A program made the position numbers and the translations under genes. DNA of 64,000 nucleotides from a virus: IMG/VR virus record IMGVR_UViG_3300010885_026047, positions 32,001 through 96,000 of that record. The stretch is one strand, 5' to 3'. Below, piece by piece: positions 1 through 64,000 of the stretch. Position 1 is the first letter of the stretch, and the number at the start of each line of letters is the position of its first letter. Under the pieces are notes generated by a model. It was given only the letters and a program-made list of their open reading frames with translations. It had not been told where the DNA came from and did no database searches.

Positions 1-47
1 AGTAATTTCTTCATGGACTGGTATATAATAGCACTACGAATGTACGA

Positions 48-536
48 CTATTCTTTCATGTAACCTATAGTTTGATCGATTAATTGTTGAGTCATTCCTT
101 CTGATTTGTAGTACCACTTATCTAGTAGAGAGATGCACTTCTTCTGTACATATTCTAGTGTCCAGTTTTGTTTGTACCCTTCTCGGAACCCATCTATCCC
201 CTTTGCTAGACTCAACATACCGAATGCCATCATACTAACTCCATGTTCATCTTCACTCATTTCACTATTGGCTTCTAGTTGTTCTGATATATCGTATCCA
301 TTCTTGTATAACCACACTAGCAGTTTTGTATTATCGAAATGGAGAACGGCATTATCTTGTCCATTGTGATATCGTATACCTATAATGGATCTACCGGAGA
401 GCATTAATTGTTGCCTACCTTGTTCATCTATGACCATATCATGTGATATACCAGTATAGTAGTAATTTTTTCCTGGATACACATACTCTAGTGCCTCTTC
501 GCATTCTTCTTTTGTTATTTCTCGTATATTCTTCAT
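48..536 (-). CDS. hypothetical protein
   Basis: 162-aa ORF in the minus-strand gene run; AAT/ATT-rich, unlike the core genome. Confidence 0.7.
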   Translation of the reverse strand: MKNIREITKEECEEALEYVYPGKNYYYTGISHDMVIDEQGRQQLMLSGRSIIGIRYHNGQDNAVLHFDNTKLLVWLYKNGYDISEQLEANSEMSEDEHGVSMMAFGMLSLAKGIDGFREGYKQNWTLEYVQKKCISLLDKWYYKSEGMTQQLIDQTIGYMKE

Positions 537-627
537 ATCTATATGGTTTTCATATTACTATCACGTATTGCCCTATATGCCTGTTCATTCATTGGTCCTC
601 CCTGGGATGCAATTTTCTTACCTATGT

Positions 628-1089
628 TCATTGTATGTTCTCTTTGATTTTTCCATAATGCATTATCAGTACAGCATCTGCAGTATCCAGTGTCAGTTTG
701 CTGCCGGGATATAGTTGTTGTGCTCGTGCTTTCAGGTGGTTCTTCCACTCACTCTTCGTTCTGGTACCTCTGGTGCCCATTCCTAGCTCTTTCTGCCACT
801 TCTGGGGTGTAACTGCTTCTGTAGGTATTTTCAGTGCCAGTAGTGCCATTTCTAGATGTCCATAACCTTTTCCGAAGTTGAACATCGGACTACCTCCCAT
901 ACCCGGCATACCTCCTACTTTCTCCAGGTAGCATTTGCTGTTGTATTCCCATCCTCGTAGTAGTTCCAGTACATCCTGTGCAGTTTCTGGCATCTTGTGT
1001 ATGATTATCTCTCCATAGTCAGTCCATACTACTATAGCACCTGCTCCTCCCGGATCTATTCCTATGATATTCTTTCTAATACTTTCCAT
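628..1089 (-). CDS. RuvC-like Holliday junction resolvase
   Basis: N-terminal IIGIDPG, central E, FGKGYG, V.PQKWQK and C-terminal ADAVLI motifs of phage RuvC-like RNase H-fold nucleases. Confidence 0.85.
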   Translation of the reverse strand: MESIRKNIIGIDPGGAGAIVVWTDYGEIIIHKMPETAQDVLELLRGWEYNSKCYLEKVGGMPGMGGSPMFNFGKGYGHLEMALLALKIPTEAVTPQKWQKELGMGTRGTRTKSEWKNHLKARAQQLYPGSKLTLDTADAVLIMHYGKIKENIQ

Positions 1090-1248
1090 CTTTTCCTATT
1101 TTGTGTATTGCGTCTATATAGCCTTGTAATGTGCTCGCATCTTCTACTGGTAATTCTATATCTGATGCAGCTACTATACTCATCCATTTATAGTGCATGT
1201 TTATTGCTATTTGCCTGAGTATTTCAATATCTTCCATCTATCTGTAGT

Positions 1249-1527
1249 TTATTCTTCTCTGTACATATGTGACTGTATATCTATACCTCCATCTGGGAAG
1301 TACTTTGATCCTATTGTATGGAGATTGTTCAGTTTATTGTCTATCAGCTTCTGTGCTTTGTCTGTCCATATGAGGGACCACTCTTCCGGATCATTTTCTC
1401 CTGCTGATCTGGTCATACCTTCTTCCTTTTCCAGTCTCTCACAGAACTCTGTCAGCATCTCACTGAGAGCCTCTGACATTTCATCTTCATCTGCTATTTC
1501 TTCGTTTTCCAGTTCTTCTACTATCAT
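1249..1527 (-). CDS. acidic hypothetical protein
   Basis: 92-aa Glu/Asp-rich ORF with ATGA overlap to its upstream neighbour. Confidence 0.65.
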   Translation of the reverse strand: MIVEELENEEIADEDEMSEALSEMLTEFCERLEKEEGMTRSAGENDPEEWSLIWTDKAQKLIDNKLNNLHTIGSKYFPDGGIDIQSHMYREE

Positions 1528-1763
1528 ATCTGTTCTTTTTCTGCTATGGAATCTTCGAGATCTACCTGTTTCACCTTCACTACTTTCTTTGGAAGTTGTT
1601 CTTTGTACCTGACTGAGAGTAACCCTACTATCTGTAGAGCTACTTCAGTTAAGTCTGTTGCCCATCTCCCTTCTTCGTACTCTTTCAAAACATCGTAGAT
1701 AACCCTGTTGATACCTTCTTTCTTTAACAGAGCTATCTGTTTACGTAACTGGTTTGGTGTCAT
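1524..1763 (-). CDS. hypothetical protein
   Basis: 79-aa ORF, translationally coupled on both sides. Confidence 0.65.
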   Translation of the reverse strand: MTPNQLRKQIALLKKEGINRVIYDVLKEYEEGRWATDLTEVALQIVGLLSVRYKEQLPKKVVKVKQVDLEDSIAEKEQI

Positions 1764-2074
1764 ATCGCTCTTTCTAGGTCTTTTATCACTCTATCTATCA
1801 TCTCTTCAGCAACTTGTGCATTTGCACCCTCTACGTCTGAGAGATCTATCTGTTTCAGGTCATAGATAGAGTCCCTAACCTCTCGTTTCAGATCTTCTAT
1901 CTCTTCTTCTAGTGTTTCTACTTTATCTACAGCACCTTTTACATCATCAGCCTCACTCTGGAGATCTTCCACTGCTTCTTTGAACCTATCCCAGTCACCA
2001 AACTTGTACTTGTAGTTTTCTGGTATGTATATCTCAAACTGCCTGAAGTACTCTTGTATCGTATCTCTGTTCAT
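1760..2074 (-). CDS. coiled-coil hypothetical protein
   Basis: start moved to ATG at 2074 (ATGA overlap); acidic heptad pattern. Confidence 0.65.
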   Translation of the reverse strand: MNRDTIQEYFRQFEIYIPENYKYKFGDWDRFKEAVEDLQSEADDVKGAVDKVETLEEEIEDLKREVRDSIYDLKQIDLSDVEGANAQVAEEMIDRVIKDLERAI

Positions 2075-2733
2075 ATAGTTGCCATTTCTGCGTGTGAATA
2101 TTTTGGTAGTTTCTCGTACTCTTCCTGGGATTTCTGGCACATATAGTCTACCATTCTCTTTGCCTCTTCTATGACTCCACTCTTGTCTGGATCACCATAG
2201 AACCCCGAACATGCCTCACCAGTATCATTACCATCTGCAGTCTCTATATCATACCCATACACGTTACCAATCAGCCAGTCATCATAGGTTTCTACTTCAC
2301 CCTCCATGTATAGTGCTGCTTTTTCTGGTGCCCATCCCTCCTTCTCTATTGTTTTCTTCGTGCAGTATATCCACCCTACCTGACCACTATCCCATGGACA
2401 TCCGAACTTTCCTGTACTCATCGTGATACCACTGTGATCATATAGGTATAGGGGCAGTATCACAGTTCCTTGTTCCTCTATCATCCGTATACAATCTTCT
2501 CTGCTGAACTTGTAGTCATCTACATCAGTATCTATATTGGCTACCTGTTCTAGCCACTCATCTGGATCACACTTTGGCTGTTCATCTCCGAGAGTGTATT
2601 TCCTGTGCCAGCATGTCATAATCGGTTCCTCACCTTTGCACTTCCATGACCTCGGATTTTGCGCAGTATCATCTTGTACTATCTCGATGCTGTATCCCTT
2701 GTATTCTATTGTATCTGCTATATATCTGCTCAT
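2071..2733 (-). CDS. conserved phage/ICE-type protein of unknown function
   Basis: LPLYLYDHSGITMST...CPWDSGQVGWIY motif, which I recall from early genes of mobile elements. Confidence 0.7.
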   Translation of the reverse strand: MSRYIADTIEYKGYSIEIVQDDTAQNPRSWKCKGEEPIMTCWHRKYTLGDEQPKCDPDEWLEQVANIDTDVDDYKFSREDCIRMIEEQGTVILPLYLYDHSGITMSTGKFGCPWDSGQVGWIYCTKKTIEKEGWAPEKAALYMEGEVETYDDWLIGNVYGYDIETADGNDTGEACSGFYGDPDKSGVIEEAKRMVDYMCQKSQEEYEKLPKYSHAEMATI

Positions 2734-2734
2734 A

Positions 2735-3082
2735 CTACTGTTGTTTATCTAGTTGCTCATTGATATATCGTATCATATCCTCGGCTCTGTCGAATGACCC
2801 TACCCCTGTACCGTCTTCTGCATATCCCATATCGAACACCTTCCCATTGTACTTGGCCAATATTTGCTGATTTGCGTGAGTATCTTCTATCTGATAGTCT
2901 AACCACCACCAGTCACTGATATTATCCATCCAGTTTCTTGCATATGGAACTCGGGTATTCTGTATCAACTGATACTTGCCCATTCTATAGAACGATCTCT
3001 GATATTTCGTACCGGCTACTGACCATTCTATCTGGTCATATGCCTCTATCTGATCTAGTTCTTCTATTGTATACTGGCTCAT
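2735..3082 (-). CDS. hypothetical protein
   Basis: 115-aa ORF in the gene run. Confidence 0.65.
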   Translation of the reverse strand: MSQYTIEELDQIEAYDQIEWSVAGTKYQRSFYRMGKYQLIQNTRVPYARNWMDNISDWWWLDYQIEDTHANQQILAKYNGKVFDMGYAEDGTGVGSFDRAEDMIRYINEQLDKQQ

Positions 3083-3150
3083 ACCTTCTCTTTTTCCAGT
3101 AACTCTATAATCTCTGTATATGTCCTCACACGTTCCCTAGTTCTCATTCT

Positions 3151-3501
3151 CTACAGGTTGTCCCTCCATTCTTGGAGAGTTGTCAATAATACCGGCTGTG
3201 GTGCATCATCATCTCCCTGGTAGACCATCATCTCTCCATCTTCATAGAGAACTATCTTGGCTACAGTATACTCGTTTTCAGGCCAGTGTATCTGGTCAAA
3301 CTTCCTGTCTCCATCTCGAAACTGCTCTATATCATCTTCTACGTCTGCTATGATCTCCAGTTGCGCTAACCTTTCTGTCTCAAAAACCTGTGGGAGAGTT
3401 TCTTCTCCTTCACCTGTTCTCCAGACAAGTTCTGTACCACTTATCGTGTTTGTAAGTACGCAGTAGCCTTGTAGCTTTATACCTTTACTTTCTGTGCTCA
3501 T
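3151..3501 (-). CDS. hypothetical protein
   Basis: ATG at 3501 overlaps the upstream stop. Confidence 0.65.
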   Translation of the reverse strand: MSTESKGIKLQGYCVLTNTISGTELVWRTGEGEETLPQVFETERLAQLEIIADVEDDIEQFRDGDRKFDQIHWPENEYTVAKIVLYEDGEMMVYQGDDDAPQPVLLTTLQEWRDNL

Positions 3502-3674
3502 TTTCTTTTCAGTTTGTTGTAAACAATGTCGATACACAACAGAGACTTCTTAAACCCTTCCATATCTGTTATACCATGTAGAGCTGCCCAGTTCCTAAGT
3601 TCTCTACGTGTATCCATATTTCTTAACTCTGCTATGTTTAACCCTACACGTATCGTTATCTCTTGCTTTGTCAT
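3498..3674 (-). CDS. small hypothetical protein
   Basis: ATG at 3674, coupled to the downstream gene. Confidence 0.55.
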   Translation of the reverse strand: MTKQEITIRVGLNIAELRNMDTRRELRNWAALHGITDMEGFKKSLLCIDIVYNKLKRK

Positions 3675-3690
3675 ATATAAGTTTTTAACA

Positions 3691-5265
3691 TCAGAACGGA
3701 AGATCATCGAACCACATAATAGTTTGGTTGTTGTTATCCTTTAGTATTTTATCAGCTTTCTTAAAAGCCCCCTCTGAGTCCCAGTTAGTGTTGTTATAAC
3801 TTGCAGAAGCCGGGTGTTTTAGTGGTATACAGTAGTGTTGCATTGGGTTTATATAACTTATAGACCTTTGAGCTTCTTCTCCGAGAAAGAAAATGACTAC
3901 ACCTGACATATACTTGTTAACTATCTCTTCCCAAAAGTACTGGTTAAAGTCCTTCCATAAAAGTTGGTTTGATAGAGGTTTCCCTTCTTCTACAGTTAGA
4001 GCTACGTTATAGCATAAAACCCCCTGACTAGCTAACCACTTCATGTCACCATAAGAGTTGTTTTGTTTGTGCATACTACTCCCATATACTCTCTGTAGTT
4101 CATCATACCATTGCTGTAAACTAGGCTGTACACCTTTAGTGTTTTTAGTGTAACTACAAGACATACATAAGCCATCAGCGATAGGTTTTCCGTTCTCAAA
4201 AGTATGATATGGACACATTCCCGCTAGTATAACACGTACTTTTTCAGGAGGCGTTTCTTTGAAAGCTCTGAAAACATCAGAACTTGCCGGAGCTATGTTT
4301 ATCTTTCTTGCAGATCTATTTTTTAGAACTTTAAATATGTTATCAAAACTATCTGACTCTATAAATGGTTTAAATAGCCTAACCCACTCTTTTCCCATCT
4401 GACTTTCTACAGCTTCTATCTTCATTTGTTGTTTAGTTTTATACTTATATACATACCCTTTGTTACTCTTTGGTTTATACTTTCCTCTACACCATAAAGC
4501 CATAGTTATAGGATGAACTTTTGCATCTATAGCTGCTTCATTTTTACTATAAAAGCTACATATAAGGTTTCCATCAAGATCATACTTTTCTATCTCTAAC
4601 CTGCCTCCATTTTCTGATGTTCTCCTAGCATGTTCTGCATCATGCTTCATACCTCTTCTTTTAGCAGCACCCCTTTCTACTTGTTTTTTTGTTAGGGGTT
4701 TTCTCTTTTTCAGACCTTCTGATATTGCTATACTATGCTCTACTGATCTCTTTTTTCCTTTTAGTCTTTCACTGTTAGCCTTTTTCCACTCTTCAGTATG
4801 TTTTCTACCCTTTGTAAAACCTACACCGTTTCTACTTTCTAACACTTTTTTCCAAGACTCAGACTGACGTTTTCTTATCTCTGGTGATCTCTTCTTTCCA
4901 GTGTTAAAAACTCTTAACTTTTCTTTGGTTTCCTCTGATACAGAAGGAGCATCTCTGTGTGGATGAGTGGGTTCTATGTTATAACCACGCTCTCTGTTAT
5001 GTACATCAAGTAGTGTAGCCCAGTAATGTTCTTCGCTGAACAGGTGCTCTATATCACACTCAACTAGAAGTTCAAAAACAAAATTATCTATACCATACCT
5101 ATTAACTGCGTACTGTAGATGATCGTTTCCATGTACTTTTCTTACTAACTGAGATTTATGGTGCCTTAAACGACTTTTTACATAAGTTGCTTTACCTACA
5201 TATATTTTGTTATCTACAAGGTTAGTTATAGTGTATATCCCGCTTGTATCTTTTCTAGTGTGCAT
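3691..5265 (-). CDS. GIY-YIG homing endonuclease (NUMOD3/NUMOD1-type repeats) fused in frame to a family-1-like uracil-DNA glycosylase
   Basis: GIY..N.VDNKIYVG, R..HH, E, GYN motifs and HTEEWK-type repeats; from an internal ATG at 4425 the UNG motifs VFRAF, GMCPYH (for GQDPYH), GLCMS, QGVL..N.ALTV and HPAS. Confidence 0.85.
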   Translation of the reverse strand: MHTRKDTSGIYTITNLVDNKIYVGKATYVKSRLRHHKSQLVRKVHGNDHLQYAVNRYGIDNFVFELLVECDIEHLFSEEHYWATLLDVHNRERGYNIEPTHPHRDAPSVSEETKEKLRVFNTGKKRSPEIRKRQSESWKKVLESRNGVGFTKGRKHTEEWKKANSERLKGKKRSVEHSIAISEGLKKRKPLTKKQVERGAAKRRGMKHDAEHARRTSENGGRLEIEKYDLDGNLICSFYSKNEAAIDAKVHPITMALWCRGKYKPKSNKGYVYKYKTKQQMKIEAVESQMGKEWVRLFKPFIESDSFDNIFKVLKNRSARKINIAPASSDVFRAFKETPPEKVRVILAGMCPYHTFENGKPIADGLCMSCSYTKNTKGVQPSLQQWYDELQRVYGSSMHKQNNSYGDMKWLASQGVLCYNVALTVEEGKPLSNQLLWKDFNQYFWEEIVNKYMSGVVIFFLGEEAQRSISYINPMQHYCIPLKHPASASYNNTNWDSEGAFKKADKILKDNNNQTIMWFDDLPF

Positions 5266-5420
5266 AACAGTAAGTCCCCAGCATATAGGTGCAGCTACAT
5301 ACCAGTCGAGAGTGGACGTATCCTATATGTGGGGAGTTTCTGTAGTTAGTAAATGTCATAAAACTGGTAATAGCTGCAGTGCTAAGGTACTACTTTTCTG
5401 TCAACTTTCCAAACTTTATC
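5266..5420 (-). promoter_or_regulatory. Bacteroidota-type promoter plus structured attenuator-like leader
   Basis: -7 element TACCTTAG (5382-5389) with TTTG upstream; two interleaved inverted repeats, 5275-5289/5322-5335 and 5290-5306/5363-5378. Confidence 0.6.
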
Positions 5421-5457
5421 CACTTACCGAACTGTTTCTCTATCTGAGGTGTTACTG

Positions 5458-5658
5458 TCATATCTTTTGTATCTGATAGTTTATGTCTTCAGGGGCTATC
5501 CTGTTTCCCCTGTTGTCTTTGTAGTATCCTTGCACTTTCCGGAACATCTCTCGCATCTCTTCTATTCTCTCTGTTACTTTCTTCTTACTTGTGTAAGTTC
5601 TGCAGAAGTCACACGGTATGTTGTCTGTACCGTTCCATATCCTGTACTTATAACTCAT
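5458..5658 (-). CDS. small hypothetical protein
   Basis: ATG at 5658 after an A-rich leader. Confidence 0.55.
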   Translation of the reverse strand: MSYKYRIWNGTDNIPCDFCRTYTSKKKVTERIEEMREMFRKVQGYYKDNRGNRIAPEDINYQIQKI

Positions 5659-5716
5659 ATCTGTTTGTTTTAAACTAACCACAAAACAGGAAGAGCTATG
5701 TCCTCCTGTTGCTTGT

Positions 5717-6406
5717 TTACCTTTGTTGTTTATACCTTTCCATGATCTGTACTACTGTTCTTGCCCAGTCAGAGCACTTGAACCATAGTTCACGCTCTTC
5801 TGCAGAAGTTGTGGGTAGATAGCTTTCTAACAGGAACTGTTTAGCAGTTACTGGTTGTCCGGGCATGATGTTTCTCCTTAACATAGCTGAGGGCATCAAT
5901 CTTTCGTAACCACTATCAGGTATAGCTGTCTTCTTGTACATCTTTCTGCAGAGTTCATCGGCATACTCGTTCCACCTCTTTCCTGCATGTCCTTCTGTCC
6001 ACATGTACTGTATGTGTGGGTTACAGCTTACGGCATCTTTCAACTTCTCCAGCAGATCACCGTTCTTGTTGGCTTCTTTACCCTTCTTAGCCATGATACT
6101 CTTATACACATACTGGCTATCTGTGTAGATAACCACCTGTTCCTGTGTAGTACTGTAGTCCAGTTCGAGATACTTTATAGCGTTTAACACACCCATGATC
6201 TCCATCCTGTTGTTAGTAGTACTTCTGAAGTGCTCTCCGTGTTCGTACAGGGCTTGTTCAGACTCCGTTATCACAAACGAGTACGTACCCGCACCTCCAG
6301 GGTTACGCATACAGCTACCATCTGTCCATACTCTCAGACAGGGTTTGTTTGGGTTAACCAGCACTTGTTTTGGCTCCCATTTCTTCTTGTTCTTTGTTAT
6401 CTGCAT
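5717..6406 (-). CDS. rnhA: ribonuclease HI
   Basis: WTDGSC..NPG, TTNNRMEI, YTDSQY, W..GHAG..WNEYADEL; all four catalytic acidic residues present. Confidence 0.95.
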   Translation of the reverse strand: MQITKNKKKWEPKQVLVNPNKPCLRVWTDGSCMRNPGGAGTYSFVITESEQALYEHGEHFRSTTNNRMEIMGVLNAIKYLELDYSTTQEQVVIYTDSQYVYKSIMAKKGKEANKNGDLLEKLKDAVSCNPHIQYMWTEGHAGKRWNEYADELCRKMYKKTAIPDSGYERLMPSAMLRRNIMPGQPVTAKQFLLESYLPTTSAEERELWFKCSDWARTVVQIMERYKQQR

Positions 6407-6419
6407 ACTTTCGTTTTAA

Positions 6420-6690
6420 CACTCATGCTTTGGTAACCTTCAGGAAGTTTGAGGGACAGACAAGCCCCCTACCCCCTGTTTTTCTGTCCTTTGGGAACTT
6501 GCCTCTCACCTGTACTTTTTTTGCTATACTTGCTCAGTATAACCCCCTATCAGCCATCGGTGCAGGTTCACACAAGCTTAGAAAGTGAGTGCCTGACTAT
6601 CTGAGAGTTTCATGGTGACATACATCACCCTCACATGTTTACTGTTTACGCTCTGTGAAGTAGCACCAGACTATCTACAATGAGAAAACC
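6420..6690 (-). ncRNA. putative structured RNA with a GGGGGUAGGGGG tract
   Basis: interval without a convincing ORF; several hairpins and a G5-TA-G5 tract at 6465-6476. Confidence 0.4.
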
Positions 6691-6860
6691 CCCATCTGAT
6701 GGAGACCCGGAAAGGTTATCAGTGGAGGAATTCCGGAGCACTTGTCTCCATCGTTTTTACCTTTATGTGTTTAAACTTGTACTCTCTATTGGGAACTTTC
6801 CGGGTCTCCTATAGTAACACAAAGGTACTATACCCATTTTTACTTTCCAATAGTTTTATC
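6685..6860 (-). promoter_or_regulatory. Bacteroidota-type promoter plus attenuator-like leader
   Basis: -7 element TACCTTTG (6820-6827); perfect 14-bp inverted repeat 6701-6714/6796-6809 competing with a terminator-like hairpin plus U tract. Confidence 0.6.
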
Positions 6861-6875
6861 ACATATTTCTTCTAC

Positions 6876-7625
6876 TTATGCAAGTTCCAGTTCTAACTTA
6901 CCGTACACGTTCTTCCGTACATCAGACAGGTTTAACTTGTTACTGATATACGTGTGTAACTTCAGGTGGTTCTTGATGTAGTTACCTGCATAACTCTCTT
7001 TGATCGCTTCTGTGGACCAGTTGTACAGGCTCCAGGCAGTTTTCTCACTGAAGACTTCGCTGTACCACATCTCTCTGCGTATGATCTCCAGTTGTGTGCT
7101 GTTTATCAGCTTTTCGTTCATATACATATCTCCTACAAGAGCAGCTATAGTCTGTTTAGACAGTTCCCGCTGCTTCATAGCCTCTTTTTCTGCTACCAGT
7201 TGTACATAACTTGTTTCTGCTTCTTCTATCACGTTAACCATCTGCTGACGGAGTTCCTGTAGAGCGTTTCCTGTGTGCTTTCTCTTGTACATGTTCTGTC
7301 CATGGCTATATGCCCCGTTAGAACAAACAAGCATGAGCATACCGCCATAGATACCCGCTTTCATCGTCTTGTTGTAGCTGTTGTGGAAACCTATAGCTAT
7401 CTGGCTCTCTTCTTCTACGTTGCTGATGATCCCATACTCCCCGGTTAGGATATGTCCGTTACTGGCAGAGAGATACTTCTTGCTACCTATAACCATGTTT
7501 TTCTTATCTAACTGTTCCTGTAGTTCTTCGATAAACACGTTATGTGGTATAACTGCGTATCTTCCCTCATATGTTGGCAGGTCTATACTCTGTAGAAACT
7601 GCTCGTTGTCTGTCCACTGTTTCAT
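6876..7625 (-). CDS. DUF932-like protein
   Basis: NSYNK....IYGG....VCSNG...KRKHTG and TAWSLYN..TE motifs. Confidence 0.7.
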   Translation of the reverse strand: MKQWTDNEQFLQSIDLPTYEGRYAVIPHNVFIEELQEQLDKKNMVIGSKKYLSASNGHILTGEYGIISNVEEESQIAIGFHNSYNKTMKAGIYGGMLMLVCSNGAYSHGQNMYKRKHTGNALQELRQQMVNVIEEAETSYVQLVAEKEAMKQRELSKQTIAALVGDMYMNEKLINSTQLEIIRREMWYSEVFSEKTAWSLYNWSTEAIKESYAGNYIKNHLKLHTYISNKLNLSDVRKNVYGKLELELA

Positions 7626-7645
7626 AACTTTTGTTGTTTTTGTTT

Positions 7646-7921
7646 TTACTTTACACTTATAACCCTGAAGTAGGCACACTCATACTTAACCATCAGGTCT
7701 TCTATCTCTGATATAGTCCCTTCCCACATCTCTTTACCCATCAACCTTTCTGTATCTGCTCTGATAGTTTCCGGGCTGTACATATGTTCCTGCAGGTCTG
7801 ACGTATCCATGTACTCATACGGTTCGTGCATCTCTAACCAAGACAACATATCTGTTGGTAACTGGTTACTGGAGATGTTCAAACAACTCACTTTGATATC
7901 ATCTGTATCTACTTGTATCAT
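7646..7921 (-). CDS. hypothetical protein
   Basis: coupled 91-aa ORF. Confidence 0.6.
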   Translation of the reverse strand: MIQVDTDDIKVSCLNISSNQLPTDMLSWLEMHEPYEYMDTSDLQEHMYSPETIRADTERLMGKEMWEGTISEIEDLMVKYECAYFRVISVK

Positions 7922-8109
7922 ATCTCTGTAGTTTTATAGTCATCTATATCTACTATCTCACAGTTAGCTTGACACTTTATACACCACTGGTCGTCCTGAT
8001 CAGCTTCCCCTATACCATCACACTCTCCGGTGTTACAGTTTCTCCAAACCCGTTCCTGAACCTCTTTACTCCCACACTGGGAACATACCCATATAGTCTT
8101 ATCTATCAT
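7918..8109 (-). CDS. small zinc-ribbon protein
   Basis: CSQC...WCIKC cysteine pairs. Confidence 0.65.
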   Translation of the reverse strand: MIDKTIWVCSQCGSKEVQERVWRNCNTGECDGIGEADQDDQWCIKCQANCEIVDIDDYKTTEI

Positions 8110-8369
8110 AAACCTTGTTCTTTTATCAGTTTGAAGATCTCATCTGCTGGTAGTTCTAACTGTTCTTCGTTGTCCAGGTAGAAGTCTACAGTCATACCTC
8201 GTTCTCTTGCATCTGCTTTAACTCTCTCACTACCACTTTTCTTGTCCTTCTCCAACACACTCTGTAGAGCTATAACACTTACAGTTACGTCTCCAGTTTC
8301 TGCAGAGTAGATATCTCTCACGGGATAACTCTTACCTTTGTACTTTATCGTTCTGACTAAGTTGCTCAT
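8106..8369 (-). CDS. hypothetical protein
   Basis: coupled 87-aa ORF. Confidence 0.6.
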   Translation of the reverse strand: MSNLVRTIKYKGKSYPVRDIYSAETGDVTVSVIALQSVLEKDKKSGSERVKADARERGMTVDFYLDNEEQLELPADEIFKLIKEQGL

Positions 8370-8608
8370 AGCATCTCTTTTACTTTTTCTATAGACTCTC
8401 TATCTACGTGGATACTTTCTTTCTCATCTACTTCATACCATGTGAGAGACACTTGTTGTTGTCCACCATACTCTCTTTTGTCTATCATGATCTGGGCTTT
8501 TAAAGCACACTGATCTACTATATCTTCAGACCATCGCTTTAACGAGTTATAAGTAGCATACCAGTCTTTATCTTCTACTTCGTTTGTTATCTCTGTTACT
8601 GTCTTCAT
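8366..8608 (-). CDS. hypothetical protein
   Basis: coupled 80-aa ORF. Confidence 0.6.
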   Translation of the reverse strand: MKTVTEITNEVEDKDWYATYNSLKRWSEDIVDQCALKAQIMIDKREYGGQQQVSLTWYEVDEKESIHVDRESIEKVKEML

Positions 8609-9600
8609 ATCACTTGCTTTTCCTGTAAAAAACTCTTTATGTTCTCAGCATGTCCATCTAACTTATACCAGTCGCTCCAGTCCTTAACCCCTTTCTCCAG
8701 TAGATATCTTGGTGTGTTTACGTATTTGTAACCATAGCTGTCACATATCTTCTTGCAGTTACGAACACCAGTATCATCTGCGTCAAAAGAAACTCGTATA
8801 TCCTTACCTTCCAACCGTTTTATCAGATCTGGTGTTATACCTGAAGTTCCTTCGTTCTGACTGTTGATAACCCATATATCTTCAGGTAACAAGTTGGACA
8901 ACGTGAGACGATCCTTACGGCTTTTTGTCAACACAACTTTTGGGTGACCGTTCAGACCTTCCAGGTTCTCTATCTTGCTGCAAGAAACGTTTGTCTTCCA
9001 CCTACCTTCCTGACGTGTTCTATCTGGCATGTACATCTTGAAAAGGTCTCCCTCAAACCTATACGCAAACACGTTTTCCCCTGACTTTATCTCTTGTCTT
9101 TTCCTGTTGAGAAACCACTCTGAGACGTTGTGTATATCCTCTTTCTGCAGTTGTTGTTGGTCTATCCCATACGCTTCCCAGTACTGTAGAGCTTTCTTTG
9201 TCCACTTAGCTGCTGTAACGTGTATCAGTGTGTCTTGTTTCTCTATAACCGGCTGTTGGTAGCTACTGACTATCTTGTTATACTGCAGACCATCTGCTAC
9301 CAGTAGACCAAAGTCCTGTGCTATCTTCTGAAGAGCTTGCGGATAGGTTAGACCGTACATCTTCTGTACCATATCTACAGGACCTCCTTTCTCATCAGTG
9401 CTATAGTCTCTCCAGTATAACCTTCCTGAAGTACTTGTACCTACCGAAAACGAAGGAGAACGATCACGTCTGAAAGGGCTTTTCATAACCGTGTTTAGCC
9501 GGAACTCCTGCAGGTACATGTGATATATATCAAACTCACTTAACTTACTGCTAACCAATTCCTTCAGGTCCGGTTTGGGACTTGCTACTTTTATCGTCAT
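8605..9600 (-). CDS. DnaG-type primase (crAss-like)
   Basis: SPFR.D..PSF N-terminal domain, TKS.KD, TOPRIM FDADDTG and KDWSD motifs. Confidence 0.85.
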   Translation of the reverse strand: MTIKVASPKPDLKELVSSKLSEFDIYHMYLQEFRLNTVMKSPFRRDRSPSFSVGTSTSGRLYWRDYSTDEKGGPVDMVQKMYGLTYPQALQKIAQDFGLLVADGLQYNKIVSSYQQPVIEKQDTLIHVTAAKWTKKALQYWEAYGIDQQQLQKEDIHNVSEWFLNRKRQEIKSGENVFAYRFEGDLFKMYMPDRTRQEGRWKTNVSCSKIENLEGLNGHPKVVLTKSRKDRLTLSNLLPEDIWVINSQNEGTSGITPDLIKRLEGKDIRVSFDADDTGVRNCKKICDSYGYKYVNTPRYLLEKGVKDWSDWYKLDGHAENIKSFLQEKQVI

Positions 9601-9856
9601 AACCTGTAGGTTTTTGAAAAGATAAACAAAGTTCTCGATACTGATCTACCAAAGCCCAAAAGTTCCCTGCAAAATGGTCAGATATCTCCTTTATGATCTC
9701 CACTTGTCCTGTAACCGGATCACGTATAGTAGATAAGTTGTATAGCTCCGTTTCTGGCACTTTATCTTCTACTTCTCGTTTCCACTGATCTTTTGCAAGA
9801 CATCTCGACAAAGCCTCAACATCTACTTCTATCCACTCTTGTTTTTCATCTGCCAT
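9551..9856 (-). CDS. hypothetical protein
   Basis: 101-aa ORF overlapping the primase start. Confidence 0.55.
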   Translation of the reverse strand: MADEKQEWIEVDVEALSRCLAKDQWKREVEDKVPETELYNLSTIRDPVTGQVEIIKEISDHFAGNFWALVDQYRELCLSFQKPTGYDDKSSKSQTGPEGIG

Positions 9857-9875
9857 CCTATCTGTTGTTTTGTTA

Positions 9876-10244
9876 CTACATCAGTCTTTTTACTATCTCT
9901 TCACACTCACTTAAAACTATCTGGTGTTTTGCTACAACACTTCTTATTTCTTGTAACTGTTTTAAGATACTTTCTTCTGGTGTAGTTGCATTATTATCTA
10001 TAGACCATATCCCTGCTCCAGTAAACCAGTTATCATCATCAGACACTAAACAGCTATACCTTTTTGCTTCATACTGACTAACTGCTATATGTCCACAGTA
10101 AACAGTGAAGTGCCATCCTAAGTTTTCATCTACTCTTATCTTCCACTTACTACCTGTAGACTTGTTTAACCTTGCTTGTAGCTTTTTAGCTCTTTCAGTA
10201 GCACTTTCTTTTGTCATCTTGTTATACCAATCTCCTATTCCCAT
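9876..10244 (-). CDS. hypothetical protein
   Basis: ATG at 10244 after AAACAAAGAAGAT. Confidence 0.6.
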   Translation of the reverse strand: MGIGDWYNKMTKESATERAKKLQARLNKSTGSKWKIRVDENLGWHFTVYCGHIAVSQYEAKRYSCLVSDDDNWFTGAGIWSIDNNATTPEESILKQLQEIRSVVAKHQIVLSECEEIVKRLM

Positions 10245-10350
10245 ATCTTCTTTGTTTTTAACACACTTCAAAGAGCTACACAGACAGCTTCGGACATCCC
10301 TTTCTCCAGCTATCTGTGTAACTCCCTTTAGTTGTGTATCGGTTTGTTTG

Positions 10351-10569
10351 TTAGAAACCTTGTAAGTCTTCGTATCTTTCTCCTTCTCTCCAAGCTTCTA
10401 GTACTTCGTCAGCATCTACTTCTATATCGTCCACTACATCTTCTACATAGTACTTTTCTAACCCCATATCTCTACTAAACAACCACTGTTCTACCTGCCT
10501 GAGAGTATCACATCGGTAGACTATCTGACCTTGGTACTCTCTGATCCTAAACTTTTGTACTTCTGCCAT
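10351..10569 (-). CDS. hypothetical protein
   Basis: 72-aa ORF in the gene run. Confidence 0.6.
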   Translation of the reverse strand: MAEVQKFRIREYQGQIVYRCDTLRQVEQWLFSRDMGLEKYYVEDVVDDIEVDADEVLEAWREGERYEDLQGF

Positions 10570-10571
10570 AT

Positions 10572-11183
10572 CTATAGTTGTTGTATAGCCGTTATAGCTA
10601 AGTTCTTAGTTGTTTCTATCTCCTTTTGGAACCCTATCAGAACTTCTCTGGCAGCTTTACCTATGTTAGCCGGAAACCCATCACCGTCTACAGAGATACC
10701 GTTCAGGTACTCTATACACAGTATCTGCTCTTTTAACCTCTCCACTATCTCCACAGCACTCATAGCTTTACCACTACTCTTTACTACTGTAGTGTTTCGT
10801 GGTTGACGTTTCTTGGTAGGGTTTGAGTTTACATGATCTACTAACCTGTCCTGAAGAGACTTTTCTACTTTTGGACCTGGTTCTGGTACAAGTGTTTCAA
10901 CACCTATCTTTATGTTTTCAGCTATCTGATCACCTTCAGATACATCTTTCAGAGACTTCTCATAGTTCCCTATCTGTTCCATTAAGTACTCTGTTTCTTC
11001 TGAAGTACACAGGTTACTCCTATTCAGATAGCTCTGTACCAGTTTCAGATCTTTGTTCAGGTTCCACATTTTTACCACTTCACCTACTACATCTTCGTTA
11101 ACATCGTCTATATGCATCACCAGACGATCTTCACTGTCTTTTATCGCTTTACTGCTCTTTTCGTAACTCCAAAGTGTTCTCAT
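10572..11183 (-). CDS. hypothetical protein
   Basis: 203-aa ORF. Confidence 0.7.
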   Translation of the reverse strand: MRTLWSYEKSSKAIKDSEDRLVMHIDDVNEDVVGEVVKMWNLNKDLKLVQSYLNRSNLCTSEETEYLMEQIGNYEKSLKDVSEGDQIAENIKIGVETLVPEPGPKVEKSLQDRLVDHVNSNPTKKRQPRNTTVVKSSGKAMSAVEIVERLKEQILCIEYLNGISVDGDGFPANIGKAAREVLIGFQKEIETTKNLAITAIQQL

Positions 11184-11188
11184 GTCTT

Positions 11189-11464
11189 TTACTTGTTTGT
11201 TTTGTTGTTAACTTGTTCTCTGAACTCTCTATACTCTGGGTACTCCCAACAATCACCATCTTCTATTTCACCATCACACTCTTGCCACTTATCAGCAAGA
11301 AACAGGTTACACGGCATACACCAGTATGTGCTCTGAAAGTCTCCATCCATCTTTCCTACAGTTTTCTGCATCTCTGTACCTAATGGATACTTTATAGAGC
11401 ATCCTGGACATCTGTGTTCTTTTCTTGTCAGCACTTTTCTACTACTGAGTTGTTCGTATCCCAT
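11189..11464 (-). CDS. small Cys-rich (zinc-binding) phage protein
   Basis: RKEHRCPGC...YWCMPC. Confidence 0.7.
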   Translation of the reverse strand: MGYEQLSSRKVLTRKEHRCPGCSIKYPLGTEMQKTVGKMDGDFQSTYWCMPCNLFLADKWQECDGEIEDGDCWEYPEYREFREQVNNKTNK

Positions 11465-11466
11465 AG

Positions 11467-12447
11467 CTAGTAGTTCATATCAACTAGTGGAGCATCACTG
11501 TCTGTAGCTGGTGAGAAAGTACTGCTGCCAGCCTGGATAAACTTATCAGCTTCAAAAACGTGCAACGGAGAGAACTCCCACATGTGTTTGTTCCTCTTCA
11601 CAGAGCTATAGAACTGGTACATATCTTTCAACTTCCAGCTACCTTTACCCTTTGGAGCTACATCGAACTTACCCCAACTGTTACTACTGCTGTTGATGTT
11701 CACATCTTTGATCTTCCAACCCGGTAACCATGCACCATCTACACAGTTGTTGTTGTACTGTACACCGTTCTCTGCGTCTTTAGCTTCTACATAGACCATA
11801 AACACCAAGTCCTGGAAAGTATCTGTACCTATATACATAGCTATATCCTTAACTTTTCCACGGAGTAGATCAGCAAGTTTTATAAACAGGTTCGTGTCCT
11901 GATCTGCCTGGAACCAATCTTGTGTTACTAAGTGCCTCAACATACCGTAGAGAGAGGTTTCTCCTTTGTAAGCCTGACGATATATCAACTTGACAGGTTC
12001 TCCATTTTCTCCGATCACATCTTCCCACTCTTTGCTTTCTTCGTTCTGTTTCTGCATATGTGTGAAGGACCTGAAGAGGTTTTCTTCTTTGTCTACAAGT
12101 TGTGTTTGACCCCACTGGTTTAGCCACCAGCAACGTTTCACTTTCTCTCCGGGGTTTTTCTTGTCATCAGCTTCAAACTCAGCCAACTCATCAGAGATAA
12201 AGATACCATACTCTACATACTTCTTTGTCAGCTCATCCTGAAAGACAAAACATAGACGTGTCCAGTCTTTACCGTCTTTCTCACCGGTATATGCGATTTC
12301 CTTTTCATCGGCTTTATCTGCCCATCCATAGAGCTCTTTCTTCTTGGCCAGATCGGGATTCACACATATGAGTGGCCCTTTTCCGTATCCTATGAGTTTC
12401 TCTGATGTACCTGTTCCTGCTTTTTTCTCACTCGGTTTTACGTTCAT
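11467..12447 (-). CDS. putative single-stranded DNA-binding protein (crAss-like)
   Basis: directly downstream of the AAA_24 ATPase; VNP and R.AYKGE motifs, acidic C-terminal tail. Confidence 0.55.
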   Translation of the reverse strand: MNVKPSEKKAGTGTSEKLIGYGKGPLICVNPDLAKKKELYGWADKADEKEIAYTGEKDGKDWTRLCFVFQDELTKKYVEYGIFISDELAEFEADDKKNPGEKVKRCWWLNQWGQTQLVDKEENLFRSFTHMQKQNEESKEWEDVIGENGEPVKLIYRQAYKGETSLYGMLRHLVTQDWFQADQDTNLFIKLADLLRGKVKDIAMYIGTDTFQDLVFMVYVEAKDAENGVQYNNNCVDGAWLPGWKIKDVNINSSSNSWGKFDVAPKGKGSWKLKDMYQFYSSVKRNKHMWEFSPLHVFEADKFIQAGSSTFSPATDSDAPLVDMNY

Positions 12448-12462
12448 GTTGTTTGTTTTTCG

Positions 12463-13299
12463 TTATTTGTTTGTAGTTTGCTTTTCTTCTTGTATGAACA
12501 CTTTTGCCCAGTCTAATTCTCCTGTATACCCTAACAGATGAGTAGCTCTCATACCACCTATCTTGTCACTATTACCTACGAATGACACCATCATCTTCCC
12601 GTTCTCATTCCACACATTACCTATGGCATCACAGAGCCTGGGGATCATGTCCCTGACTTTTCCTGTAAGGGCGAGATCTTTGATCATTACCTGTTCACCA
12701 TTCTTTTCTGCTATCATCTTATCTGCTACATGGCACACGAATATTGTACATATCTTGCCTAGATCCTTCAGTGTGTTGAATATATCCATGATGGCATCCC
12801 TAGAATACCTGTAGCCGTAACCCTGCCCGAGAGTCAATACACTCTCATATTCCTGATCTGTAGGTTTCAGCATTGTGGTCTTCTGTGTGATAGGGTCTTT
12901 GATCACTTTCCCATCTGCATCACATACCCGGTTGAAGTTCTTACCAGCTACACTATTCATGTAGTTCCAGGTACCTACCCATTCGCTGTCTATATCCAAC
13001 TGGCTGAATGTATCTATGGCTACATAGTCATATGGCCTACCCTGTGCTTTGATCTCTGCTGCCAGTTCTTTCAACCACTTGAACCTTCCTACTGGTCCTA
13101 GTGTCTCTGGTACTTGCATCACTATACCGTTGATGAAGGCACTTCCATTTTCTGTGTCAATAATAAGGCAATTCTGGAGAGCTGATAATGCAGTGGTCTT
13201 TCCTACTTTGCTTTTCCCGTACAGAGTCATTGACCTTGCATTCACAGCAGTTGCTTTTCTTGGTGCTGTAGGTAACACTATACCCTTCTTCTCTTCCAT
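12463..13299 (-). CDS. AAA_24 / Sak4-like ATPase (recombination)
   Basis: YGKSKVGKTT Walker A, IIDTENG, VAIDT Walker B, G.GY, FVCH, CDAIG. Confidence 0.85.
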   Translation of the reverse strand: MEEKKGIVLPTAPRKATAVNARSMTLYGKSKVGKTTALSALQNCLIIDTENGSAFINGIVMQVPETLGPVGRFKWLKELAAEIKAQGRPYDYVAIDTFSQLDIDSEWVGTWNYMNSVAGKNFNRVCDADGKVIKDPITQKTTMLKPTDQEYESVLTLGQGYGYRYSRDAIMDIFNTLKDLGKICTIFVCHVADKMIAEKNGEQVMIKDLALTGKVRDMIPRLCDAIGNVWNENGKMMVSFVGNSDKIGGMRATHLLGYTGELDWAKVFIQEEKQTTNK

Positions 13300-13317
13300 A
13301 TGTTGTGTTCTATTGGT

Positions 13318-13518
13318 TTACTTGTTCTTCTTATCTGTGATTGCTATGAATGTTTTCCATCGTTCTGCATCTAGCTCATACTCTTCCTGTGCAGCTTTGT
13401 ATCCTGCTATCCAGCTATCCTGTATCTGTGTTATTGAGTGTACACCATCTCCATCTCCGAGGTCTTCTACATCTTTGCTGTAGTTCTCTGCTTCCTGTTG
13501 TACTTCTTCTTTTGTCAT
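13318..13518 (-). CDS. small hypothetical protein
   Basis: AENY...WIAGYKAA pattern common in small Bacteroidota phage proteins. Confidence 0.6.
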   Translation of the reverse strand: MTKEEVQQEAENYSKDVEDLGDGDGVHSITQIQDSWIAGYKAAQEEYELDAERWKTFIAITDKKNK

Positions 13519-13659
13519 ATCTGTTGTTTTAACTCGTCTACTATGAGGTGTACCAGCACTTCCTGTGAGAAGGTAACCGTAAATACTCTTCGTGACTTAT
13601 CACATGTTTCATACCCATATCCATAATAGGTAATCTCATTGCTATCAAATAGTGCTTTC

Positions 13660-14868
13660 TCATGTTGTTGCTTGTTTTACTTGTTCTAATACAGCTTCTC
13701 TGTTCCCAAAACCTTTAAACGGCTTACTCTGCAGTATATTTCGTTCTTCCCTCTCTATATCTGTTGGGAGAAAGTACCTGCCACTAGTAACCTCTTCATA
13801 GATGCTCTCTGGTATCTCGTTTGACCTGGCCAGGGTACGTAGTATCCCATATACAGGCTGTATAGCCATGGGAAAGTTCATACCGGTACTATCGAATGAG
13901 TTCTTCAGGATGTACAATGCTCTATAGTAGGTACGGAACCACTTGTCCTTCAACCTTTTCAGGTCATATCCATTATGAGGTTCTCTCTCTGATACACTGT
14001 GGTTGTATGGGTTGAACAGTGCCAACACTACATCTGCATCCCTTGCTGTCTGAGAGCTGTCTGCGAAGTCACTGAGCTTTGGTTGTAACTCACCTAGCTT
14101 CTGCCTGGACACATCAGACATGCCTCTGGATAACTGTTGTACTATCACCGGACTGAACCCGTATATATCCCTGGCCTCTCTCATTGTTCTACTGAACTTG
14201 TCCACCAATGTCTTCGTCTTTCCATCACCTTCTGGTGCCAGTATCCCCGAGTTGTCACCTATCACCAGCACTATATGGTTCAGATGATTCGGCACATAGG
14301 TTCTGCTGGCCAGGATGTTGTCCATACTGCTATCTGACTTATCCTTGTCATGTATAGTGCCATGTTTTCTGGCAAACGCTTCCAGATACTTACTGATACC
14401 TGTAGGGTTCTTGCTACCTGAGTGACATATCAACAGGTCTTCTGCTTCCCATTCATCCAGCACTGCATAGTACTTCTTGACCAGAGCATACTCACTATCC
14501 GATAACTGATCGTTCTCCCTCCTGCCCAGTATCTTCTTCGGTGATATGTCTGTACCTGTATCCTCGAAGATCAACCTACTCAACCATCTGGCCGTGTAAT
14601 TGTGTTGAGCCCTCTCCATGAAGAAGCAGATAACCGATAACTTCATGTTCTCTGGCTTGTTCTGCAGATACCATTTTATCGGATTGATCACGAACAGGTC
14701 ACTAGCCAGAGTTGTCTTACCATCTCCGGTCTCACCCCCAACTACATAGAGTGTGTTTCTGGCTATGTCTATATAGTTACCTATACGTTCATATGCTACC
14801 GGTATCACACCTACCTTACCATTCCTACCATTCTGTATCTCCTTGTCCAACTCTGTAGCTAGGCTCAT
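13660..14868 (-). CDS. DnaB-like replicative helicase
   Basis: GGETGDGKTT Walker A, FFME, VQQLSR, P.LSDFADS....RDADVVLALF, ILKN. Confidence 0.9.
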   Translation of the reverse strand: MSLATELDKEIQNGRNGKVGVIPVAYERIGNYIDIARNTLYVVGGETGDGKTTLASDLFVINPIKWYLQNKPENMKLSVICFFMERAQHNYTARWLSRLIFEDTGTDISPKKILGRRENDQLSDSEYALVKKYYAVLDEWEAEDLLICHSGSKNPTGISKYLEAFARKHGTIHDKDKSDSSMDNILASRTYVPNHLNHIVLVIGDNSGILAPEGDGKTKTLVDKFSRTMREARDIYGFSPVIVQQLSRGMSDVSRQKLGELQPKLSDFADSSQTARDADVVLALFNPYNHSVSEREPHNGYDLKRLKDKWFRTYYRALYILKNSFDSTGMNFPMAIQPVYGILRTLARSNEIPESIYEEVTSGRYFLPTDIEREERNILQSKPFKGFGNREAVLEQVKQATT

Positions 14869-14872
14869 AGTT

Positions 14873-15460
14873 TTATTGCTTGTTTGCTACCTTGTTCATT
14901 GCTATTTGACGTATTTGCCATACCAGTTGCTCACTATTCCATTTCTGTATTGTCCGAAGAGCTTCTGGTCTACCGTCTATCAGTATCTGTAATTCCCGGT
15001 AACTGAACATTGGTTTGTTATCGGCTATATATGTTGTACGAGCTTCTGGAGAGCTGAACCATTTGAACTCGTGGTTATCCTTTGCCTGTTCTGCGTATGC
15101 TAGACCGCATTCCCATATATCATCAATACCGTATACCATTCTGTCTCCATCATAGCACTTGTATCCATCTTCTGTAGTGAGTAGTAGCTCTGGTGTAGGT
15201 TGCTTCTCTCCATCATTCCTCACAGCATCCTGTAGTATCTTGTTGATCCCATCAGCCATACTCTTTGGTACTATGTAGTTCACACCATCTATCTGCATGT
15301 CTACTTTTTCCTGTACTGGTTCTGCTACTGGTGACTGTTCTATCAGGTCTAGTACTTTTCCAGCAGCAAAGTACCTGTTAGGAGCACCATCGCTACTACA
15401 TCCGTTATCTCTTAAACACTCAGCTATCTTTGTCTGTAGCTGTTCTCTGTTTTTGTTCAT
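14873..15460 (-). CDS. hypothetical protein
   Basis: 195-aa ORF. Confidence 0.7.
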   Translation of the reverse strand: MNKNREQLQTKIAECLRDNGCSSDGAPNRYFAAGKVLDLIEQSPVAEPVQEKVDMQIDGVNYIVPKSMADGINKILQDAVRNDGEKQPTPELLLTTEDGYKCYDGDRMVYGIDDIWECGLAYAEQAKDNHEFKWFSSPEARTTYIADNKPMFSYRELQILIDGRPEALRTIQKWNSEQLVWQIRQIAMNKVANKQ

Positions 15461-15462
15461 AT

Positions 15463-15999
15463 CTATGCGCAGTTTGAACCATGATCGTTATACTCTTCTT
15501 CTACTTCCATACCTATCAGAGACATGTATACCTGTTGTCTTAACCACACCTCACAAGCAGGTTGGTACTGCATCCGGTTCTGACCACTTTCATAGCTCTC
15601 TTCTTTTACCAGCTTTATCTGTTTTCTAAGAGCCTCTAACACTTGTTCTGCAGAGACGTTGTTCTCCTGTAGTCCTCGTAGATAGAGCATCTGGCATATC
15701 TGTTTGTTAGCTTTCAAGACCCTCGAACTTTTAAACTGCATACCTCTATAGCTAAAGTTGGCACTACTCGGATACTCCTGCCAGAACACCTCGAACCCTT
15801 TGTCATCTGTTACCTGTGGCTTTTTACGCTCCTTCTTTTGCTCTGTATCTGCCAGATATGTTTCCAAAGTACACTTAGCCAGTGTACCTAAGATAGTCTC
15901 TTCTGACAAGGTTCTATCCATCCCCATCTGTGTCCGTAACTTATCTCGGATATAGAGCATGATATCCGACCACTCTTTCTGTACTATCTGTAGTGCCAT
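15463..15999 (-). CDS. replication initiator / helicase-loader-like protein
   Basis: FEVFWQEYP and C-terminal WLRQ motifs of phage replisome-organiser domains; upstream of the helicase. Confidence 0.6.
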   Translation of the reverse strand: MALQIVQKEWSDIMLYIRDKLRTQMGMDRTLSEETILGTLAKCTLETYLADTEQKKERKKPQVTDDKGFEVFWQEYPSSANFSYRGMQFKSSRVLKANKQICQMLYLRGLQENNVSAEQVLEALRKQIKLVKEESYESGQNRMQYQPACEVWLRQQVYMSLIGMEVEEEYNDHGSNCA

Positions 16000-16084
16000 A
16001 TAGCTTTGAGTTTTTGCGGAGAACCAAAGTACAACTAACTGTTGGTCTTTGCAACTCCTTTTTCGTTATACTGATGTTATTTCC

Positions 16085-16933
16085 TTAGTCTTTTTCAACT
16101 TCCATAGTTACAGATAGTACCATCTCTGGAAACTTCTCAGTGTCTGAAAAACTTATAGCTTTACAGAACTTTCCAGCTACAAACAAGTTCCAGGCTTTTA
16201 TAACAAAAGCGTTGAGAAACTTTGCACTGTACTTCTTAGTACTGGTGACGTTTGATACTAGCTTCTGTCTGAGAACATAGATAGGATCTTGTGTTCCGGA
16301 TAAGTTTAAACCTGTAGAGAGCTTGTCAAAGAACTCATTTCCCTTCTCTTCGTCTGCTTTACACATACGCATATAAAAAGCAGCTATAGTTGTTATAGCT
16401 AGTAACTTACCTCCTGTTTTGTACCAGCTTGAAGCTTTAGTACATATGTTCTGGTAGTACTCTGGTCTTTTGTTGTATAGTTCAAGTAACATAGAGGCAG
16501 ATACTCCTGCAGTAACATTTGACTGATGGTTGTTATACCCAGTTTGTCTAAAGATAATGTCAGCTTTTACTATAGCTGATATACGACTGGCATTAGGTAT
16601 CTCTGCTAGAGCAAATACTATACCAGACGTTCTTGATCTGTGTGTATCAAAGTGCTTAAAGTTTTCAGGATCTTCGTTGCGGGTAACACTGAACATGAGA
16701 GTTCTTCCTGACTTAACTACAGCAAGTAAACGATGTTGTCCGTTGTGCATACAGTTGTTCCAGTCAATAGATATACCTTGTGATGTTGTTTTCCACCGTC
16801 CTTCTACCATATCTTTAGCATACACAGAAACTAATCCCATATCAGGCTTTCTGTTGTGAGAGCAACTTTCCAGCATCTTTTTAGCGATCTGTGGAGTTAT
16901 CTTCTCTATACTTGTTATCATTTTCTTATCCAT
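16085..16933 (-). CDS. ParB/Srx-like N-terminal domain protein
   Basis: ITPQIAKKML...NR...YAKDM..GRW...NGQHRLLAVV. Confidence 0.75.
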   Translation of the reverse strand: MDKKMITSIEKITPQIAKKMLESCSHNRKPDMGLVSVYAKDMVEGRWKTTSQGISIDWNNCMHNGQHRLLAVVKSGRTLMFSVTRNEDPENFKHFDTHRSRTSGIVFALAEIPNASRISAIVKADIIFRQTGYNNHQSNVTAGVSASMLLELYNKRPEYYQNICTKASSWYKTGGKLLAITTIAAFYMRMCKADEEKGNEFFDKLSTGLNLSGTQDPIYVLRQKLVSNVTSTKKYSAKFLNAFVIKAWNLFVAGKFCKAISFSDTEKFPEMVLSVTMEVEKD

Positions 16934-16954
16934 AAGTTTTGTTTTAACTTGTTT

Positions 16955-18985
16955 TTAAAAAAGTCTCTGTAACCCAGATAGCCTTTCCTTTCGTTGCTGC
17001 TTGTAGTTCGGGTCTATCTTACCGATGATCTCATACGCTTTTTCTGCATACCAGTCTTTATCTATAGAGTAGTCCTCCCACTTAGCTACTTCAAATGGTG
17101 TGTTAAACAGTACCTGTTTAGCACTTGTTTTCTGCACATGACTGAGTTTTGGACCTGTTTTTACAGAGTGCTCCTGTTTGATCTTGAACAGTTTCTCTCC
17201 TATCTCTGCTTTTGGGTCTGCTGCATAGTATCTTACCAGCTTCTTCAGATCAGTTATCTGTCCGGTCTTTCTGTTAACTTGCCTGTAGAAGTAGTCTCTA
17301 CTTGCTTTAGCTGCCATAGTAAAGTCATAGATGTATCTGTGAGAGCTTATAACCTCTTCAGGTAGGCGGTTGTTCATGTAGTACTCGTATAGACATAGTG
17401 CAACCATCTTCTTGCTCTTGTTCTTTTCCAATAGGTAGTCTTTGAGAAAGTCCTTCTTCTCCTTTGTTGTACCGTCTGTCTTTATAGCCAGGTAACTGTT
17501 AACGTTTAGCATCACATACTTGGTGTACTCTGTATACTCCAGTTCTCCTATACCTGTCTGGGTTATCAGAACGACATCTTCCCACTTCTTACATAGTTGG
17601 TAGAACACTTCCAGTTTATCTGTAGGTACACCACATAAAGCACCATCAGTGTTAGCTGAGAGTACATCTATACCAGCATCACACATCCACTCTATCAGCA
17701 TCAGTATCTCAAACTGGTTACCGATAGTACACTGAAAGTGAACCCACGGGTCATACTGTACACTGTAAGTACTGTTGGTCATACCAAAACCACCACCGTT
17801 AACGGAGACTTTCAGTGTCTCGGCTATACCTTTGTACCGGGCATCTGTCTTGCCTCTCTTCTTAGCATCTAACCGTTTCTCTATCAACCGTTTGTAGTTT
17901 ACCAACCACTCTTTACCAAGATGTGCCGGATAGAGACCACGTTTTACGATACTTGACGGATACTGACTACCTGCATCAAACTCTATTAACTTGTAGCTAT
18001 CTGTTGACTGTAGTAGTACTGCAGGGTTTTCTGTGTGTATACCACCTTTAGCTATCATATACTGCAGACCTTGGTACACAAACGGAAACTCCTGTTTTGC
18101 ACCTCCCAGGTTCACTCTCTCCTGTTCTACCTGTTTACGAATACTTTGCATCTCTGCAGACTTGAACCTAATATAACTGGGTATACAGTCCCCAAACGTA
18201 AACTCTTTCTTCTTCCGGCTCTTTTTAGCTGCATAGAGATCGTTCCAGTTCTTACCGGACTCTTTCATATACCCTAACAAGTTTACCTGTTCACCAAGCT
18301 TTACATCTGAGTAGCTGATAGCTTCTTTTGCCAGACCAAACTCTTCCATAGCGTCTAACCGTTCCTGTATCTTATCCTTACCTTTATACAGTTCGTTATC
18401 ACAGTTACCCACTGTGTAGTTCCAAAGTGTCTCTGTTGCTCTGATATCGTGCTCACAGTACTCTTGTACCATCTTACACTGTTCTTCAGTCAGATAAGGT
18501 TCTGTATGGTCAAACGGCATCTCATCTACTATCTGGTCAGTCATAAACTCTATCCATTTCAAACTGGTCCGTTTGTTTTCGTTGAAAAAGTTGTGGATAG
18601 TTCCAAGGTCTATCTGAGCTATATCCATATACTTTTGGTTATATGGAGGCTTTATCTCATAGTCCTGGTTATTTATAATGTTTGACGCAAAACCAGCTAT
18701 AAACCCAACTATCTCCATAGCAGAACAGTTACTCCATACATGAGCTGTATCTAACACGTACTGTATAACCTGGCCATCAAACGATATGTTGTTAAAACCA
18801 CATATGTAGTCTTTTGGCATATCTACAAGCCACTTAACCAAACTGTCCAGTTCGTTCTTGTACTCGGATATCTCAAACCAGTACCACTCTTCTTTACCAA
18901 CCTTCTTGAACCCGAAAAGGCTTACAGCTTGAAAGGTCTCGATGTCATATAAGAAGGTTCTATCTGCTATGTCTTTAGTCGTCAT
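16955..18985 (-). CDS. family B DNA polymerase
   Basis: exonuclease YDIET, FNN..FD, YCEHD; polymerase DAGSQYPS, K...NGGGFG, ANTDG. Confidence 0.9.
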   Translation of the reverse strand: MTTKDIADRTFLYDIETFQAVSLFGFKKVGKEEWYWFEISEYKNELDSLVKWLVDMPKDYICGFNNISFDGQVIQYVLDTAHVWSNCSAMEIVGFIAGFASNIINNQDYEIKPPYNQKYMDIAQIDLGTIHNFFNENKRTSLKWIEFMTDQIVDEMPFDHTEPYLTEEQCKMVQEYCEHDIRATETLWNYTVGNCDNELYKGKDKIQERLDAMEEFGLAKEAISYSDVKLGEQVNLLGYMKESGKNWNDLYAAKKSRKKKEFTFGDCIPSYIRFKSAEMQSIRKQVEQERVNLGGAKQEFPFVYQGLQYMIAKGGIHTENPAVLLQSTDSYKLIEFDAGSQYPSSIVKRGLYPAHLGKEWLVNYKRLIEKRLDAKKRGKTDARYKGIAETLKVSVNGGGFGMTNSTYSVQYDPWVHFQCTIGNQFEILMLIEWMCDAGIDVLSANTDGALCGVPTDKLEVFYQLCKKWEDVVLITQTGIGELEYTEYTKYVMLNVNSYLAIKTDGTTKEKKDFLKDYLLEKNKSKKMVALCLYEYYMNNRLPEEVISSHRYIYDFTMAAKASRDYFYRQVNRKTGQITDLKKLVRYYAADPKAEIGEKLFKIKQEHSVKTGPKLSHVQKTSAKQVLFNTPFEVAKWEDYSIDKDWYAEKAYEIIGKIDPNYKQQRKERLSGLQRLF

Positions 18986-19005
18986 ACCTCTTTAGCTTTT
19001 ATATA

Positions 19006-19045
19006 GGTGCTGATAGGGTTTGTTTGTCCTACCAGCACCCTTTTT
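19006..19045. terminator. GC-rich hairpin upstream of polB
   Basis: GGTGCTGATAGG/CCTACCAGCACC followed by a T run on the plus strand. Confidence 0.45.
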
Positions 19046-19046
19046 G

Positions 19047-19268
19047 TTAGTCTTGTTTCTTTTCTAACTTTCCCCACTTCTCCAGGTTATAATCTTTGTA
19101 CTCCATAACTACCATCTTCCATACATCAGAGAACGTACCTATAACTATCCTTACGTTGACTGTTAGCTGTTCCCGTTCTGTGTCGTTTGAGAGCACATCC
19201 ATCTCTCTGTACTCTGACCCGTATCTTGCTACTATCAGGTCTCCGGTCTTTAACTCGTTTAACTGCAT
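19047..19268 (-). CDS. hypothetical protein
   Basis: 73-aa ORF. Confidence 0.6.
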   Translation of the reverse strand: MQLNELKTGDLIVARYGSEYREMDVLSNDTEREQLTVNVRIVIGTFSDVWKMVVMEYKDYNLEKWGKLEKKQD

Positions 19269-19283
19269 CTTTCTGTTTGGTTT

Positions 19284-19499
19284 TTACTGTTTGTCTTCAG
19301 TTGGTTTTATCGTTTGTTGTTGTGGAGCCGATGTTATCACTACACAGTTGGCATGTGTCTTATCTCCTACTGGCATAGTTGCTACCTGTGTTGCTTCTAC
19401 AGGTAACCTGAAGAGTTCTGTAAGTAGCTGTTTCTCCAGCTCTGTTTCTGGAGTACATATCAGCTGCAGCTTTCCGTTACATATAAACGTTGTTTTCAT
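19284..19499 (-). CDS. hypothetical protein
   Basis: 71-aa ORF. Confidence 0.6.
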   Translation of the reverse strand: MKTTFICNGKLQLICTPETELEKQLLTELFRLPVEATQVATMPVGDKTHANCVVITSAPQQQTIKPTEDKQ

Positions 19500-19568
19500 A
19501 TCTTCTTGTGTTTAAAGCTACACGGAGAGTACTTATCCCTCAAACATAGCTGGTTGTGAAAAGTACTT

Positions 19569-19922
19569 TTATACTTCTGACAGATGCTTCATTGCTGTGT
19601 TTATCAAACAACTTGCCCTGTACAATGTTTTCTTTTCCTTATAGTTGTTGTAACTTTCGGCATCTGTTACATACTTTTTTCCTCTTTCCGATACTTCAGC
19701 TACTTGCTTTCTAATATCTATACGAATACTATTTATCCGGGCCAGTATCTCTAACTTCCTGTTTTCACTATAGTTCCAGTTCAACCTGGTTCCTTGCAGA
19801 TAGTTAGCTACTGTCTCTGTAGAAGGTTTGTGTTTTGGTGCAGGTACATGTGTTTGTACTGTCTTCATGTCAAGTGTACTACCTGCCAAGTAGAGAACAC
19901 TTACTACTAGTTTTTTGCTCAT
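19569..19922 (-). CDS. hypothetical protein
   Basis: 117-aa ORF with A-rich leader. Confidence 0.6.
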   Translation of the reverse strand: MSKKLVVSVLYLAGSTLDMKTVQTHVPAPKHKPSTETVANYLQGTRLNWNYSENRKLEILARINSIRIDIRKQVAEVSERGKKYVTDAESYNNYKEKKTLYRASCLINTAMKHLSEV

Positions 19923-19962
19923 CGTTTGGTTGTTTTAGTTGTTTTGTGAACTGTTTGTTTGT

Positions 19963-20604
19963 TTAACATCCTTCTCCAGGTTCTCTTCGGTCTGGTACTT
20001 TTCCATATACACTATCCAGAAACTCGTTCTCTTTTAACATCGTTTCAAACTCTTCATAAGACCCTTTCTTTAGTCCTGTTGTGTGGTTATAAAGGGGCAA
20101 GTCTTCTGATGGTACAGGTTCTCCAGATAACCATCTTGCATCTGTTTCTTGTTTTCCTTTTAGCCAGTTTACTAGTTCTTCATCAGTAGTTTCGGATAAC
20201 AGTTTGTCTATATCCTTTTCTAACTGTATAAGATCAACGTGAGGTCTTTCTGTCTCTTCGTGTGTTTCGTGTACTGAGCACTCTATCTCTTTCTGTAGAG
20301 CTTTGTACTTCTGTTTTAGTTCTTCATAGCCAGTGTCCAACATATCCCGTTGTTTTTTCATATACTTCAAAGTCTCTTGCGAAGTTTCGTACTTCTCTAC
20401 CCACTCATCTCTTTGTTTAAGTAGCATGTTTCTGTGCTTTGAAAGTATATCTAACAACTGTTGAGCTTTTGTTGCTTCTGTTATAGCGTTTTTAGCTAAC
20501 GGTTCCCATCTTTTTGCAGCATGTAAATATCCCCACAGATATCCAAGACCTGTAGTTACAAGAGAGATAGCAATGTATATCAGTACTATAGTTTGTGTTG
20601 TCAT
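19963..20604 (-). CDS. membrane-anchored coiled-coil protein
   Basis: N-terminal hydrophobic helix followed by heptads. Confidence 0.7.
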   Translation of the reverse strand: MTTQTIVLIYIAISLVTTGLGYLWGYLHAAKRWEPLAKNAITEATKAQQLLDILSKHRNMLLKQRDEWVEKYETSQETLKYMKKQRDMLDTGYEELKQKYKALQKEIECSVHETHEETERPHVDLIQLEKDIDKLLSETTDEELVNWLKGKQETDARWLSGEPVPSEDLPLYNHTTGLKKGSYEEFETMLKENEFLDSVYGKVPDRREPGEGC

Positions 20605-20728
20605 ATCTGTTTTGTTTTTAATTTGGCTATCGATAGAAAAAGAGAAACAAGCAACTGGTTACCCATAAGATACACCAGTTACTGTTCTCCGTTCACATGC
20701 ACAACCAAACGTACATATCTTTTTTTCC

Positions 20729-21070
20729 TTAACTTAACCACTCTGCAGGTGCTGGTGTTGTTTTCCGGTTATAGCAGATAAGTCCTATCCAGTGTTCTCC
20801 AGTGTCTGTAACAAAGTGCTGTGGTTTCTCTACTTTCTCTGCATATCTCGGTTTTAAAACTCCTAGAGAACCAAGTAGTTCCTGAGACCTTATCCAGTCA
20901 GCGTACTGTGGATCTTCTCTACAGACATATCCCCAGGTCTTGTGTAGGTACTTTCCGAACGAGAGTAAACTTTCATACGACTCTCTGTGAGTAGACATAC
21001 TGTACGGTATTTTCTTCCACTCCTTCTTCTGTGTATCTGGTTTCTGTTGGACCTTCTTACTTATCTGCAT
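20729..21070 (-). CDS. FGKY-motif protein (DUF3820 / exonuclease X C-terminal-like)
   Basis: LSFGKY..KT...V...DPQYADW. Confidence 0.6.
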   Translation of the reverse strand: MQISKKVQQKPDTQKKEWKKIPYSMSTHRESYESLLSFGKYLHKTWGYVCREDPQYADWIRSQELLGSLGVLKPRYAEKVEKPQHFVTDTGEHWIGLICYNRKTTPAPAEWLS

Positions 21071-21399
21071 CAGTTTTGTTGATCTTCAGTGACTTCCAGT
21101 TGTTTGCTTTTCTCAACTCTTACAAATGGTTTTGTGTACCCATGTTCTTGCAGCCATATCTCCGGTCTTCTAACACGTAACCTCTGTCTGTAGAAGTGTT
21201 GCCCTGGTCTCGTAAACCACGAGAGAGCTATACCTACAAGACCTCCTACGTTTAACAAACCTGTCCATATAGCTCCCATAACGTGACTTGGTATCAGTTC
21301 TGAACGGTTCCATAGCTCTATAGCGGAGATATCTATACAGACTAACATAACTGTTATAGCTGTTCTATACGGTAGTGTGTATATCCATCTTTGTTTCAT
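21070..21399 (-). CDS. small membrane protein
   Basis: two hydrophobic segments. Confidence 0.55.
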   Translation of the reverse strand: MKQRWIYTLPYRTAITVMLVCIDISAIELWNRSELIPSHVMGAIWTGLLNVGGLVGIALSWFTRPGQHFYRQRLRVRRPEIWLQEHGYTKPFVRVEKSKQLEVTEDQQN

Positions 21400-21579
21400 A
21401 ACTGTTGTGGCTTTAAGTCGTTGTGAACAGATAGTTCTGAAACATATACATCTATCAGAGCACTTGGAGTATCATCTTCTATCCACATCCACTTGTTGGG
21501 ATCGTGTACTGGTTGTGTCCACTCTGCTACTGGTATCTTTCCTGAAGTTTCTTGGTTGTTGTACATAGTTTTGGTTGTT

Positions 21580-21885
21580 TTAGTGTGGTAACAATAGCTT
21601 ACAGACCGGAGCTGAGATAAACCCTGAAGATACTCTACGTAGTTCTGGTCCTATATGTCCGGCTTTTAACATCTCTTCATAGATACCTTCGTTTTCACTG
21701 TAGTCTTTTACGATAACTTCATCGGCTTCTATCTGTTCTTCAGGTATGTTGATAGTAGCTACACACTCTGACTCTGGCCCAAACTGTTCATCTTCTGTAG
21801 AGATATACACTACAGCAAGTCGTTTGTTGTTATATCTGTGAACAGTCGGTGTCCACTTGTGAAAGTTCTCTTGTATATAGTTCAT
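21580..21885 (-). CDS. DUF4313-like hypothetical protein
   Basis: Y.N.RLA...ATINIP...KDYSENEG...SGF motif. Confidence 0.55.
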   Translation of the reverse strand: MNYIQENFHKWTPTVHRYNNKRLAVVYISTEDEQFGPESECVATINIPEEQIEADEVIVKDYSENEGIYEEMLKAGHIGPELRRVSSGFISAPVCKLLLPH

Positions 21886-21916
21886 GTTTGGTTGTTTTGT
21901 ATCGTTTAGTTTGTTG

Positions 21917-22396
21917 TTATCTGTACATCTTCATGTTGTTGTACTGGCTGTTTACTTCTTGCATGATCTTCTCGTTTCCTGTACCTGTGTCCGGGTGATA
22001 CATCTTGCAGAGTTGTCTATAACGTTTCTTCACTTCCTCTGCTGTTCTACAGCTAGAGAAGTAGTCAGTTTTACTTCTTACCCAGTCACTATAGTCTCTG
22101 CTGTTATAGCTCCTTGACTTTCTCTGACGAGGTTCAACCTTCAGCATAGTCAGACAGAACAGGTTTGTTACCCACTTCTGACCAAACTGTACACTCTTAA
22201 CACTGAAAGAGCCAGACACTTTATCGTTTAACTCTACAGGTCCTAACAGCTTCTCTATGTTATCGTCAAAGATAACCATATACAGGTCACGTTTGTCATC
22301 GGTGTGTATAACGATGTTGACCTTTCGTTTGATCTTACCGGTACACTCTTCAGACTCACCTACCCAGGTTATCCTGCCTATATAGTCGTATGTCAT
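21917..22396 (-). CDS. DUF3127-like OB-fold (SSB-like) domain fused to a DnaJ J-domain
   Basis: N-terminal GRI...K.K...F..DNI...VSGSFSVKS..FGQKWVTNL; C-terminal EVKKRYRQLCKMYHPD...MQEVN.QY. Confidence 0.75.
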   Translation of the reverse strand: MTYDYIGRITWVGESEECTGKIKRKVNIVIHTDDKRDLYMVIFDDNIEKLLGPVELNDKVSGSFSVKSVQFGQKWVTNLFCLTMLKVEPRQRKSRSYNSRDYSDWVRSKTDYFSSCRTAEEVKKRYRQLCKMYHPDTGTGNEKIMQEVNSQYNNMKMYR

Positions 22397-22647
22397 ATAG
22401 CTGTTATCTGAACGTCTTCATCTTCTGGTAAAACTCCTATAACTTCTAACAGGTTGTGGTCTACTTCTGTATCTATCGGATAGTGGATAAACTCATCGAA
22501 GAACTCCTCTTGTGTATACCCTAACTGTTCCATAGTTACCATATCTCCATCTTCTGTGTCAGTTCTTACTTTCAACTCTTTGTTGATCTCTGCAGAGACA
22601 CGAAACTTGTAGTTACTTGCATCTCTATACTGTAGTTCATACTTCAT
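22393..22647 (-). CDS. hypothetical protein
   Basis: YRDASNYK N-terminal motif. Confidence 0.65.
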   Translation of the reverse strand: MKYELQYRDASNYKFRVSAEINKELKVRTDTEDGDMVTMEQLGYTQEEFFDEFIHYPIDTEVDHNLLEVIGVLPEDEDVQITAI

Positions 22648-22651
22648 ACTT

Positions 22652-23152
22652 TTAGTCGTTTTTAACCCATTTGCTTTCTCCTACTACCACTCTCTTTGGG
22701 TACTTTCTTATCCGGTTACCGTTAAAGAACAACTGCGGGTTTATCCAAAACACATCTTTGTACTCTGCTGTAGGTGTCATAAACTCATATCTGCAGAGTT
22801 CCTTCATAGCCTCTTTGTACGTGTTTATAGACTTTATAGTGTTCTTCTTCATGTACCACTCACGGTTCAGATATATCCAGTCTTTGTTGACTTCCACGTT
22901 ATAGAGTAGATATAGATAGAGAGACTTAGCTGCTGCTGATAAGTTATAGACCCTGTCTTTACACCCTGCTGACTGGTATATCCGTGTTGACTTAGCTTTT
23001 TCTACCAAACGTTCTACAGGTATATCTTCACCTGTTTTCTCATCTCTGACGAACATCTTACTCTCTACAACAGCAGTAGCTTCTATACACAGTTTACTGG
23101 CAAACGGGTTGTTTATCAGCTTGGTTTGGTCTATCTCTTGTCGTTTCTTCAT
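22652..23152 (-). CDS. RepL-like winged-helix DNA-binding protein
   Basis: LS..A..LYLYL...SINTYKEAMKEL...FWINPQLFFNG. Confidence 0.75.
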   Translation of the reverse strand: MKKRQEIDQTKLINNPFASKLCIEATAVVESKMFVRDEKTGEDIPVERLVEKAKSTRIYQSAGCKDRVYNLSAAAKSLYLYLLYNVEVNKDWIYLNREWYMKKNTIKSINTYKEAMKELCRYEFMTPTAEYKDVFWINPQLFFNGNRIRKYPKRVVVGESKWVKND

Positions 23153-23153
23153 G

Positions 23154-23426
23154 TGTCAGTCTTTTGACAAAGTTACAAACTCTTTTTCAACTTGTCAAAT
23201 TTTTGACTACTTTTATCTTGTTTTTGAAACTGTCAACCAGTTGACACCGATCCTGACAACTTTGTCCTCTGAAACCCTTGTCTGTACTGTCATACAACTA
23301 CTTTTTACCATACAACACTTTTCCGCCCTTCTTGTTACTACGATAAAGTACGACCTACGTAAACACTCTTCATAGCAGCCATAGGTATAGGTTTCAGCAG
23401 TTTTTAGCACTGTCAACCTACTGACA
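23154..23426. repeat. four TGTCA-N6-TGAC(A/T) palindromic sites
   Basis: copies at 23154-23169, 23193-23208, 23231-23246 and 23411-23426; minus-strand -7 promoter element TAACTTTG at 23168-23175. Confidence 0.8.
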
Positions 23427-23549
23427 ACTATCTACAGCCAGTTAACCCACCAGATATAACTACTACCTGCAGAGAGTTGTTTCTAGCAGGGTTTCGTGTT
23501 TCTTCTACAGGTTGTTGTGTTCTGGGTATAGCTATACTTCTTCAGGTAG

Positions 23550-23876
23550 TTACTTGCTAGTATAAACCCTCTGCTGATACCAGTTGTGGAACTCTACAGG
23601 GTCTTTCATCATGTCTGACAGTGTCTGTGCTTTTGGCTCAACTCTGTCATAGGCAGGTCTTGTCTTCGGAAACTCTACATATCGACCACTTTCTTTGCCT
23701 ATAGTCAGTTCCTGTAGACCTAACAGAGTACCTACTTCTACACAAACCAGAACGTTATCTGTATCGCTGATAACTGGTATATACTGATCTGCAGGGTAAA
23801 ACCTGGGCCGGAACAAACCTATGACCCTGTCTTGCATTTGTCTGAGAGCTTCACTCAGTTGCTTTGTGTCTTGCAT
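23550..23876 (-). CDS. hypothetical protein
   Basis: 108-aa ORF with A-rich leader. Confidence 0.6.
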   Translation of the reverse strand: MQDTKQLSEALRQMQDRVIGLFRPRFYPADQYIPVISDTDNVLVCVEVGTLLGLQELTIGKESGRYVEFPKTRPAYDRVEPKAQTLSDMMKDPVEFHNWYQQRVYTSK

Positions 23877-23957
23877 GTTTTTGTGTTTTAACTGGTTAAC
23901 TTATCTTGGATAACGCTTCACTTCTGTAGAAAGGGTGTATAGAGCAGAACATCGAAC

Positions 23958-24197
23958 TTACTCTATATGGCTTAGGAGAAAGTTTGCCAACTGTTTTGCC
24001 TGTAGACTATCTATACCTACATGTAGCTCTCTTTCCAGGTCTTCATCCCATTTACAGATGTCCAGAAACGCACCATTACCATGTTCTGTAGAGTCTATAC
24101 TGAGCCTTTCAGCAACTTTATCATCACCATACTCTGCCTGTTGACCTTCTTTGTACTCGGTCAGAAACATCTCTAACTTACTGTAGCTGAGTTTCAT
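23958..24197 (-). CDS. hypothetical protein
   Basis: ATG at 24197. Confidence 0.55.
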   Translation of the reverse strand: MKLSYSKLEMFLTEYKEGQQAEYGDDKVAERLSIDSTEHGNGAFLDICKWDEDLERELHVGIDSLQAKQLANFLLSHIE

Positions 24198-24288
24198 ATA
24201 TCTAGACTTTTTAACTTTGTGTGAAACGAAAAACACCTGCACAGAACTATATCCATGCAGATGTTACTTAAACGAACAAGGTGTGTTA

Positions 24289-24411
24289 CTACTCCTCAAC
24301 TGGAGAAGGAACGTACACGAGAAGTGCTGTAGGGTACTGATCTTCGAACTGTGACCACGTTCCAACAAACTCTCTTATCTTGGCTGACTTAGACGACAGC
24401 AGCTTAAACAT
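24289..24411 (-). CDS. 40-aa small protein (not in ORF track)
   Basis: MFKLLSSKSAKIREFVGTWSQFEDQYPTALLVYVPSPVEE, translated by hand. Confidence 0.4.
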   Translation of the reverse strand: MFKLLSSKSAKIREFVGTWSQFEDQYPTALLVYVPSPVEE

Positions 24412-24516
24412 AAACAAAAACATAATATCTACAGACGCGGCATTACCCTGCTGTAGACCCTGTACTTAAACACTTATAAACTACCCTGAAGAGAGAGAGT
24501 AGTAACTACAGGTAGA

Positions 24517-24688
24517 TGATGTGAGTGAGAGTAGGATTCGGCACCTACAACAACTTTAGCTATGAACTTGACCCTATCAGTAGCCCAACCGTACTTCAGC
24601 CTGTTACAGCATGTACATATGCACTATCCTTCGTGCCGTTTATTCACTATAACGGAGCATCTGTTGCATCTTGCTTGACCTCACCCAC
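24517..24688 (-). ncRNA. tRNA-like RNA with an expanded central domain
   Basis: acceptor-like stem GTGGGTGAG/CTCACTCAC-A; T-arm GTAGG-TGCCGAAT-CCTAC; ~110-nt multi-hairpin interior. Confidence 0.5.
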
Positions 24689-24752
24689 ACCACCTATCTA
24701 TACTACTACCCTTCTATCCTCTACTACAGGTAAAACTAACTTAAAACAACTA

Positions 24753-24923
24753 CTAGTTATAGTAAGACCCTTCCTCACCATCCCACTCTTTACAGCAGAG
24801 TATCTGATAGTTCGGGTTATTGGCATATGCTTTTGTCCTTGCTTCAGTATCTGAAGTAGCATTGATAGTAATCCACCAAGGTCTATCTGTGTGATGACAC
24901 GTAACTTGTAACTTATACAACAT
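24753..24923 (-). CDS. 56-aa small protein (not in ORF track)
   Basis: MLYKLQVTCHHTDRPWWITINATSDTEARTKAYANNPNYQILCCKEWDGEEGSYYN, translated by hand. Confidence 0.5.
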   Translation of the reverse strand: MLYKLQVTCHHTDRPWWITINATSDTEARTKAYANNPNYQILCCKEWDGEEGSYYN

Positions 24924-25400
24924 AACCTAGTAGCCACTGAAGTAGGCCCACACTATAAACATATGAACTTAAAAACAACTACACACACTACAAGAAACAA
25001 CAACTATACCCTTCAAACTACTACAGAGATAACCATAAGCTATACAAAACCACTGCAGAAACACCACAAAACCAACCAATATACCCTGAAGATACACCAT
25101 AACCCTACAAGAGAGCATAACCATACACCACTCTACCAAGCTAACAGTAGTACAGATAGCACTATAAGTAGGTCAAAAGGACACCAGTAAGGTCAGTTTG
25201 CGACAAAAAAGAGAGAAAATACTGTTATGTGGAGTAGTATAATACCCTCAAATCCCCTCTTTCACACACAAAGTAGCAGTTATATATCTTCGGTGCCGCA
25301 ATATGACCTTGAGAGTGGGTGTTTTTTGGTGTCAACCCCGCTATAGGCGATAACATTTGACCTATAGTAAAACCAGCTTATACGTAACTCACCACAACTT

Positions 25401-25452
25401 AGAGAAGTATAGAGAGCACCCTAACTTGTAGGATACTCTCTATAAACTCTTT
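25401..25452 (-). terminator. long hairpin, probable terminator or processing stem
   Basis: AGAGAAGTATAGAGAGCACCCTA / TAGGATACTCTCTATAAACTCT. Confidence 0.45.
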
Positions 25453-25474
25453 ATACATAACAAGGAATACTACT

Positions 25475-25624
25475 CTATGCTACTTTGAAGTGACCTTTGA
25501 ACAGTCCTGCTCCAAGTGGTATCATAGTAAAAGAAACACTCCTACGATACCTGTTACGGAGCAGTTGGTAAGCAGCTATAAGCTGTACGTAGGTCCTGGC
25601 TGAGAACGATATAATCTTTTTCAT
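25475..25624 (-). CDS. 49-aa basic small protein (not in ORF track)
   Basis: MKKIISFSARTYVQLIAAYQLLRNRYRRSVSFTMIPLGAGLFKGHFKVA after an AAAACAACCAAAG leader. Confidence 0.5.
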   Translation of the reverse strand: MKKIISFSARTYVQLIAAYQLLRNRYRRSVSFTMIPLGAGLFKGHFKVA

Positions 25625-25677
25625 CTTTGGTTGTTTTAGATATGAACTGATGTTTTGTTTGTTAACCTTTAACGATA

Positions 25678-25720
25678 AGAGTGTAGAGAGTTACCCTTAA
25701 CGGATAACCCTCTATCTCTC
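25678..25720 (-). terminator. hairpin downstream of the 25727-26398 gene
   Basis: GAGTGTAGAGAGTTA / TAACCCTCTATCTCTC imperfect inverted repeat. Confidence 0.4.
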
Positions 25721-25726
25721 AACTGT

Positions 25727-26398
25727 TTACGCTACAACAGGTGCTGCTGAAGTAACGGCTGGTGTAAACGCCTTGTTACGTGCAAACCATGCATCAGACA
25801 GCTGCTGTTTGTTGTCATGTGCTACATAGCTGTCCATAGCTTCGGGCTTATAAACACCGTTGTTGTTGGCAAAATGTGCCATAACCCTACGATATATCGG
25901 AGTTGCTACTGCCTCACCCTGGGCATTTGGTTCATACTTCAGCAACTGGATACCGTCTGGTGTCTTCTTCAGGTCACGACCTGGGTTAGTCTTGCTGAAA
26001 GGTATCGTACTTTCATGTACACATACCCGAACACGTTTAACGGGTTCACCTACCTTAGCACCTAACAGTACCAAACGGGTTTCGATATCATCCCCGTCAT
26101 CACCAAACACATTGGTATATACCGGAACAGGTTTCCCGCTGTCCGATAAATCCATAACACCAAGCCGCATAAATGCAACTTCTTTACCATTTGTACCCGG
26201 TTGGATACGTGCACCATTACCCTGTACTGGAGTCCATGCTCCTGAAGGGTCTTCCACAAACTCCGGTAACAGGATTACTGCACCGTCACCATACATAGCC
26301 GTCTTCTCTGCAAGATACCTGCGGATGGCTGAACGGTTAGCCTTTAACTGTGTGTCACTAAGTGACTGTCTTGCTGCAACATTAGCTGCTGTGCTCAT
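25727..26398 (-). CDS. hypothetical early protein
   Basis: 223-aa ORF flanked by hairpins. Confidence 0.75.
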   Translation of the reverse strand: MSTAANVAARQSLSDTQLKANRSAIRRYLAEKTAMYGDGAVILLPEFVEDPSGAWTPVQGNGARIQPGTNGKEVAFMRLGVMDLSDSGKPVPVYTNVFGDDGDDIETRLVLLGAKVGEPVKRVRVCVHESTIPFSKTNPGRDLKKTPDGIQLLKYEPNAQGEAVATPIYRRVMAHFANNNGVYKPEAMDSYVAHDNKQQLSDAWFARNKAFTPAVTSAAPVVA

Positions 26399-26465
26399 AA
26401 GAATTGTTTTTAGTATAAAAGAAATGCCTACTCTGTTACAGGTTTTCGGCTTACCCTGTTTATCT

Positions 26466-26810
26466 TTAACCAGCTATATGGGCTATCCAGTTATTGATGG
26501 CTCTGGACATGCTGATGTTATCAGTAGCCTTAGCTTGGATTTCCTCTATGGACATAACTGTGACATCACCATATGTCTGGATGGAATTGTTCGGATTACT
26601 GGTATACACATCAACAATACCATTCTCACCATAGTACTCATCACACAACTGTTGTACAACAAACTCATTGTTATATGTATAATACTGGATACTACCATAA
26701 CACCTAAGGCATGTGAGGTAGATGTAACCGTCTGATGATTTCTCTAACTGGTTACGTAGATTGGCTACAAGTGCTGAAGCCTTTTTATACTGCTGGATTA
26801 ACTCTTTCAT
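26466..26810 (-). CDS. hypothetical protein
   Basis: 114-aa ORF; lacks the AAT/ATT avoidance. Confidence 0.65.
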   Translation of the reverse strand: MKELIQQYKKASALVANLRNQLEKSSDGYIYLTCLRCYGSIQYYTYNNEFVVQQLCDEYYGENGIVDVYTSNPNNSIQTYGDVTVMSIEEIQAKATDNISMSRAINNWIAHIAG

Positions 26811-26843
26811 TGCTGATATATATTTAGAAGATGAGGAATAGAT

Positions 26844-27047
26844 TTAATGTGCTGCAAGCATTGCTATATCAGCATGGTGATTACACATGGCATAGCTACC
26901 AATATACTGTACTGCTGGATTAGGACAATCCATTTGGCATTTGCATACAGGTATTGCCTCTGACCAGTCTAACAGGTTATCAGTAGACAGTTGTTCATTA
27001 GCCATTTGGCTCAATGTTTGCTTTTCAGATGAAGTGAAGCCTTCCAT
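26844..27047 (-). CDS. small Cys/His protein
   Basis: CQMDCPNPA...MCNHH. Confidence 0.55.
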   Translation of the reverse strand: MEGFTSSEKQTLSQMANEQLSTDNLLDWSEAIPVCKCQMDCPNPAVQYIGSYAMCNHHADIAMLAAH

Positions 27048-27225
27048 AAGTATTGTTTTTAAGATGTTAACAATGGTTTAACTACCGGGGTTCCCCCGCT
27101 TTTGGTAAATGAACATGAAACGAGTAGGGTACTCCTAACCACTCACGAACACAAACAAAAAATAGCCAGGAAGTTTTTGGGGAAAAAGTTTTTATATGTG
27201 AACTCTGTTTGTATCTTTGTGTTAT

Positions 27226-27615
27226 ATGACTATAGATGAGAGGTTAGCTATACAGATAGAGTTACCGTTGTTTAGTCTGAAGTATGACAAGATAGCTGAA
27301 CCTCTTATACATAGTTTAGAACTACATAGTACGTATCTGATTTATGACTTTGAAGCTTACATGGATAAGTTCCCTGATGATGAAGATGAGTCTAAGGGAT
27401 GGGTAGTACCAAAGGAGGGGGTTTATCAGAAGATACGTCTGCAGGTTAGAAAAGATCGTATCTGTTCCATGGAGAGTTCTTGGATAGAGGATAGTCAGAT
27501 GTGGACACTTGTTATAACTTACCTATCTACAGACGAACATATACGGATAAAGTTCAATACTGAGAAAGAGCTGAGAGAAGTGGAACTGAAACTATCAGAG
27601 TGGTTGTTTTCTTAG
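27226..27615 (+). CDS. hypothetical protein
   Basis: first plus-strand ORF, preceded by a TATCTTTG -7 element. Confidence 0.65.
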   Translation: MTIDERLAIQIELPLFSLKYDKIAEPLIHSLELHSTYLIYDFEAYMDKFPDDEDESKGWVVPKEGVYQKIRLQVRKDRICSMESSWIEDSQMWTLVITYLSTDEHIRIKFNTEKELREVELKLSEWLFS

Positions 27616-27624
27616 CAGAGAGTA

Positions 27625-28242
27625 TCACAAAGGACTTACACATAGTTCTCTCATCAAGTCTGCTATATGTTTAGCCATACGGTGATAGTGGAACTTATCA
27701 AAACGAACTAAGTTGATATCGTTATCTACACAGAACTTAGTCTTGATCTTGTCTACTTCTTTCCTATCAGGCCTGTCGTGGTAGAAGCTGTCGTACTCAA
27801 CTATGGTGTTGTGATCTGGCAACCAGAAGTCAAAGCGACCCCAACCACCTGTAGAGAGCCGGAGACCTGGAAAGCTTATCTCTCTTTCCCACTTGATATC
27901 ATACTTCTGCAGTTCATCTATGATCATCTGTTCAGGTACAGAAGGTTTGAGTGTATCTCCAAAGTTACTATCAAACCACTGCAGATCAGGACGAGGTCTG
28001 TACTTGTTATCTGGTAGCTTTTTCCACACTGTAGTTGTGCAACCTAAGAACTCATCTATCTGTTCGTGTATAGCTTTCTTGTACTCGTAAGAGGTCTTGT
28101 CTACAGGTGGTGCAGGTTTAGACAACTTCACTACGGGTTCCTGAAAAGTAGCTTTAACCGGAGTTTTCAGAGACCTATCTACCTCATGTGGTTTAAGTAA
28201 CCATATAAGAAAACAAACTACTGCAAGAACAACTATACCCAT
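27625..28242 (-). CDS. membrane-anchored DUF559/Vsr-like PD-(D/E)XK endonuclease
   Basis: N-terminal hydrophobic helix; S.PE..I, RFDFWLP, IVEYD...H, D..K..FC...INLVRF. Confidence 0.7.
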   Translation of the reverse strand: MGIVVLAVVCFLIWLLKPHEVDRSLKTPVKATFQEPVVKLSKPAPPVDKTSYEYKKAIHEQIDEFLGCTTTVWKKLPDNKYRPRPDLQWFDSNFGDTLKPSVPEQMIIDELQKYDIKWEREISFPGLRLSTGGWGRFDFWLPDHNTIVEYDSFYHDRPDRKEVDKIKTKFCVDNDINLVRFDKFHYHRMAKHIADLMRELCVSPL

Positions 28243-28337
28243 AGCACACAAGATACAACAACACTTCCATCTGTGCAAGTGGTAGAGCGAACTTTTTTCA
28301 CGGTATAGTTTTTGTACAACTACTCTAAACACTCTTT

Positions 28338-28526
28338 ATGTCTGTACTTACACTTATCCTCGTTATAGTTCTTGTTGGTGTCCTTCTGTGGGCAATAAAC
28401 CGCTTTATACCTATGGATGCTACTATCAAGAACATCTTGTACTTTGTAGTCGTCCTTGTTCTGATACTTTGGTTACTCCAGGCTTTTGGTGTACTGGGAA
28501 CTTTAGGTTCTGTACGGATCAGGTAA
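28338..28526 (+). CDS. small two-helix membrane protein (Thivi_2564-like)
   Basis: VGVLLWAIN.FIPM...IKNIL..VVV....LWLL..FG. Confidence 0.7.
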   Translation: MSVLTLILVIVLVGVLLWAINRFIPMDATIKNILYFVVVLVLILWLLQAFGVLGTLGSVRIR

Positions 28527-28573
28527 CATAAACTTTTTGTTGGTAGTGTTACTTTACTTTGTATCTTTGACCC

Positions 28574-28837
28574 ATGCAGATAAATTTAACTAACATACTG
28601 CTCTTCTCTATAGCTGGAACACTGGGTTATATAGCTTACTTACGTCACCACTCAAACAAACATAAAATGGCAACTTTTACAGACATCACTACAGCACTTG
28701 GTAACCTTACAACAGCAGTTAACGGAGCTACTGCAGCTTTGACAGGCTCTATCACTCCTGCACAGGGAGATCAGATCGTAACGGCTATAACTGACGCTAC
28801 GACTACACTGAACGCAGCAGTTACTCCTGCACCTTAA
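28574..28837 (+). CDS. small Thr/Ala-rich protein (alternative start at 28667)
   Basis: -7 element TATCTTTG upstream and terminator downstream. Confidence 0.6.
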   Translation: MQINLTNILLFSIAGTLGYIAYLRHHSNKHKMATFTDITTALGNLTTAVNGATAALTGSITPAQGDQIVTAITDATTTLNAAVTPAP

Positions 28838-28863
28838 ACGTTTTCTCATAGGCTACACACATC

Positions 28864-28888
28864 AACCTCAGTCTCTACTGGGGTTTTT
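28864..28888 (+). terminator. intrinsic terminator
   Basis: AACCTCAGT/ACTGGGGTT plus T run. Confidence 0.65.
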
Positions 28889-28913
28889 GGTTTTTATCTC
28901 CTAACTTTGTCTG

Positions 28914-31900
28914 ATGTCTTTTCAACTGCTTGGTGTCTGGAACGCACAAACCAACTTGACCTCTACCGGTATACACCTTGCTGACGGTACTGGTACTACT
29001 GGAGACTGCTATACCTGCTGGACAAGTGGTACACAGAACCTTGGACATGGGTTCTTTAACTATCAGCAAGGGCAAGTTATCTTATATACAAACGGTCAGT
29101 GGGTATGGCCTGGTTCTAACGGAGAGATAGACTTCTCTCTTATCTTTCCAACCTTTACTTTAGCCGGAACCTGGAACCCGAACACAAACACAACATCTCT
29201 TGGAACACATCTTACTGCAGGAGTTGGTACTGCTGGTACTGTCTACACAGTTTCTACACCTGGTATCTGTGATCTTGGTTGGGGGCCTTTTAACTGGGCT
29301 ACCGGGTTTAACGTTGTGTACAGTAACGGTAAGTGGTTGTGGATAGGTAAAGATCTTGTTTGTAACTATGGTAACACATCCGGTGGAACTGGTGGTGGGA
29401 CCGGAACAGTTACTTACGTGAACATCCAAACATCTGGTTCTGGCCTATCTGTATCTGGTGGACCTGTAACATCTTCTGGAACTTTCCTACTGCAGAACAC
29501 ATTACCTGATCGTACTGTAGTACTCAACCAAGGTCCTGGTATATCTGTTACTGGTACTTACCCAAACTTTACAGTTTCTACTTCTGGTAGTACAAGCCAG
29601 ACATCTGGTACTGTAACCTCTTTCAACACATCTGGTCTATCCACACTCTTCACCACAAGTGTCAGTAACCCAACTACAACTCCATACCTTACCTTCTCAC
29701 CTATAGCTGAGAACCAGAACTTGTTCTTTGCCAGTCCTAATGGTTCTTCTGGCATACCCTTGTGGAGAGCTTTAACAGTCAACGACTTTAACAGTGGTAC
29801 AAGTGCAAACGCTACAACTTTCTGGCGTGGGGACGGAACCTGGGCAACTCCTTCCAGTACTACTTATACTGGTACATCAGGTGTAACTGTATCTGGTACA
29901 TCCATCTACCTGGCACCTATAGCAGCTAACTCTGTACTAGCTAATGTTGGTTCCGGTTCAGGTTCGCCATTTAGTGCCCTGTCTTACTCTGCTGTAAGTG
30001 CTGTAAACAGTCTTGTATATAGAGACGCTAACCAAAATGCCTTTGCCAATAACTTTACATCTAAGGGAACTAATGTTGTATCTGCAGGAAGTACTACTAT
30101 ACTTACAGCAGCATCTACCCGGTTACAAAATCTCACAGGTTCAGCTAACCAGACATTTCAACTACCAGATGCAACAACACTGTCCATAGGGGCAAGGTTC
30201 ACTTTCAACAATAACAGTACAGGTGTTCTAACAGTAACTAATAATGGAGGTATTACCATAGCGACTTGTCCTGCAGGAGGTGCTATAGAAGTTTTTGAGA
30301 TAGCAGCATCTACACCAAATGGAGCATGGGACTATCACTTCTATATACCTGCCAATGTACAATGGGGTACAACTGCTCTTATCTATTCTGGTCCTATAAC
30401 AGCTACAAAGTTTGTTACATCTGGAGGTACTTCCTCTCAGTTTGTAAAAGGGGATGGTACTCTTGACAGTACTATATATAGTACTACATCAGGTACAGTT
30501 ACTTCTGTAAGTTTACTCTTACCAAGTTCTGTGTTCTCTATATCCGGATCACCTGTTACTTCTTCAGGTACACTTACTGGAACACTTCAGACACAAACAG
30601 CAAACACTTTTTTTGCAGGACCTGTCAGTGGTTCTACAGCACAACCTACCTTTAGAGCTATAGTTGCTGGAGATCTTCCTTCCAGTACTGGAACAGTTGC
30701 CAGTTTCTCATCTGGTAATCTTGTACCTTTATTTACTACAACTATAGCAAATCCTACTACAAACCCTGCACTTACTTTCAATCTTTCTTCTGCAGGAGCT
30801 AAGACTATCTTTGGTAACCAAACATCTGCCAGTACAACACCTTCTTTCTTTATACCTATCTTAGCTGTGGGTCCTTTTGGTTCTGAAGGAGCAACAACGC
30901 AGGTACTACACGGTAATCCAAGTGGTAACCTATCTTGGTCCCAGGTCAACCTTGCTGCAGATGTTACTGGAAACTTACCTGTTACAAACCTTAACTCTGG
31001 CAGTAGTGCGGGAGCTACAACGTTCTGGAGAGGTGATGGTATATGGGCACAAACATCAGGTTCATCTATAACTCCTGGAGGATCATCTACACAGGTTCAG
31101 TATAACAATGCGGGTACTTTTGGAGGAGCTGCTCTAACTAACATTGCTACGGACGGCAATCTGTCCTTAGTTAGTACTTCCGGAGCTACAAATGCTATAT
31201 CAGGATCACTAAAAGTATATAGTAATAACCAAACAGGAATAGATGAGCTGCATGTAGTACCGTCTATAGGAATAGAAAGTATACTGCAAAACTCTTTAGG
31301 GCAAAATCAATGGGGTAGTTGGGATCTTAGTGGAGTAGTTACCACTGCTACACAAGGAGGTATATACAATCAGGCATTAGGATTTTCAGGAACACCAGTA
31401 GCTTCTACGAGAACTTATGATTCTACTAATCTTGTTCCTAATCATATGTACTTGAAATATCCTACGGGTTCAGGAAATAATTCTCAAGCAGAGTTATATT
31501 TTAGTTCTACTGCCAGGGCATCAATGATTGGTAATAATACATATGGAGGTGGTTCAAAATGGGTTGGTAAATTTAACCTTCCACAATATACTTCTGCTAA
31601 TAGAGTGTTTGTAGGATACGCATCTTCTGCTAGTGCATTAGGAACAACAGTTGACCCTTCCACATATACCAACATAATTGGTGTTGGTAAGGATGTTGCA
31701 GATACTACTTTACAGATAATGTTTAACGGTAGTGCAGGTACAGCTACAAAAGTAAATACGGGAATAACACCAACTGCTAATGATGAATATAGAGTTACAA
31801 TAATAATTTTACCTTCTGGTACAACATCCTATGTAACACTAGAAAGATTTACAAAGTCAGCTGTGACAACATTTAGTTCATCAAACTCTGCTAAGATGCC

Positions 31901-32006
31901 GGCAGCAGGTACTCTAATGTACTTTCACATGGCTGTAAATTCAGGTTCTGCATCTGTTGGTGTAACATCAATAGGTATTCTCCACATATTTGAAGAAATT
32001 TATTAA
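28914..32006 (+). CDS. Ser/Thr/Gly-rich tail or head fibre protein
   Basis: 1030 aa; repeated GTVTS, TTFWRGDG.WA x2, SSQFVKGDG and GSSTQVQYN fibre motifs. Confidence 0.8.
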   Translation: MSFQLLGVWNAQTNLTSTGIHLADGTGTTGDCYTCWTSGTQNLGHGFFNYQQGQVILYTNGQWVWPGSNGEIDFSLIFPTFTLAGTWNPNTNTTSLGTHLTAGVGTAGTVYTVSTPGICDLGWGPFNWATGFNVVYSNGKWLWIGKDLVCNYGNTSGGTGGGTGTVTYVNIQTSGSGLSVSGGPVTSSGTFLLQNTLPDRTVVLNQGPGISVTGTYPNFTVSTSGSTSQTSGTVTSFNTSGLSTLFTTSVSNPTTTPYLTFSPIAENQNLFFASPNGSSGIPLWRALTVNDFNSGTSANATTFWRGDGTWATPSSTTYTGTSGVTVSGTSIYLAPIAANSVLANVGSGSGSPFSALSYSAVSAVNSLVYRDANQNAFANNFTSKGTNVVSAGSTTILTAASTRLQNLTGSANQTFQLPDATTLSIGARFTFNNNSTGVLTVTNNGGITIATCPAGGAIEVFEIAASTPNGAWDYHFYIPANVQWGTTALIYSGPITATKFVTSGGTSSQFVKGDGTLDSTIYSTTSGTVTSVSLLLPSSVFSISGSPVTSSGTLTGTLQTQTANTFFAGPVSGSTAQPTFRAIVAGDLPSSTGTVASFSSGNLVPLFTTTIANPTTNPALTFNLSSAGAKTIFGNQTSASTTPSFFIPILAVGPFGSEGATTQVLHGNPSGNLSWSQVNLAADVTGNLPVTNLNSGSSAGATTFWRGDGIWAQTSGSSITPGGSSTQVQYNNAGTFGGAALTNIATDGNLSLVSTSGATNAISGSLKVYSNNQTGIDELHVVPSIGIESILQNSLGQNQWGSWDLSGVVTTATQGGIYNQALGFSGTPVASTRTYDSTNLVPNHMYLKYPTGSGNNSQAELYFSSTARASMIGNNTYGGGSKWVGKFNLPQYTSANRVFVGYASSASALGTTVDPSTYTNIIGVGKDVADTTLQIMFNGSAGTATKVNTGITPTANDEYRVTIIILPSGTTSYVTLERFTKSAVTTFSSSNSAKMPAAGTLMYFHMAVNSGSASVGVTSIGILHIFEEIY

Positions 32007-32007
32007 T

Positions 32008-32295
32008 ATGCAAATACAAGCAATAGCACAAACCAATGATCCCACAAAGATAGCTACCGAATTAGAGGTAACTACAAGAGATCCTACAGAGTTATCTATA
32101 TACGCTGTCTGGAAGTTGACAGATGTTAATGGTGCTTATGTAAATGACGGATCGTGTTTACTAACAGACGATGGCTCAGATCCAAACAATATTATAAATG
32201 ACTACACAAAGTACTTATCGGATAACTCTTATTTATACACTTATGTAGTAAACTTATTAGGATTAACAGTTGTAAGTTTCAATACTATTGTATAG
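32008..32295 (+). CDS. fibre-associated small protein (possible chaperone)
   Basis: immediately follows the fibre gene and shares its atypical composition. Confidence 0.55.
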   Translation: MQIQAIAQTNDPTKIATELEVTTRDPTELSIYAVWKLTDVNGAYVNDGSCLLTDDGSDPNNIINDYTKYLSDNSYLYTYVVNLLGLTVVSFNTIV

Positions 32296-32326
32296 ATTTG
32301 CATTGAACTAAACTAACAGTATAAAA

Positions 32327-32767
32327 ATGGCAAACGAAAAAGAACCACAGATGGACCCTTCGATGTTACCAGAAATATCGGATATCAGTAACTTCCAGGT
32401 ATCGGGGCAGAGGACAGTTATCAAACCAACTAATGACTATGCTATAAAGACCAAAGGTGGGGTGTACTTCCCGGAGAAGACTGCTGAACTAAGACGTAGG
32501 ACAACACTCTCTAAAGGAGAAGTGATGTGTGTAGGCAGCGCAGTTACAGAGACAAAAGTTGGACAACATGTATACTTTTATTGGCATGAAGGAGATGGTA
32601 TGATACGTGAGATCAACAAGACTGGTAAGACTACTGACGATGATGTTATCTATGTGATACTACCAGAGTACTCTATACGCGGATATATAGTAGACAATGC
32701 TGTAGAACAAACTGCAAAAGAGCTTAGAGATAAGTTGGTACAACCCTCTTCTATACTACTTGCATAA
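32327..32767 (+). CDS. groES: GroES-like co-chaperonin
   Basis: GQRTVIKP, TKGGVYFP mobile loop, GEVMCVG, KVG..V and YVILPE..I motifs. Confidence 0.8.
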   Translation: MANEKEPQMDPSMLPEISDISNFQVSGQRTVIKPTNDYAIKTKGGVYFPEKTAELRRRTTLSKGEVMCVGSAVTETKVGQHVYFYWHEGDGMIREINKTGKTTDDDVIYVILPEYSIRGYIVDNAVEQTAKELRDKLVQPSSILLA

Positions 32768-32833
32768 AAAAGTTTTGTTCTTTTCATATATAGTTTATAC
32801 CTTGCATCTTTGTTAACAAAAAAACTAAACAAC

Positions 32834-32974
32834 ATGGCAACAAGTCCAAAACCAAAACAGATGGCTGGAGACACTGCTAAAGCAGTAAAGAAAGTTCCGG
32901 TAGCTCCACCAAAGACACCTGCTTCTATGAAGAAAGGTGGAAAGATGATGAAGAAAGGCGGGAAGATGTGTTAA
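32834..32974 (+). CDS. 46-aa basic peptide with MKKGGK x2 (not in ORF track)
   Basis: MATSPKPKQMAGDTAKAVKKVPVAPPKTPASMKKGGKMMKKGGKMC; A-rich leader and downstream terminator. Confidence 0.7.
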   Translation: MATSPKPKQMAGDTAKAVKKVPVAPPKTPASMKKGGKMMKKGGKMC

Positions 32975-33000
32975 GCCACATACAGCCTTTTAAAGAGAAG

Positions 33001-33028
33001 AGAGTATCCACCAGGGTACTCTTTTTTT
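33001..33028 (+). terminator. intrinsic terminator
   Basis: AGAGTATCC/GGGTACTCT plus T run. Confidence 0.7.
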
Positions 33029-33126
33029 ATGTGCAAAAATAAACTTTTACAAACACTTGGTTTTATCAGATGCACTTTATACTTTTGTTACATCAAACAA
33101 CTTTAAAAGTTTAAAACACTAAGACG

Positions 33127-33903
33127 ATGGAAATACCAATGATGGGACTAGGTAAGACAGAAACTGATATAGAGACTCAGTACGAACAAGGTCCTCCTCC
33201 TGTAACAGAAATGTCTATACCCGGACAACCTTCTTACGAAGAGTGGAAAGCTCAACAGTCTGAGATGGTTGCAAAGATGAAAGCTGAGATAGACGATCTC
33301 CGTCTTGTCAGTGAGTATAACCGTCTTATGGTTGAAGGAGAAGAGTTAACTCTTCGTCAGATGGAAGCCAAGGTTATGTTGGGTCAGGTAGACATCAGCA
33401 CTTTACCTGAGTGCCCAAAGAAGTGGGAGCTTATGGTAAGGATAGATAAAGCTGCTGTTATGGCTGGAAGGAAACCTGTACGTAACGCAGAAGGACAACT
33501 TGTGATACAAGGTCTTGCTGGTTTAGAACTGGCAGTAAACGAAACCCAGGCACAGGACTATCTTACCCGGAAACAGGTAGACATCCAACAGGTCGTACAG
33601 ATGCACAAAGAGAAAGAACAAGCTCTACAAGAAGTTTCTCTGAAGACTGGTTTAGAACTTGTTATACTATATACACCTGATCCGAAAGTAGTAGGGCAGA
33701 TAAACGCTCTTGTACAAGGTAAGGATATAGAGACTGCGGGACCTATGGAGTTACCTGAAGGTATAACTACTATAACTTTCCAGGTTCCTAACGGAGACAG
33801 GAAGAGTGATGTAAGTATGAACCCTGGGGACTATATAGTAAAGTGTAAAGACGGAGTTGTTTGTGTACTAACAAGTGAAGACTATCAGAAGTGGAACAAG
33901 TAA
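33127..33903 (+). CDS. hypothetical protein
   Basis: 258-aa ORF with a TACTTTTG -7 element upstream. Confidence 0.7.
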   Translation: MEIPMMGLGKTETDIETQYEQGPPPVTEMSIPGQPSYEEWKAQQSEMVAKMKAEIDDLRLVSEYNRLMVEGEELTLRQMEAKVMLGQVDISTLPECPKKWELMVRIDKAAVMAGRKPVRNAEGQLVIQGLAGLELAVNETQAQDYLTRKQVDIQQVVQMHKEKEQALQEVSLKTGLELVILYTPDPKVVGQINALVQGKDIETAGPMELPEGITTITFQVPNGDRKSDVSMNPGDYIVKCKDGVVCVLTSEDYQKWNK

Positions 33904-34286
33904 CACTTAATACATATAAGCGGGTTATAGGTGGTATGGAACTAGCAAGTATCATACTCTTTCAGTTACGTGTACACTGTTATCTAAAGTCTATCCAGTT
34001 AACTGAGATGGAAGAGAAGTACACAGTGGAGATGGCTATAACCGGTGGTACGTGGGACCTGAAGAAGTTCTGTGATCATGTAGTAGAGAAAGGTCTAAGT
34101 TACTCTACAGAAAGTTCAAGGACTATACTCGATCACTTAGAAACTAAAGGGTTAGTAGTTAAAGAAGGACACTACAGAAAGATGGTTAAGTTAAACCCGG
34201 AGATGGGTATACAGGTAGAGGGGACGGTGTTAGTGGATATAAAACTTAGCAACTATATAGCAAATGGTTCCAAGGAAAGCAACTGA
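33891..34286 (+). CDS. putative winged-helix DNA-binding protein
   Basis: S.R..L..LE.KGLVVK...LNP pattern. Confidence 0.55.
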   Translation: MEQVTLNTYKRVIGGMELASIILFQLRVHCYLKSIQLTEMEEKYTVEMAITGGTWDLKKFCDHVVEKGLSYSTESSRTILDHLETKGLVVKEGHYRKMVKLNPEMGIQVEGTVLVDIKLSNYIANGSKESN

Positions 34287-34626
34287 GTTGGGTAATGAGT
34301 TTGCTGACAAGAAAGGTATACCGAGAGCACATATGTTAGATATGCTCACGTTCTACTACAGGGATATCCGGACAGTCTGCAGTAAGTTACAACATCCAAA
34401 CGTATCTATCAACGGACTAGGTTACATGAAACCCTCAGTACCGAAGCTAAAGAAAGGAAGAGCAGGAGCTATAAAGTGGACTAAGGACTTTGACAAGACA
34501 GGTAAGGATAAAACTACACAGTACTATACCAAGAAAGAGAACGCTGCACTTATGGACAAGATGATAGATACTTGCATAGAGATACGTAAAGCACACAAGT
34601 TAGTTAAAAACCTAAGAAAGTCATGA
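34264..34626 (+). CDS. HU/IHF-like DNA-binding protein
   Basis: N-terminal helices then NVSINGLGYMKP (compare V.I.GFG.F); basic. Confidence 0.55.
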   Translation: MVPRKATELGNEFADKKGIPRAHMLDMLTFYYRDIRTVCSKLQHPNVSINGLGYMKPSVPKLKKGRAGAIKWTKDFDKTGKDKTTQYYTKKENAALMDKMIDTCIEIRKAHKLVKNLRKS

Positions 34627-35090
34627 TCTGGAGAGAGAAACTAAAACTTGCATGGGATAACAGAGCACAGATAGCAGATGGTTTCTGGAACGTGTACATA
34701 GGTTGTAAACCAGAGATAGAAGCTGAAGCACTTAGGAGAAAGACTATCTGTGAGAGTAATGTCTGTGGATCCTATGACAAGGATGGTAAACCGGAGACAT
34801 CTATGATACCAGGTCAACCAGCTTGTTCTATTTGTCACTGTAACATAAATGCTAAAGCTGCATGTACGTTTTGTTGGTGTGCTCTTCTTGACAAACAGAT
34901 ACTGAAGTTGAAAGAACTACGACCTGAGACAAACATACAAGATATAGATAGTTGTAGGGTACAGATCAAAGAGTTACAGGAGCAAGGTATAGATATGGGG
35001 CTAGATCCTTTGTGGGATGTGATGATGACAAAAGACCAGGACGATCTGATAAAGTCAAAGGAGTACACAGAGCAGTTTAAAAATAGGTAG
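34623..35090 (+). CDS. Cys-rich zinc-binding protein
   Basis: R..IC..NVC...CSICHC...K..C..C.C. Confidence 0.65.
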   Translation: MIWREKLKLAWDNRAQIADGFWNVYIGCKPEIEAEALRRKTICESNVCGSYDKDGKPETSMIPGQPACSICHCNINAKAACTFCWCALLDKQILKLKELRPETNIQDIDSCRVQIKELQEQGIDMGLDPLWDVMMTKDQDDLIKSKEYTEQFKNR

Positions 35091-35092
35091 TT

Positions 35093-35296
35093 ATGGAACC
35101 AAAGAAGTACTGGTGGATACACTACGATAGAGTTGGTATACAGATGTACCGTGAAAAAGAAACTGTTATAGATATACATCCGTTTCTATGGTTAAGTGAA
35201 ACGAAAAAACAAATGAAGTGGGAAGTCTGGTTAGTGAACTGGAAGTTGATAGACGTAACTGAGTATAACCTTTGGAAAGAACTAAACGATAAGTAG
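35093..35296 (+). CDS. small hypothetical protein
   Basis: 67-aa coupled ORF. Confidence 0.55.
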   Translation: MEPKKYWWIHYDRVGIQMYREKETVIDIHPFLWLSETKKQMKWEVWLVNWKLIDVTEYNLWKELNDK

Positions 35297-36114
35297 TGCT
35301 AAAGTTTCAAGAACAAAACCATCTATACTTTTCTCCTGATCAACCAGACAGAAAGTGGACTTCTATCACTGCGATAGTTGGGATGTTGCATGAACCGTTT
35401 AAGAGAGAAGATACTGCTTGGAAGTGTGCTCTGAGAAAACCTACAGACAAGTACCCGAACAAATGGTGGGGTATGACACAAGAACAGATACTTGCTGCTT
35501 GGGATGGAGAAGGTAAACGTAGCCAGGAACTCGGAAACTGGTATCACAACAAACGGGAAAGAGAACTTTGTGAGCCTGATAACCAGTTGATGTGGGGAGT
35601 AAGACCTCCAATAGTTGAAGATGGTATAAAGATATCCCGTGATCAGAAACTTGAAGATGGTATATACCCTGAACACTTAGTCTATCTTGACACTGCAGGT
35701 ATCTGTGGACAGAGTGACTATGTTGAGGTTAAAGAACACTCACTGAGGATACGAGACTACAAAACTTCCAAAGAGATCAAAAGAAAAGGTTTTGAGAGTA
35801 GTTGGTCTGGAGAGAAGATGATGACTGGTCCGGTAAAACATCTTGGAGACTGTGAGTACTGGCACTATGCTTTACAACTTTCTCTCTATGCTTACTGTAT
35901 ACAGAGACATAACCCAAGACTTACACATGTAGACTTAGCTGTAGAACATATAAAGTTTGTTTTGGAAGGAGAAGATAAGTTTGGCTATCCCATTGTTCTT
36001 AGACATATCAACGGAGACCCCGTAGTTAAAGAGATAGAACTTGTCCAACTCCCATACTTACTGAAAGAGGTCAAAGCAGTTTTAGAGTGGCTTAAAACAA
36101 AACAAAAGGACTGA
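35296..36114 (+). CDS. PD-(D/E)XK nuclease (RecB/Cas4-like)
   Basis: H.Y, SIT, GN..H, PE, GQSD, IRDYKTS, Y.LQLSLYAY. Confidence 0.9.
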   Translation: MLKFQEQNHLYFSPDQPDRKWTSITAIVGMLHEPFKREDTAWKCALRKPTDKYPNKWWGMTQEQILAAWDGEGKRSQELGNWYHNKRERELCEPDNQLMWGVRPPIVEDGIKISRDQKLEDGIYPEHLVYLDTAGICGQSDYVEVKEHSLRIRDYKTSKEIKRKGFESSWSGEKMMTGPVKHLGDCEYWHYALQLSLYAYCIQRHNPRLTHVDLAVEHIKFVLEGEDKFGYPIVLRHINGDPVVKEIELVQLPYLLKEVKAVLEWLKTKQKD

Positions 36115-37226
36115 TGAGGATACAAGTAGTAGCAAGACATAAGCAGGGTTGCGACTGGTTCAGATGTGTTCTACCAGCTATATATCTACAGAAAGATATA
36201 GAGTGGTGTAAGAACAACTCTATAGAGATGCTATGGATAGCTCACGATGAACTGAAGATAGACTGTGACATACTTATCTACAACAAACTTATAGCTACTA
36301 CTATAGAACGTTTAAAGCACCTGAAGAAGAACGGCATGAAGATAGTGGTAGACGTAGACGATCACTGGATACTTCCTCCCGGACATGCTCACTACCAACA
36401 GTGGATGACTTGTACAGAACCAGGACAAACCAAGAGTAACTCTGAACTAACTGAAGAACACATGAGACTGGCAGATGTAGTTACTTGCACATCTATGAGA
36501 CTGCAGGAAGTTATCAGGAAGTTCAACAAGAACACAGTAGTTATACCAAACGCTCTCCCCTTCGGTCATGGGTTATACCAGCAGGGTATCAGGGAACCAA
36601 ACGATAAGATGGTGTTTCTCTATGCCGGAGGGGTTAGTCACTTACCTGATGTAGAACTACTAAAGGGGAAGTTTCAACGCATAGGCACTGACCCCTACTT
36701 AGTACAGAGAGCAGAGTTCGTACTTGCCGGATACGAGAAAGAGAAACAGAAGTTATACAAAACCAAACAGGACTACGAACAGAGAAATAGTAACTTTACA
36801 ACCAAAGATATACATGGCCTCTATGACGATATGGTAAGTATCTTTAAACAGACCAATAGTTACAAAGTTATAAATTCAGAACCTGTAAACAAGTATATAA
36901 GTTGTTATGATCAGGCAGATGTAGTACTTGCACCTCTGGTAGAAAACACCTGGAACTCGTTCAAGAGCAACTTAAAAGTTCTTGAAGCAAGCTCAAGAGA
37001 ACTGCCGATCATATGTTCTGCAGTAGCTCCATATTCTGACCTTAGACCTTGTGAAGGGATCATGTTTGTAGAAAAGTCATCTGACTGGATAGACTATATC
37101 AGAAAGTGTGTGAAAGAACCACAGTGGACAAAAGATATGGGTTTACAGTTAGCAAGTTGGATAAGAGAAGAGTACAACCTTGTAAGGTGGAACTTAGTAA
37201 GACAACAGTTATATAGTACTTTATAG
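36114..37226 (+). CDS. GT-B (GT4-like) glycosyltransferase
   Basis: G..W.R..LP, VVDVDDHW, ADVVT, VIPNA, AGG.SH..D, LAPL...WN..KSNLKVLE, PIICS...PY. Confidence 0.85.
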   Translation: MRIQVVARHKQGCDWFRCVLPAIYLQKDIEWCKNNSIEMLWIAHDELKIDCDILIYNKLIATTIERLKHLKKNGMKIVVDVDDHWILPPGHAHYQQWMTCTEPGQTKSNSELTEEHMRLADVVTCTSMRLQEVIRKFNKNTVVIPNALPFGHGLYQQGIREPNDKMVFLYAGGVSHLPDVELLKGKFQRIGTDPYLVQRAEFVLAGYEKEKQKLYKTKQDYEQRNSNFTTKDIHGLYDDMVSIFKQTNSYKVINSEPVNKYISCYDQADVVLAPLVENTWNSFKSNLKVLEASSRELPIICSAVAPYSDLRPCEGIMFVEKSSDWIDYIRKCVKEPQWTKDMGLQLASWIREEYNLVRWNLVRQQLYSTL

Positions 37227-37227
37227 T

Positions 37228-37431
37228 ATGAACATGATAGCAAGATACAGACTAAGAGCAGCTATACAGTTCCATATCATCATGAGAGATAACGCTATCT
37301 ATGCAACACATCATGGTATATGTATAGGTTCTCCAAGTCACGATGTCTATGTTAAGATGCAAAGTGATACTGCAGAAAGAGAACAGAGATGTATAAACCG
37401 TATAGAGAAACTTTTAAAACGATATAAGTGA
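37228..37431 (+). CDS. small hypothetical protein
   Basis: 67-aa coupled ORF. Confidence 0.5.
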   Translation: MNMIARYRLRAAIQFHIIMRDNAIYATHHGICIGSPSHDVYVKMQSDTAEREQRCINRIEKLLKRYK

Positions 37432-37988
37432 TAAAACTGTTTGACATAAGTGGAGGTAAAGTGATCCCAAGTGAGCATGTGTATGTCATACCTCGGCTAA
37501 AGAAGATCATGGAACTATACCCAGATCAGTACCTGGAGATATATAGTTACTTGTTCTACACTACATGTCCTGATAGTACTATGAACCCATATGTCAACCA
37601 ACCTGAAGATATGAGAGAAGAGGTTATCATAGCAGACCTTGGACCATCTTTCTCTCTTGACGATAAGGTTATAGAAGAGACAAGAAAGTGGTGTGAGAAG
37701 ATGTACGAGACACCTACACTACGATCCTGGAGAGGTGCCAAGAAGATGCTGGATAAGGTTGGTATATACCTGGCAGATAGCGAGATAACAGACGGTAAGG
37801 ACACTAATGGTATGTTGATAGACAGGTTTATGAGCAAGCTTGGAGACTATCATGACATCTACAAGAAGATGGATAACGAAGTAAAAGAAGAACAAGCCAA
37901 AGTCCGAGGCAATGTAAAAATACCGTATTTCCAGCGACCAGGGTACATAGATAAAAAACAAGAAGACGATGATAACACTGAAGGATAA
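37428..37988 (+). CDS. conserved crAss-like protein, candidate terminase small subunit
   Basis: KLF......YETPT.R...C-terminal VRG; recalled as the gene type that precedes TerL in crAss-like genomes. Confidence 0.45.
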   Translation: MIKLFDISGGKVIPSEHVYVIPRLKKIMELYPDQYLEIYSYLFYTTCPDSTMNPYVNQPEDMREEVIIADLGPSFSLDDKVIEETRKWCEKMYETPTLRSWRGAKKMLDKVGIYLADSEITDGKDTNGMLIDRFMSKLGDYHDIYKKMDNEVKEEQAKVRGNVKIPYFQRPGYIDKKQEDDDNTEG

Positions 37989-38017
37989 ACATCCCGTAAC
38001 CGGAGAACAACTTGACG

Positions 38018-38605
38018 ATGAGTGAACCACTAGTAACTTTTATAGCTGTCTGTCACAACGAGGTAAGACATAACAGACCCTTCATAGACTCTATGCTCAG
38101 TCAGATAGACACTAACTGGAAAGCTATCGTATATCATAATGGTCCAAACGAAAGGATGAAAGAATGGGTAGAGAGTTACCATGACGAAAGACTTATCTAC
38201 ATGGAGAGTGCTGTAGATGAAGGTAACTGGGGTACTGCTAACCGACAGAGAGCTATAGATACCTGTACCACATCTTATATAGTACAAACTTCTATACAAG
38301 ACTACTGGCTACCCCAAGCCGTGAAGTATATCAACGAGACTATAGTAAAACATGACCCGCAGATAATGGTATGGGATAGCATCAACCACTTAGTAGGACC
38401 TTGTCTGAAGTTGGATGGTCAACTTGCATGGAGTAAGTGTGACTGGGGTCAGTTTGCTTTAAAGACATGGATAGCTAAGAAGGTAGGTATAAAAAGAGGC
38501 GATGTGTATTGTGGAGACTGGGCTTTTGTAGAAGAGGTACTGAAGTCAGGATATATAAGTAAACAACCTATAAAACTCGGAGCAATCCTGACATGTCATA
38601 ACTAG
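38018..38605 (+). CDS. GT-A (GT2-like) glycosyltransferase
   Basis: VTFI...S.L.Q..TNW..IV..NG, NWG..NR, QD.Y, D.GQF, GDW.F, L..HN. Confidence 0.8.
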   Translation: MSEPLVTFIAVCHNEVRHNRPFIDSMLSQIDTNWKAIVYHNGPNERMKEWVESYHDERLIYMESAVDEGNWGTANRQRAIDTCTTSYIVQTSIQDYWLPQAVKYINETIVKHDPQIMVWDSINHLVGPCLKLDGQLAWSKCDWGQFALKTWIAKKVGIKRGDVYCGDWAFVEEVLKSGYISKQPIKLGAILTCHN

Positions 38606-38744
38606 AAACTATGAAAGAAGTAGGAGATACTATAACTATAAAAGCTGATGATGGAAGTCAGGAAACTGGAACTATCTATGCAATAGTTTCTGGACACTAC
38701 TGGGTAAACTTTTCTTTTGGTTCACTTGCAATACGGATAGACTT

Positions 38745-39419
38745 ATGAAGAACATACCATGTATACTTATAAATCGTGACCGACTTTCTTGTACAGAGAA
38801 GTTAGTTGATCAGTTACTCTTACTAGGTTACACAAACTTGTATATCTTAGATATGGATAGTAGTTATCCGACTCTCCTGTCTTGGTACAAAGACAACAAA
38901 AACTTCACTCTTATACAGTCAGAGAACACCGGACACAAAACTTTGTGGGAGAAAAACCTGTTACGTAACTTGTTTTCAGAACATGAGTGGGTTGCAGTTA
39001 CAGACTCCGATATAGCTTTGTCTCCAGATACACCAAAAGGTTTTATAGAGCAGATGATAACTGTAGCTAAGGACTTCAGAACAGATAAAGTTGGTTTGGC
39101 TATAAAGTACAAAGACATAACAAACCCTCACTTGTTCAAGATCATAGAACCGATAGAGAGTAACTACTGGAAGAACAGGTTACCCCATCCAAGATATACT
39201 ACATACTCGGCACCTGTAGACACCACTCTCTGTGTAGTGAGACCAAACAAACCTTTTCAGTACCAGGCTGTGAGGTTAGCTGACTGGTCTATACAACATC
39301 TTGACTGGTACATGGACTTTGAGAAGTTAACAGAAGAGCAGACTTACTACTTTGAACACGCAGATCCAAAGGTATCAACAACTAAACAACACTATCTGAA
39401 GTGGAAAAACAAGGGCTGA
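38745..39419 (+). CDS. GT-A (GT2-like) glycosyltransferase
   Basis: I.NRDR, ILD..SSY, VTDSD (DxD), KVG.A, APVDTT, HL.WY. Confidence 0.8.
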   Translation: MKNIPCILINRDRLSCTEKLVDQLLLLGYTNLYILDMDSSYPTLLSWYKDNKNFTLIQSENTGHKTLWEKNLLRNLFSEHEWVAVTDSDIALSPDTPKGFIEQMITVAKDFRTDKVGLAIKYKDITNPHLFKIIEPIESNYWKNRLPHPRYTTYSAPVDTTLCVVRPNKPFQYQAVRLADWSIQHLDWYMDFEKLTEEQTYYFEHADPKVSTTKQHYLKWKNKG

Positions 39420-40069
39420 TAGTCATCACGTATAGAGATAGAGCAACACATCTATCTTGTTTGTTATCCCAGTTACAAAAGTACTGGCCTCAGTTCGATG
39501 TCTGTATCTGTGAGCAGTTGGATAGTTCCACATGGAACAAAGGTCTGTTGTACAACGTTGGGTTTAAAGAACTCGGTTATAAGTATGACTATCTGATACT
39601 ACACGATGTAGACTTTATACCTGCATGGGATGAAGTAGACTATAGCTTTACAGAAGTACCCTGTATGATAGCTGGAGCAGCTTCACAGTTTAACTATCAG
39701 TTACAGTTTCCTACTTTCTTTGGTGGAGTACTTACCTGCAGTAAAGAACACTACGAACTTGTGAACGGTTTCTCTAACCAGTTCAAAGGTTATGGGGGAG
39801 AGGACTGCAGTTTCAGAAACAGTTTTGTAGAGAAAGGTTTACAGCCAGGGGTTAAGATGGGAAGGTTTGAGTGTTTCGCACATCCTAAGCCAGACATATC
39901 CATAGGTAGTGAGTTCTGGAAGTCAGAAGACTACCAACATAACTGGAAACTGGTACATCAACCAAGAGACTTTAACGAGGGGCTTTCAACAGTAAGTTAC
40001 AAGCTAACGGAACAAACTATACAAAACAACATCACACACTTATATATAGACACATGTCAAAGAACTTAG
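39401..40069 (+). CDS. GT7 beta-1,4-galactosyltransferase-like protein
   Basis: YRDR..HL, EQ....WNKG.L.NVG, HDVD, FFGGV, VNGFSN.F.GYGGED. Confidence 0.9.
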   Translation: MEKQGLIVITYRDRATHLSCLLSQLQKYWPQFDVCICEQLDSSTWNKGLLYNVGFKELGYKYDYLILHDVDFIPAWDEVDYSFTEVPCMIAGAASQFNYQLQFPTFFGGVLTCSKEHYELVNGFSNQFKGYGGEDCSFRNSFVEKGLQPGVKMGRFECFAHPKPDISIGSEFWKSEDYQHNWKLVHQPRDFNEGLSTVSYKLTEQTIQNNITHLYIDTCQRT

Positions 40070-41208
40070 GAGTTATCGGTATCGGCAAACTTGGACTATC
40101 TTTTGCACTACTTGCAGAAGAGTCAGGTTATACAGTTATAGGTTGTGATAACCGACTGGACTATGTACACTCTTTGAACGAGAGAACTTACACTTGCTCA
40201 GAACCTTATATCAACCAGTATCTACAAACCTATCAGAGGTTTAGAGCAGAAGCTAACTTGTTCAATGTAGTAAACACCTGTGATATACTTTTCTGCTTTG
40301 TAGCCACACCTTCTTTACCTGATGGTTCTTATGACCACAGTGCTATAGAAAGTGTAGTAGCGGATATACAGAGACTTCACGTACAAGGTCTGCAGATGGA
40401 CAACAAAGTACTGGTTATCGGTTGTACCACTATGCCGGGTTATACACAGACTGTAGCAGCTATGTTAGAGTCTACAGGTATGAAAGTAGCTTATAACCCG
40501 GAGTTTATAGCACAAGGTTCCATAGTAGACGGTTTGAGAAACGCAGATATGGTTCTGATGGGAGTGTCTGAAGACAGTACTTATCACTCCTTACAAGCTA
40601 TCTATAGAACTATCATGACTAAAGAACCACTGATATCCAGGATGTCACCAACTGCTGCCGAGATAACCAAGATCTCCATCAACTGTTTTCTAACCATGAA
40701 GATAGCTTACGCAAACATGATAGGTGAGATAGCTATCAACTCTAACTTAGAACCTGAAGTACCTACTATACTACAAGCTATAGGTTCAGATACACGGATA
40801 GGTTATAAGTATCTCAACTATGGTTTTGGATACGGTGGACCATGTTTACCCAGAGACATGAGAGCTTTAGGTGTGTACATGGAAGATCTTGGTATCAAAG
40901 CACGTATACCTTCTGCAGTAGACAACACAAACGACTTTCACTCTGAGTACCTGACACGATACTTTATAGCACAAAACCCAAACAAAGAAGTACCTTTCCA
41001 GTTCACACAACTTACCTACAAACGAGGTGTAGATATGTTAGTAGAGAGCCAACAGTACAAACTTTGTCTGAAGTTGTTACACATGGGATACTCAGTAGCT
41101 ATAGACGAGAGCGATAACGTACTTATCCAAGTGAAACCGGAACTTGAACAGTACGGAGACAGAGTGATATATGGAGTAGTAGATAATGCATACAAGATAA
41201 GTATATGA
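40054..41208 (+). CDS. ugd: UDP-glucose/GDP-mannose 6-dehydrogenase family protein
   Basis: GIGKLG, VATP, T..PG, NPEF, AE..K...N.FL..KI, GFGYGGPCLPRD with catalytic Cys. Confidence 0.9.
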   Translation: MSKNLGVIGIGKLGLSFALLAEESGYTVIGCDNRLDYVHSLNERTYTCSEPYINQYLQTYQRFRAEANLFNVVNTCDILFCFVATPSLPDGSYDHSAIESVVADIQRLHVQGLQMDNKVLVIGCTTMPGYTQTVAAMLESTGMKVAYNPEFIAQGSIVDGLRNADMVLMGVSEDSTYHSLQAIYRTIMTKEPLISRMSPTAAEITKISINCFLTMKIAYANMIGEIAINSNLEPEVPTILQAIGSDTRIGYKYLNYGFGYGGPCLPRDMRALGVYMEDLGIKARIPSAVDNTNDFHSEYLTRYFIAQNPNKEVPFQFTQLTYKRGVDMLVESQQYKLCLKLLHMGYSVAIDESDNVLIQVKPELEQYGDRVIYGVVDNAYKISI

Positions 41209-41295
41209 TAGGATTTATTGCTACAAAGTACAATCTATATGTGCTGAAACTACAGAGGAATTACAAACGAAAAATGAGACACAAACGACTGATAT

Positions 41296-42084
41296 ATGAA
41301 CAGAATAACAGACTACAGCAAACTAGCAGATGATATCACGAACTGGATACGTGACTATGCAACAACCAACAATATCAAATCACTGGTAGTAGGTGTATCT
41401 GGTGGGATAGACTCTGCAGTAGTTTCAACTTTGTGTGCGAGAACAGGATTACCTGTATGGTGTTGTGTGATAGATATACATAGCAATCGGGATCATTTGG
41501 ATCTTGCCAGAACTCATATAGACTCTATACGAGAAAAAGGGATAGTGTCTTATCTATATAGTAGTCTATCTTCTACATACAACAGTTTCCTAATGGATGG
41601 ACCTGTTTCTAACAGTGCTCATACGAGAGCTAACCTGAAGAGTCGATTACGGATGATATTGCTATATGCTACTGCATGTACTGAACAAGGTATAGTAGTA
41701 GGTACAGGTAACAAAGTAGAAGACTTTGGTGTAGGTTTCTATACCAAGTATGGAGACGGTGGTGTAGATATATCACCTATAGCAGACCTGTATAAGACTG
41801 AGGTGAGAGAACTTGGTAGATATCTGGGTATATCACAAGAGATACTTGACGCTGCACCTACAGACGGACTATGGGGAGAGAACCAAAAAACTGACGAAGA
41901 GTGTCTTGGTGCAACTTACGAAGAGCTTGAGTGGGCTATGGAAGAGTTTGTAGATACTGGAGAACCCTTACATAGTATGTACTATACAGACAGAGAAAAT
42001 GAGGTACTTACTATCTACAAGAAACTTAACAAACAGAACCAACACAAGATGTTACCTATACCTGTATATAAACTGAACCAATGA
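41296..42084 (+). CDS. nadE: NH3-dependent NAD+ synthetase
   Basis: GVSGGIDS, NLKSRLRM, VGTGNKVE, GFYTKYGDGG, DLYKTEV, APTDGLW, TDE. Confidence 0.95.
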   Translation: MNRITDYSKLADDITNWIRDYATTNNIKSLVVGVSGGIDSAVVSTLCARTGLPVWCCVIDIHSNRDHLDLARTHIDSIREKGIVSYLYSSLSSTYNSFLMDGPVSNSAHTRANLKSRLRMILLYATACTEQGIVVGTGNKVEDFGVGFYTKYGDGGVDISPIADLYKTEVRELGRYLGISQEILDAAPTDGLWGENQKTDEECLGATYEELEWAMEEFVDTGEPLHSMYYTDRENEVLTIYKKLNKQNQHKMLPIPVYKLNQ

Positions 42085-42094
42085 TAAGGTTACT

Positions 42095-42802
42095 ATGAAA
42101 TTAATATTCGACATAGGTGCTAATGTAGGAGATATGACTGATGTGTATTCTCAGAAGGCTGATACTGTAGTAGCCTTTGAACCTAATCCATCTATGGTAG
42201 AAGAGTTGACCAAGAGGTTTTTTGGTAATCCTAATATCATTATAGATAGGAGAAGCTTAGATAATAAAGTAGGTACTAATATACTTATGACCTCACCTTA
42301 TGCAGCTAGTTTATCTACTTTCTCCGAGGAGTGGACTAAGAATACCAGATTTTTAGGACAGCAGTGGAATGAGCATATCGTAGTTCCTACTATCACGATA
42401 GACTCTGCTATAGAATATTACGGTGTACCAGACTATATTAAAATAGATGTAGAAGGCTATGAGTATCAGGTTATTAAAGGACTAAGTATGTTACTACCTA
42501 ATACAGTTGTATGTTTTGAATGGGTAGAGGAACAATTAAGTTCAATACTGTCTATCATTACTTATGTAAACACACTGGGATACAAAGCATTTTCCTATAC
42601 CAATATGGATAATGTAATGTGGGAAGAAGACCTTACCTGGGGTTCCTGGGAGAAACTTAATTTCCAGAAGAATATAGTACCTGATAGACATCTTAGGTGG
42701 GGGATGATCTACTTTAAGAAAGAGAGAAAAGAAAGTGATCGTCCTTTTCAGTTTGATGGGGATATATATAACTTAACAGATTTTATACACATAGAGAAAT
42801 AA
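42095..42802 (+). CDS. FkbM-family SAM methyltransferase
   Basis: DIGANVG, AFEPNP, IKIDVEGYE. Confidence 0.9.
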   Translation: MKLIFDIGANVGDMTDVYSQKADTVVAFEPNPSMVEELTKRFFGNPNIIIDRRSLDNKVGTNILMTSPYAASLSTFSEEWTKNTRFLGQQWNEHIVVPTITIDSAIEYYGVPDYIKIDVEGYEYQVIKGLSMLLPNTVVCFEWVEEQLSSILSIITYVNTLGYKAFSYTNMDNVMWEEDLTWGSWEKLNFQKNIVPDRHLRWGMIYFKKERKESDRPFQFDGDIYNLTDFIHIEK

Positions 42803-42811
42803 ACTACAAAA

Positions 42812-44353
42812 ATGGACAATAGAAAGATCTCCATATGTATACCTTCATGGAATAGGTATCAACTTACTATTGATTCTGTCATTCAGGTAATAGATGATAG
42901 TAGAATAAGTGAGATAGTTATAGTTGATGACTGCAGTACTAATGGTGAAGGTGTTAGGCTACAAGAGTCCTACAGTGGTAACCCAAAAGTGAAGTTCTAC
43001 ACAAACCCTGTTAACTTAGACTGTTACCGGAACAAACACGAAGCAGTACACAAAGCAAGTAACGAGTGGTGTATACTATTTGATAGTGACAACGTTCTGA
43101 CTACACAGTATATAGATACTTTGTTTGCTATATCTGACTGGGACAAACAGACTATCTATCAACCTTCTTTTGCAAGACCTCACTTTGACTTCAGACCACA
43201 TGCAGGTATAACTTTCACTTACGAGAACATAGCTGACTATATACATACCAATGTTATGACAGCTATGAACGCTATGAACTTCTTCATAAACAGAAGTGAG
43301 TATCTTAGAGTTTGGGACGGTTCTATAGACCCTGTTACCAGTGACAGTATCTACTTCAACTACTGTTGGTTACTGGCAAGAAACAAGTTCTACATAACAC
43401 CGGGACTTGAGTACGACCACTTAGTACACAGAGGTCACTACCAGGATAACGTACATAGAACCGGAAACTTTCACAACGAACTACTTGAAAAGATAAGACA
43501 TATCAGAAACCATATGCCACAGATAGAAACAGTACAAGAATCAGTTATAGAGCAAGTCACAAACGCTGTAGAAGTGTCAGACAAGATAAGTATGGATACT
43601 ATCTACGCTGCTTATGTGAACCTATCTATCCGACCAGACAGGAATGAGCACATGATACGAGAGTTGACAAGAGTAGGTTTACCTATAGAACGGTTTAACG
43701 CTTTTACACCTGACGAGGTCTACAAGTTTATACCTGCAGACAAGTTACAAGCTATGGAACGAAGAGGTACGAGAGGTGCTATAGGATGCCACTACGGACA
43801 AGTAGCTATCATGGAAGAAGCACTGAAGAGAGGTCAGTCAGCTTGGGTTCAAGAAGACGATCTCGTTTACTGTGACGATATACAAGACCGGTTAAAAGTT
43901 ATCTTCGACTATCTGAACACTCATGAATGGGATATCTTCTGGTTAGGTGGAACGTATCATAAAGACGCAACATGGCACAAGTCAGAGAACGGCAGACACA
44001 CTCACCCTGATCTGCAGATGTGTACCTGTACGTTGAACAGAGACTGGGAACCTACAGATAACCAGGATATAGTTAGAACCTATGGAGCTTTTAGTACACA
44101 TAGTTATATAGTAAACGTAAAGAGTTTACCAAAGATCCTTGACCTGTTAGACCAAAACGTTTACAGGAGCATGGGCATCGACTGGATCATGCTTTTGATA
44201 CAACCAGAGCTACACACCTTTGCTCACAGTTACGGTTGTGCTAAACAGTTTGATAACCAGAGCAACATAGGTTCAGGTATAAGTTACTTTTCCGGCTTCG
44301 TTAACTTAGGCTCACATTGGTTTTTAAAAGATATGAAGGATGCAAATAGATAG
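42812..44353 (+). CDS. GT2 + GT25 glycosyltransferase fusion
   Basis: ISICIP.WNR, IVDDCS and FDSDN; then VNL..RPDR, RFNA, GAIGC, EDD, WDIFWLG, HSYIV. Confidence 0.85.
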   Translation: MDNRKISICIPSWNRYQLTIDSVIQVIDDSRISEIVIVDDCSTNGEGVRLQESYSGNPKVKFYTNPVNLDCYRNKHEAVHKASNEWCILFDSDNVLTTQYIDTLFAISDWDKQTIYQPSFARPHFDFRPHAGITFTYENIADYIHTNVMTAMNAMNFFINRSEYLRVWDGSIDPVTSDSIYFNYCWLLARNKFYITPGLEYDHLVHRGHYQDNVHRTGNFHNELLEKIRHIRNHMPQIETVQESVIEQVTNAVEVSDKISMDTIYAAYVNLSIRPDRNEHMIRELTRVGLPIERFNAFTPDEVYKFIPADKLQAMERRGTRGAIGCHYGQVAIMEEALKRGQSAWVQEDDLVYCDDIQDRLKVIFDYLNTHEWDIFWLGGTYHKDATWHKSENGRHTHPDLQMCTCTLNRDWEPTDNQDIVRTYGAFSTHSYIVNVKSLPKILDLLDQNVYRSMGIDWIMLLIQPELHTFAHSYGCAKQFDNQSNIGSGISYFSGFVNLGSHWFLKDMKDANR

Positions 44354-46373
44354 TAGAAAGCAGTTAGGAGACTTGATAAAGCACTTAGGTTTAACCAAAG
44401 GTGTTGCTGAGATAGGTGTAGCAGAAGGCTCGTTCTCATCACAGATCATAGAGTGGGGGACTTTTCCACTTTACTTAGTAGACAGGTGGTTATCTGTGCC
44501 TGAAGACTATGGAGATAGTGGTTTTGACCAGGAGTGGCACGATACAAACTACAGGTCAGTGCTTGAGAGAACGCAACCTCATGGAGGCAAGTGTATAGTC
44601 TTGAGAGGGGATAGTTCGGAAATGGCTAACTCTGTACCGGATAACTCTTTATCTTTAGTCTATCTGGATGCAAACCATACCTATGAAGGAGTTAAACGAG
44701 ACATAGAAGCATGGTATCCAAAGGTTGAAGAAGGTGGTATCATAGCAGGGCATGACTACTTCAGTCAGGACTACGGGGTGCATACAGCTATAAACGAGTT
44801 TGTGAACGGAAGGTTTGATATCATACCTATACCTGAGAACGAACTAAACAACGCATCTTTTTACTTTATAAAACGACAAAAACAAAAAACAATGGCAGTA
44901 ACATGTTACTTTTCAGGAAGATTGGGAAACATCTTTTACAACATAGCGATGTTGATAGCTTACGCAAAAAAGCACAACTTACAGTACTATATACCCACAG
45001 AAGCTATAGCTTGTACTAACCGGGTTCCAACTATAACAGTTCCATCTACAGGACCTAAACCGGTGAACCCAAGTGTGTATAGAGAACCGAACATGTCTCA
45101 AGGTAACCCGTACTATCACGAGATACCTTATATGGACAACGTGCTCTTTGATGGCTACTACCAGTCCTTCAAGTACTTTAACTGGTGCAGACAGGATGTA
45201 CTGGATGCTTTTAACCTGCCACATGTAACAGAGTATGGAGTAGTGGGTGTATCTGTACGGAGAGGTGACTGTGTAGGTTCTGAACCGTTCCCCATGGCCC
45301 CTACTATCTACTATCACAGAGCTATAGAGCACATGCAGAAACTAGGACATAACCACTTCCGTTTGTATAGTGATGATATACCTTGGTGCAAAGAAGAGTT
45401 TACAACAGTCAACTATCCAGGAGCAACCTTTGAGTTTTCTGAAGGTAGAACAGAACTGGAAGACTATACATCACTTACACAGTGCGAACATAACATAACT
45501 GCACGAAGTACGTTCTCTCTGACGGCAGCATGGATGAACCAGAACCCGGACAAGATAGTACTTGTACCACAAGAGAACATGTGGTGGAAGAGCCAGAACA
45601 GAAACCTGTTAACAGACAGTGGGTTTACACAGATCTTCTTTCCGCAAGAGTATCATCCTCACATGCTGAAGTACACTTACACTTATAAGGACATCAGTTT
45701 CAAGCTTATCATACAGAACTACTGGAAAGACATCTATAGAGGTGTGGAACAAGAACCTTTGTACCCGGACTACTGCAAGATGTTAGACCTTGTACAGCAG
45801 TGTAGTAAAGACAGATATGTGTTGGATATAGGTGCAAATCACGGTATCTTTGCTGTACCTTGTTCTCTGTTAGGATATAAAGTGTTAGCGTTTGAACCAG
45901 TAGAAAGAAACGTAAACAGTATACAGTTAGCAGCTATAGAAAACAAACTTACTAACTTTACCATATGCCCATATGCTCTTTCTGACAAGACTGAAACTAT
46001 AGATATCTACGTACCGGAGTGTTCAGATAACGCCTCTTTGAGTAAAGACGCTTCTATCTCAAACATGATAAAGAAAGACTACAGTACAGAGACTATACAG
46101 TGTGTAAGGTTTGATGACTGGATAAAAGAGTACGAAGTATATAAAGATATAGGCTTTATCAAACTTGATGTACAGGGAGCAGAGTACAAGATAGTAGAAG
46201 GTATGAAAGAGTTCCTGGAACAAGCACATAACCTTACTGTAGTGTGTGAGTATGAACACCATTTAGTTACTATGGGCCACTCTTTTGAACAGATGGACAA
46301 CCTGTTTACTTCTTTAGGTTTCGAGTACAAAGGACATTTAACACCAAACGATAAGATCTTTTACAAAGCATAA
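44340..46373 (+). CDS. Methyltransf_24 + GT11 (alpha-1,2-fucosyltransferase-like) + FkbM methyltransferase triple fusion
   Basis: EIGV..G/YLDANHTY/GGIIAGHDY; GRLGN, GYYQS..YF, VRRGD, SDD..W, STFS..AAW; DIGANHG, AFEP, KLDVQGAE. Confidence 0.85.
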   Translation: MQIDSRKQLGDLIKHLGLTKGVAEIGVAEGSFSSQIIEWGTFPLYLVDRWLSVPEDYGDSGFDQEWHDTNYRSVLERTQPHGGKCIVLRGDSSEMANSVPDNSLSLVYLDANHTYEGVKRDIEAWYPKVEEGGIIAGHDYFSQDYGVHTAINEFVNGRFDIIPIPENELNNASFYFIKRQKQKTMAVTCYFSGRLGNIFYNIAMLIAYAKKHNLQYYIPTEAIACTNRVPTITVPSTGPKPVNPSVYREPNMSQGNPYYHEIPYMDNVLFDGYYQSFKYFNWCRQDVLDAFNLPHVTEYGVVGVSVRRGDCVGSEPFPMAPTIYYHRAIEHMQKLGHNHFRLYSDDIPWCKEEFTTVNYPGATFEFSEGRTELEDYTSLTQCEHNITARSTFSLTAAWMNQNPDKIVLVPQENMWWKSQNRNLLTDSGFTQIFFPQEYHPHMLKYTYTYKDISFKLIIQNYWKDIYRGVEQEPLYPDYCKMLDLVQQCSKDRYVLDIGANHGIFAVPCSLLGYKVLAFEPVERNVNSIQLAAIENKLTNFTICPYALSDKTETIDIYVPECSDNASLSKDASISNMIKKDYSTETIQCVRFDDWIKEYEVYKDIGFIKLDVQGAEYKIVEGMKEFLEQAHNLTVVCEYEHHLVTMGHSFEQMDNLFTSLGFEYKGHLTPNDKIFYKA

Positions 46374-46382
46374 ACAAACTAT

Positions 46383-47858
46383 ATGATACGAGAAGACAAG
46401 TTACACACAAAAACCGCTATACTGTTTTCAGGAAGTGCTTACAATGTGAAGTTCTCCCTGCAGTCACAACTGGAGAACTTCATCCTACCTAACAACGCTG
46501 ATGTCTTTATACTGACAGAGAGACGTTGTAAGAACAGAAAAACGGTCCATGGAGTTATCCCTGATGGCTTTGACCCATACTGGCATGAGAAAGCAGCAAC
46601 TATAACCCATGAAGAGACTGAACTATCTGATAACGATATACAGTTTATCAAAGACACTTTAGGGGACAGGTTAAAGGGTTTCTATCTGAAAGATGATATG
46701 TCTGACTATGTAAACTATCTCAGGAACCAGAGAAGTAAGATGATGGAGATAGCTAACAACTACCGTCAGTATAACATAGACAACAACTTACCTAAGAGTT
46801 TTGGTTTTGCTATAGGTAACCCTGATGATGGTAACCTCCGGTGTGTAGTAGACCAGTATGGACATGTTCGTAAGTGCTTTGAGTTGATGGCAGAGTACGA
46901 ACAACAGCACGGTTTTAAGTATGACTATGTAGTTCGTGCCCGGATAGACTTTATAGTACCTGACGTGATAGACGTAGAACAGTATACGCTCAACCACGAC
47001 CAACAGTACTTGTATGTTATGGGCAGTGTTAACCGTGATCCTTTTGAGTTTGCTGACGAGTTCTGTTGGTTCTGTAAACGACCTATGGCAGATAAGCTCT
47101 TTCCATATCTGGACAGGTTGGGTATGTTAGATGACCGGAAGTATAAGACTTACCTGGAAGAACAAGCTAACGACTTCAGGTTTGGAGCAGAGACACAGTG
47201 GGCTATCTTGTTGAAAGAGTTACAGTTACCTATCATAAACGTAAAGATCTTTAGGTCAGCTAAGTTTACAGATGGACAAGACGGATATGACTACATGAAC
47301 TATATGTATCGGTGGGACATGACCAACATAGAAGAGGAGTATAAGTTAGTTTGCGACTGTCCAAGTGATATCAACGAACACTTACCAAAACTACGTGAGT
47401 ATGGAGAGCAGTGTACACATATAACTGAACTTGGAACACGGTGGGGTAACAGTACTATAGCTTTTATGGCAGCAAAACCTGGTAAGTTTGTATCTTACGA
47501 TGTGCAGTACAACTCCCGGATAGACTACCTGAAAAGAGTAGCTAAGGACAACGAGATAAACTTCCACTTCCGGTTAGAGAACGTAGAACAGGTAGAACTG
47601 GAAGAAACAGACCTGCTCTTTATAGACACAAACCACCATGTAGAACAGTGCAGTGAGGAACTCAGACTACATGCAGATAAAGCAAAGAAGTTTATAGTTT
47701 TCCATGACACAACTACTTTCTGGGAGAAGGGACAAGGGCATGAAGTCGGTCACGGTTTGAAGTATGCTATAGAACCGTTCTTAGAGCAACACCCAGAGTG
47801 GGTACAAGACTACCGAGCTATGAACAACAACGGTTTACTGATACTGAAGAGGATATGA
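46383..47858 (+). CDS. putative glycan-modifying domain + class I SAM methyltransferase fusion
   Basis: TAILFSG...DVFI...YDYVVRARID N-domain; SDINEHL, ELGTR.G.ST, DLLFIDT.H, FHDT, NNNGL C-domain. Confidence 0.75.
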   Translation: MIREDKLHTKTAILFSGSAYNVKFSLQSQLENFILPNNADVFILTERRCKNRKTVHGVIPDGFDPYWHEKAATITHEETELSDNDIQFIKDTLGDRLKGFYLKDDMSDYVNYLRNQRSKMMEIANNYRQYNIDNNLPKSFGFAIGNPDDGNLRCVVDQYGHVRKCFELMAEYEQQHGFKYDYVVRARIDFIVPDVIDVEQYTLNHDQQYLYVMGSVNRDPFEFADEFCWFCKRPMADKLFPYLDRLGMLDDRKYKTYLEEQANDFRFGAETQWAILLKELQLPIINVKIFRSAKFTDGQDGYDYMNYMYRWDMTNIEEEYKLVCDCPSDINEHLPKLREYGEQCTHITELGTRWGNSTIAFMAAKPGKFVSYDVQYNSRIDYLKRVAKDNEINFHFRLENVEQVELEETDLLFIDTNHHVEQCSEELRLHADKAKKFIVFHDTTTFWEKGQGHEVGHGLKYAIEPFLEQHPEWVQDYRAMNNNGLLILKRI

Positions 47859-48340
47859 TAGTGCAGTTTAAAGAACAGTTAGGGGACTTACTGAGAGAGC
47901 TAAACCTACCACTTACAGTACTGATGATAGGTGTGGGAGACGGAACTTTCGCCAAACAAGTTATGGACTGGGGGACTACTAGGTTATACTTGGTAGATAA
48001 GTGGGAAGGTTACGAACTCGATGACTCTTATCTGGGTGACTGGTTTGAAAACCCTTTGTTACAGGTAAGAGATAAACTGGCTATATACGACAAGAGACCA
48101 GAGCAGTATCTTATCCTGCAGGGAGACGAGAAAGAAACTCTGGAACATATACAGGACCAAAGTGTATCTCTGGTATATATGGATCAGGAAACCGTAGACA
48201 GAGAACTTATAGAACTATCTCTGGAGAAACTGGTAAACGGTGGTATCTTTGCATGTAAGTACAACGAAAGTGGTATAGAGCAACTATACAAGCTTATAGA
48301 TATACCAAGAGATAGAAGTGGTTACTTTATAAAACAATAA
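47855..48340 (+). CDS. divergent Methyltransf_24-like protein, paralog of the N-domain of 44340..46373
   Basis: QLGDL...IGV..G.F..Q..WG..LYLVD.W and GYFIKQ/FYFIKR shared; the DANH motif is lost. Confidence 0.65.
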   Translation: MIVQFKEQLGDLLRELNLPLTVLMIGVGDGTFAKQVMDWGTTRLYLVDKWEGYELDDSYLGDWFENPLLQVRDKLAIYDKRPEQYLILQGDEKETLEHIQDQSVSLVYMDQETVDRELIELSLEKLVNGGIFACKYNESGIEQLYKLIDIPRDRSGYFIKQ

Positions 48341-48343
48341 CTT

Positions 48344-49492
48344 ATGAACATACTCATAACCGGATCTGGAGGTTTTGTTGGCGGTCATCTTTGTAAACGA
48401 CTTTTAGAAGAAGGTCATACTGTTATAGGTGCAGATATCAAACCTATAACCGACTGGGATCAGTATAACTGTACAGACCATCACATAGTAGATCTTAGAG
48501 ATCAGTCAGCTATCGTATCTTTGTTTGGTTTATATGGTGTTTTTGACGAAGTATATACTTTAGCAGCAGACATGGGAGGTGCCGGTTACATCTTTACTGG
48601 AGAGCACGATGCTGATGTTATGCACAACTCGGCACAGATAAACCTAAACATAGCAAAAGCATGTGTTGACTATAAAGCAGGGAGAGTGTTCTACAGTAGT
48701 TCAGCTTGTATGTATAACCAAGACTATCAAGACGATCCGGCTAACCCTGGTTTAAAAGAGTATATGGGATGGCCTTTAAACCCTGATAGTGAGTACGGTG
48801 TAGAGAAAGGTTTCTCTGAACGTCTCTACAAAGCCTTTGAGAGAAACTACGGACTAACTGTACGGATAGCCAGGTTCCATAACATTTTCGGTCCACAAGG
48901 TACTTGGAAAGGTGGTAAAGAGAAAGCACCTGCAGCTATATGTAGAAAGGTTGCTGAGACACTTGAAGGTCCTCCAAAACACTACAAAAAGCTTACATGG
49001 GTAAAAGAGAATGGATCTACGGTACAGGACATAGTAAACACTAACTATACTATAACATATCCTCCTGTTTATAACACACTTATAAACGGTGAGAAAACTG
49101 CTGAAACTCTTGTACAAGGAGAACACTTAGACGATCTTTTTATACCGGGGACTATAGATATCTGGGGAGACGGTAAACAAACACGTAGCTTTCTCTACAT
49201 AGATGAGTGTATAGATGGGGTTATAAAACTGATGAGATCTGACTGTACAGATATAGTCAACATAGGTTCTGATGAGATGATCTCTATAAATGATCTGGCA
49301 AAGATGGTTATAGATATATCAGGTAAGAACTTAACTATCAACAACATAGATGGTCCTACCGGTGTAAGAGGGCGTAACTCCAACAACGATCTTATCTTTG
49401 AGAAACTTAACTGGAAACCGACACAACCACTTCGTACAGGTATGGAGAAACTTTATAACTGGGTAAACGAACAGGTATGCAGCAACAAGTAA
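48344..49492 (+). CDS. GDP-mannose 3',5'-epimerase-like SDR
   Basis: TGSGGFVG, LAADMGGAG, SSSAC.Y, YG.EK, RFHNIFGP, GGKEKAPAA.CRK, WGDGKQTRSF, GVRGRNS. Confidence 0.9.
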   Translation: MNILITGSGGFVGGHLCKRLLEEGHTVIGADIKPITDWDQYNCTDHHIVDLRDQSAIVSLFGLYGVFDEVYTLAADMGGAGYIFTGEHDADVMHNSAQINLNIAKACVDYKAGRVFYSSSACMYNQDYQDDPANPGLKEYMGWPLNPDSEYGVEKGFSERLYKAFERNYGLTVRIARFHNIFGPQGTWKGGKEKAPAAICRKVAETLEGPPKHYKKLTWVKENGSTVQDIVNTNYTITYPPVYNTLINGEKTAETLVQGEHLDDLFIPGTIDIWGDGKQTRSFLYIDECIDGVIKLMRSDCTDIVNIGSDEMISINDLAKMVIDISGKNLTINNIDGPTGVRGRNSNNDLIFEKLNWKPTQPLRTGMEKLYNWVNEQVCSNK

Positions 49493-49698
49493 ACGATCCG
49501 ATATGGCAAGTAGTTCTGCAGATAGAGAAGAACTACATGATGGTTTACAAGGGGCAAGATGTAACTGAGTTTATATCTGCTCCAGACAAAGAAGCAGCTA
49601 TAGACAAAGCACTTAGAGCTAACGATATGGAACGATCACATATACCTGAAGTAGCTACAGTAAAAGGAGTACGACAACTGGAAGAACATGAAGAGTAG
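49477..49698 (+). CDS. small hypothetical protein
   Basis: 73-aa ORF bridging the epimerase and TerL genes. Confidence 0.5.
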   Translation: MQQQVNDPIWQVVLQIEKNYMMVYKGQDVTEFISAPDKEAAIDKALRANDMERSHIPEVATVKGVRQLEEHEE

Positions 49699-51943
49699 CT
49701 ATAAGATACCCACTTGGAGTCCGGAGAAAAACTGGCACTACACAAAGTTTCCTAACAAGGAAGCTTTTCGTGTTTATGTCAAGTCCTTGTTTAAAGAACC
49801 GGGTAAGTACAAGTTTGACGAGACCAGTTTCAAGTTTAACGAACATAGTAGGTTTTTCACCAAGAACAAAGTATATACTATAGCACCTGAAGACTCACAA
49901 GACTTTTACGAGTACTGGGACACAGAAAAAGAGAAGTGTAAGAAGGGAGTTATTTTTCATAACGACAAAGGAGACAGTTGGTATCTGACTCGATGGTACT
50001 ACCACTGGATAAACTTCCTGCAGATATACGACAAGAGACCAAGTGTAAAGAGTTTCAACTTCCCGGATGTCATGGATCATCAGTATCATGTCTGTCTATA
50101 CGAGATGTGTGCTATACTCCATGGCAAAGACGAAGCTGCGTTAAAGAAACGGCAAATGGCTTGGTCATATATGCATGAGGCTCGTATGTATAACTGTTAC
50201 TTGTTTGATAGTGGTTTTGTTGGTAAGATGGTTGCTTCTGATAAGAAGTATATCAACGCTACTGGCGGTGAGTGGAAGTTCTTAGATGAGTATCATAACT
50301 TCAACAACACGCATACTGCATGGGCCTGTTCTAACAACCCTCACAAGGAGTTCTCCTGGAAGCAACAAGTAGAACAGAAAACAGTTGATGGTAGAAAGGT
50401 GTTTATAGGTTCAAAAGCAACTATCTCCGGGATAACTCTTGATAAAGACCCGATCAGTGGAGTAGGAGGTGCCTGTGACTTATGTATATATGTAGAAGGA
50501 GGTATAGCTCCAAGTGCAAACATCACACATGGGTTTATGAAACCAGCTATGAACTTTGGTGGGATAAAGACAGGTACGTTTAACATAGGAGGGTCTGTGG
50601 GTGATCTGGATCAGTGTGAACCACTAAAAGACATGATCGAAAACCCAGAAGGTCATGATATCTATGCTATAGAGTCTAACTTACTAGATGAGAACGGAAC
50701 TATAGGTATGACTGGTTTGTTTATACCGGAACAGTGGGGATATAGTGGAGAAACGGAAGAAACAAACTGTATAGACCAGTACGGTAACTCTCTGGTAGAA
50801 AAAGCACTGGAAGTACTTAACAAAAAGTATACTCAGGCAAAACTTACCAAAAAACACGAAGACTATCAACTGGCAGTATCACAAGGACCAAGAAACATAG
50901 CTGAAGCTTTTGCTATTCGTAAAGTATCTGTGTTCCCGGTAAGACACACTGCAGCACAAACAAAACGTATAGAAGACGGAGAAGTATATCTACGTTATGT
51001 AGAACTTGAAAGAGACGAAGATAACTCTATAAGTTTCAAGATAACTACAGATAGAAAACCCTGCCCATATCCGATAAAGTTGACTGAAGAAGACAAGAGA
51101 GGTGTGGTAGTTGTTCATGAGTTTCCTGGTAAGAGTCCTGAGTGGGGAGACTTTTACTTCTCTGTAGATCCAGTCGAAGTGGGCAAGTCCGAAACTTCGG
51201 ACTCCTTAGCAGCTATCTATATCTATAAGAACCCGGTTAAGGTTACACAGATAGACGAAGAAGGTAACAGTACAACATATATAGAACGTGGTAAGTTGGT
51301 ATGTGAGTGGGTAGGTAGGTATGATGACCCTAACGAAACCAACGAACAGCTATCCAAGGTAGTGGAGTGGTATAACGCATGGGGTATAAGTGAGAACAAC
51401 AAGACCTCTTTCAACAACTATATGATCCTCAAACGGAGAGTTAAACACTTAGCTCCTTCTACCGAGATGTTGTATGACAAAGAGATAGGAGTATCTCAGA
51501 ACGTTTACCAGAAGTTTGGTTGGTCTAAAACAGGCAGTAACGAAACAGGTATCTGGAAGAAGATGTTAACAGACGGTATCAACTATCTCTCTGAAGAGTT
51601 AAAAGAAGACAGAGATGAGGAAGATAAAGTTGTCAAGGTTCACTATGGAGTAGAACGTATACCGTTTATATGGCTTTTGAAAGAGATGCAAGAGTATCAG
51701 CCAAAGAAAAACTTTGACCGGGTTATAGCTTACTGTGCTCTTATATCTTTTGCTAAGATACAAGAAGCTGCCAGGGAGATCAAAGAGAAGACAGAGCGAG
51801 TATCGGATACGAACAAAAAGCATACCTTTACTAGGTCAAACTTTTTAAAGTCAGTAGGTAGACAGCAACAAGCAACTCAACAAAGACCTATGCAGATGTA
51901 CAGAAGTGTTGGCAAACAACAACTCACAGTTAAAAAGAAGTAG
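49688..51943 (+). CDS. terL: terminase large subunit
   Basis: LKKRQMAWSY Walker-A-like, YVEGG Walker-B-like, nuclease SVDP, ENN and NFDR motifs; upstream of the portal. Confidence 0.9.
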   Translation: MKSSYKIPTWSPEKNWHYTKFPNKEAFRVYVKSLFKEPGKYKFDETSFKFNEHSRFFTKNKVYTIAPEDSQDFYEYWDTEKEKCKKGVIFHNDKGDSWYLTRWYYHWINFLQIYDKRPSVKSFNFPDVMDHQYHVCLYEMCAILHGKDEAALKKRQMAWSYMHEARMYNCYLFDSGFVGKMVASDKKYINATGGEWKFLDEYHNFNNTHTAWACSNNPHKEFSWKQQVEQKTVDGRKVFIGSKATISGITLDKDPISGVGGACDLCIYVEGGIAPSANITHGFMKPAMNFGGIKTGTFNIGGSVGDLDQCEPLKDMIENPEGHDIYAIESNLLDENGTIGMTGLFIPEQWGYSGETEETNCIDQYGNSLVEKALEVLNKKYTQAKLTKKHEDYQLAVSQGPRNIAEAFAIRKVSVFPVRHTAAQTKRIEDGEVYLRYVELERDEDNSISFKITTDRKPCPYPIKLTEEDKRGVVVVHEFPGKSPEWGDFYFSVDPVEVGKSETSDSLAAIYIYKNPVKVTQIDEEGNSTTYIERGKLVCEWVGRYDDPNETNEQLSKVVEWYNAWGISENNKTSFNNYMILKRRVKHLAPSTEMLYDKEIGVSQNVYQKFGWSKTGSNETGIWKKMLTDGINYLSEELKEDRDEEDKVVKVHYGVERIPFIWLLKEMQEYQPKKNFDRVIAYCALISFAKIQEAAREIKEKTERVSDTNKKHTFTRSNFLKSVGRQQQATQQRPMQMYRSVGKQQLTVKKK

Positions 51944-51944
51944 T

Positions 51945-52616
51945 ATGGATAACATAGTTGTATACAGATATCTGAGAAACGATACAGGTTATCCTGTTTA
52001 TATAGGTATAGGTACTTTAAAACGTGCCAGAGATACAAAGAATGGACGGAGTGAGTTCTTTAAACGTATCAGAGATAAACATGGTATAGAGTTAGAGATA
52101 GTTGAAGAAAGGTTAGACTGGAACACTGCTGCTGAAAAAGAGAAGTGGTGGATAGCTTTATATGGTCGTATAGATAACGGTACAGGGATACTTTGTAACC
52201 TAACAGATGGTGGAGAAGGAAGGTTTGGTTGTAAATTATCACCTGAGAGTATCCAGAAGGGAAAAGATACAAAAGCAAGAAATGGGTTTAAAGGGATGCT
52301 AGGAAGAACTCATACTGAAGAAGTAAGACAAAGAATGTCTAAAAGTAGGCAGGGTAGAGAAGTCACAAAAGAGACAAGAAGAAAGATAAGTGAGAGTGAG
52401 AAAGAAAAGCCAAAACGTAGGACTGAGAAGTTTATACAAGCTATAGCTAACAGGATAGGTAAGACACACAATGTCAGAGCAGTTATAAACACCACTACAG
52501 GACAAGTATTTCCATCAGTTCGTCAAGCTGCAGAAAGTGCAGGTATCAGGGATGCCACATTGGGCAGGAAACTAAGAGGGGATAGGACAAACAACACAAG
52601 TTTTAAGTTTATATAA
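51945..52616 (+). CDS. GIY-YIG-like homing endonuclease with NUMOD3 repeats
   Basis: VYR....PVYIGIG...RA, E...I..YGR, LCNLTDGGEG, HTEEVRQRMS, ETRRKIS, C-terminal HTH. Confidence 0.85.
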   Translation: MDNIVVYRYLRNDTGYPVYIGIGTLKRARDTKNGRSEFFKRIRDKHGIELEIVEERLDWNTAAEKEKWWIALYGRIDNGTGILCNLTDGGEGRFGCKLSPESIQKGKDTKARNGFKGMLGRTHTEEVRQRMSKSRQGREVTKETRRKISESEKEKPKRRTEKFIQAIANRIGKTHNVRAVINTTTGQVFPSVRQAAESAGIRDATLGRKLRGDRTNNTSFKFI

Positions 52617-52628
52617 AACATACAAGAC

Positions 52629-55385
52629 ATGAGTATAGTTAGCGGCTACGAGTTATATAAGGGTAAAAAACTACCGGAGAATGACTACCCTACAAACAGT
52701 TTCTTCCAACCCTTGCAGTTCTTACCGAGTAAGTCTAAAGATAGCAGTTGGTATTGCCAGTGTCTGAATTACATAGACTGGCAGTCACTTATACAGTTAA
52801 GACGAAACGCTAACTGGATGATGAAAAACTACAAGTTAGCTATAGGTGAGATAGAAAAGAGTGATTATATACAACAGGATAGTGAGTATGCAGACATGAT
52901 AGAGTCCTTAGACCAAAGGGCTGGAGGTGTTCTGGAGTCTATGGAGATCAAAAACTATAGTTTTGCCAACACAGTTATCAACATACTTGATGACGAGTTT
53001 GCTAAAAGGGTTTCTCACATGTCCTTTTCTGATGGTAGTCCACAGTGGGCTAATGACATGCTTACCCAGAAAAAAGAGGACATAGAGCAAGTACTGGAGC
53101 AAAAAGCTATGATAAACCAGATGCTGCAGATGCAGAAGATGGGTATCGCTCCAGACAGTGACCAGGGTAAGCAGATGGTTGATCCAAACACTATCAAGTC
53201 CCTACCAGAGATACAGAAGTACTATAACAAGAGTTACCGGGATATATATCAACAGTGGGCCGAGAAACAGATGGTCTACGATAACGAAAGGTTCTGTATG
53301 CCTGAGTTAGAACGTGTCCAGTTCAGGAACATGTTGATAACAGATAGAGAGATATGGCACTTTCGTATGATGGAAAACGACTACAACCTTGAAGTCTGGA
53401 ACCCTCCACAAGTAGCTTACAGAAAGTCACCTGATGTAAGATACCTATCTGATGCTGCATGGGTATGTCATGTTACCTACCTGACAGTACCTGACTGTAT
53501 AGACAGACATGGTTGGAAGATGAGTGAAGAACAATTACTCTCTTTAAACACTATACACGGAGCAAGATCAGCTACTTATGCACTTGATGGTAAAGAACCA
53601 GATCAGTACTGGAGAGGTGACCAAAGTTACGACTGGAACAGAACAGGACCAGGTATAGGTATGAGACAAGCTTTATCTGTACTTGATAACGTATCTGGTT
53701 CCGGAGGTGATATAACTAGGGCCATCTTAAACCAGGGAGAAGACGTAGTAAACATCAACGGAGAGTTTATGGTTCGTGAGTCTACTATCTACTGGAAGAG
53801 TGAACGAAAGTTCTTTCACCTGACCAAGATAGATGATCAGGGGAACCAGATACAGGATATAGTAGGTGAAGACTACAAGGTTACCAGTAAACCTATGTAC
53901 AATACAGTTCTCTATCCTGAAAAGTGTAAAGAAACTTTGATATACGGAGAGCACTTAGATCCTTTGTGGTGTAACGAAACATGGGGAGGTATCCGTATAG
54001 GTACAAACGTTCCATCTATAGGTTGGCAGGGAACTTCTGCTACTTTTGCACCTATCTATCTGGGAACTACAGGACCAGTTCCATCAAGACTTCCGTTTCA
54101 GTTCAAAGGAGACAAGAACTTGTACGGAGCAAAACTACCTGTAGAAGGACGCATCTATAACGATCACAACACTAAGTCCAGAGCTTTCTTAGATAACCTG
54201 AAACCGTGGCAGATAGGTGTAAACATGACCATGAACCTTATCGTGGATACTATGGTTAACGATCTGGGAGTTATAGCTGGTATAGATCCTAATGCTATAG
54301 CTAAACACTCTTTGGGAGAAGACTGGGGACCTAACATCTGGTCTGCTGCTATAACAGTAGCAAAGAACACAGGTACTATGCCCATAAACTCTGCAGGTAG
54401 GGGTTCTGATGGACAACCTATAGGACATGATCCTTTACGAAGAGTGGACTTATCTCAGACAGACAGGTTGATGGGTCTTATGAAGATAGCTGACTGGTTC
54501 AAAACAAATGGCTTAGACAGTGTAGGTTTAAACCCAAGACGTACCGGAACACCTATAGGACAAGAAGCAACAGCTACTGAAGTTAAACAAGATGTAGCCA
54601 GTTCTTATAGCCATACGGAGTATCTCTTTACACAACATAGCGATGATGTTATGCCAAGAGTTCACCAAATGAGAACTGATCTTGCCCAGTACTATAACAG
54701 CACAAACCCATCTTTAAGACTACAGTATCTGACAGCTTCTGACGAACAGGTACTTTTCCAGATAGATGGAACTAAGCTACTAGGAAGAGACTTTAACTGC
54801 AAGAGCACAACTACAGTAAATGCCCGGTCTATCATGCAGAAGATAGAGCAGTTACTGATGACCGATAACACTTCCGGAGCAGACGTTTACGATAAGATAA
54901 AAGCTATCCAGACACCAAACTTATCAGCTCTAAACCAGGTAGTAGAACAGTTAGGTAAGAAGAAAGAACAAGAACAACAGGCTCAACAACAGGCAGAACA
55001 GCAACAAGCACAGGCAGAACAGCAACATCAGATGCAGATGCTACAAGAGAAACAGCAGTTTGAAGCTGAAGAGAATGCTAAAAAGATACAAGCAGAGAAC
55101 TATAGAGCAGAAATAGCAGCAGCGGCTAAAGCGGCTACTGGAAAACCTGCAGATGAGAGTGAAGGAGCTTACCAGGAAGCAACCAAGATGCAGCAACAAC
55201 AACAGATGCACACTGATAAGATATCCCTGGAACGTAGCAAAGAAGCCAACAAGAACTCTTTAGAGACACAGAAACTGGCACTTGGTAAACAGAAGTTACA
55301 GTCTGAGGATGCCAGAACCCGTCAGGAACTTCAGGTAGCGAAGATCAACCAAAAGACCAAGGAGAAAGAGAAGACAAAGAAGTAA
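52629..55385 (+). CDS. portal protein
   Basis: 918 aa between TerL and scaffold/MCP; NYKLA.G, KLPVEG, LKPWQI and Gln-rich coiled-coil C-terminus as in crAss-like portals. Confidence 0.85.
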   Translation: MSIVSGYELYKGKKLPENDYPTNSFFQPLQFLPSKSKDSSWYCQCLNYIDWQSLIQLRRNANWMMKNYKLAIGEIEKSDYIQQDSEYADMIESLDQRAGGVLESMEIKNYSFANTVINILDDEFAKRVSHMSFSDGSPQWANDMLTQKKEDIEQVLEQKAMINQMLQMQKMGIAPDSDQGKQMVDPNTIKSLPEIQKYYNKSYRDIYQQWAEKQMVYDNERFCMPELERVQFRNMLITDREIWHFRMMENDYNLEVWNPPQVAYRKSPDVRYLSDAAWVCHVTYLTVPDCIDRHGWKMSEEQLLSLNTIHGARSATYALDGKEPDQYWRGDQSYDWNRTGPGIGMRQALSVLDNVSGSGGDITRAILNQGEDVVNINGEFMVRESTIYWKSERKFFHLTKIDDQGNQIQDIVGEDYKVTSKPMYNTVLYPEKCKETLIYGEHLDPLWCNETWGGIRIGTNVPSIGWQGTSATFAPIYLGTTGPVPSRLPFQFKGDKNLYGAKLPVEGRIYNDHNTKSRAFLDNLKPWQIGVNMTMNLIVDTMVNDLGVIAGIDPNAIAKHSLGEDWGPNIWSAAITVAKNTGTMPINSAGRGSDGQPIGHDPLRRVDLSQTDRLMGLMKIADWFKTNGLDSVGLNPRRTGTPIGQEATATEVKQDVASSYSHTEYLFTQHSDDVMPRVHQMRTDLAQYYNSTNPSLRLQYLTASDEQVLFQIDGTKLLGRDFNCKSTTTVNARSIMQKIEQLLMTDNTSGADVYDKIKAIQTPNLSALNQVVEQLGKKKEQEQQAQQQAEQQQAQAEQQHQMQMLQEKQQFEAEENAKKIQAENYRAEIAAAAKAATGKPADESEGAYQEATKMQQQQQMHTDKISLERSKEANKNSLETQKLALGKQKLQSEDARTRQELQVAKINQKTKEKEKTKK

Positions 55386-55405
55386 GCTTTAATACAACTA
55401 TGTAG

Positions 55406-55433
55406 AAAGGGTTCCTAAAAAGGAGCCTTTTTT
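55406..55433 (+). terminator. intrinsic terminator
   Basis: AAGGGTTCCT/AGGAGCCTT plus T run. Confidence 0.7.
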
Positions 55434-55581
55434 AGTTTAAAGTGTGTTGTATAAAGAAAAACACTTATGAACTGATATAACCCTAAGCTATGGGATATTT
55501 CTATCTAGCCTCTGAAACATCCCTATCCGTATAGTTTGATAGTTGTTCGATGTAGTTTTACATAGAACCAACCAATATCTT

Positions 55582-56907
55582 ATGTTTGACAACGTATTTG
55601 AAACTAATCAACAGTCAGCCGGTACAGATGTACTGGACGGTATCTTTGGTACAAGCGGTACTAATGATATCCTGATGGCTAAACCAGAGGATAAGAAAGC
55701 TCTTGAACAAAAAGAGATAGCTGCCAATGTTTTGAAAAACGAAACACTGGACAAAGTTTTAGATAAGTCAGTTGAACAAGCTGCTGAAAACAAACTACTG
55801 AAAGAGAAAGAAGTAAAGACTGAACCTGTAGTAGTTGACGATAAGAAAGTTAAAGATATACTGGACAGTGCTATAACTGAAACACTTAAAACTGTCGAAG
55901 TAGAAGAAACAGAAGAACAACCTACTGCAGGTCGTCCCAAGACTGAGAAGAACACACTGATCAGTTATCTGAAAAAGAAAATAGAAACAAACGACTACGG
56001 TCTTCCTGATACTATAGAGTTTGATGCTACCAAGCAGTCACTTGATGATGTTCTGGCTAAACAGTCTGAAGAGTCTCTTCACTCTATACTAGATGCTAAT
56101 TGGGCAGCTAAAGAGAAAGCTCTTATAGACCAGACACCTACAGAGTTCTTTGAGTCACTTCCAGAGTCTTTACAGTATGCAGCTAAAGCAGTTGCTGCTG
56201 GTGCTGGAGAAGACCAACTACAGGATATATACAGGGCACTTTTCTGGGTAGAACAAGTTAAAGCACTTGATGAACGTAACGAAGATCATCAACCTGCCAT
56301 CATCCAGAACTATCTACAAGCTACTGGCTGGAAACAAGAAGCTATAGCTGAACAGATAGAAGAGTGGAAAGAGAACAACAAACTTGGAAAAAAAGCTGCT
56401 GAGTTCAAACCTATGTTGGACGAGATGCAGAAAGAACAGGTTGAAGGACAGATTCGTGCGCAGGAAGAACAGCGTAAACGAGAAGAACAACTAGCTAACT
56501 TCTACAGTGAAAACGTATATAAAACACTGGAAGGTAACCAGTTAGCTGGCGTAAAACTTGATAAAAAGTGGGCACGTCAACTGGCAGATAACATGACCAA
56601 CACAGTTCAGTCTCCATGGAACGGACAACCTGTTAACTACTTAGGTTATGGTTTACACAAGGCTCAGTTTGTAGAACCTGACTATGAAGCAGTTATGATA
56701 GCTGCCTGGGTTCTTAACGATAAGAAAGCAGCACTTGAAGCACTTGGTCAAAGATCAGCAAATGCTCAGGTAGAAAAAGATGTTAAACTGATAAAGGCCA
56801 ACCAACCTGGTTTTGGTACATCCGGTCAACCTCAGATAGCAGAACCAAAAAAACAGATAAAACGTATCAACACTTCAAACGTACTAAAGCGTCCAAGTGT
56901 AGTATAA
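55582..56907 (+). CDS. putative scaffolding protein
   Basis: acidic coiled-coil protein between portal and MCP. Confidence 0.7.
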   Translation: MFDNVFETNQQSAGTDVLDGIFGTSGTNDILMAKPEDKKALEQKEIAANVLKNETLDKVLDKSVEQAAENKLLKEKEVKTEPVVVDDKKVKDILDSAITETLKTVEVEETEEQPTAGRPKTEKNTLISYLKKKIETNDYGLPDTIEFDATKQSLDDVLAKQSEESLHSILDANWAAKEKALIDQTPTEFFESLPESLQYAAKAVAAGAGEDQLQDIYRALFWVEQVKALDERNEDHQPAIIQNYLQATGWKQEAIAEQIEEWKENNKLGKKAAEFKPMLDEMQKEQVEGQIRAQEEQRKREEQLANFYSENVYKTLEGNQLAGVKLDKKWARQLADNMTNTVQSPWNGQPVNYLGYGLHKAQFVEPDYEAVMIAAWVLNDKKAALEALGQRSANAQVEKDVKLIKANQPGFGTSGQPQIAEPKKQIKRINTSNVLKRPSVV

Positions 56908-56939
56908 CATAAAACATTCACAACTAAAACAAACACACA

Positions 56940-58679
56940 ATGGCAACTCCAGTCCAAAACCTCCAATCCACTTTCTTCGCAGATAAGTACTATGAGTTAG
57001 GTGGGTCACTAGACAGCTATCACCTCCGTAACATCCTGCAGAACGGTAAACCTGATGACTTGGGTATCATAGAGTACTGGTCACAGATGCAACAGACAGC
57101 AACTCCTCTCTACCTGATGAGTTCGTTTGGTGGTAAAAACGTCCGTACTGTACAAGATGCTATGGGCAGGTATACGTGGAAGACTCCGGTTATAAATGAC
57201 CTTCCACACATCACTCGTGACGTTAGTCCTTCTAATGTCAAGAAAGGTAAAGCCGGTCAACCTTTCCAGATAGCTCTTAACCGTAGAGCTTTTAGTTATA
57301 CAGACGTTATCACTTACGATAAGATGTCCGGTCTGGAAATGCGTGTATGTGACAATGAGATCATATCTCTTGGTAACAACGAGTTCCTATATACAGTACG
57401 GTTGATGAACAACAACAACGCTGCATACCTGGACAACAAGTATCTTGTACCTCAAACCTCTTTCTTCCGTAAGTACTCTGTCAAAGCCAATGACTATGGA
57501 GAGCGTTACAGTGAAGTGTATGTTCGTACAGGTCTCCGTGAGTACTACAACTTCGTAGGTGGAGGTGTGGCAACTGCTTCGTTCACAGTCAGTAACATGG
57601 CTGAGAGGATGATGAGGGCTACCTATAACGGAAAAACAGGTGGTATAGACCTTAAACCAAACAACAATGGTAAAAAAGGTATACCAGTTCGTGAGTTCTG
57701 GAAGATCAACGACTGGAAACAAGTATGGGCTAAAGACCCATCTATCGTTTCTATACCTGATGCAGCTACCAAACTAGGTCAGGCTGGTATCATAGAAGGT
57801 CTGGAGAATGGTTGGTTGGATAGGTCTATAGTTACTTCTCTGGAACAGGCATGTATCACTAAACTTGTGGAAGATGTAGAGAACAACCTGATGTGGGGTC
57901 TTGGTGGACGTACCACTACAGATGGTCCAGATATGGTTCGTACTTCTGTAGGTCTGTGGAAACAGATGGATAACGCCTTTAAGACTGTTTACAACATCGG
58001 CACTTTCACACCAAACATACTGGAGAACCAGATATATAACTTCTTCCGTGGGCGTGTTGACTTTGTGGGACCAGACCCAGAGCGTAAACTGATCGTACAA
58101 ACAGGTCAGGCAGGTATGAGGCAGATGAACAACGCTATCAAACAGATGGCTATCAACTCCGGTCTTGTTATCAATGCTTCTGAAGTAGGGGCTATATCAC
58201 ATAACGGTGGTGGAGGCTCAGGTCTGATAACTAAGGGTGGAGACAGTCTTATACAGAGAGGTATGGATCTGGACTTCGGTTATGCTTACACCAGTTACAC
58301 TATACCTTTCCTTGCAAACGTAAAGTTTGTCATCAACCCTGCACTTGACCCTATCCTGGCTAACGACATAGAAAACCCATGGGTAGACGGTTATCGCACA
58401 AGTTCTTACTGCTATATAGTATGGGACATCACCGATAACCCTGAAGACAACATCTTCCTGATGAAAAAACAGACAGACGAAGATGACTTCCAGTGGTTCT
58501 ACCAGAATGGTACAAGTGACTACATGGGTTCTACCAAGAACTTCCAGTCAAGTGGTTTGTTCTCCGGGTTTAAAGTGTTCATGAGTATGGATCATAAGAG
58601 CCTACAAGTAATCGATAACACTAAATTACTTAAGGTGGTCCCATACAACGTTGTTACGAAATTGCCATTTGGCGGATAA
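56940..58679 (+). CDS. major capsid protein
   Basis: position; DSYHL, LMWG.GG, GLW.QM, VQTG.AG and FVINPALD motifs of crAss-like MCP; own terminator. Confidence 0.85.
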   Translation: MATPVQNLQSTFFADKYYELGGSLDSYHLRNILQNGKPDDLGIIEYWSQMQQTATPLYLMSSFGGKNVRTVQDAMGRYTWKTPVINDLPHITRDVSPSNVKKGKAGQPFQIALNRRAFSYTDVITYDKMSGLEMRVCDNEIISLGNNEFLYTVRLMNNNNAAYLDNKYLVPQTSFFRKYSVKANDYGERYSEVYVRTGLREYYNFVGGGVATASFTVSNMAERMMRATYNGKTGGIDLKPNNNGKKGIPVREFWKINDWKQVWAKDPSIVSIPDAATKLGQAGIIEGLENGWLDRSIVTSLEQACITKLVEDVENNLMWGLGGRTTTDGPDMVRTSVGLWKQMDNAFKTVYNIGTFTPNILENQIYNFFRGRVDFVGPDPERKLIVQTGQAGMRQMNNAIKQMAINSGLVINASEVGAISHNGGGGSGLITKGGDSLIQRGMDLDFGYAYTSYTIPFLANVKFVINPALDPILANDIENPWVDGYRTSSYCYIVWDITDNPEDNIFLMKKQTDEDDFQWFYQNGTSDYMGSTKNFQSSGLFSGFKVFMSMDHKSLQVIDNTKLLKVVPYNVVTKLPFGG

Positions 58680-58706
58680 TTATATATGTTCTGCTATAAA
58701 AAGACT

Positions 58707-58730
58707 AACCCTACCAAGTGTAGGGTTTTT
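58707..58730 (+). terminator. intrinsic terminator
   Basis: AACCCTAC/GTAGGGTT plus T run. Confidence 0.75.
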
Positions 58731-58817
58731 CTTTGTGTACTTACTAAAAATATATAAGTAAATACTTGGAAAGATAACAGAAAGATGCTAACTTTGTTCA
58801 AACTAAAAACATTGAAC

Positions 58818-59735
58818 ATGGAAGAAGAAATAGTAAAGAAGCCAGTAAGTTCTCTAAAGAAGGTAAGCCAGGAAAGACGAGATAAAGTGATCGAACTACA
58901 TGATGCCGGACACTCTCAAAACTATATCTCAACCGTACTATCTATGACCTGCAGAACTGCTCAGGCTATCTTAGAAGCTAGTGGGAGAAAAAGAACGAGA
59001 AGTGAACAGAGTTACTTTCATCATAAAACATCTACACTAAAAGAAGATGCTTTTGATGTTATAGATACTGAAGAAAAAGCCTACTGGTTAGGTTTTATTT
59101 ATGCTGATGGGTTTATAACTAACCCTAATGCCAAAAGTAGTAAAAAATATAATGTGGGCATACTTCTTAAAAAAGATGATATAGGACATTTGGAAAAGTT
59201 CAAACAGTTTTTAGATGCTCCTCAGAAGATAACACTTGGTACATCTACAATCAAGGGTATAGATAAGACTTACTATAACGCAAGGATAAACATAGGTTCT
59301 CAAAAGCTGCATAAAAAGTTGCAAAACTGGGGTATAACATGGAACAAGAGTTATGATGCAAAACCTCCAGAGGAGATGAAGACTAACAGAGACTTCTGGA
59401 GAGGTGTAGTCGATGGCGATGGATACTTAGGTATAGTAAACGATAAGAGTAGAGCGAAAGGGAGGAAGAGATTGCACTTATGTGGAACTATAGATATGGT
59501 ACAAGGGTTTAAAGACTTTCTTGTAAGTAATGGTATAGGTACTACGTATGAAGTAGTTAGTGTAAGGGAGAGTATGCAGTATAAGATGGAAGTCAGTAGT
59601 ACAATGGCTGAAAAGGCTGTAAAACTTCTTTATGAAGGGTCTACAGTTTACCTAGAGAGAAAATACCAACGCTATTTGGAGATCATAAAAGAAAACTCTA
59701 ACTTTGAAACTCAAAAGGAACCATATGCCAGTTAA
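58818..59735 (+). CDS. free-standing LAGLIDADG homing endonuclease with N-terminal HTH
   Basis: AYWLGFIYADG and FWRGVVDGDG motifs, YLERKY; own TAACTTTG promoter. Confidence 0.9.
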   Translation: MEEEIVKKPVSSLKKVSQERRDKVIELHDAGHSQNYISTVLSMTCRTAQAILEASGRKRTRSEQSYFHHKTSTLKEDAFDVIDTEEKAYWLGFIYADGFITNPNAKSSKKYNVGILLKKDDIGHLEKFKQFLDAPQKITLGTSTIKGIDKTYYNARINIGSQKLHKKLQNWGITWNKSYDAKPPEEMKTNRDFWRGVVDGDGYLGIVNDKSRAKGRKRLHLCGTIDMVQGFKDFLVSNGIGTTYEVVSVRESMQYKMEVSSTMAEKAVKLLYEGSTVYLERKYQRYLEIIKENSNFETQKEPYAS

Positions 59736-61350
59736 AGAGAAGGAAACTCCAGAGCAAAAAGCTGTACGTATAGAGAAGTGGAAAGCTGACATGAAGTTGG
59801 CTAAAGAGCGAAAGAAGTTAGAGAAAGAGACGGAACAAGTAGAAGTTAAAGAGATGGGTATACCTTTAGACGTAAACACAGGGCAGCCTATTGCAGAAGT
59901 AGTAGAACTCGATATACCTGCAGATCTAAACTTACCTAAAACAGACCCAACTAAACAGTATAGAGACTTTCAAAAACTTCATAGAGGGGATCAGACAACG
60001 ATAAGTCTGCAGGAGTTGCCTATAGAAGATATGATAAAAGCGAAAAGTGACTTGAACCTTCGTGAGGCAGAAGAGAAGTTACCGGGAGAGTCACCCATTC
60101 CTTTTATCCGAAAAAAAGTAGAAGATGTACAAAAAGGTTTGTTACAGGAGACAGAGAAAGCAATGTTTAAGTTATCAGAAGACCCACCTGTACCTTTTGT
60201 AGCAAAAGAAATGATACCAGTAAAGGAACCAACCAAACAGAACCATATGTCAGAAACAGCAGTACTCGAAGTAACAAAACCGCTCCTTTCAGAGATAAAG
60301 GGTCGTATAGCTATAAAACCTTATGTATCCGGTGAGGAGAACATGGGCCTGGAAGATGAGAACCAACCAGGGGGAGCTATGGTCATATCTCCAGATAGTC
60401 GTCAGTTAGATCGTATAGGATGTGAAGTAGTTAACGGTTTTATCACCTACTTTACAGGACTTAACGAACAAGCCAAAGAGGTACAGCTCCTGCCAGAAGC
60501 TAAAAAAAGAGCTAAGATAGCAACTATACGTCAGGTAGTAGCTTACCTGGAAAACTCTATAGCCAGTAACTTTAAAGTACGTGTAGAGACCTGCATGGAT
60601 AACTTCGGTACTAAAGACGATAACTTCTGGGAGAACGTAACCAAGTTCAGGAGTAGTGGTATGATACAAGTTGATCAGAAAGGGTCTCGTATACCTACCT
60701 ACTGGGATGGTGTAGAAGTAGAGCTAAACAACGCTACTAAAGTACTTGATAAAAGTAACCCGAAAGACCTGATCATATACTATGCTATACAAGGACAAGG
60801 TTTAAGCCTTATAGCTCCAAGTTTAAACGCTGCTATAGAAGCAAGAGGTGCTTATAAGTGGTACTTAGACCAACCTGAAGAGACAGCAAACATACAGACA
60901 GAAAGTATCAAACTAAAGTATCAGGCTGCTGCAGCTTTGGAGACTATGCGTACCAGTGACGAAAACCGGTTGTTCTTGGTAAGTAAAATGGTTGCACTTA
61001 ACAACTCTTCCTACTACAAACGTGGAGGTCCCGGATATACCCCTATAAACTTCATGTATAAAGACATGAGTGACTATATAGAGGGAAAACGTGGAGAAGT
61101 ATCTATAGCTGCTGTAGATAGGTTCTTAGAGTTCTATAAGATGCCTATAGACGAACTGATGTGGAGAGCTATCCTTAAAGATGCTGCAGAGTATCACTTA
61201 CTGGATACCAAGGGTGATGGCAGGACTTACTACAAGAACGAAGCTTTGGGTAAAACCATAGAAGATATCGTAGAGTATCTAAGCAGGTCTATAAACGAAA
61301 AAACAGCAGCAGATCTATCAAATGCGATAGAGAACGTTTGGGCTGAGTAA
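59725..61350 (+). CDS. crAss-like structural protein following MCP, with N-terminal extension
   Basis: IKPY...NMGLE, TGLNE, FWE motifs; possible internal start at 60247. Confidence 0.65.
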   Translation: MPVKEKETPEQKAVRIEKWKADMKLAKERKKLEKETEQVEVKEMGIPLDVNTGQPIAEVVELDIPADLNLPKTDPTKQYRDFQKLHRGDQTTISLQELPIEDMIKAKSDLNLREAEEKLPGESPIPFIRKKVEDVQKGLLQETEKAMFKLSEDPPVPFVAKEMIPVKEPTKQNHMSETAVLEVTKPLLSEIKGRIAIKPYVSGEENMGLEDENQPGGAMVISPDSRQLDRIGCEVVNGFITYFTGLNEQAKEVQLLPEAKKRAKIATIRQVVAYLENSIASNFKVRVETCMDNFGTKDDNFWENVTKFRSSGMIQVDQKGSRIPTYWDGVEVELNNATKVLDKSNPKDLIIYYAIQGQGLSLIAPSLNAAIEARGAYKWYLDQPEETANIQTESIKLKYQAAAALETMRTSDENRLFLVSKMVALNNSSYYKRGGPGYTPINFMYKDMSDYIEGKRGEVSIAAVDRFLEFYKMPIDELMWRAILKDAAEYHLLDTKGDGRTYYKNEALGKTIEDIVEYLSRSINEKTAADLSNAIENVWAE

Positions 61351-61362
61351 AACTGATAACAC

Positions 61363-62070
61363 ATGCTTAACCAGTTGTTGCGTTTAAAACTTAAAAACAG
61401 AGTCAACAAACTTGACTCCTTAGACTATGGTCTGGTTGAGCCATGGATACAAGCTGAAGTTTTAAACAAAGCTCAGAGCGACTGGGTTAGGAGACAGTTG
61501 GAAGGAGTTAACCAGGAGAAAACAGGTAACGAAGCATCTATCAGACGTATAGATGACCTACAACAACTACTCTCTACCTGGACTGGAAGTTTTACAGATA
61601 GAGGGCAGTTCTGGCAATCAGAGACTTGGCCCTCAAACTATATGGAGTGGTGTCGTATAGATGTACAAGGACAGGATGACTGTAAGAAATGTCCTCCTCG
61701 GAACATGACGATCTTCATGGGTAACGAAGCAGATGTCTCTATATACCTATCCGATAAGTACAGAACTCCAAACTATGAATGGGCTACTACTTTTGCAACT
61801 GTAGCTAACAACACTTTTAAGATCTGGACAAATGACCAGTTTGATCTGGTAGACCCTTTAGTTACTTTCTATAGAGCACCTCAAACTATAGTTTTTATTG
61901 GAACTTTAGACCCTTACACAAACACTGTAAGTCCTGTAGATATACCCTGTGAGTTTCCAGATAACATAGCTGAGATTATAGTAGATGAAGCTGCTGCTAT
62001 ACTTATAGGAGATATAGACGATTACATGAAGAATAAACTACTGGTAGAACGAGCAGAACATAACACATGA
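61363..62070 (+). CDS. head-tail ring / connector protein
   Basis: NKLDS.DY, LNKAQ, RRIDDLQ.L, YR.P, CEFP....EIIVDEA..I. Confidence 0.75.
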   Translation: MLNQLLRLKLKNRVNKLDSLDYGLVEPWIQAEVLNKAQSDWVRRQLEGVNQEKTGNEASIRRIDDLQQLLSTWTGSFTDRGQFWQSETWPSNYMEWCRIDVQGQDDCKKCPPRNMTIFMGNEADVSIYLSDKYRTPNYEWATTFATVANNTFKIWTNDQFDLVDPLVTFYRAPQTIVFIGTLDPYTNTVSPVDIPCEFPDNIAEIIVDEAAAILIGDIDDYMKNKLLVERAEHNT

Positions 62071-62855
62071 CCATGGCAGACTTTAACTTTAACTTAAAAC
62101 CACCTGACTCCATACCTGGACAAGCTGCTTATGGAGCTTATGGAGTATATGCTCTATGGAGACGAGTTAATGGTATAAGTACTAGTGGCGGAGGTGGAGG
62201 AACACCTTCTCTTACATCTACCTATATAGGATATGGAAATAGCAGTAATCAACTTACCGGTAGTAGTGATTTCTACTATGATCCCACAAAAGAATTTATA
62301 GTTGGTTTTTCAGGAAAGCGGGTAATAAAAGCAAGTAGTGACACAATAATATTAGGAGACGTAGACTCCGCAGGACATAGCACTACATTGAGTATTAGTG
62401 ATGCTTCTCAAAGTATAACTGTGGGTACTGGTGCTAAAAATGTTGTAACTACTTTATCTAATATAACAGGGATTAGAACAAGAACAGAACCAGACAAGGA
62501 CGGTACATATGCAATGACTTCTGATCTTGTTGGAACTATAACTACTCCTGCATATGGTACTACTGTAGACCTATCTGCTGTAACAATGGTTGCTGGAGAG
62601 ATAAGAGACATAGAGTTTTCCAGTTCTACAGGAGCAACAAGTGTACTACTTCCAACAGGAACCAAGGCTGCTATAGGAGCTATAGTTATAGTAGGCGATC
62701 TTCTTGCTATATCAAACACTAGTAACATAACTGTAGACGCAGGTACAAGTAACACTTTAAACTCTAACGTGATAGCACAAACAAAAGTTATGAACCAGGC
62801 AGGTAACTGTTGGACCTTCAAAAAAGTGAGTGCAACTCAGTGGAAACTTCAATAG
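62067..62855 (+). CDS. fibre-like structural protein
   Basis: Gly/Ser/Thr-rich; PDKDGT.AMTSD and C-terminal KKVSATQW motif. Confidence 0.6.
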   Translation: MTMADFNFNLKPPDSIPGQAAYGAYGVYALWRRVNGISTSGGGGGTPSLTSTYIGYGNSSNQLTGSSDFYYDPTKEFIVGFSGKRVIKASSDTIILGDVDSAGHSTTLSISDASQSITVGTGAKNVVTTLSNITGIRTRTEPDKDGTYAMTSDLVGTITTPAYGTTVDLSAVTMVAGEIRDIEFSSSTGATSVLLPTGTKAAIGAIVIVGDLLAISNTSNITVDAGTSNTLNSNVIAQTKVMNQAGNCWTFKKVSATQWKLQ

Positions 62856-62856
62856 T

Positions 62857-63267
62857 ATGGCATATACGACAACTCCAACAAGCAATCCCCAGTGGATCAA
62901 AGTAGCTACCAAAACCTTTACTGACTTCAGTACTGCAGGAGCTACAAACACTATAGCTTCTGGGTATCTGTTACCAGCTAACGGAGTTATAACAGGTTGT
63001 CAGGTTATACCTACAGTAGCATTTTCTGGTGGAACTATAGCTACTTATACAATATCTGTAGGTATAGCAAGTAGTCATCTGAAATATGCTATAGCAACTA
63101 ATGTGTTTACAGGTTTTTCTCTATCAACACCTAACGTTTTACCAGGCATAGAGAGTACAAGTGCAACAACTTCTATTACACTTACTGCAACTGCCACAGT
63201 CGGACTTTTAAACGCTTCCACTGCAGGTTCCGTAGATATCTGGTTGCTTGTAAGTGTCCTAAGTTAG
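62857..63267 (+). CDS. putative virion protein
   Basis: Thr/Ala-rich beta protein, LPANGVI...AFSGG. Confidence 0.6.
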   Translation: MAYTTTPTSNPQWIKVATKTFTDFSTAGATNTIASGYLLPANGVITGCQVIPTVAFSGGTIATYTISVGIASSHLKYAIATNVFTGFSLSTPNVLPGIESTSATTSITLTATATVGLLNASTAGSVDIWLLVSVLS

Positions 63268-63308
63268 TGGCACTCTTTTACTACTTATAAACTATAAACA
63301 TAAACAAT

Positions 63309-63641
63309 ATGCTACTATTAGATGTAGTAAGTATGAATACCACAATAGCAGCTACATTAATGACAGCAGTTATAGGTTCTTTTACCTTTGTGATAACTTA
63401 TTGGATAAAGTCTTCAGATGGTGATAAGAGACGTACTAACGAACACATTATAAAGAAACTGGATGAGATAACCAGTAACCAGATACAGTTTGAACAAGAG
63501 ATAAGACCTTTAGGTATACAGTTAGCGGAACATGCTATAGAGATAAAAAACATAAAGGAGAAAGTAGCTGAAACAAATAGATGGGTAGGTCTACATGACC
63601 AACAGATACAAGAGATACATAGAGCAGTAAAACGTACATAA
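63309..63641 (+). CDS. single-TM coiled-coil protein (holin/antiholin-like)
   Basis: N-terminal TM helix followed by heptads. Confidence 0.55.
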   Translation: MLLLDVVSMNTTIAATLMTAVIGSFTFVITYWIKSSDGDKRRTNEHIIKKLDEITSNQIQFEQEIRPLGIQLAEHAIEIKNIKEKVAETNRWVGLHDQQIQEIHRAVKRT

Positions 63642-63642
63642 C

Positions 63643-63951
63643 ATGACTAAGCAAAACTGGTTTCAGGAGTTTGCCACAAGACTTGGGCAGAGTACTCCAT
63701 GGTTCTTCCGTATAGCTATGAAGATAGGTCTCTGGTGTACGGGTATAGGTACAGGTTTACTTGCTTTACAAGTAGTTCCGGGGTTTGTGCCCCATCTGTG
63801 GATGGCAGGACTTGGTTCTAACTTGTTAGTAGCAGGGGTTGTTTTATCAGTTATATCCAAAACTGCTACAACTACACCACAAGACTTACCTAACAACAAG
63901 CCGAACCCTATACCTAAAGAGGAAGAGATAGACAACAAACAAACTTCATGA
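63643..63951 (+). CDS. holin-like two-TM protein
   Basis: RL...TP.FF..., two hydrophobic helices, charged C-terminus. Confidence 0.6.
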   Translation: MTKQNWFQEFATRLGQSTPWFFRIAMKIGLWCTGIGTGLLALQVVPGFVPHLWMAGLGSNLLVAGVVLSVISKTATTTPQDLPNNKPNPIPKEEEIDNKQTS

Positions 63952-64000
63952 AGAACTTACTTATAACTATACTTGTGATACTTCTCTTTTTACTGGCTCT
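63948..64000 (+). CDS. partial ORF with signal-peptide-like start (truncated by the window)
   Basis: MKNLLITILVILLFFTG. Confidence 0.45.
   Translation, partial: MKNLLITILVILLFLLA

Follow-up and report, generated by a model that had tools for sequence, protein, structure and literature searches.

A lake-water crAss-like phage has lost most AAT/ATT trinucleotides from its long-resident genes

Restriction-site avoidance in virulent phages was surveyed by Rusinov et al. (2018), and according to this survey partial removal of the sites already helps a virus (PMC6286503). Some viral nucleases read even shorter words than the classical restriction enzymes. The frequent-cutting nickases encoded by chlorella viruses have sites of 3 nt, CCD for Nt.CviPII and RAG for Nt.CviQII; where that source treats these nicking enzymes, they are accompanied by cognate methyltransferases (PMC3017599). 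HNH nickases of phages have sites of 3- to 7-bp (PMC3592412). DarT2, the toxin of the antiphage system DarTG, ADP-ribosylates single-stranded DNA at 5'-TYTN-3' and blocks polymerases (PMC13368585). At the RNA level, the depletion of ACA in RNA phages under MazF is one of the points discussed in PMC12151602. Literature searches on the avoidance of trinucleotides by phages, crAss-like or not, yielded no account of a purge like the one described below.

The genome studied here is the linear record IMGVR_UViG_3300010885_026047 of 113.6 kb (~114 kb), with a completeness of 88% estimated by CheckV. The window is the 64,000-nucleotide stretch from position 32,001 to 96,000 of this record, and all coordinates are given as window positions. 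The phage originates from lake water and is a relative of the crAss phages. Its large terminase (TerL), portal and major capsid protein (MCP) match crAss-type PHROGs, and the left end of the record contains ORFs of 4638 and 2144 aa, putative RNA-polymerase-like virion proteins. These proteins and the very large ORFs indicate a Crassvirales-like phage, whose TerL is 22-26% identical to those of named crAss-like phages. The closest TerL homologues are P0003 (66%), P0004 and P0005; a single-protein search of IMG/VR with TerL found no closer relatives, and the same search with the MCP gave L003 as the closest (85%). The host is probably a member of the Bacteroidota, for which the binning of relatives with Chitinophagaceae and other Bacteroidota MAGs is weak evidence. 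No tRNA genes were found in the window, so tRNAs give no hint of the host.

Artefact or mis-assembly is ruled out, as contigs of the probable source run match the record exactly and contigs from three other lake-water studies are ~94-95% identical over purged blocks and islands. With this identity across the purged blocks, the strains of those studies must share the purge. A comparison of strains at 40 of ~900 variant positions gave one additional motif and two missing motifs in the other strain, numbers too small for a test of directional loss.

Extent of the AAT/ATT depletion

Between positions 3500 and 62000, 291 AAT and 225 ATT are observed, compared with 1006 ± 28 and 1054 ± 30 expected from first-order Markov simulations in which the dinucleotides are kept (z = -25.8 and -27.6). 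With the expectation taken from base composition, the observed/expected ratio (o/e) of AAT plus ATT in this region is 0.17. A previous sequence-only reading had claimed strong avoidance here, and the actual depletion is stronger than it stated. In the purged background, which comprises 79 kb of the 113.6-kb record when the islands described below are left out, AAT is found 159 times for 2128 expected (o/e 0.07) and ATT 91 times for 1994 (o/e 0.05). Silent changes have thus cleared about 19 of every 20 copies from genes that are long resident. Outside the islands, intergenic DNA is purged as well (19 observed, 219 expected). In the whole record ~1,000 copies remain, some of them within essential genes.

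The avoided unit is the trimer itself. AATT is the most depleted tetramer (10/611), but its Markov o/e of 1.6-1.8 shows no depletion beyond that of its trimers, and every flanking context of AAT/ATT is depleted (o/e 0.016-0.195; for example AATC 0.044 and GAAT 0.026). AATT or a longer palindrome is thereby ruled out as the real target, and the earlier claim of a motif shorter than a classical restriction site holds true. AATG and CATT had been described as tolerated. Relative to other contexts this is correct, with o/e of 0.195 and 0.086, but both are still depleted. In the MCP gene, the 10 AAT and 0 ATT reported for 56940-58600 are exact, and 9 of the 13 AAT in the entire gene (56940-58679) are AATG. 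The surplus of AATG consists mostly of in-frame AAT followed by G, because a switch to AAC|G would introduce a CpG, a dinucleotide that is also avoided. The pair GCG/CGC is avoided in this genome too. Among other A/T words, the TpA-containing ATA/TAT and TAA/TTA are retained, AAA/TTT is close to expectation and AAAA tracts are kept.

The depletion is not limited to in-frame codons. In 106 purged genes the Asn codons AAT:AAC are used 166:1428 and the Ile codons ATT:ATC:ATA 51:461:1355, while GAT:GAC is 1028:803 and TAT:TAC is 767:689. The share of GAT among GAY codons is 0.54-0.71 ahead of A, C or G and 0.04 ahead of T; in the latter position the share of CAT drops to 0.11 and that of TAT to 0.07. 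Against synonymous-codon shuffles, which preserve protein sequence and codon usage, motifs at codon junctions are ~10-fold below expectation. In + strand genes, AAT occurs 34 times at phase 1 and 50 times at phase 2 (379 and 526 in the shuffles), and ATT 38 and 30 times (321 and 462); the ratios in - strand genes are the same. The junction-phase o/e of sense AAT is 0.093 in + and 0.098 in - genes, and that of sense ATT is 0.087 and 0.133. This equal depletion in + and - genes fits a reading of the duplex, or an equal reading of both strands. No asymmetry between the physical strands was found except a surplus of in-frame Asn AAT that tracks gene orientation.

Codon bias, tRNA supply and dinucleotide bias are therefore ruled out: junction motifs are ~10-fold down beyond codon usage, NAT codons other than AAT are favoured except before T, and z is about -26 with dinucleotides controlled. 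The sequence-only reading, which had noted the lack of the motif and its reverse complement in + and - genes and at codon junctions, is borne out in all three codon phases, in + and - genes and in intergenic DNA, and survives both the dinucleotide control and the control for amino acids and codon usage. As in restriction avoidance, the loss is strand-symmetric, independent of frame and extends to non-coding DNA.

A classical restriction-avoidance signature is present in addition. Six-base palindromes are depleted beyond the prediction from trimers (median o/e 0.60, compared with 0.98 for non-palindromes, p = 9e-7), 12 of them are nearly absent, such as CTTAAG (1/44) and TCTAGA (2/56), and the o/e of CTAG is 0.26. 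AAT/ATT differs from a classical Type II site, which has 4-8 bp and is usually palindromic. In the 88%-complete record we found no DNA methyltransferase, no thymidylate-synthase-like hydroxymethylase and no member of the TGT/DpdA families, and there was no match to PF01555, PF00145, PF02086, PF00303 or PF01702; a phage-encoded methyltransferase or nuclease could sit in the missing part. The methyltransferase domains at 42095-47858 are of the FkbM/Methyltransf_24 types and are fused to or located beside glycosyltransferases.

Islands, silent replacements and relatives

Avoidance had been claimed throughout 3500-62000. This holds for the purged blocks, but the depletion is not uniform, as about one third of the record consists of islands with o/e of 0.3-0.8 and sharp borders (Table 1). 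The islands fall on genes that are mobile or exchangeable, namely homing endonucleases, accessory genes, the helicase block and the C-terminus of the tail fibre.

Table 1. Purged blocks and islands along the window, with AAT/ATT counts as observed/expected.
Feature	Position	Strand	AAT/ATT	Content
Island	1..5500		o/e 0.43	Small unknown genes and GIY-YIG homing endonuclease (3691-5265)
Purged block	5501..12462		29/331, o/e 0.09	Replication genes on the - strand (RNase H, DnaG-type primase); small ORFs, several of which lack the motif (0)
Island	12463..15460	-	o/e 0.51	AAA_24 ATPase, DnaB-like helicase, unknown gene
Purged block	15461..24500		38/464, o/e 0.08	Includes DNA polymerase (16955-18985)
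Island	24501..27216		o/e 0.41	Unknown genes and a 669-nt non-coding stretch
Purged block	27217..30000		10/133	HNH-like gene (27625-28332) and 5' part of the 1030-aa tail gene
Island	30001..32300	+	87/132, o/e 0.66	Tail protein gene 28914-32006 (C-terminal two thirds) and the small gene that follows
Purged block	32301..41295	+	46/472	PD-(D/E)XK exonuclease (35296-36114) and first half of the glycosyltransferase / sugar-nucleotide cassette
Island	41296..42802	+	46/92	NAD synthase and FkbM methyltransferase
Purged block	42803..58500	+	76/782, o/e 0.10	Remaining glycan cassette, terminase, portal, MCP
Mixed stretch	58501..63642	+	o/e 0.28 (58501-60000), 0.07 (60001-61500), 0.34 (61501-63642)	

Within the purged blocks some genes are almost free of the word: the HNH-like gene has 0 motifs for 36 expected, and in the block at 42803..58500 the large terminase has 3/115, the portal 15/126 and the MCP 16/76. 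The island at 12463..15460 may be read as a replication-gene block from a non-avoiding donor. A breakpoint between purge and island lies inside the tail gene, and at this island (30001..32300) contigs from the source sample terminate in loose ends, which we take as a sign of strain variation. The island with the NAD synthase is part of a 3-kb stretch (40054-43061), in place of which the ~94-95% identical strains of the three other lake studies have 271 nt. The genes of the mixed stretch can be read as partly ameliorated. In the first island, four genes show a separate lack of TTT/CTT confined to the sense strand. The islands could serve as a built-in clock of gene acquisition, with AAT/ATT content alone flagging foreign DNA, even at an intragenic breakpoint as in the tail fibre.

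The silent replacements were followed at conserved dipeptides where relatives bear the motif across a codon junction. The phage keeps 6 of 153 such sites in comparison with L003/L083 and 11 of 197 in comparison with L081/L084. The base that has changed is whichever occupies the wobble position: A>G, T or C at the first position of the motif, A>G or T>C at the second, and T>C or T>A at the third. Where L003/L083 encode a conserved Ile by ATT, the phage has ATA 34 times, ATC 18 times and ATT once, and where they encode a conserved Asn by AAT, it has AAC 94 times and AAT 13 times. Because replacements fall on all three positions of the motif, they point to selection on the word rather than to a single mutational signature. 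A methylation-deamination decay of the CpG type does not apply, since the word contains no cytosine and five kinds of change occur. Taken with the depletion in all phases, both gene orientations and intergenic DNA, this supports selection that acts on the word in the DNA and does not operate through codons or tRNAs.

We examined 120 relatives of at least 8 kb, a DNA-level comparison that does not include P0003, P0004 and P0005. None of the 120 avoids AAT/ATT (o/e 0.47-0.99); in L003, whose capsid protein is 85% identical, the o/e is 0.90. Other trimers are purged instead, namely TCG/CGA at 39 loci, CCG/CGG at 22, GCG/CGC at 11 and ACG/CGT at 4. Nearly all of these words are NCG trimers, and a genome often purges two or three of them; in L124, for example, CCG (0/76) and CGG (0/91) are absent in every flanking context. 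AAT/ATT alone among the purged words lacks both C and G, and its purge is limited, among these relatives, to the lineage of the phage. On the terminase tree the traits change 17 times for TCG/CGA, 10 times for CCG/CGG, 9 times for GCG/CGC and 3 times for ACG/CGT, and so many gains and losses are the turnover expected from host-specific pressures. In gene content, 75 of 128 ORFs have no homologue in three relatives and are mostly small and fully purged, and the presence/absence comparison with these three singled out no lineage-specific candidate.

Possible sources of the cost

Selection on the DNA word AAT/ATT would most likely be caused by a host defence that damages DNA with 3-nt specificity, an explanation to which we give about an even chance. 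Selection would strip AAT/ATT wherever a silent change is possible, each leftover copy imposing a small and roughly additive cost. The source of the cost would be a 3-nt-specific DNA-damaging factor of the host, probably one of the Bacteroidota, such as a restriction or nicking enzyme that cuts frequently, or a defence enzyme that modifies DNA. Each site would be hit with low probability, and each site removed would raise the chance of a successful infection. Recently acquired genes (homing endonucleases, accessory genes, the helicase block and the tail-fibre tip) would come from phages that do not face such a factor, enter with normal AAT/ATT density and then be gradually worn down. The ~1,000 leftover copies, some in essential genes, exclude a potent double-strand cutter acting at every site, and a low hit probability per site is therefore required. 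Cutting, nicking, modification, binding and PAM recognition are not separable by these data. An AAT-reading enzyme was not found in our analysis, and we know of none. Nor do we know of a restriction enzyme, PAM or toxin that would account for a 15-20-fold purge of a word that has three letters, is non-palindromic and consists of A and T only.

Chlorella viruses break down the DNA of their hosts with their nickases and shield their own DNA by methylation. A weapon of the phage's own, that is, a phage-encoded nuclease, nickase or modifying enzyme that hits host DNA at AAT and spares a phage lacking the word, would be in line with these nickases and their 3-nt sites (PMC3017599), with the phage HNH nickases (PMC3592412), with the HNH, GIY-YIG and PD-(D/E)XK proteins that the phage carries and with its many small, lineage-specific and fully purged genes. 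An enzyme made in every infection would, however, face ~1,000 leftover sites, including the near-normal islands in the DnaB-like helicase block and the tail-fibre gene. The sequence-only reading had put forward this explanation beside a PAM and a nicking or modifying defence with a short motif, all three as conjecture, and had named two genes as candidates for it, neither of which is upheld. The PD-(D/E)XK gene at 35296-36114 belongs to the core genes, and its copies in three relatives, which avoid nothing or CCG instead, are 49% identical. Two non-avoiders also have the HNH-like C-terminal domain of 27625-28332, and the trait is not tracked by any candidate gene. The evidence is mildly against a nuclease of the phage as the cause, and we regard this explanation as unlikely.

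Type I PAMs are 2-3 nt long and are recognised in the DNA duplex irrespective of orientation, as would be needed if AAT (or ATT) were the PAM of a host CRISPR-Cas system and its loss lowered spacer acquisition and targeting. The benefit per site would be small and additive, as proposed for this phage, and PAM depletion in phages is reported, but in the case that the source treats the frequency shifts only modestly, well short of a 15-20-fold purge (PMC12174588). Moreover, the leftover islands would still offer hundreds of protospacers, and the NCG trimers purged in the family, often two or three per genome, look more like restriction targets. A PAM is thus improbable as the source of the cost.

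An enzyme or repair pathway might instead raise the mutation rate at AAT/ATT ~20-fold, with no selection for loss and with protein-level selection filtering the survivors. The equal residual ratios of AAT/AAC (0.116) and ATT/ATC (0.11) would fit a balance between C>T input and motif-specific loss, and the purge of non-coding DNA agrees with this too. Still, no single deaminase-like or methylation-decay chemistry explains five kinds of base change at three positions of a word that lacks cytosine. A process that scrambles all of the word would have to recognise AAT in the first place, and to that extent such mutagenesis, which as a separate cause has little chance of being correct, overlaps with the host-defence explanation.

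AAT plus ATT is the self-complementary AWT, so avoidance of AWU on the sense strand would look identical to two-strand avoidance on DNA. The sequence-only reading had argued from both strands for selection on double-stranded DNA rather than a tRNA, codon or mRNA effect; codon and tRNA effects are indeed excluded, but the two-strand argument alone spares an RNA-level reader, for example a MazF-like host endoribonuclease cutting AAU and AUU in phage messages. mRNA interferases with 3-nt sites are known, including AAU-specific MazF enzymes, and the gene-by-gene mosaic fits a benefit per transcript. Such an enzyme would have to cut AAU and AUU equally, since both words are depleted equally. The pairs GCG/CGC in the phage and TCG/CGA in relatives are strand-symmetric and cannot be written as one RNA word, which argues for DNA, and a rule at the DNA level covers all three pairs with one mechanism. 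An RNA-level reader is accordingly very unlikely.

Just as unlikely is an effect of DNA shape, in which AAT/ATT, as narrow-minor-groove A/T sites without TpA, would be bound at an additive cost per site by a host nucleoid or silencing protein or by a minor-groove-binding small molecule: the strong depletion of AATT, the retention of TpA-containing words and the near-expected AAA/TTT would suit it, but such binders are loosely specific, AAAA tracts are kept, the words purged in relatives are G+C-rich, and a 20-fold purge of an exact trimer in every context is sharper than they would produce.

A wider form of the host-defence explanation is possible but considerably more tentative. There may be an undescribed class of host DNA-targeting defences that attack lake and marine crAss-like phages. 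Each member would read a 3-nt word (AAT in this phage; TCG, CCG, GCG or ACG among its relatives) and act at a given site with low probability, and the purged words would be a read-out of the defence specificity of each host lineage. Among anti-defence strategies, sequence avoidance is the one whose traces reveal which word the defence recognises, and sister lineages purge different 3-letter words and switch often. Should a single enzyme class underlie the purges, freshwater Bacteroidota would possess a widespread layer of immunity that has gone unrecognised, and the class would supply enzymes that cut, nick or modify DNA at very frequent sites.

Comparison with known systems

The phage resembles virulent phages that avoid restriction sites (PMC6286503) in the strand-symmetric, silent loss of a short word and in a genome that is also poor in 6-bp palindromes and CTAG; no DNA methyltransferase of its own was found in the 88%-complete record. 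Known cases, however, concern 4-8 bp, mostly palindromic, orthodox Type II sites with a known cognate enzyme, whereas the word of this phage has 3 nt, is non-palindromic, consists of A and T only and persists in ~1,000 copies. The depletion of PAMs, as far as the source describes it for the I-F system of P. aeruginosa with the PAM CC (PMC12174588), is similar in that a word of 2-3 nt is recognised in the duplex and selected against site by site, and differs in being modest.

Among characterised nucleases, only the nickases of chlorella viruses and phages are documented here as readers of words down to 3 nt. Their word is non-palindromic and is recognised on one strand, so that the word and its complement would both be avoided; but these nickases are virus-encoded, none reads AAT, and no homologue is tied to the trait in this phage. 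DarT2 is similar as a host defence with an effectively 3-nt DNA word on either strand, where each hit is a replication block and the cost per site is small and additive. Its substrate is single-stranded, however, and its word is a different one. We know of no report of motif avoidance as a phage escape from DarT2.

Extent of the AAT/ATT depletion and its level of action

No trimers of the window are rarer than AAT and its complement ATT. Their observed/expected ratios (o/e) are 0.20 (AAT) and 0.18 (ATT) when the expectation comes from base composition, and 0.30 and 0.26 when it comes from dinucleotides. Mapped every 500 bp, their density falls into two states, long stretches with 0–2 copies per 500 bp (~25 expected) and sharp islands with 10–30. 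Outside the islands (79 kb of the record) 159 AAT are observed versus 2128 expected and 91 ATT versus 1994, and intergenic DNA there is depleted as well (19 versus 219). Over the range 3500–62000, proposed by the sequence-only reading, z is −26 (AAT) and −28 (ATT) against simulations keeping dinucleotide frequencies. Its count by eye in the capsid gene was exact (10 AAT and 0 ATT in 56940–58600).

The codon pattern it described, with Asn mostly AAC, Ile mostly ATA or ATC and junctions dodging the motif, agrees with our counts. In the 106 purged genes AAT:AAC is 166:1428 and ATT:ATC:ATA is 51:461:1355; the sister pairs are T-preferring or balanced (GAT:GAC 1028:803, TAT:TAC 767:689, TTT:TTC 696:380). 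The next base governs codon choice: GAT, CAT and TAT account for 52–71% of their pairs when A, C or G follows and for only 4–11% when a T follows, where ATT would form. Synonymous-codon shuffles, which leave the protein and the existing codon bias unchanged, predict about 10 times more out-of-frame motifs than are found, in plus- and minus-strand genes alike (plus-strand genes, observed versus shuffled: 34 versus 379, 50 versus 526, 38 versus 321, 30 versus 462). The depletion of the DNA word remains after codon-usage and dinucleotide controls and is confined neither to in-frame codons nor to one strand; no strand asymmetry of the purge is seen when gene orientation is taken into account.

AATG/CATT, described earlier as tolerated, is indeed the least depleted strand-merged context, but it is still at 0.14; GAAT/ATTC and AATC/GATT are at ~0.03 and AATT is lowest (0.016). 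G follows 93 of the 166 surviving in-frame AAT codons. Since the T-ending codon of every NNY pair in the genome is preferred before G, whereby CpG is avoided, AAT before G is largely a compromise of two avoidances. A mild true tolerance of AATG may remain. CAT before T is at 11% versus 3–7% for AAT, GAT and TAT, and per codon A-ATG (hyphen, codon boundary) is about twice as frequent as A-ATA. AAT/ATT describes the motif better than AATH/DATT.

The presence of the purge on both strands had been taken to argue against an mRNA-level effect. AWT, the sum of the two words, is self-complementary, and an RNA reader of AWU would look alike, so this argument alone cannot exclude such a reader. Other evidence points to DNA. 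Junction-phase o/e is alike for AAT and ATT (0.09–0.13). GCG/CGC, the second purged pair of the genome (95/660 and 114/668, o/e 0.14–0.17; GCGC 10/186, CGCG 3/186), is symmetric and not one RNA word, as is also true of TCG/CGA in relatives (TCG 8/160 and CGA 6/209 in the relative L157). A DNA reader is thus favoured. AAT-rich islands also lack normal GCG/CGC levels, and this purge is common to several members of the phage's 9-member clade (L004, L005, L084); of the two purges it thus appears to be the older and more widespread, with AAT/ATT the more recent.

Relatives and selection against the word

The phage is a single viral record of 113,639 bp, linear in class and 88% complete by CheckV estimate, with two ORFs of 4638 and 2144 aa at its left end. 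The window spans its bases 32001–96000. The phage matches crAss-type families in its genes for the large terminase (TerL), the portal and the capsid. Its TerL shares 22–26% identity with those of named crAss-like phages (of Bacteroides, Flavobacterium, Cellulophaga and Azobacteroides). Uncultured homologues number in the thousands. Most relatives stem from lake metagenomes and some from marine ones. The phage itself is present in one freshwater run and a ~94–95% identical strain in three lake-water runs of other studies. Binned relatives lie mainly with MAGs of Chitinophagaceae, Fluviicola, Flavobacteriales and other Bacteroidota, which weakly hints at the host. A Puia sp. MAG contig (Chitinophagaceae; DASYBV010000020.1, 373,651 bp) contains a TerL relative at 45% identity, possibly a mis-join or an integrated or co-assembled relative and a possible host lead.

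In the 120 relatives measuring 8 kb or more, AAT/ATT o/e runs from 0.47 to 0.99 (median 0.83). It is 0.90 in L003, whose capsid and portal are 85% and 76% identical to those of the phage, and 0.74, 0.74 and 0.91 in the whole records of three relatives. Other words are purged to o/e < 0.15, often in combination: TCG/CGA in 39 loci, CCG/CGG in 22, GCG/CGC in 11 and ACG/CGT in 4. These are true trimers. The 17.7-kb locus L124 has CCG 0/76 and CGG 0/91, in all contexts; another, L010, combines a CCG/CGG purge with that of the tetramer TCGA only. On the terminase tree (FastTree, local support only) at least 17, 10, 9 and 3 changes are required for TCG/CGA, CCG/CGG, GCG/CGC and ACG/CGT, respectively. 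In the closest large relatives, L163 and L084, AAA/TTT is moderately low (o/e 0.41–0.43) and AA/TT is low; the other relatives lack this pattern.

Orthologues from four non-avoiding relatives were aligned, and sites were taken at which neither residue of a dipeptide differs and a junction-spanning AAT/ATT is present in the relative. The phage keeps the word in 6/153 such sites versus L003/L083 and in 11/197 versus L081/L084. The replacing change is always silent and the altered motif position varies with phase: xAA-T becomes xAG-T; xxA-AT becomes xxG-AT or xxT-AT; xAT-T becomes xAC-T; and xxA-TT becomes xxG, xxT or xxC before TT, or Leu becomes CTN. In frame, AAC replaces AAT, and ATT gives way to ATA roughly two times as often as to ATC. 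With silent changes at different motif positions and a word without cytosine to decay, a single one-base chemistry cannot be the cause; these alignments indicate that the whole word is the target of removal. The residual ratios are equal (AAT/AAC 0.116, ATT/ATC 0.11) and other NAY pairs are at ~1.5:1, a ~13-fold shift. Under the usual mutation–selection–drift model scaled selection would be ~2.5–3 per site, and the cost per copy would be small. We regard selection against the word as established.

Islands of near-normal density

Island o/e spans 0.2 to 0.8, as expected of DNA gained at different times and eroding. In the ~94–95% identical lake-water strains, 271 nt stand in place of the 3-kb stretch 40054–43061.

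Islands and other features of the phage (window coordinates unless marked)
Feature	Position	Observation
GIY-YIG and HNH-NUMOD4 homing endonucleases, small unknown genes	~1–5500 and just upstream	near-normal density
AAA_24 ATPase/DnaB-like helicase block	12463–15460	near-normal density
Unknown genes	24501–27216	near-normal density
1030-aa tail protein, C-terminal two thirds	from ~30000	near-normal density
NAD synthase, FkbM methyltransferase	41296–42802	near-normal density
Several small genes	61501–63642	near-normal density
UDP-glucose dehydrogenase, NAD synthase, FkbM methyltransferase stretch	40054–43061	
Gene within that stretch	40054–41208	fully purged
Four minus-strand island genes	48–1089, 2071–3082	TTT/CTT-poor
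Right end of record, last 745 bp, non-coding	record 112895–113639 (L165:16895–17639)	AAT/ATT 40 versus 42 expected
Glycan cassette (GT1, GT2, GT7, GT11, GT25, UDP-glucose dehydrogenase, epimerase/dehydratase, FkbM/Methyltransf_24)	36114–49492	directly upstream of large terminase

The normal-density right end adjoins a fully purged 1561-aa gene. The four TTT/CTT-poor genes have 1 sense-strand TTT versus 18 expected and 1 CTT versus 14, with AAA 57, AAG 52, Phe TTC 11 : TTT 0 and Leu without CTT. Unlike the AAT/ATT purge this signature is one-stranded, so these genes may stem from a donor under RNA-level or single-strand pressure.

Restriction avoidance and candidate readers

Classical marks of sequence-based hiding from restriction are present in the genome. 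Six-base palindromes fall below the trimer-content prediction (median o/e 0.60 versus 0.98 for non-palindromes, p = 9e-7), and twelve are nearly absent after trimer correction, such as CTTAAG (1/44), TCTAGA (2/56), GGTACC (3/37) and CAGCTG (4/46). CTAG has o/e 0.26 in the record. Some palindromes are enriched (CTGCAG 112/51, CTATAG 140/62). Searches of the 88% complete record for DNA methyltransferase and base-hypermodification families gave no match. The methyltransferase domains beside the terminase are part of a 13-kb glycosyltransferase/sugar-nucleotide cassette, and no hydroxymethylase suggestive of DNA glycosylation was found in the record. In view of the palindrome depletion and the negative search for modification families, we take the AAT/ATT purge to belong to the same anti-restriction strategy, with this purge probably directed against a host factor that recognizes 3 nt.

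AAT/ATT could possibly be a CRISPR PAM, but this poorly matches the NCG words purged across the family. That the phage's own nuclease reads the word is a weakened idea: dense islands lie within essential genes, and both nuclease genes suggested earlier are kept in non-avoiders, the PD-(D/E)XK candidate (35296–36114) as 49% identical copies in three and the HNH-like one (27625–28332) with a C-terminal domain 41–42% identical in two. As the host factor, a potent double-strand cutter is excluded, since ~1,000 copies remain in the record.

For a host factor reading the 3-nt word, each site would carry a small, additive risk. Candidate agents would be a DNA-modifying toxin, or an enzyme that cuts or nicks at very many sites in competition with methylation. 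Readers of short words are on record: Nt.CviPII reads CCD and Nt.CviQII reads RAG (PMC3017599), phage HNH nickases have 3–7 bp sites (PMC3592412), and DarT2 reads TYTN on ssDNA (PMC13368585).

Follow-up and report, generated by a model that had tools for sequence, protein, structure and literature searches.

The window analysed here is a stretch of 64,000 nucleotides (positions 32,001 to 96,000 of the IMG/VR virus record IMGVR_UViG_3300010885_026047) from a freshwater crAss-like phage. It carries an intact cassette of about 13 kb for glycan synthesis at 36114-49492 (Table 1), whose genes share one orientation and are translationally coupled, with coupled small ORFs filling the seeming intergenic gaps. 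The cassette encodes 8-9 glycosyltransferase (GT) domains, 5 SAM-methyltransferase domains, a nucleotide-sugar dehydrogenase, NadE and a GDP-mannose 3',5'-epimerase (GME), which confirms the run of domains that the initial annotation had placed upstream of TerL. Its description of the run as interleaved with packaging genes also stands, as a candidate TerS lies inside the cassette and TerL follows it.

Table 1. Features of the cassette and its surroundings in window positions; L numbers are handles of the sequences compared.
Feature	Position	Strand	Basis	Homologues (identity or occurrence)
Upstream unit boundary	33000..33087	+	terminator-like hairpin 33000-33023 plus T-run, then -7 motif	
Five small coupled genes opening the operon (258, 131, 120, 155, 67 aa), function unassigned	33127..35296	+		
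PD-(D/E)XK exonuclease, left anchor of cargo slot	35296..36114	+	phrog_298, 1.3e-17	57/80 relatives
GT-B (GT4-like) glycosyltransferase	36114..37226	+	PHROG 7162 'glycosyltransferase', 3.6e-59; Pfam narrowly sub-threshold (25.7 vs 27 bits)	55% L001/L002, 45% L004, ~26% T4-like contigs
Coupled 67-aa ORF, function unassigned	37228..37431	+		
186-aa protein, candidate TerS	37428..37988	+	position only	68/80 relatives
Small GT2-like (GT-A) glycosyltransferase	38012..38605	+	PF00535, sub-threshold (22.4 vs cut-off 23.3 bits)	49% L001/L002, 41% L004
224-aa protein, possible GT-A glycosyltransferase (weak support)	38745..39419	+	Anp1, E 0.007	56% L001/L002
GT7-type (beta-1,4-galactosyltransferase family)	39401..40069	+	PF02709 (C) 59 bits, PF13733 (N) 51 bits	51% L001/L002 and L005
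Nucleotide-sugar 6-dehydrogenase (UDP-glucose dehydrogenase type)	40054..41208	+	TIGR03026, 209 bits, over cut-off	45% S-SSM7 SSSM7_259; 41-47% T4-like contigs and L082
NadE, NH3-dependent NAD synthetase family	41296..42084	+	PF02540 161 bits; TIGR00552 over cut-off; PDB 3fiu, 1.4e-36	48% S-SSM7 SSSM7_258
Stand-alone FkbM methyltransferase	42095..42802	+	PF05050 63.6 bits	50% FkbM half of L005 FkbM-GT25 fusion
GT2-GT25 two-domain glycosyltransferase	42812..44353	+	PF00535 52 bits, PF01755 41.6 bits	GT25 half: 55-66% L001/L002 and L005, 28-32% T4-like contigs
MT24-GT11-FkbM three-domain protein	44340..46373	+	PF13578 49, PF01531 55.6, PF05050 71 bits	78% to a 678-aa homologue; 55-74% in ~27 GT11-FkbM homologue clusters
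DUF7796-type GT-A domain (aa 9-310) + MT24-type (aa 315-491)	46383..47858	+	fold and profile	60% L082
Stand-alone MT24-type methyltransferase	47855..48340	+	revised ATG start; longer GTG ORF = 47798-48340	35% to its paralogue, the MT24 domain of 44340..46373 (E 5e-19)
GME	48344..49492	+	Arabidopsis GME, PDB 2c59, E 1.3e-86	46-53% cyanophages
SH3-like insertion within GME, ~64 aa	48977..49168	+	tblastn to own portal	42% over 64 aa to own portal, E 5e-12
Coupled 73-aa ORF linking GME and TerL	49477..49698	+		
TerL, right anchor of slot	49688..51943	+	phrog_6681, 1.7e-58	~25% Crassvirales TerL; 45-66% >3000 environmental relatives
NUMOD3-type homing endonuclease between TerL and portal	51906..52616	+	PF07460; phrog_314, 5.5e-24	at this site in only 4/80 relatives
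Portal protein	52629..55385	+	phrog_6547, 4.4e-69	
Portal segment of the GME-insertion type (aa ~393-453)	53805..53987			
Hairpin with U-run, directly 3' of portal gene	55405..55435	+	RNA fold -20.1 kcal/mol, z -4.3	

Some assignments draw on more than profile matches. For the 224-aa protein, Atlas neighbours include clusters with PF00535 in 14% of their members, a lead only towards the GT2 type. The DUF7796-type fold predicted at 46383-47858 (AF2 pLDDT 86.8) finds only GT-A enzymes among its top Foldseek matches in the PDB (TM ~0.38), and BFVD gives matches in giant viruses and cyanophages, with E down to 1e-10. The stand-alone MT24 gene probably starts at ATG 47855, since alignments of the longer GTG ORF begin at its residue 20; the revised start overlaps the stop codon of the gene upstream. 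NadE adjoins the dehydrogenase both here and in several unrelated phages. GME aligns with 2c59 in two segments on either side of an insertion, its SSAC, YxxxK and GGxEKAPAAxCRK motifs falling in register. Homologues of the candidate TerS sit directly upstream of TerL, usually 0-800 bp away; the protein has no Pfam or PHROG match, and its Atlas value of 0.78 to the T5 TerS is a lead only.

The cassette, the TerS candidate, TerL and the portal gene fall within one terminator-bounded unit (~33080-55435) and, judging from this layout, are almost certainly co-transcribed. A Bacteroidota-type -7 motif, TAnnTTTG, occurs at 33080, and the first gene starts 47 nt later; because the genome-wide count of the motif is close to chance, its support comes from its intergenic position only. 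One of the opening genes, at 33891-34286, is kept in 38 of 80 relatives. The hairpin behind the portal gene, which came from RNA folding and was not listed by a simple terminator scan, probably marks the downstream end of the unit or acts as an attenuator. The next clear terminator (58707-58727) lies 3' of the major capsid protein (MCP) gene.

The cassette is a long-term resident. The trinucleotides AAT/ATT are strongly depleted throughout the genome, and all cassette genes but one share this depletion (O/E 0.00-0.26, against 0.03 for TerL), which argues for long residence. The exception is the stand-alone FkbM gene (O/E 0.72; GC 0.349 versus ~0.40 for the others), which by its composition lies on a recently imported tract of ~1.2 kb. 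Absence or decay in related phages, which the initial annotation had raised as a counter-argument, does not apply to the nearest relatives, which keep the cassette without decay. They hold the same domains at 40-66% identity in different fusions, with GT2-GT25 and MT24-GT11-FkbM here, DUF5672-GT25 in L002 and FkbM-GT25 in L005, a Rosetta-stone sign of a single pathway. Three relatives that are 99-100% complete lack GT11 entirely. A core of UGDH/NadE, GT2, GT11, GT25, FkbM and GME is found again, with its order conserved, in T4-like phages such as S-SSM7, and uncultured T4-like contigs have the order GT11-GT25-FkbM-GME in common. A search for a colinear bacterial locus found none.

In this clade the stretch from exonuclease through TerS to TerL is a hot spot for cargo in general: other relatives carry ThyX, PhoH or single GTs there. 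Adjacency to TerL, which had been offered as a sign of a virion role, is therefore weak evidence for one.

A feature newly described here is the insertion in GME. It matches the phage's own portal and the portals of ~57 relatives, and keeps all portal-invariant columns; its predicted structure has an AF2 pLDDT of 83.5, and eight of its ten top PDB matches are chains of the phicrAss001 portal. The portal aligns to phicrAss001 gp20 (7qog, E 2.4e-11), with the matching segment on gp20 residues ~335-384; residues 337-380 of gp20 form a cargo-binding SH3-like wing loop, and the wing domain binds the internal cargo protein C1 inside the capsid (PMC10172136). The closest GME (L002) does not have the insertion, nor does any other of the proteins of 210-669 aa searched. 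On these alignments it evidently derives from the SH3-like wing domain of the portal and is private to this phage, so it cannot account for the general function of the module.

The absence searches covered the 113.6-kb contig, whose CheckV completeness is 88%. As the initial annotation had stated for the window, no flippase, polymerase, initiating transferase (Bac_transf) or base hydroxymethylase was found there, nor any lipid-carrier or export machinery. Multi-TM ORFs are likewise absent from the contig, in keeping with its view of the enzymes as soluble. Its term self-supplying fits in part: nucleotide sugars are modified by the phage, but UDP-Glc, GDP-Man and SAM must come from the host, and the contig gave no match to NTP_transferase (sugar nucleotidyltransferase).

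The nearest kind of system known is the cyanomyovirus cluster for 'LPS / cell-wall synthesis and modification' (S-SSM7 SSSM7_252-265; S-SCSM1; S-SCSM2R). These clusters likewise hold epimerases, UDP-glucose dehydrogenase beside NAD synthetase, a methyltransferase and several GTs, GT11 and GT25 among them; the carriers are lytic phages, and function is putative in both. The carrier here is instead a crAss-like, podovirus-type lineage, with the cassette in a TerS-TerL packaging operon rather than the T4 hypervariable region. It also differs in its fusions (GT2-GT25, MT24-GT11-FkbM, GT-A-MT24), its extra GT7, small GT2 and DUF7796 GT-A genes, and the portal-derived insertion in GME. The initial annotation knew of no such pathway characterised in a crAss-like phage; judged by gene content and order, the core cassette is not unique to this carrier, and its kind had already been described in T4-like cyanophages.

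Precedents for individual aspects come from further afield. Mycobacteriophage virions are O-glycosylated (Freeman et al. 2023, Cell Host Microbe; as cited in PMC12619734 and PMC12801897). There, soluble phage GTs encoded near structural genes decorate capsid and tail proteins, but with 1-4 GTs, no nucleotide-sugar or methylation module, and C-terminal extensions of capsid and tail-tube subunits as targets; the MCP here has no such extension. Chloroviruses and giant viruses provide a further analogy. Their capsid and fibril glycosylation is autonomous, cytoplasmic and ER/Golgi-independent, relying on multidomain GT-methyltransferases such as the GT-GT-methyltransferase A064R of PBCV-1, on fibril clusters in Mimivirus and on their own nucleotide-sugar enzymes, and the glycans are O-methylated. 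The phage shares the DUF7796 GT-A fold with Catovirus, Tupanvirus, CroV and a chlorovirus protein, but these are eukaryotic viruses and the homology goes no further than the fold of one domain. Seroconverting phages alter the O-antigen through GtrABC, phage Wzy or O-acetyltransferases. They are temperate and use integral-membrane proteins acting on the periplasmic side; they share with one reading below a phage-directed change of surface glycan, but the contig has no TM-rich protein.

What, then, is glycosylated? On analysis of the module as a whole, we tentatively favour one or more of the phage's own virion proteins. The module passes among phages whose virions are unrelated and whose hosts, at least once, belong to a different phylum (S-SSM7 infects Synechococcus); the best structural relatives of the DUF7796 GT-A domain belong to giant viruses and cyanophages, GME bears a copy of the portal's cargo-binding domain, and the GT-methyltransferase fusions recall chlorovirus A064R. 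The acceptors initially proposed fare poorly: neither end of the MCP is extended by a Ser/Thr-rich stretch, and L002, which bears the cassette, lacks the two Gly-rich loops private to this MCP, while the Ser/Thr-rich fibre is missing from a relative with the cassette and partly present in one without it, so its distribution does not track the cassette. The proposal of glycan assembly on the virion is partly supported, by soluble enzymes and by almost certainly co-transcribed, non-decaying genes, but the position next to TerL adds little and no cassette-linked signal was seen in the proposed acceptors. Remodelling of the host envelope is a somewhat less likely reading, in which the soluble enzymes work from the cytoplasmic face on host undecaprenyl-linked O-antigen, capsule, LOS or protein-O-glycan intermediates and a host flippase, polymerase or ligase carries out the altered, methylated glycan. 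GT2, GT4, GT11 and GT25 are typical soluble O-antigen and LOS transferases that act on host lipid-linked acceptors, so the lack of phage export genes is compatible with such a target. GME, UGDH and NadE are also 45-48% identical to S-SSM7 cluster genes, clusters that the cyanophage literature usually reads, without proof, as modifying the host surface; the slot bears other host-directed auxiliary genes (PhoH, ThyX), and neither MCP nor fibre showed an acceptor feature linked to the cassette. Against it, initiating transferase, flippase, polymerase and ligase are all missing from the contig, and no colinear bacterial locus was found; the phages that share the core infect very different hosts, so that host acceptors would have to differ too, and the predicted late co-transcription with packaging genes would leave little time for surface turnover. 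Were it true, receptors would change, blocking superinfection or keeping progeny from sticking to debris.

Two further readings are considerably less probable. A cytoplasmic product other than a virion surface glycan seems improbable; it could be a free or carrier-bound polymethylated oligosaccharide, akin to the cytoplasmic methylated polysaccharides of mycobacteria, or glycosylated internal cargo proteins, with the SH3-like domain recruiting or packaging GME through a cargo protein. The uniformly soluble enzymes, the missing export machinery, the five methyltransferase domains and the origin of the GME insertion in a portal domain that binds C1 within the crAss001 capsid would all fit, but no phage precedent is known and only this phage has the insertion. 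Hypermodification of DNA, in which GTs would build a glycan onto a modified base as a means of escaping restriction, is very improbable. Hypermodification of DNA by phage GTs, with a range of glycans, has been described (Pyle 2024, as cited in PMC12619734), and the avoidance of AAT/ATT is an unusual anti-defence signature. However, neither a ThyA-type hydroxymethylase nor TGT/DpdA was found on the contig, and the GT families differ from known DNA glucosyltransferase families; a TET/JBP search gave no match, nor did its control. We know of no DNA glycan with sugar O-methylation or a supply of L-galactose or uronate.

The pathway most likely runs as follows. The dehydrogenase would produce a UDP-hexuronic acid, and the adjoining NadE would either sustain the NAD+ it uses or amidate a carboxylate. 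GME would make GDP-L-galactose, and the always co-occurring GT11, of the alpha-1,2-fucosyltransferase family, whose donors are GDP-L-sugars, would transfer the sugar; the GT2, GT25, GT7, GT4 and DUF7796 GT-A enzymes would add further residues, and the five FkbM/MT24 domains, several fused to GTs, would O-methylate the sugars. Every step would be cytoplasmic, on an acceptor needing no phage-encoded lipid carrier or flippase; if virion proteins are that acceptor, they would be glycosylated late, in assembly, much as in mycobacteriophages, chloroviruses and giant viruses, and the SH3-like domain would physically tie GME to the place where portal or cargo is assembled. Taken together, the cassette is very probably an intact, expressed-looking and horizontally mobile phage module for glycan synthesis, housed in the exonuclease/TerS/TerL cargo slot and co-transcribed with packaging and portal genes.

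Domain searches, predicted folds and homologue searches confirm the gene content read by the initial annotation at window positions 36114-49492, where glycosyltransferase (GT), methyltransferase and nucleotide-sugar genes, here called the cassette, lie between an exonuclease gene and that of the terminase large subunit, TerL. The GT4, the small GT2 and two MT24 domains score below the Pfam cut-offs and are backed by PHROG matches, paralogy or homologue searches. The N-terminal domain of the 491-aa protein has a confident predicted fold (pLDDT 86.8), and structure searches with it hit no class other than GT-A glycosyltransferases, whether in the PDB (TM ~0.38) or among viral models from Catovirus, Tupanvirus, CroV, a chlorovirus and several cyanophages (E down to 1e-10). 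The MT24-type methyltransferase that forms the C-terminal domain of this protein is widespread. By sequence, the epimerase belongs to the GDP-mannose 3',5'-epimerases (GME; SDR family, EC 5.1.3.18): it is similar over its full length to Arabidopsis GME (PDB 2c59, E 1.3e-86), with SSAC, YGxEK and GGxEKAPAAxCRK motifs aligned, which in the plant enzyme correspond to the catalytic Cys, Tyr-x3-Lys and Lys motifs. The encoded chemistry would comprise L-galactose via GME and GT11, hexuronate via the nucleotide-sugar dehydrogenase (UGDH) and multiple O-methylations.

Features of the cassette, its surroundings and related loci (positions in the window unless a relative is named)
Feature	Position	Strand	Support or remark
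Ser/Thr-rich fibre	28914-32006		1030 aa
TAnnTTTG motifs	28902, 32293, 33080	+	intergenic
Terminator-like hairpin	33000-33023		
Small gap-filling ORFs	35093-35296, 37228-37431, 38611-38748, 49477-49698		
GT-B/GT4-like enzyme	cassette	+	PHROG 7162, 3.6e-59
Conserved 186-aa ORF, candidate TerS	37428-37988	+	
Small GT2-like protein	cassette	+	
224-aa possible GT-A	cassette	+	weak assignment
GT7	cassette	+	
UGDH	40054-41208	+	domain searches
NadE	41296-42084	+	domain searches
Stand-alone FkbM	42095-42802	+	
GT2-GT25 fusion	cassette	+	
MT24-GT11-FkbM fusion	cassette	+	
491-aa protein, GT-A (DUF7796) and MT24	cassette	+	
Stand-alone MT24	cassette	+	
GME	48344-49492	+	SDR epimerase
Insertion in GME	48977-49168		64 aa
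TerL	49688-51943		crAss-type PHROG, 1.7e-58
NUMOD3-type homing endonuclease	51906-52616		in 4/80 relatives
Portal	52629-55385		crAss-type PHROG, 4.4e-69
Portal segment matching the insertion	53805-53987		aa ~393-453
Major capsid protein (MCP)	56940-58679		
HNH/endonuclease	58785-59735		
Slot cargo in relatives	L035 6037-6753; L055 9325-9987; L034 5080-6135; L072 6003-6881		
GIY-YIG/NUMOD3-type endonuclease	L002 7680-8459		
UGDH-NadE neighbours	L081 16290-18210; also L083, L085, L086, L096		
Cassette of L001/L002	TerL 59% identity		GT4, ORF, GT2, 229 aa, GT7, GT2, GT11, DUF5672-GT25, MT24, FkbM, GIY-YIG endonuclease, GME
Cassette of L005			GT7, GT2, GT11, FkbM-GT25, GT34, MT24, FkbM, epimerase, GT11-like
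Cassette of L004			four-GT version

UGDH and NadE, neighbours in the window at 40054-42084, also stand side by side, in either order, in the cyanophage S-SSM7 and at least four other T4-like contig types. Such adjacency suggests a functional coupling within the glycan module: NadE could supply NAD+ or amidate a carboxylate, for instance that of a uronate. Among solved structures, the best NadE homologue is Francisella NadE (3fiu), an NMN synthetase.

Neither export nor priming machinery was found on the contig. None of its 295 ORFs of at least 60 aa has more than three TM-like segments in a hydropathy scan, those with three are all of 129 aa or fewer, and no cassette protein carries a credible TM segment. 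Profiles for Bac_transf, ThyA (PF00303), TGT (PF01702) and NTP_transferase find no match on the 88%-complete contig, on which control profiles did match; for TET/JBP, neither the search nor its control gave a match. The lack of a flippase, polymerase or initiating transferase, initially noticed in the window, is thus borne out by the contig-wide hydropathy scan and the Bac_transf result, and that of a base-hydroxymethylating enzyme holds for PF00303 and PF01702. The pathway had also been called self-supplying, which stands for the enzymes that modify nucleotide sugars; given the profiles without a match, UDP-Glc, GDP-Man and SAM must come from the host.

The linear contig of 113,639 bp has a CheckV completeness estimate of 88%, and a freshwater metagenome is the only public run with the sequence, a DNA run that is probably its source sample; no RNA run was listed as containing it. 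TerL and portal match crAss-type PHROGs. Against the Crassvirales on deposit, TerL reaches only ~25% identity; its environmental relatives number more than 3000, with identities of 45-66%, and many of them come from contigs 100-137 kb long. Five of these TerL homologues (P0002, P0027, P0028, P0040 and P0111) are 1065-1139 aa long and contain Hom_end/intein-type domains (PF05204, PF05203, PF14528), which makes them terminases with inteins. A single-sequence TerL scan of viral contigs returned no match; an alignment-based query did, and 80 of the 589 stretches matched by the TerL-profile scan of IMG/VR form the synteny set used here.

Among these 80 loci the exonuclease is kept in 57 and the 186-aa ORF in 68. 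The gap between the two is 5-1171 bp in relatives versus 1.3 kb in the window, and that from the 186-aa ORF to TerL about 0-2619 bp versus 11.7 kb. Medium-sized slots are occupied by ThyX, by PhoH or by a lone GT4-like or GT2-like gene, and the exonuclease-TerS-TerL interval is a clade-wide hot spot for cargo integration. Adjacency to TerL is therefore weak evidence of a structural role. Related cassettes are confined, within the 80 loci, to the nearest relatives, where the common genes are 40-66% identical, a divergence similar to that of TerL, and the same kinds of domain recur in differing fusions, which argues for one shared pathway. GT11 is found nowhere in the genomes of three relatives that are 99-100% complete, so the cassette is accessory. 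A three-domain homologue at 78% identity and about 27 GT11-FkbM clusters at 55-74% occur on contigs of up to 133 kb. Homing endonucleases lie between TerL and portal, 3' of the MCP gene and, in L002, within the cassette just 5' of GME. They flank or interrupt the module and may drive its exchange.

The module also has counterparts beyond the crAss-like phages. Many T4-like cyanophages encode a GME homologue with 46-53% identity, and the S-SSM7 cluster contains GME, a methyltransferase, an 'NAD synthetase' directly beside a 'UDP-glucose dehydrogenase', and four GTs (identities to the window's proteins: GME 46%, NadE 48%, UGDH 45%). This 'LPS-like' cluster is of the same kind as the cassette, in that nucleotide-sugar enzymes, multiple GTs and a methyltransferase are clustered in a lytic phage genome, and the two have orthologous GME, UGDH and NadE and part of their gene order in common. 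A scan seeded on FkbM recovers viral contigs, 37-207 kb long, whose genes run GT4 ... NadE/UGDH ... (GT2) GT11 - GT25 - FkbM - (FkbM) - GME, the GT11-GT25-FkbM-GME order being seen in contigs L083-L097; four of five tested members of that set encode a T4-type Gp23 MCP, and none of the five a crAss-type TerL. The flanks of one of them, L096, match no deposited phage by blastn. In bacteria, by comparison, a scan of one genome for each of 185,579 prokaryote species, seeded on the GT11-FkbM protein alone, matched its FkbM half only, at 23-34% identity. The best loci pair FkbM with a distant SDR, and no colinear LPS or capsule locus was found with this seed; such a locus, together with absence or decay of the cassette in related phages, had been named by the initial annotation as refuting its virion-glycosylation reading.

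Trinucleotide usage bears on how long the cassette has been resident. AAT/ATT is extremely depleted genome-wide (observed/expected 0.17), and the cassette genes (0.00-0.19), NadE (0.26) and TerL (0.03) share this depletion, which therefore points to long evolution of the cassette within the lineage. The exception is the stand-alone FkbM gene (0.72, GC 0.349), which lies in a tract of ~1.2 kb (about 41900-43100) that seems to have been brought in recently, by recombination with a relative not purged of AAT/ATT; the gene most resembles the FkbM half of the FkbM-GT25 fusion of L005. We reject the idea that the cassette was recently captured from a host LPS locus, given its phage-like depletion and the lack of a colinear bacterial locus in the scan seeded only on the GT11-FkbM protein. 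The cassette is a real, long-resident and mobile phage module for glycan synthesis and methylation. T4-like cyanophages already provide catalogued examples of its kind; here it is set in the packaging operon of a crAss-like lineage and has distinctive fusions.

Co-transcription of the cassette with TerL and portal is likely, because small ORFs fill the apparent gaps, overlapping or nearly abutting their neighbors, the largest non-coding gap is 87 bp, a terminator scan finds no convincing terminator inside the run, and hairpins bound it. Upstream, the terminator-like hairpin is followed by a TAnnTTTG motif; directly past the portal stop stands a strong hairpin with a U-run (-20.1 kcal/mol, z -4.3). 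TAnnTTTG occurs in three of the few intergenic regions, 12-47 nt 5' of start codons, a placement that fits -7 promoters of the Bacteroidota type, and a Bacteroidota host, while its genome-wide count is near chance.

What the glycan is attached to is a separate matter. The initial annotation favored capsid or Ser/Thr-rich fibers, and neither candidate fared well. The MCP aligns end to end with those of cassette-free relatives, C-terminus included, and has no Ser/Thr-rich extension; its two private loops rich in Gly, insertions of 13-15 and 18-19 residues, are absent from the cassette-bearing L002 and from all 13 aligned relatives, including the nearest one. The comparison revealed no acceptor feature of the MCP linked to the cassette. 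No homologue of the fiber (Ser+Thr 28%) is found in the 76%-complete genome of L002, but a complete genome without the cassette has a partial homologue, and the presence of the fiber is not tied to the cassette. These comparisons single out no acceptor, and a virion protein is our tentative choice, held at somewhat less than even confidence. As in mycobacteriophage virion O-glycosylation, the GTs lie by structural genes, here in an operon with TerL and portal, although in relatives this slot has unrelated cargo; the acceptor there is a Ser/Thr-containing extension at the C-terminus of the capsid subunit or the tail-tube subunit, and the MCP has none. Chlorovirus capsid glycosylation relies on soluble multidomain GT-methyltransferases, matched here by MT24-GT11-FkbM and GT-A-MT24, which have no TM segments; the likeness to chlorovirus and giant-virus enzymes is at fold level, between the DUF7796 domain and giant-virus proteins and chlorovirus M177L.

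A host envelope glycan as acceptor comes second, at a somewhat lower probability; host-surface modification has been put forward, as a proposal only, for cyanophage glycan clusters (PMC9602691, PMC12801897). GtrABC/Wzy-dependent seroconversion uses an integral-membrane flippase, bactoprenol-GT or polymerase, none of which was found here. Some other cytoplasmic or cargo target is improbable. DNA is the least credible acceptor and a very remote one, as DNA glycosylation systems encode an enzyme that makes the glycosylatable base, and PF00303 and PF01702 were without match on the 88%-complete contig although their controls matched.

Apart from the acceptor, GME itself appears to be a chimera. When it is aligned with plant GME, the match is interrupted between residues 204 and 271, opposite a plant loop of 5 residues. 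The private insertion at this site is homologous to the portal of the phage itself (E 5e-12, 42% identity over 64 aa) and to the portals of ~57 relatives. Every column invariant in 45 portal segments is kept (L, G, Y, K, L and a G-E-H motif), which argues against a neutral relic; overall identity to these segments is only 28-39%, in a portal-dominated alignment averaging 76% column identity. The right-hand junction coincides with a W-G motif common to both proteins (portal ETWGG; GME D/E-I/V-WGDG). The insertion is predicted to fold as a small beta domain (pLDDT 83.5), and eight of the ten best PDB matches to a 79-aa model are phicrAss001 portal chains, a Foldseek result (E 0.5-1.2, not significant) used as a ranking only, beside the sequence homology. 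It is absent from the GME of the closest relative, L002, and, at word-index sensitivity, from every other 210-669-aa protein among 5.8 billion. The portal source segment aligns by HMMER to residues ~335-384 of phicrAss001 gp20, of which residues 337-380 are described as SH3-like loops of the wing, interdigitated with cargo protein C1 in the capsid (Bayfield et al., PMC10172136). On sequence homology, then, the insertion derives from the SH3-like wing domain of the portal, the cargo-docking site in phicrAss001. Speculatively, and with considerable doubt, the domain could be functional, docking GME on the portal-wing cargo protein and so recruiting it to the assembling procapsid, where it would channel L-galactose to portal-proximal or cargo glycosylation, or be packaged and ejected into the next host. 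If so, this would be a new route by which a phage brings a metabolic enzyme into its virion, by a copied structural docking module; the chimera is in any case an unusual transfer of a structural docking domain into an enzyme, separate from the acceptor question.

To our knowledge, large glycan clusters of lytic aquatic phages have been listed as "LPS genes" for some fifteen years without a known target. A core of UGDH/NadE, GT2, GT11, GT25, FkbM and GME moves between T4-like and crAss-like phages, and one cassette domain comes from a GT-A family enriched in giant viruses. With a defined set of about 12 genes, the choice between virion glycosylation and host-surface modification becomes sharply testable. 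Should virions prove to be glycosylated, phage self-glycosylation would widen from actinophages to abundant environmental Crassvirales-like phages, with a bearing on receptor masking, grazing and immune recognition.
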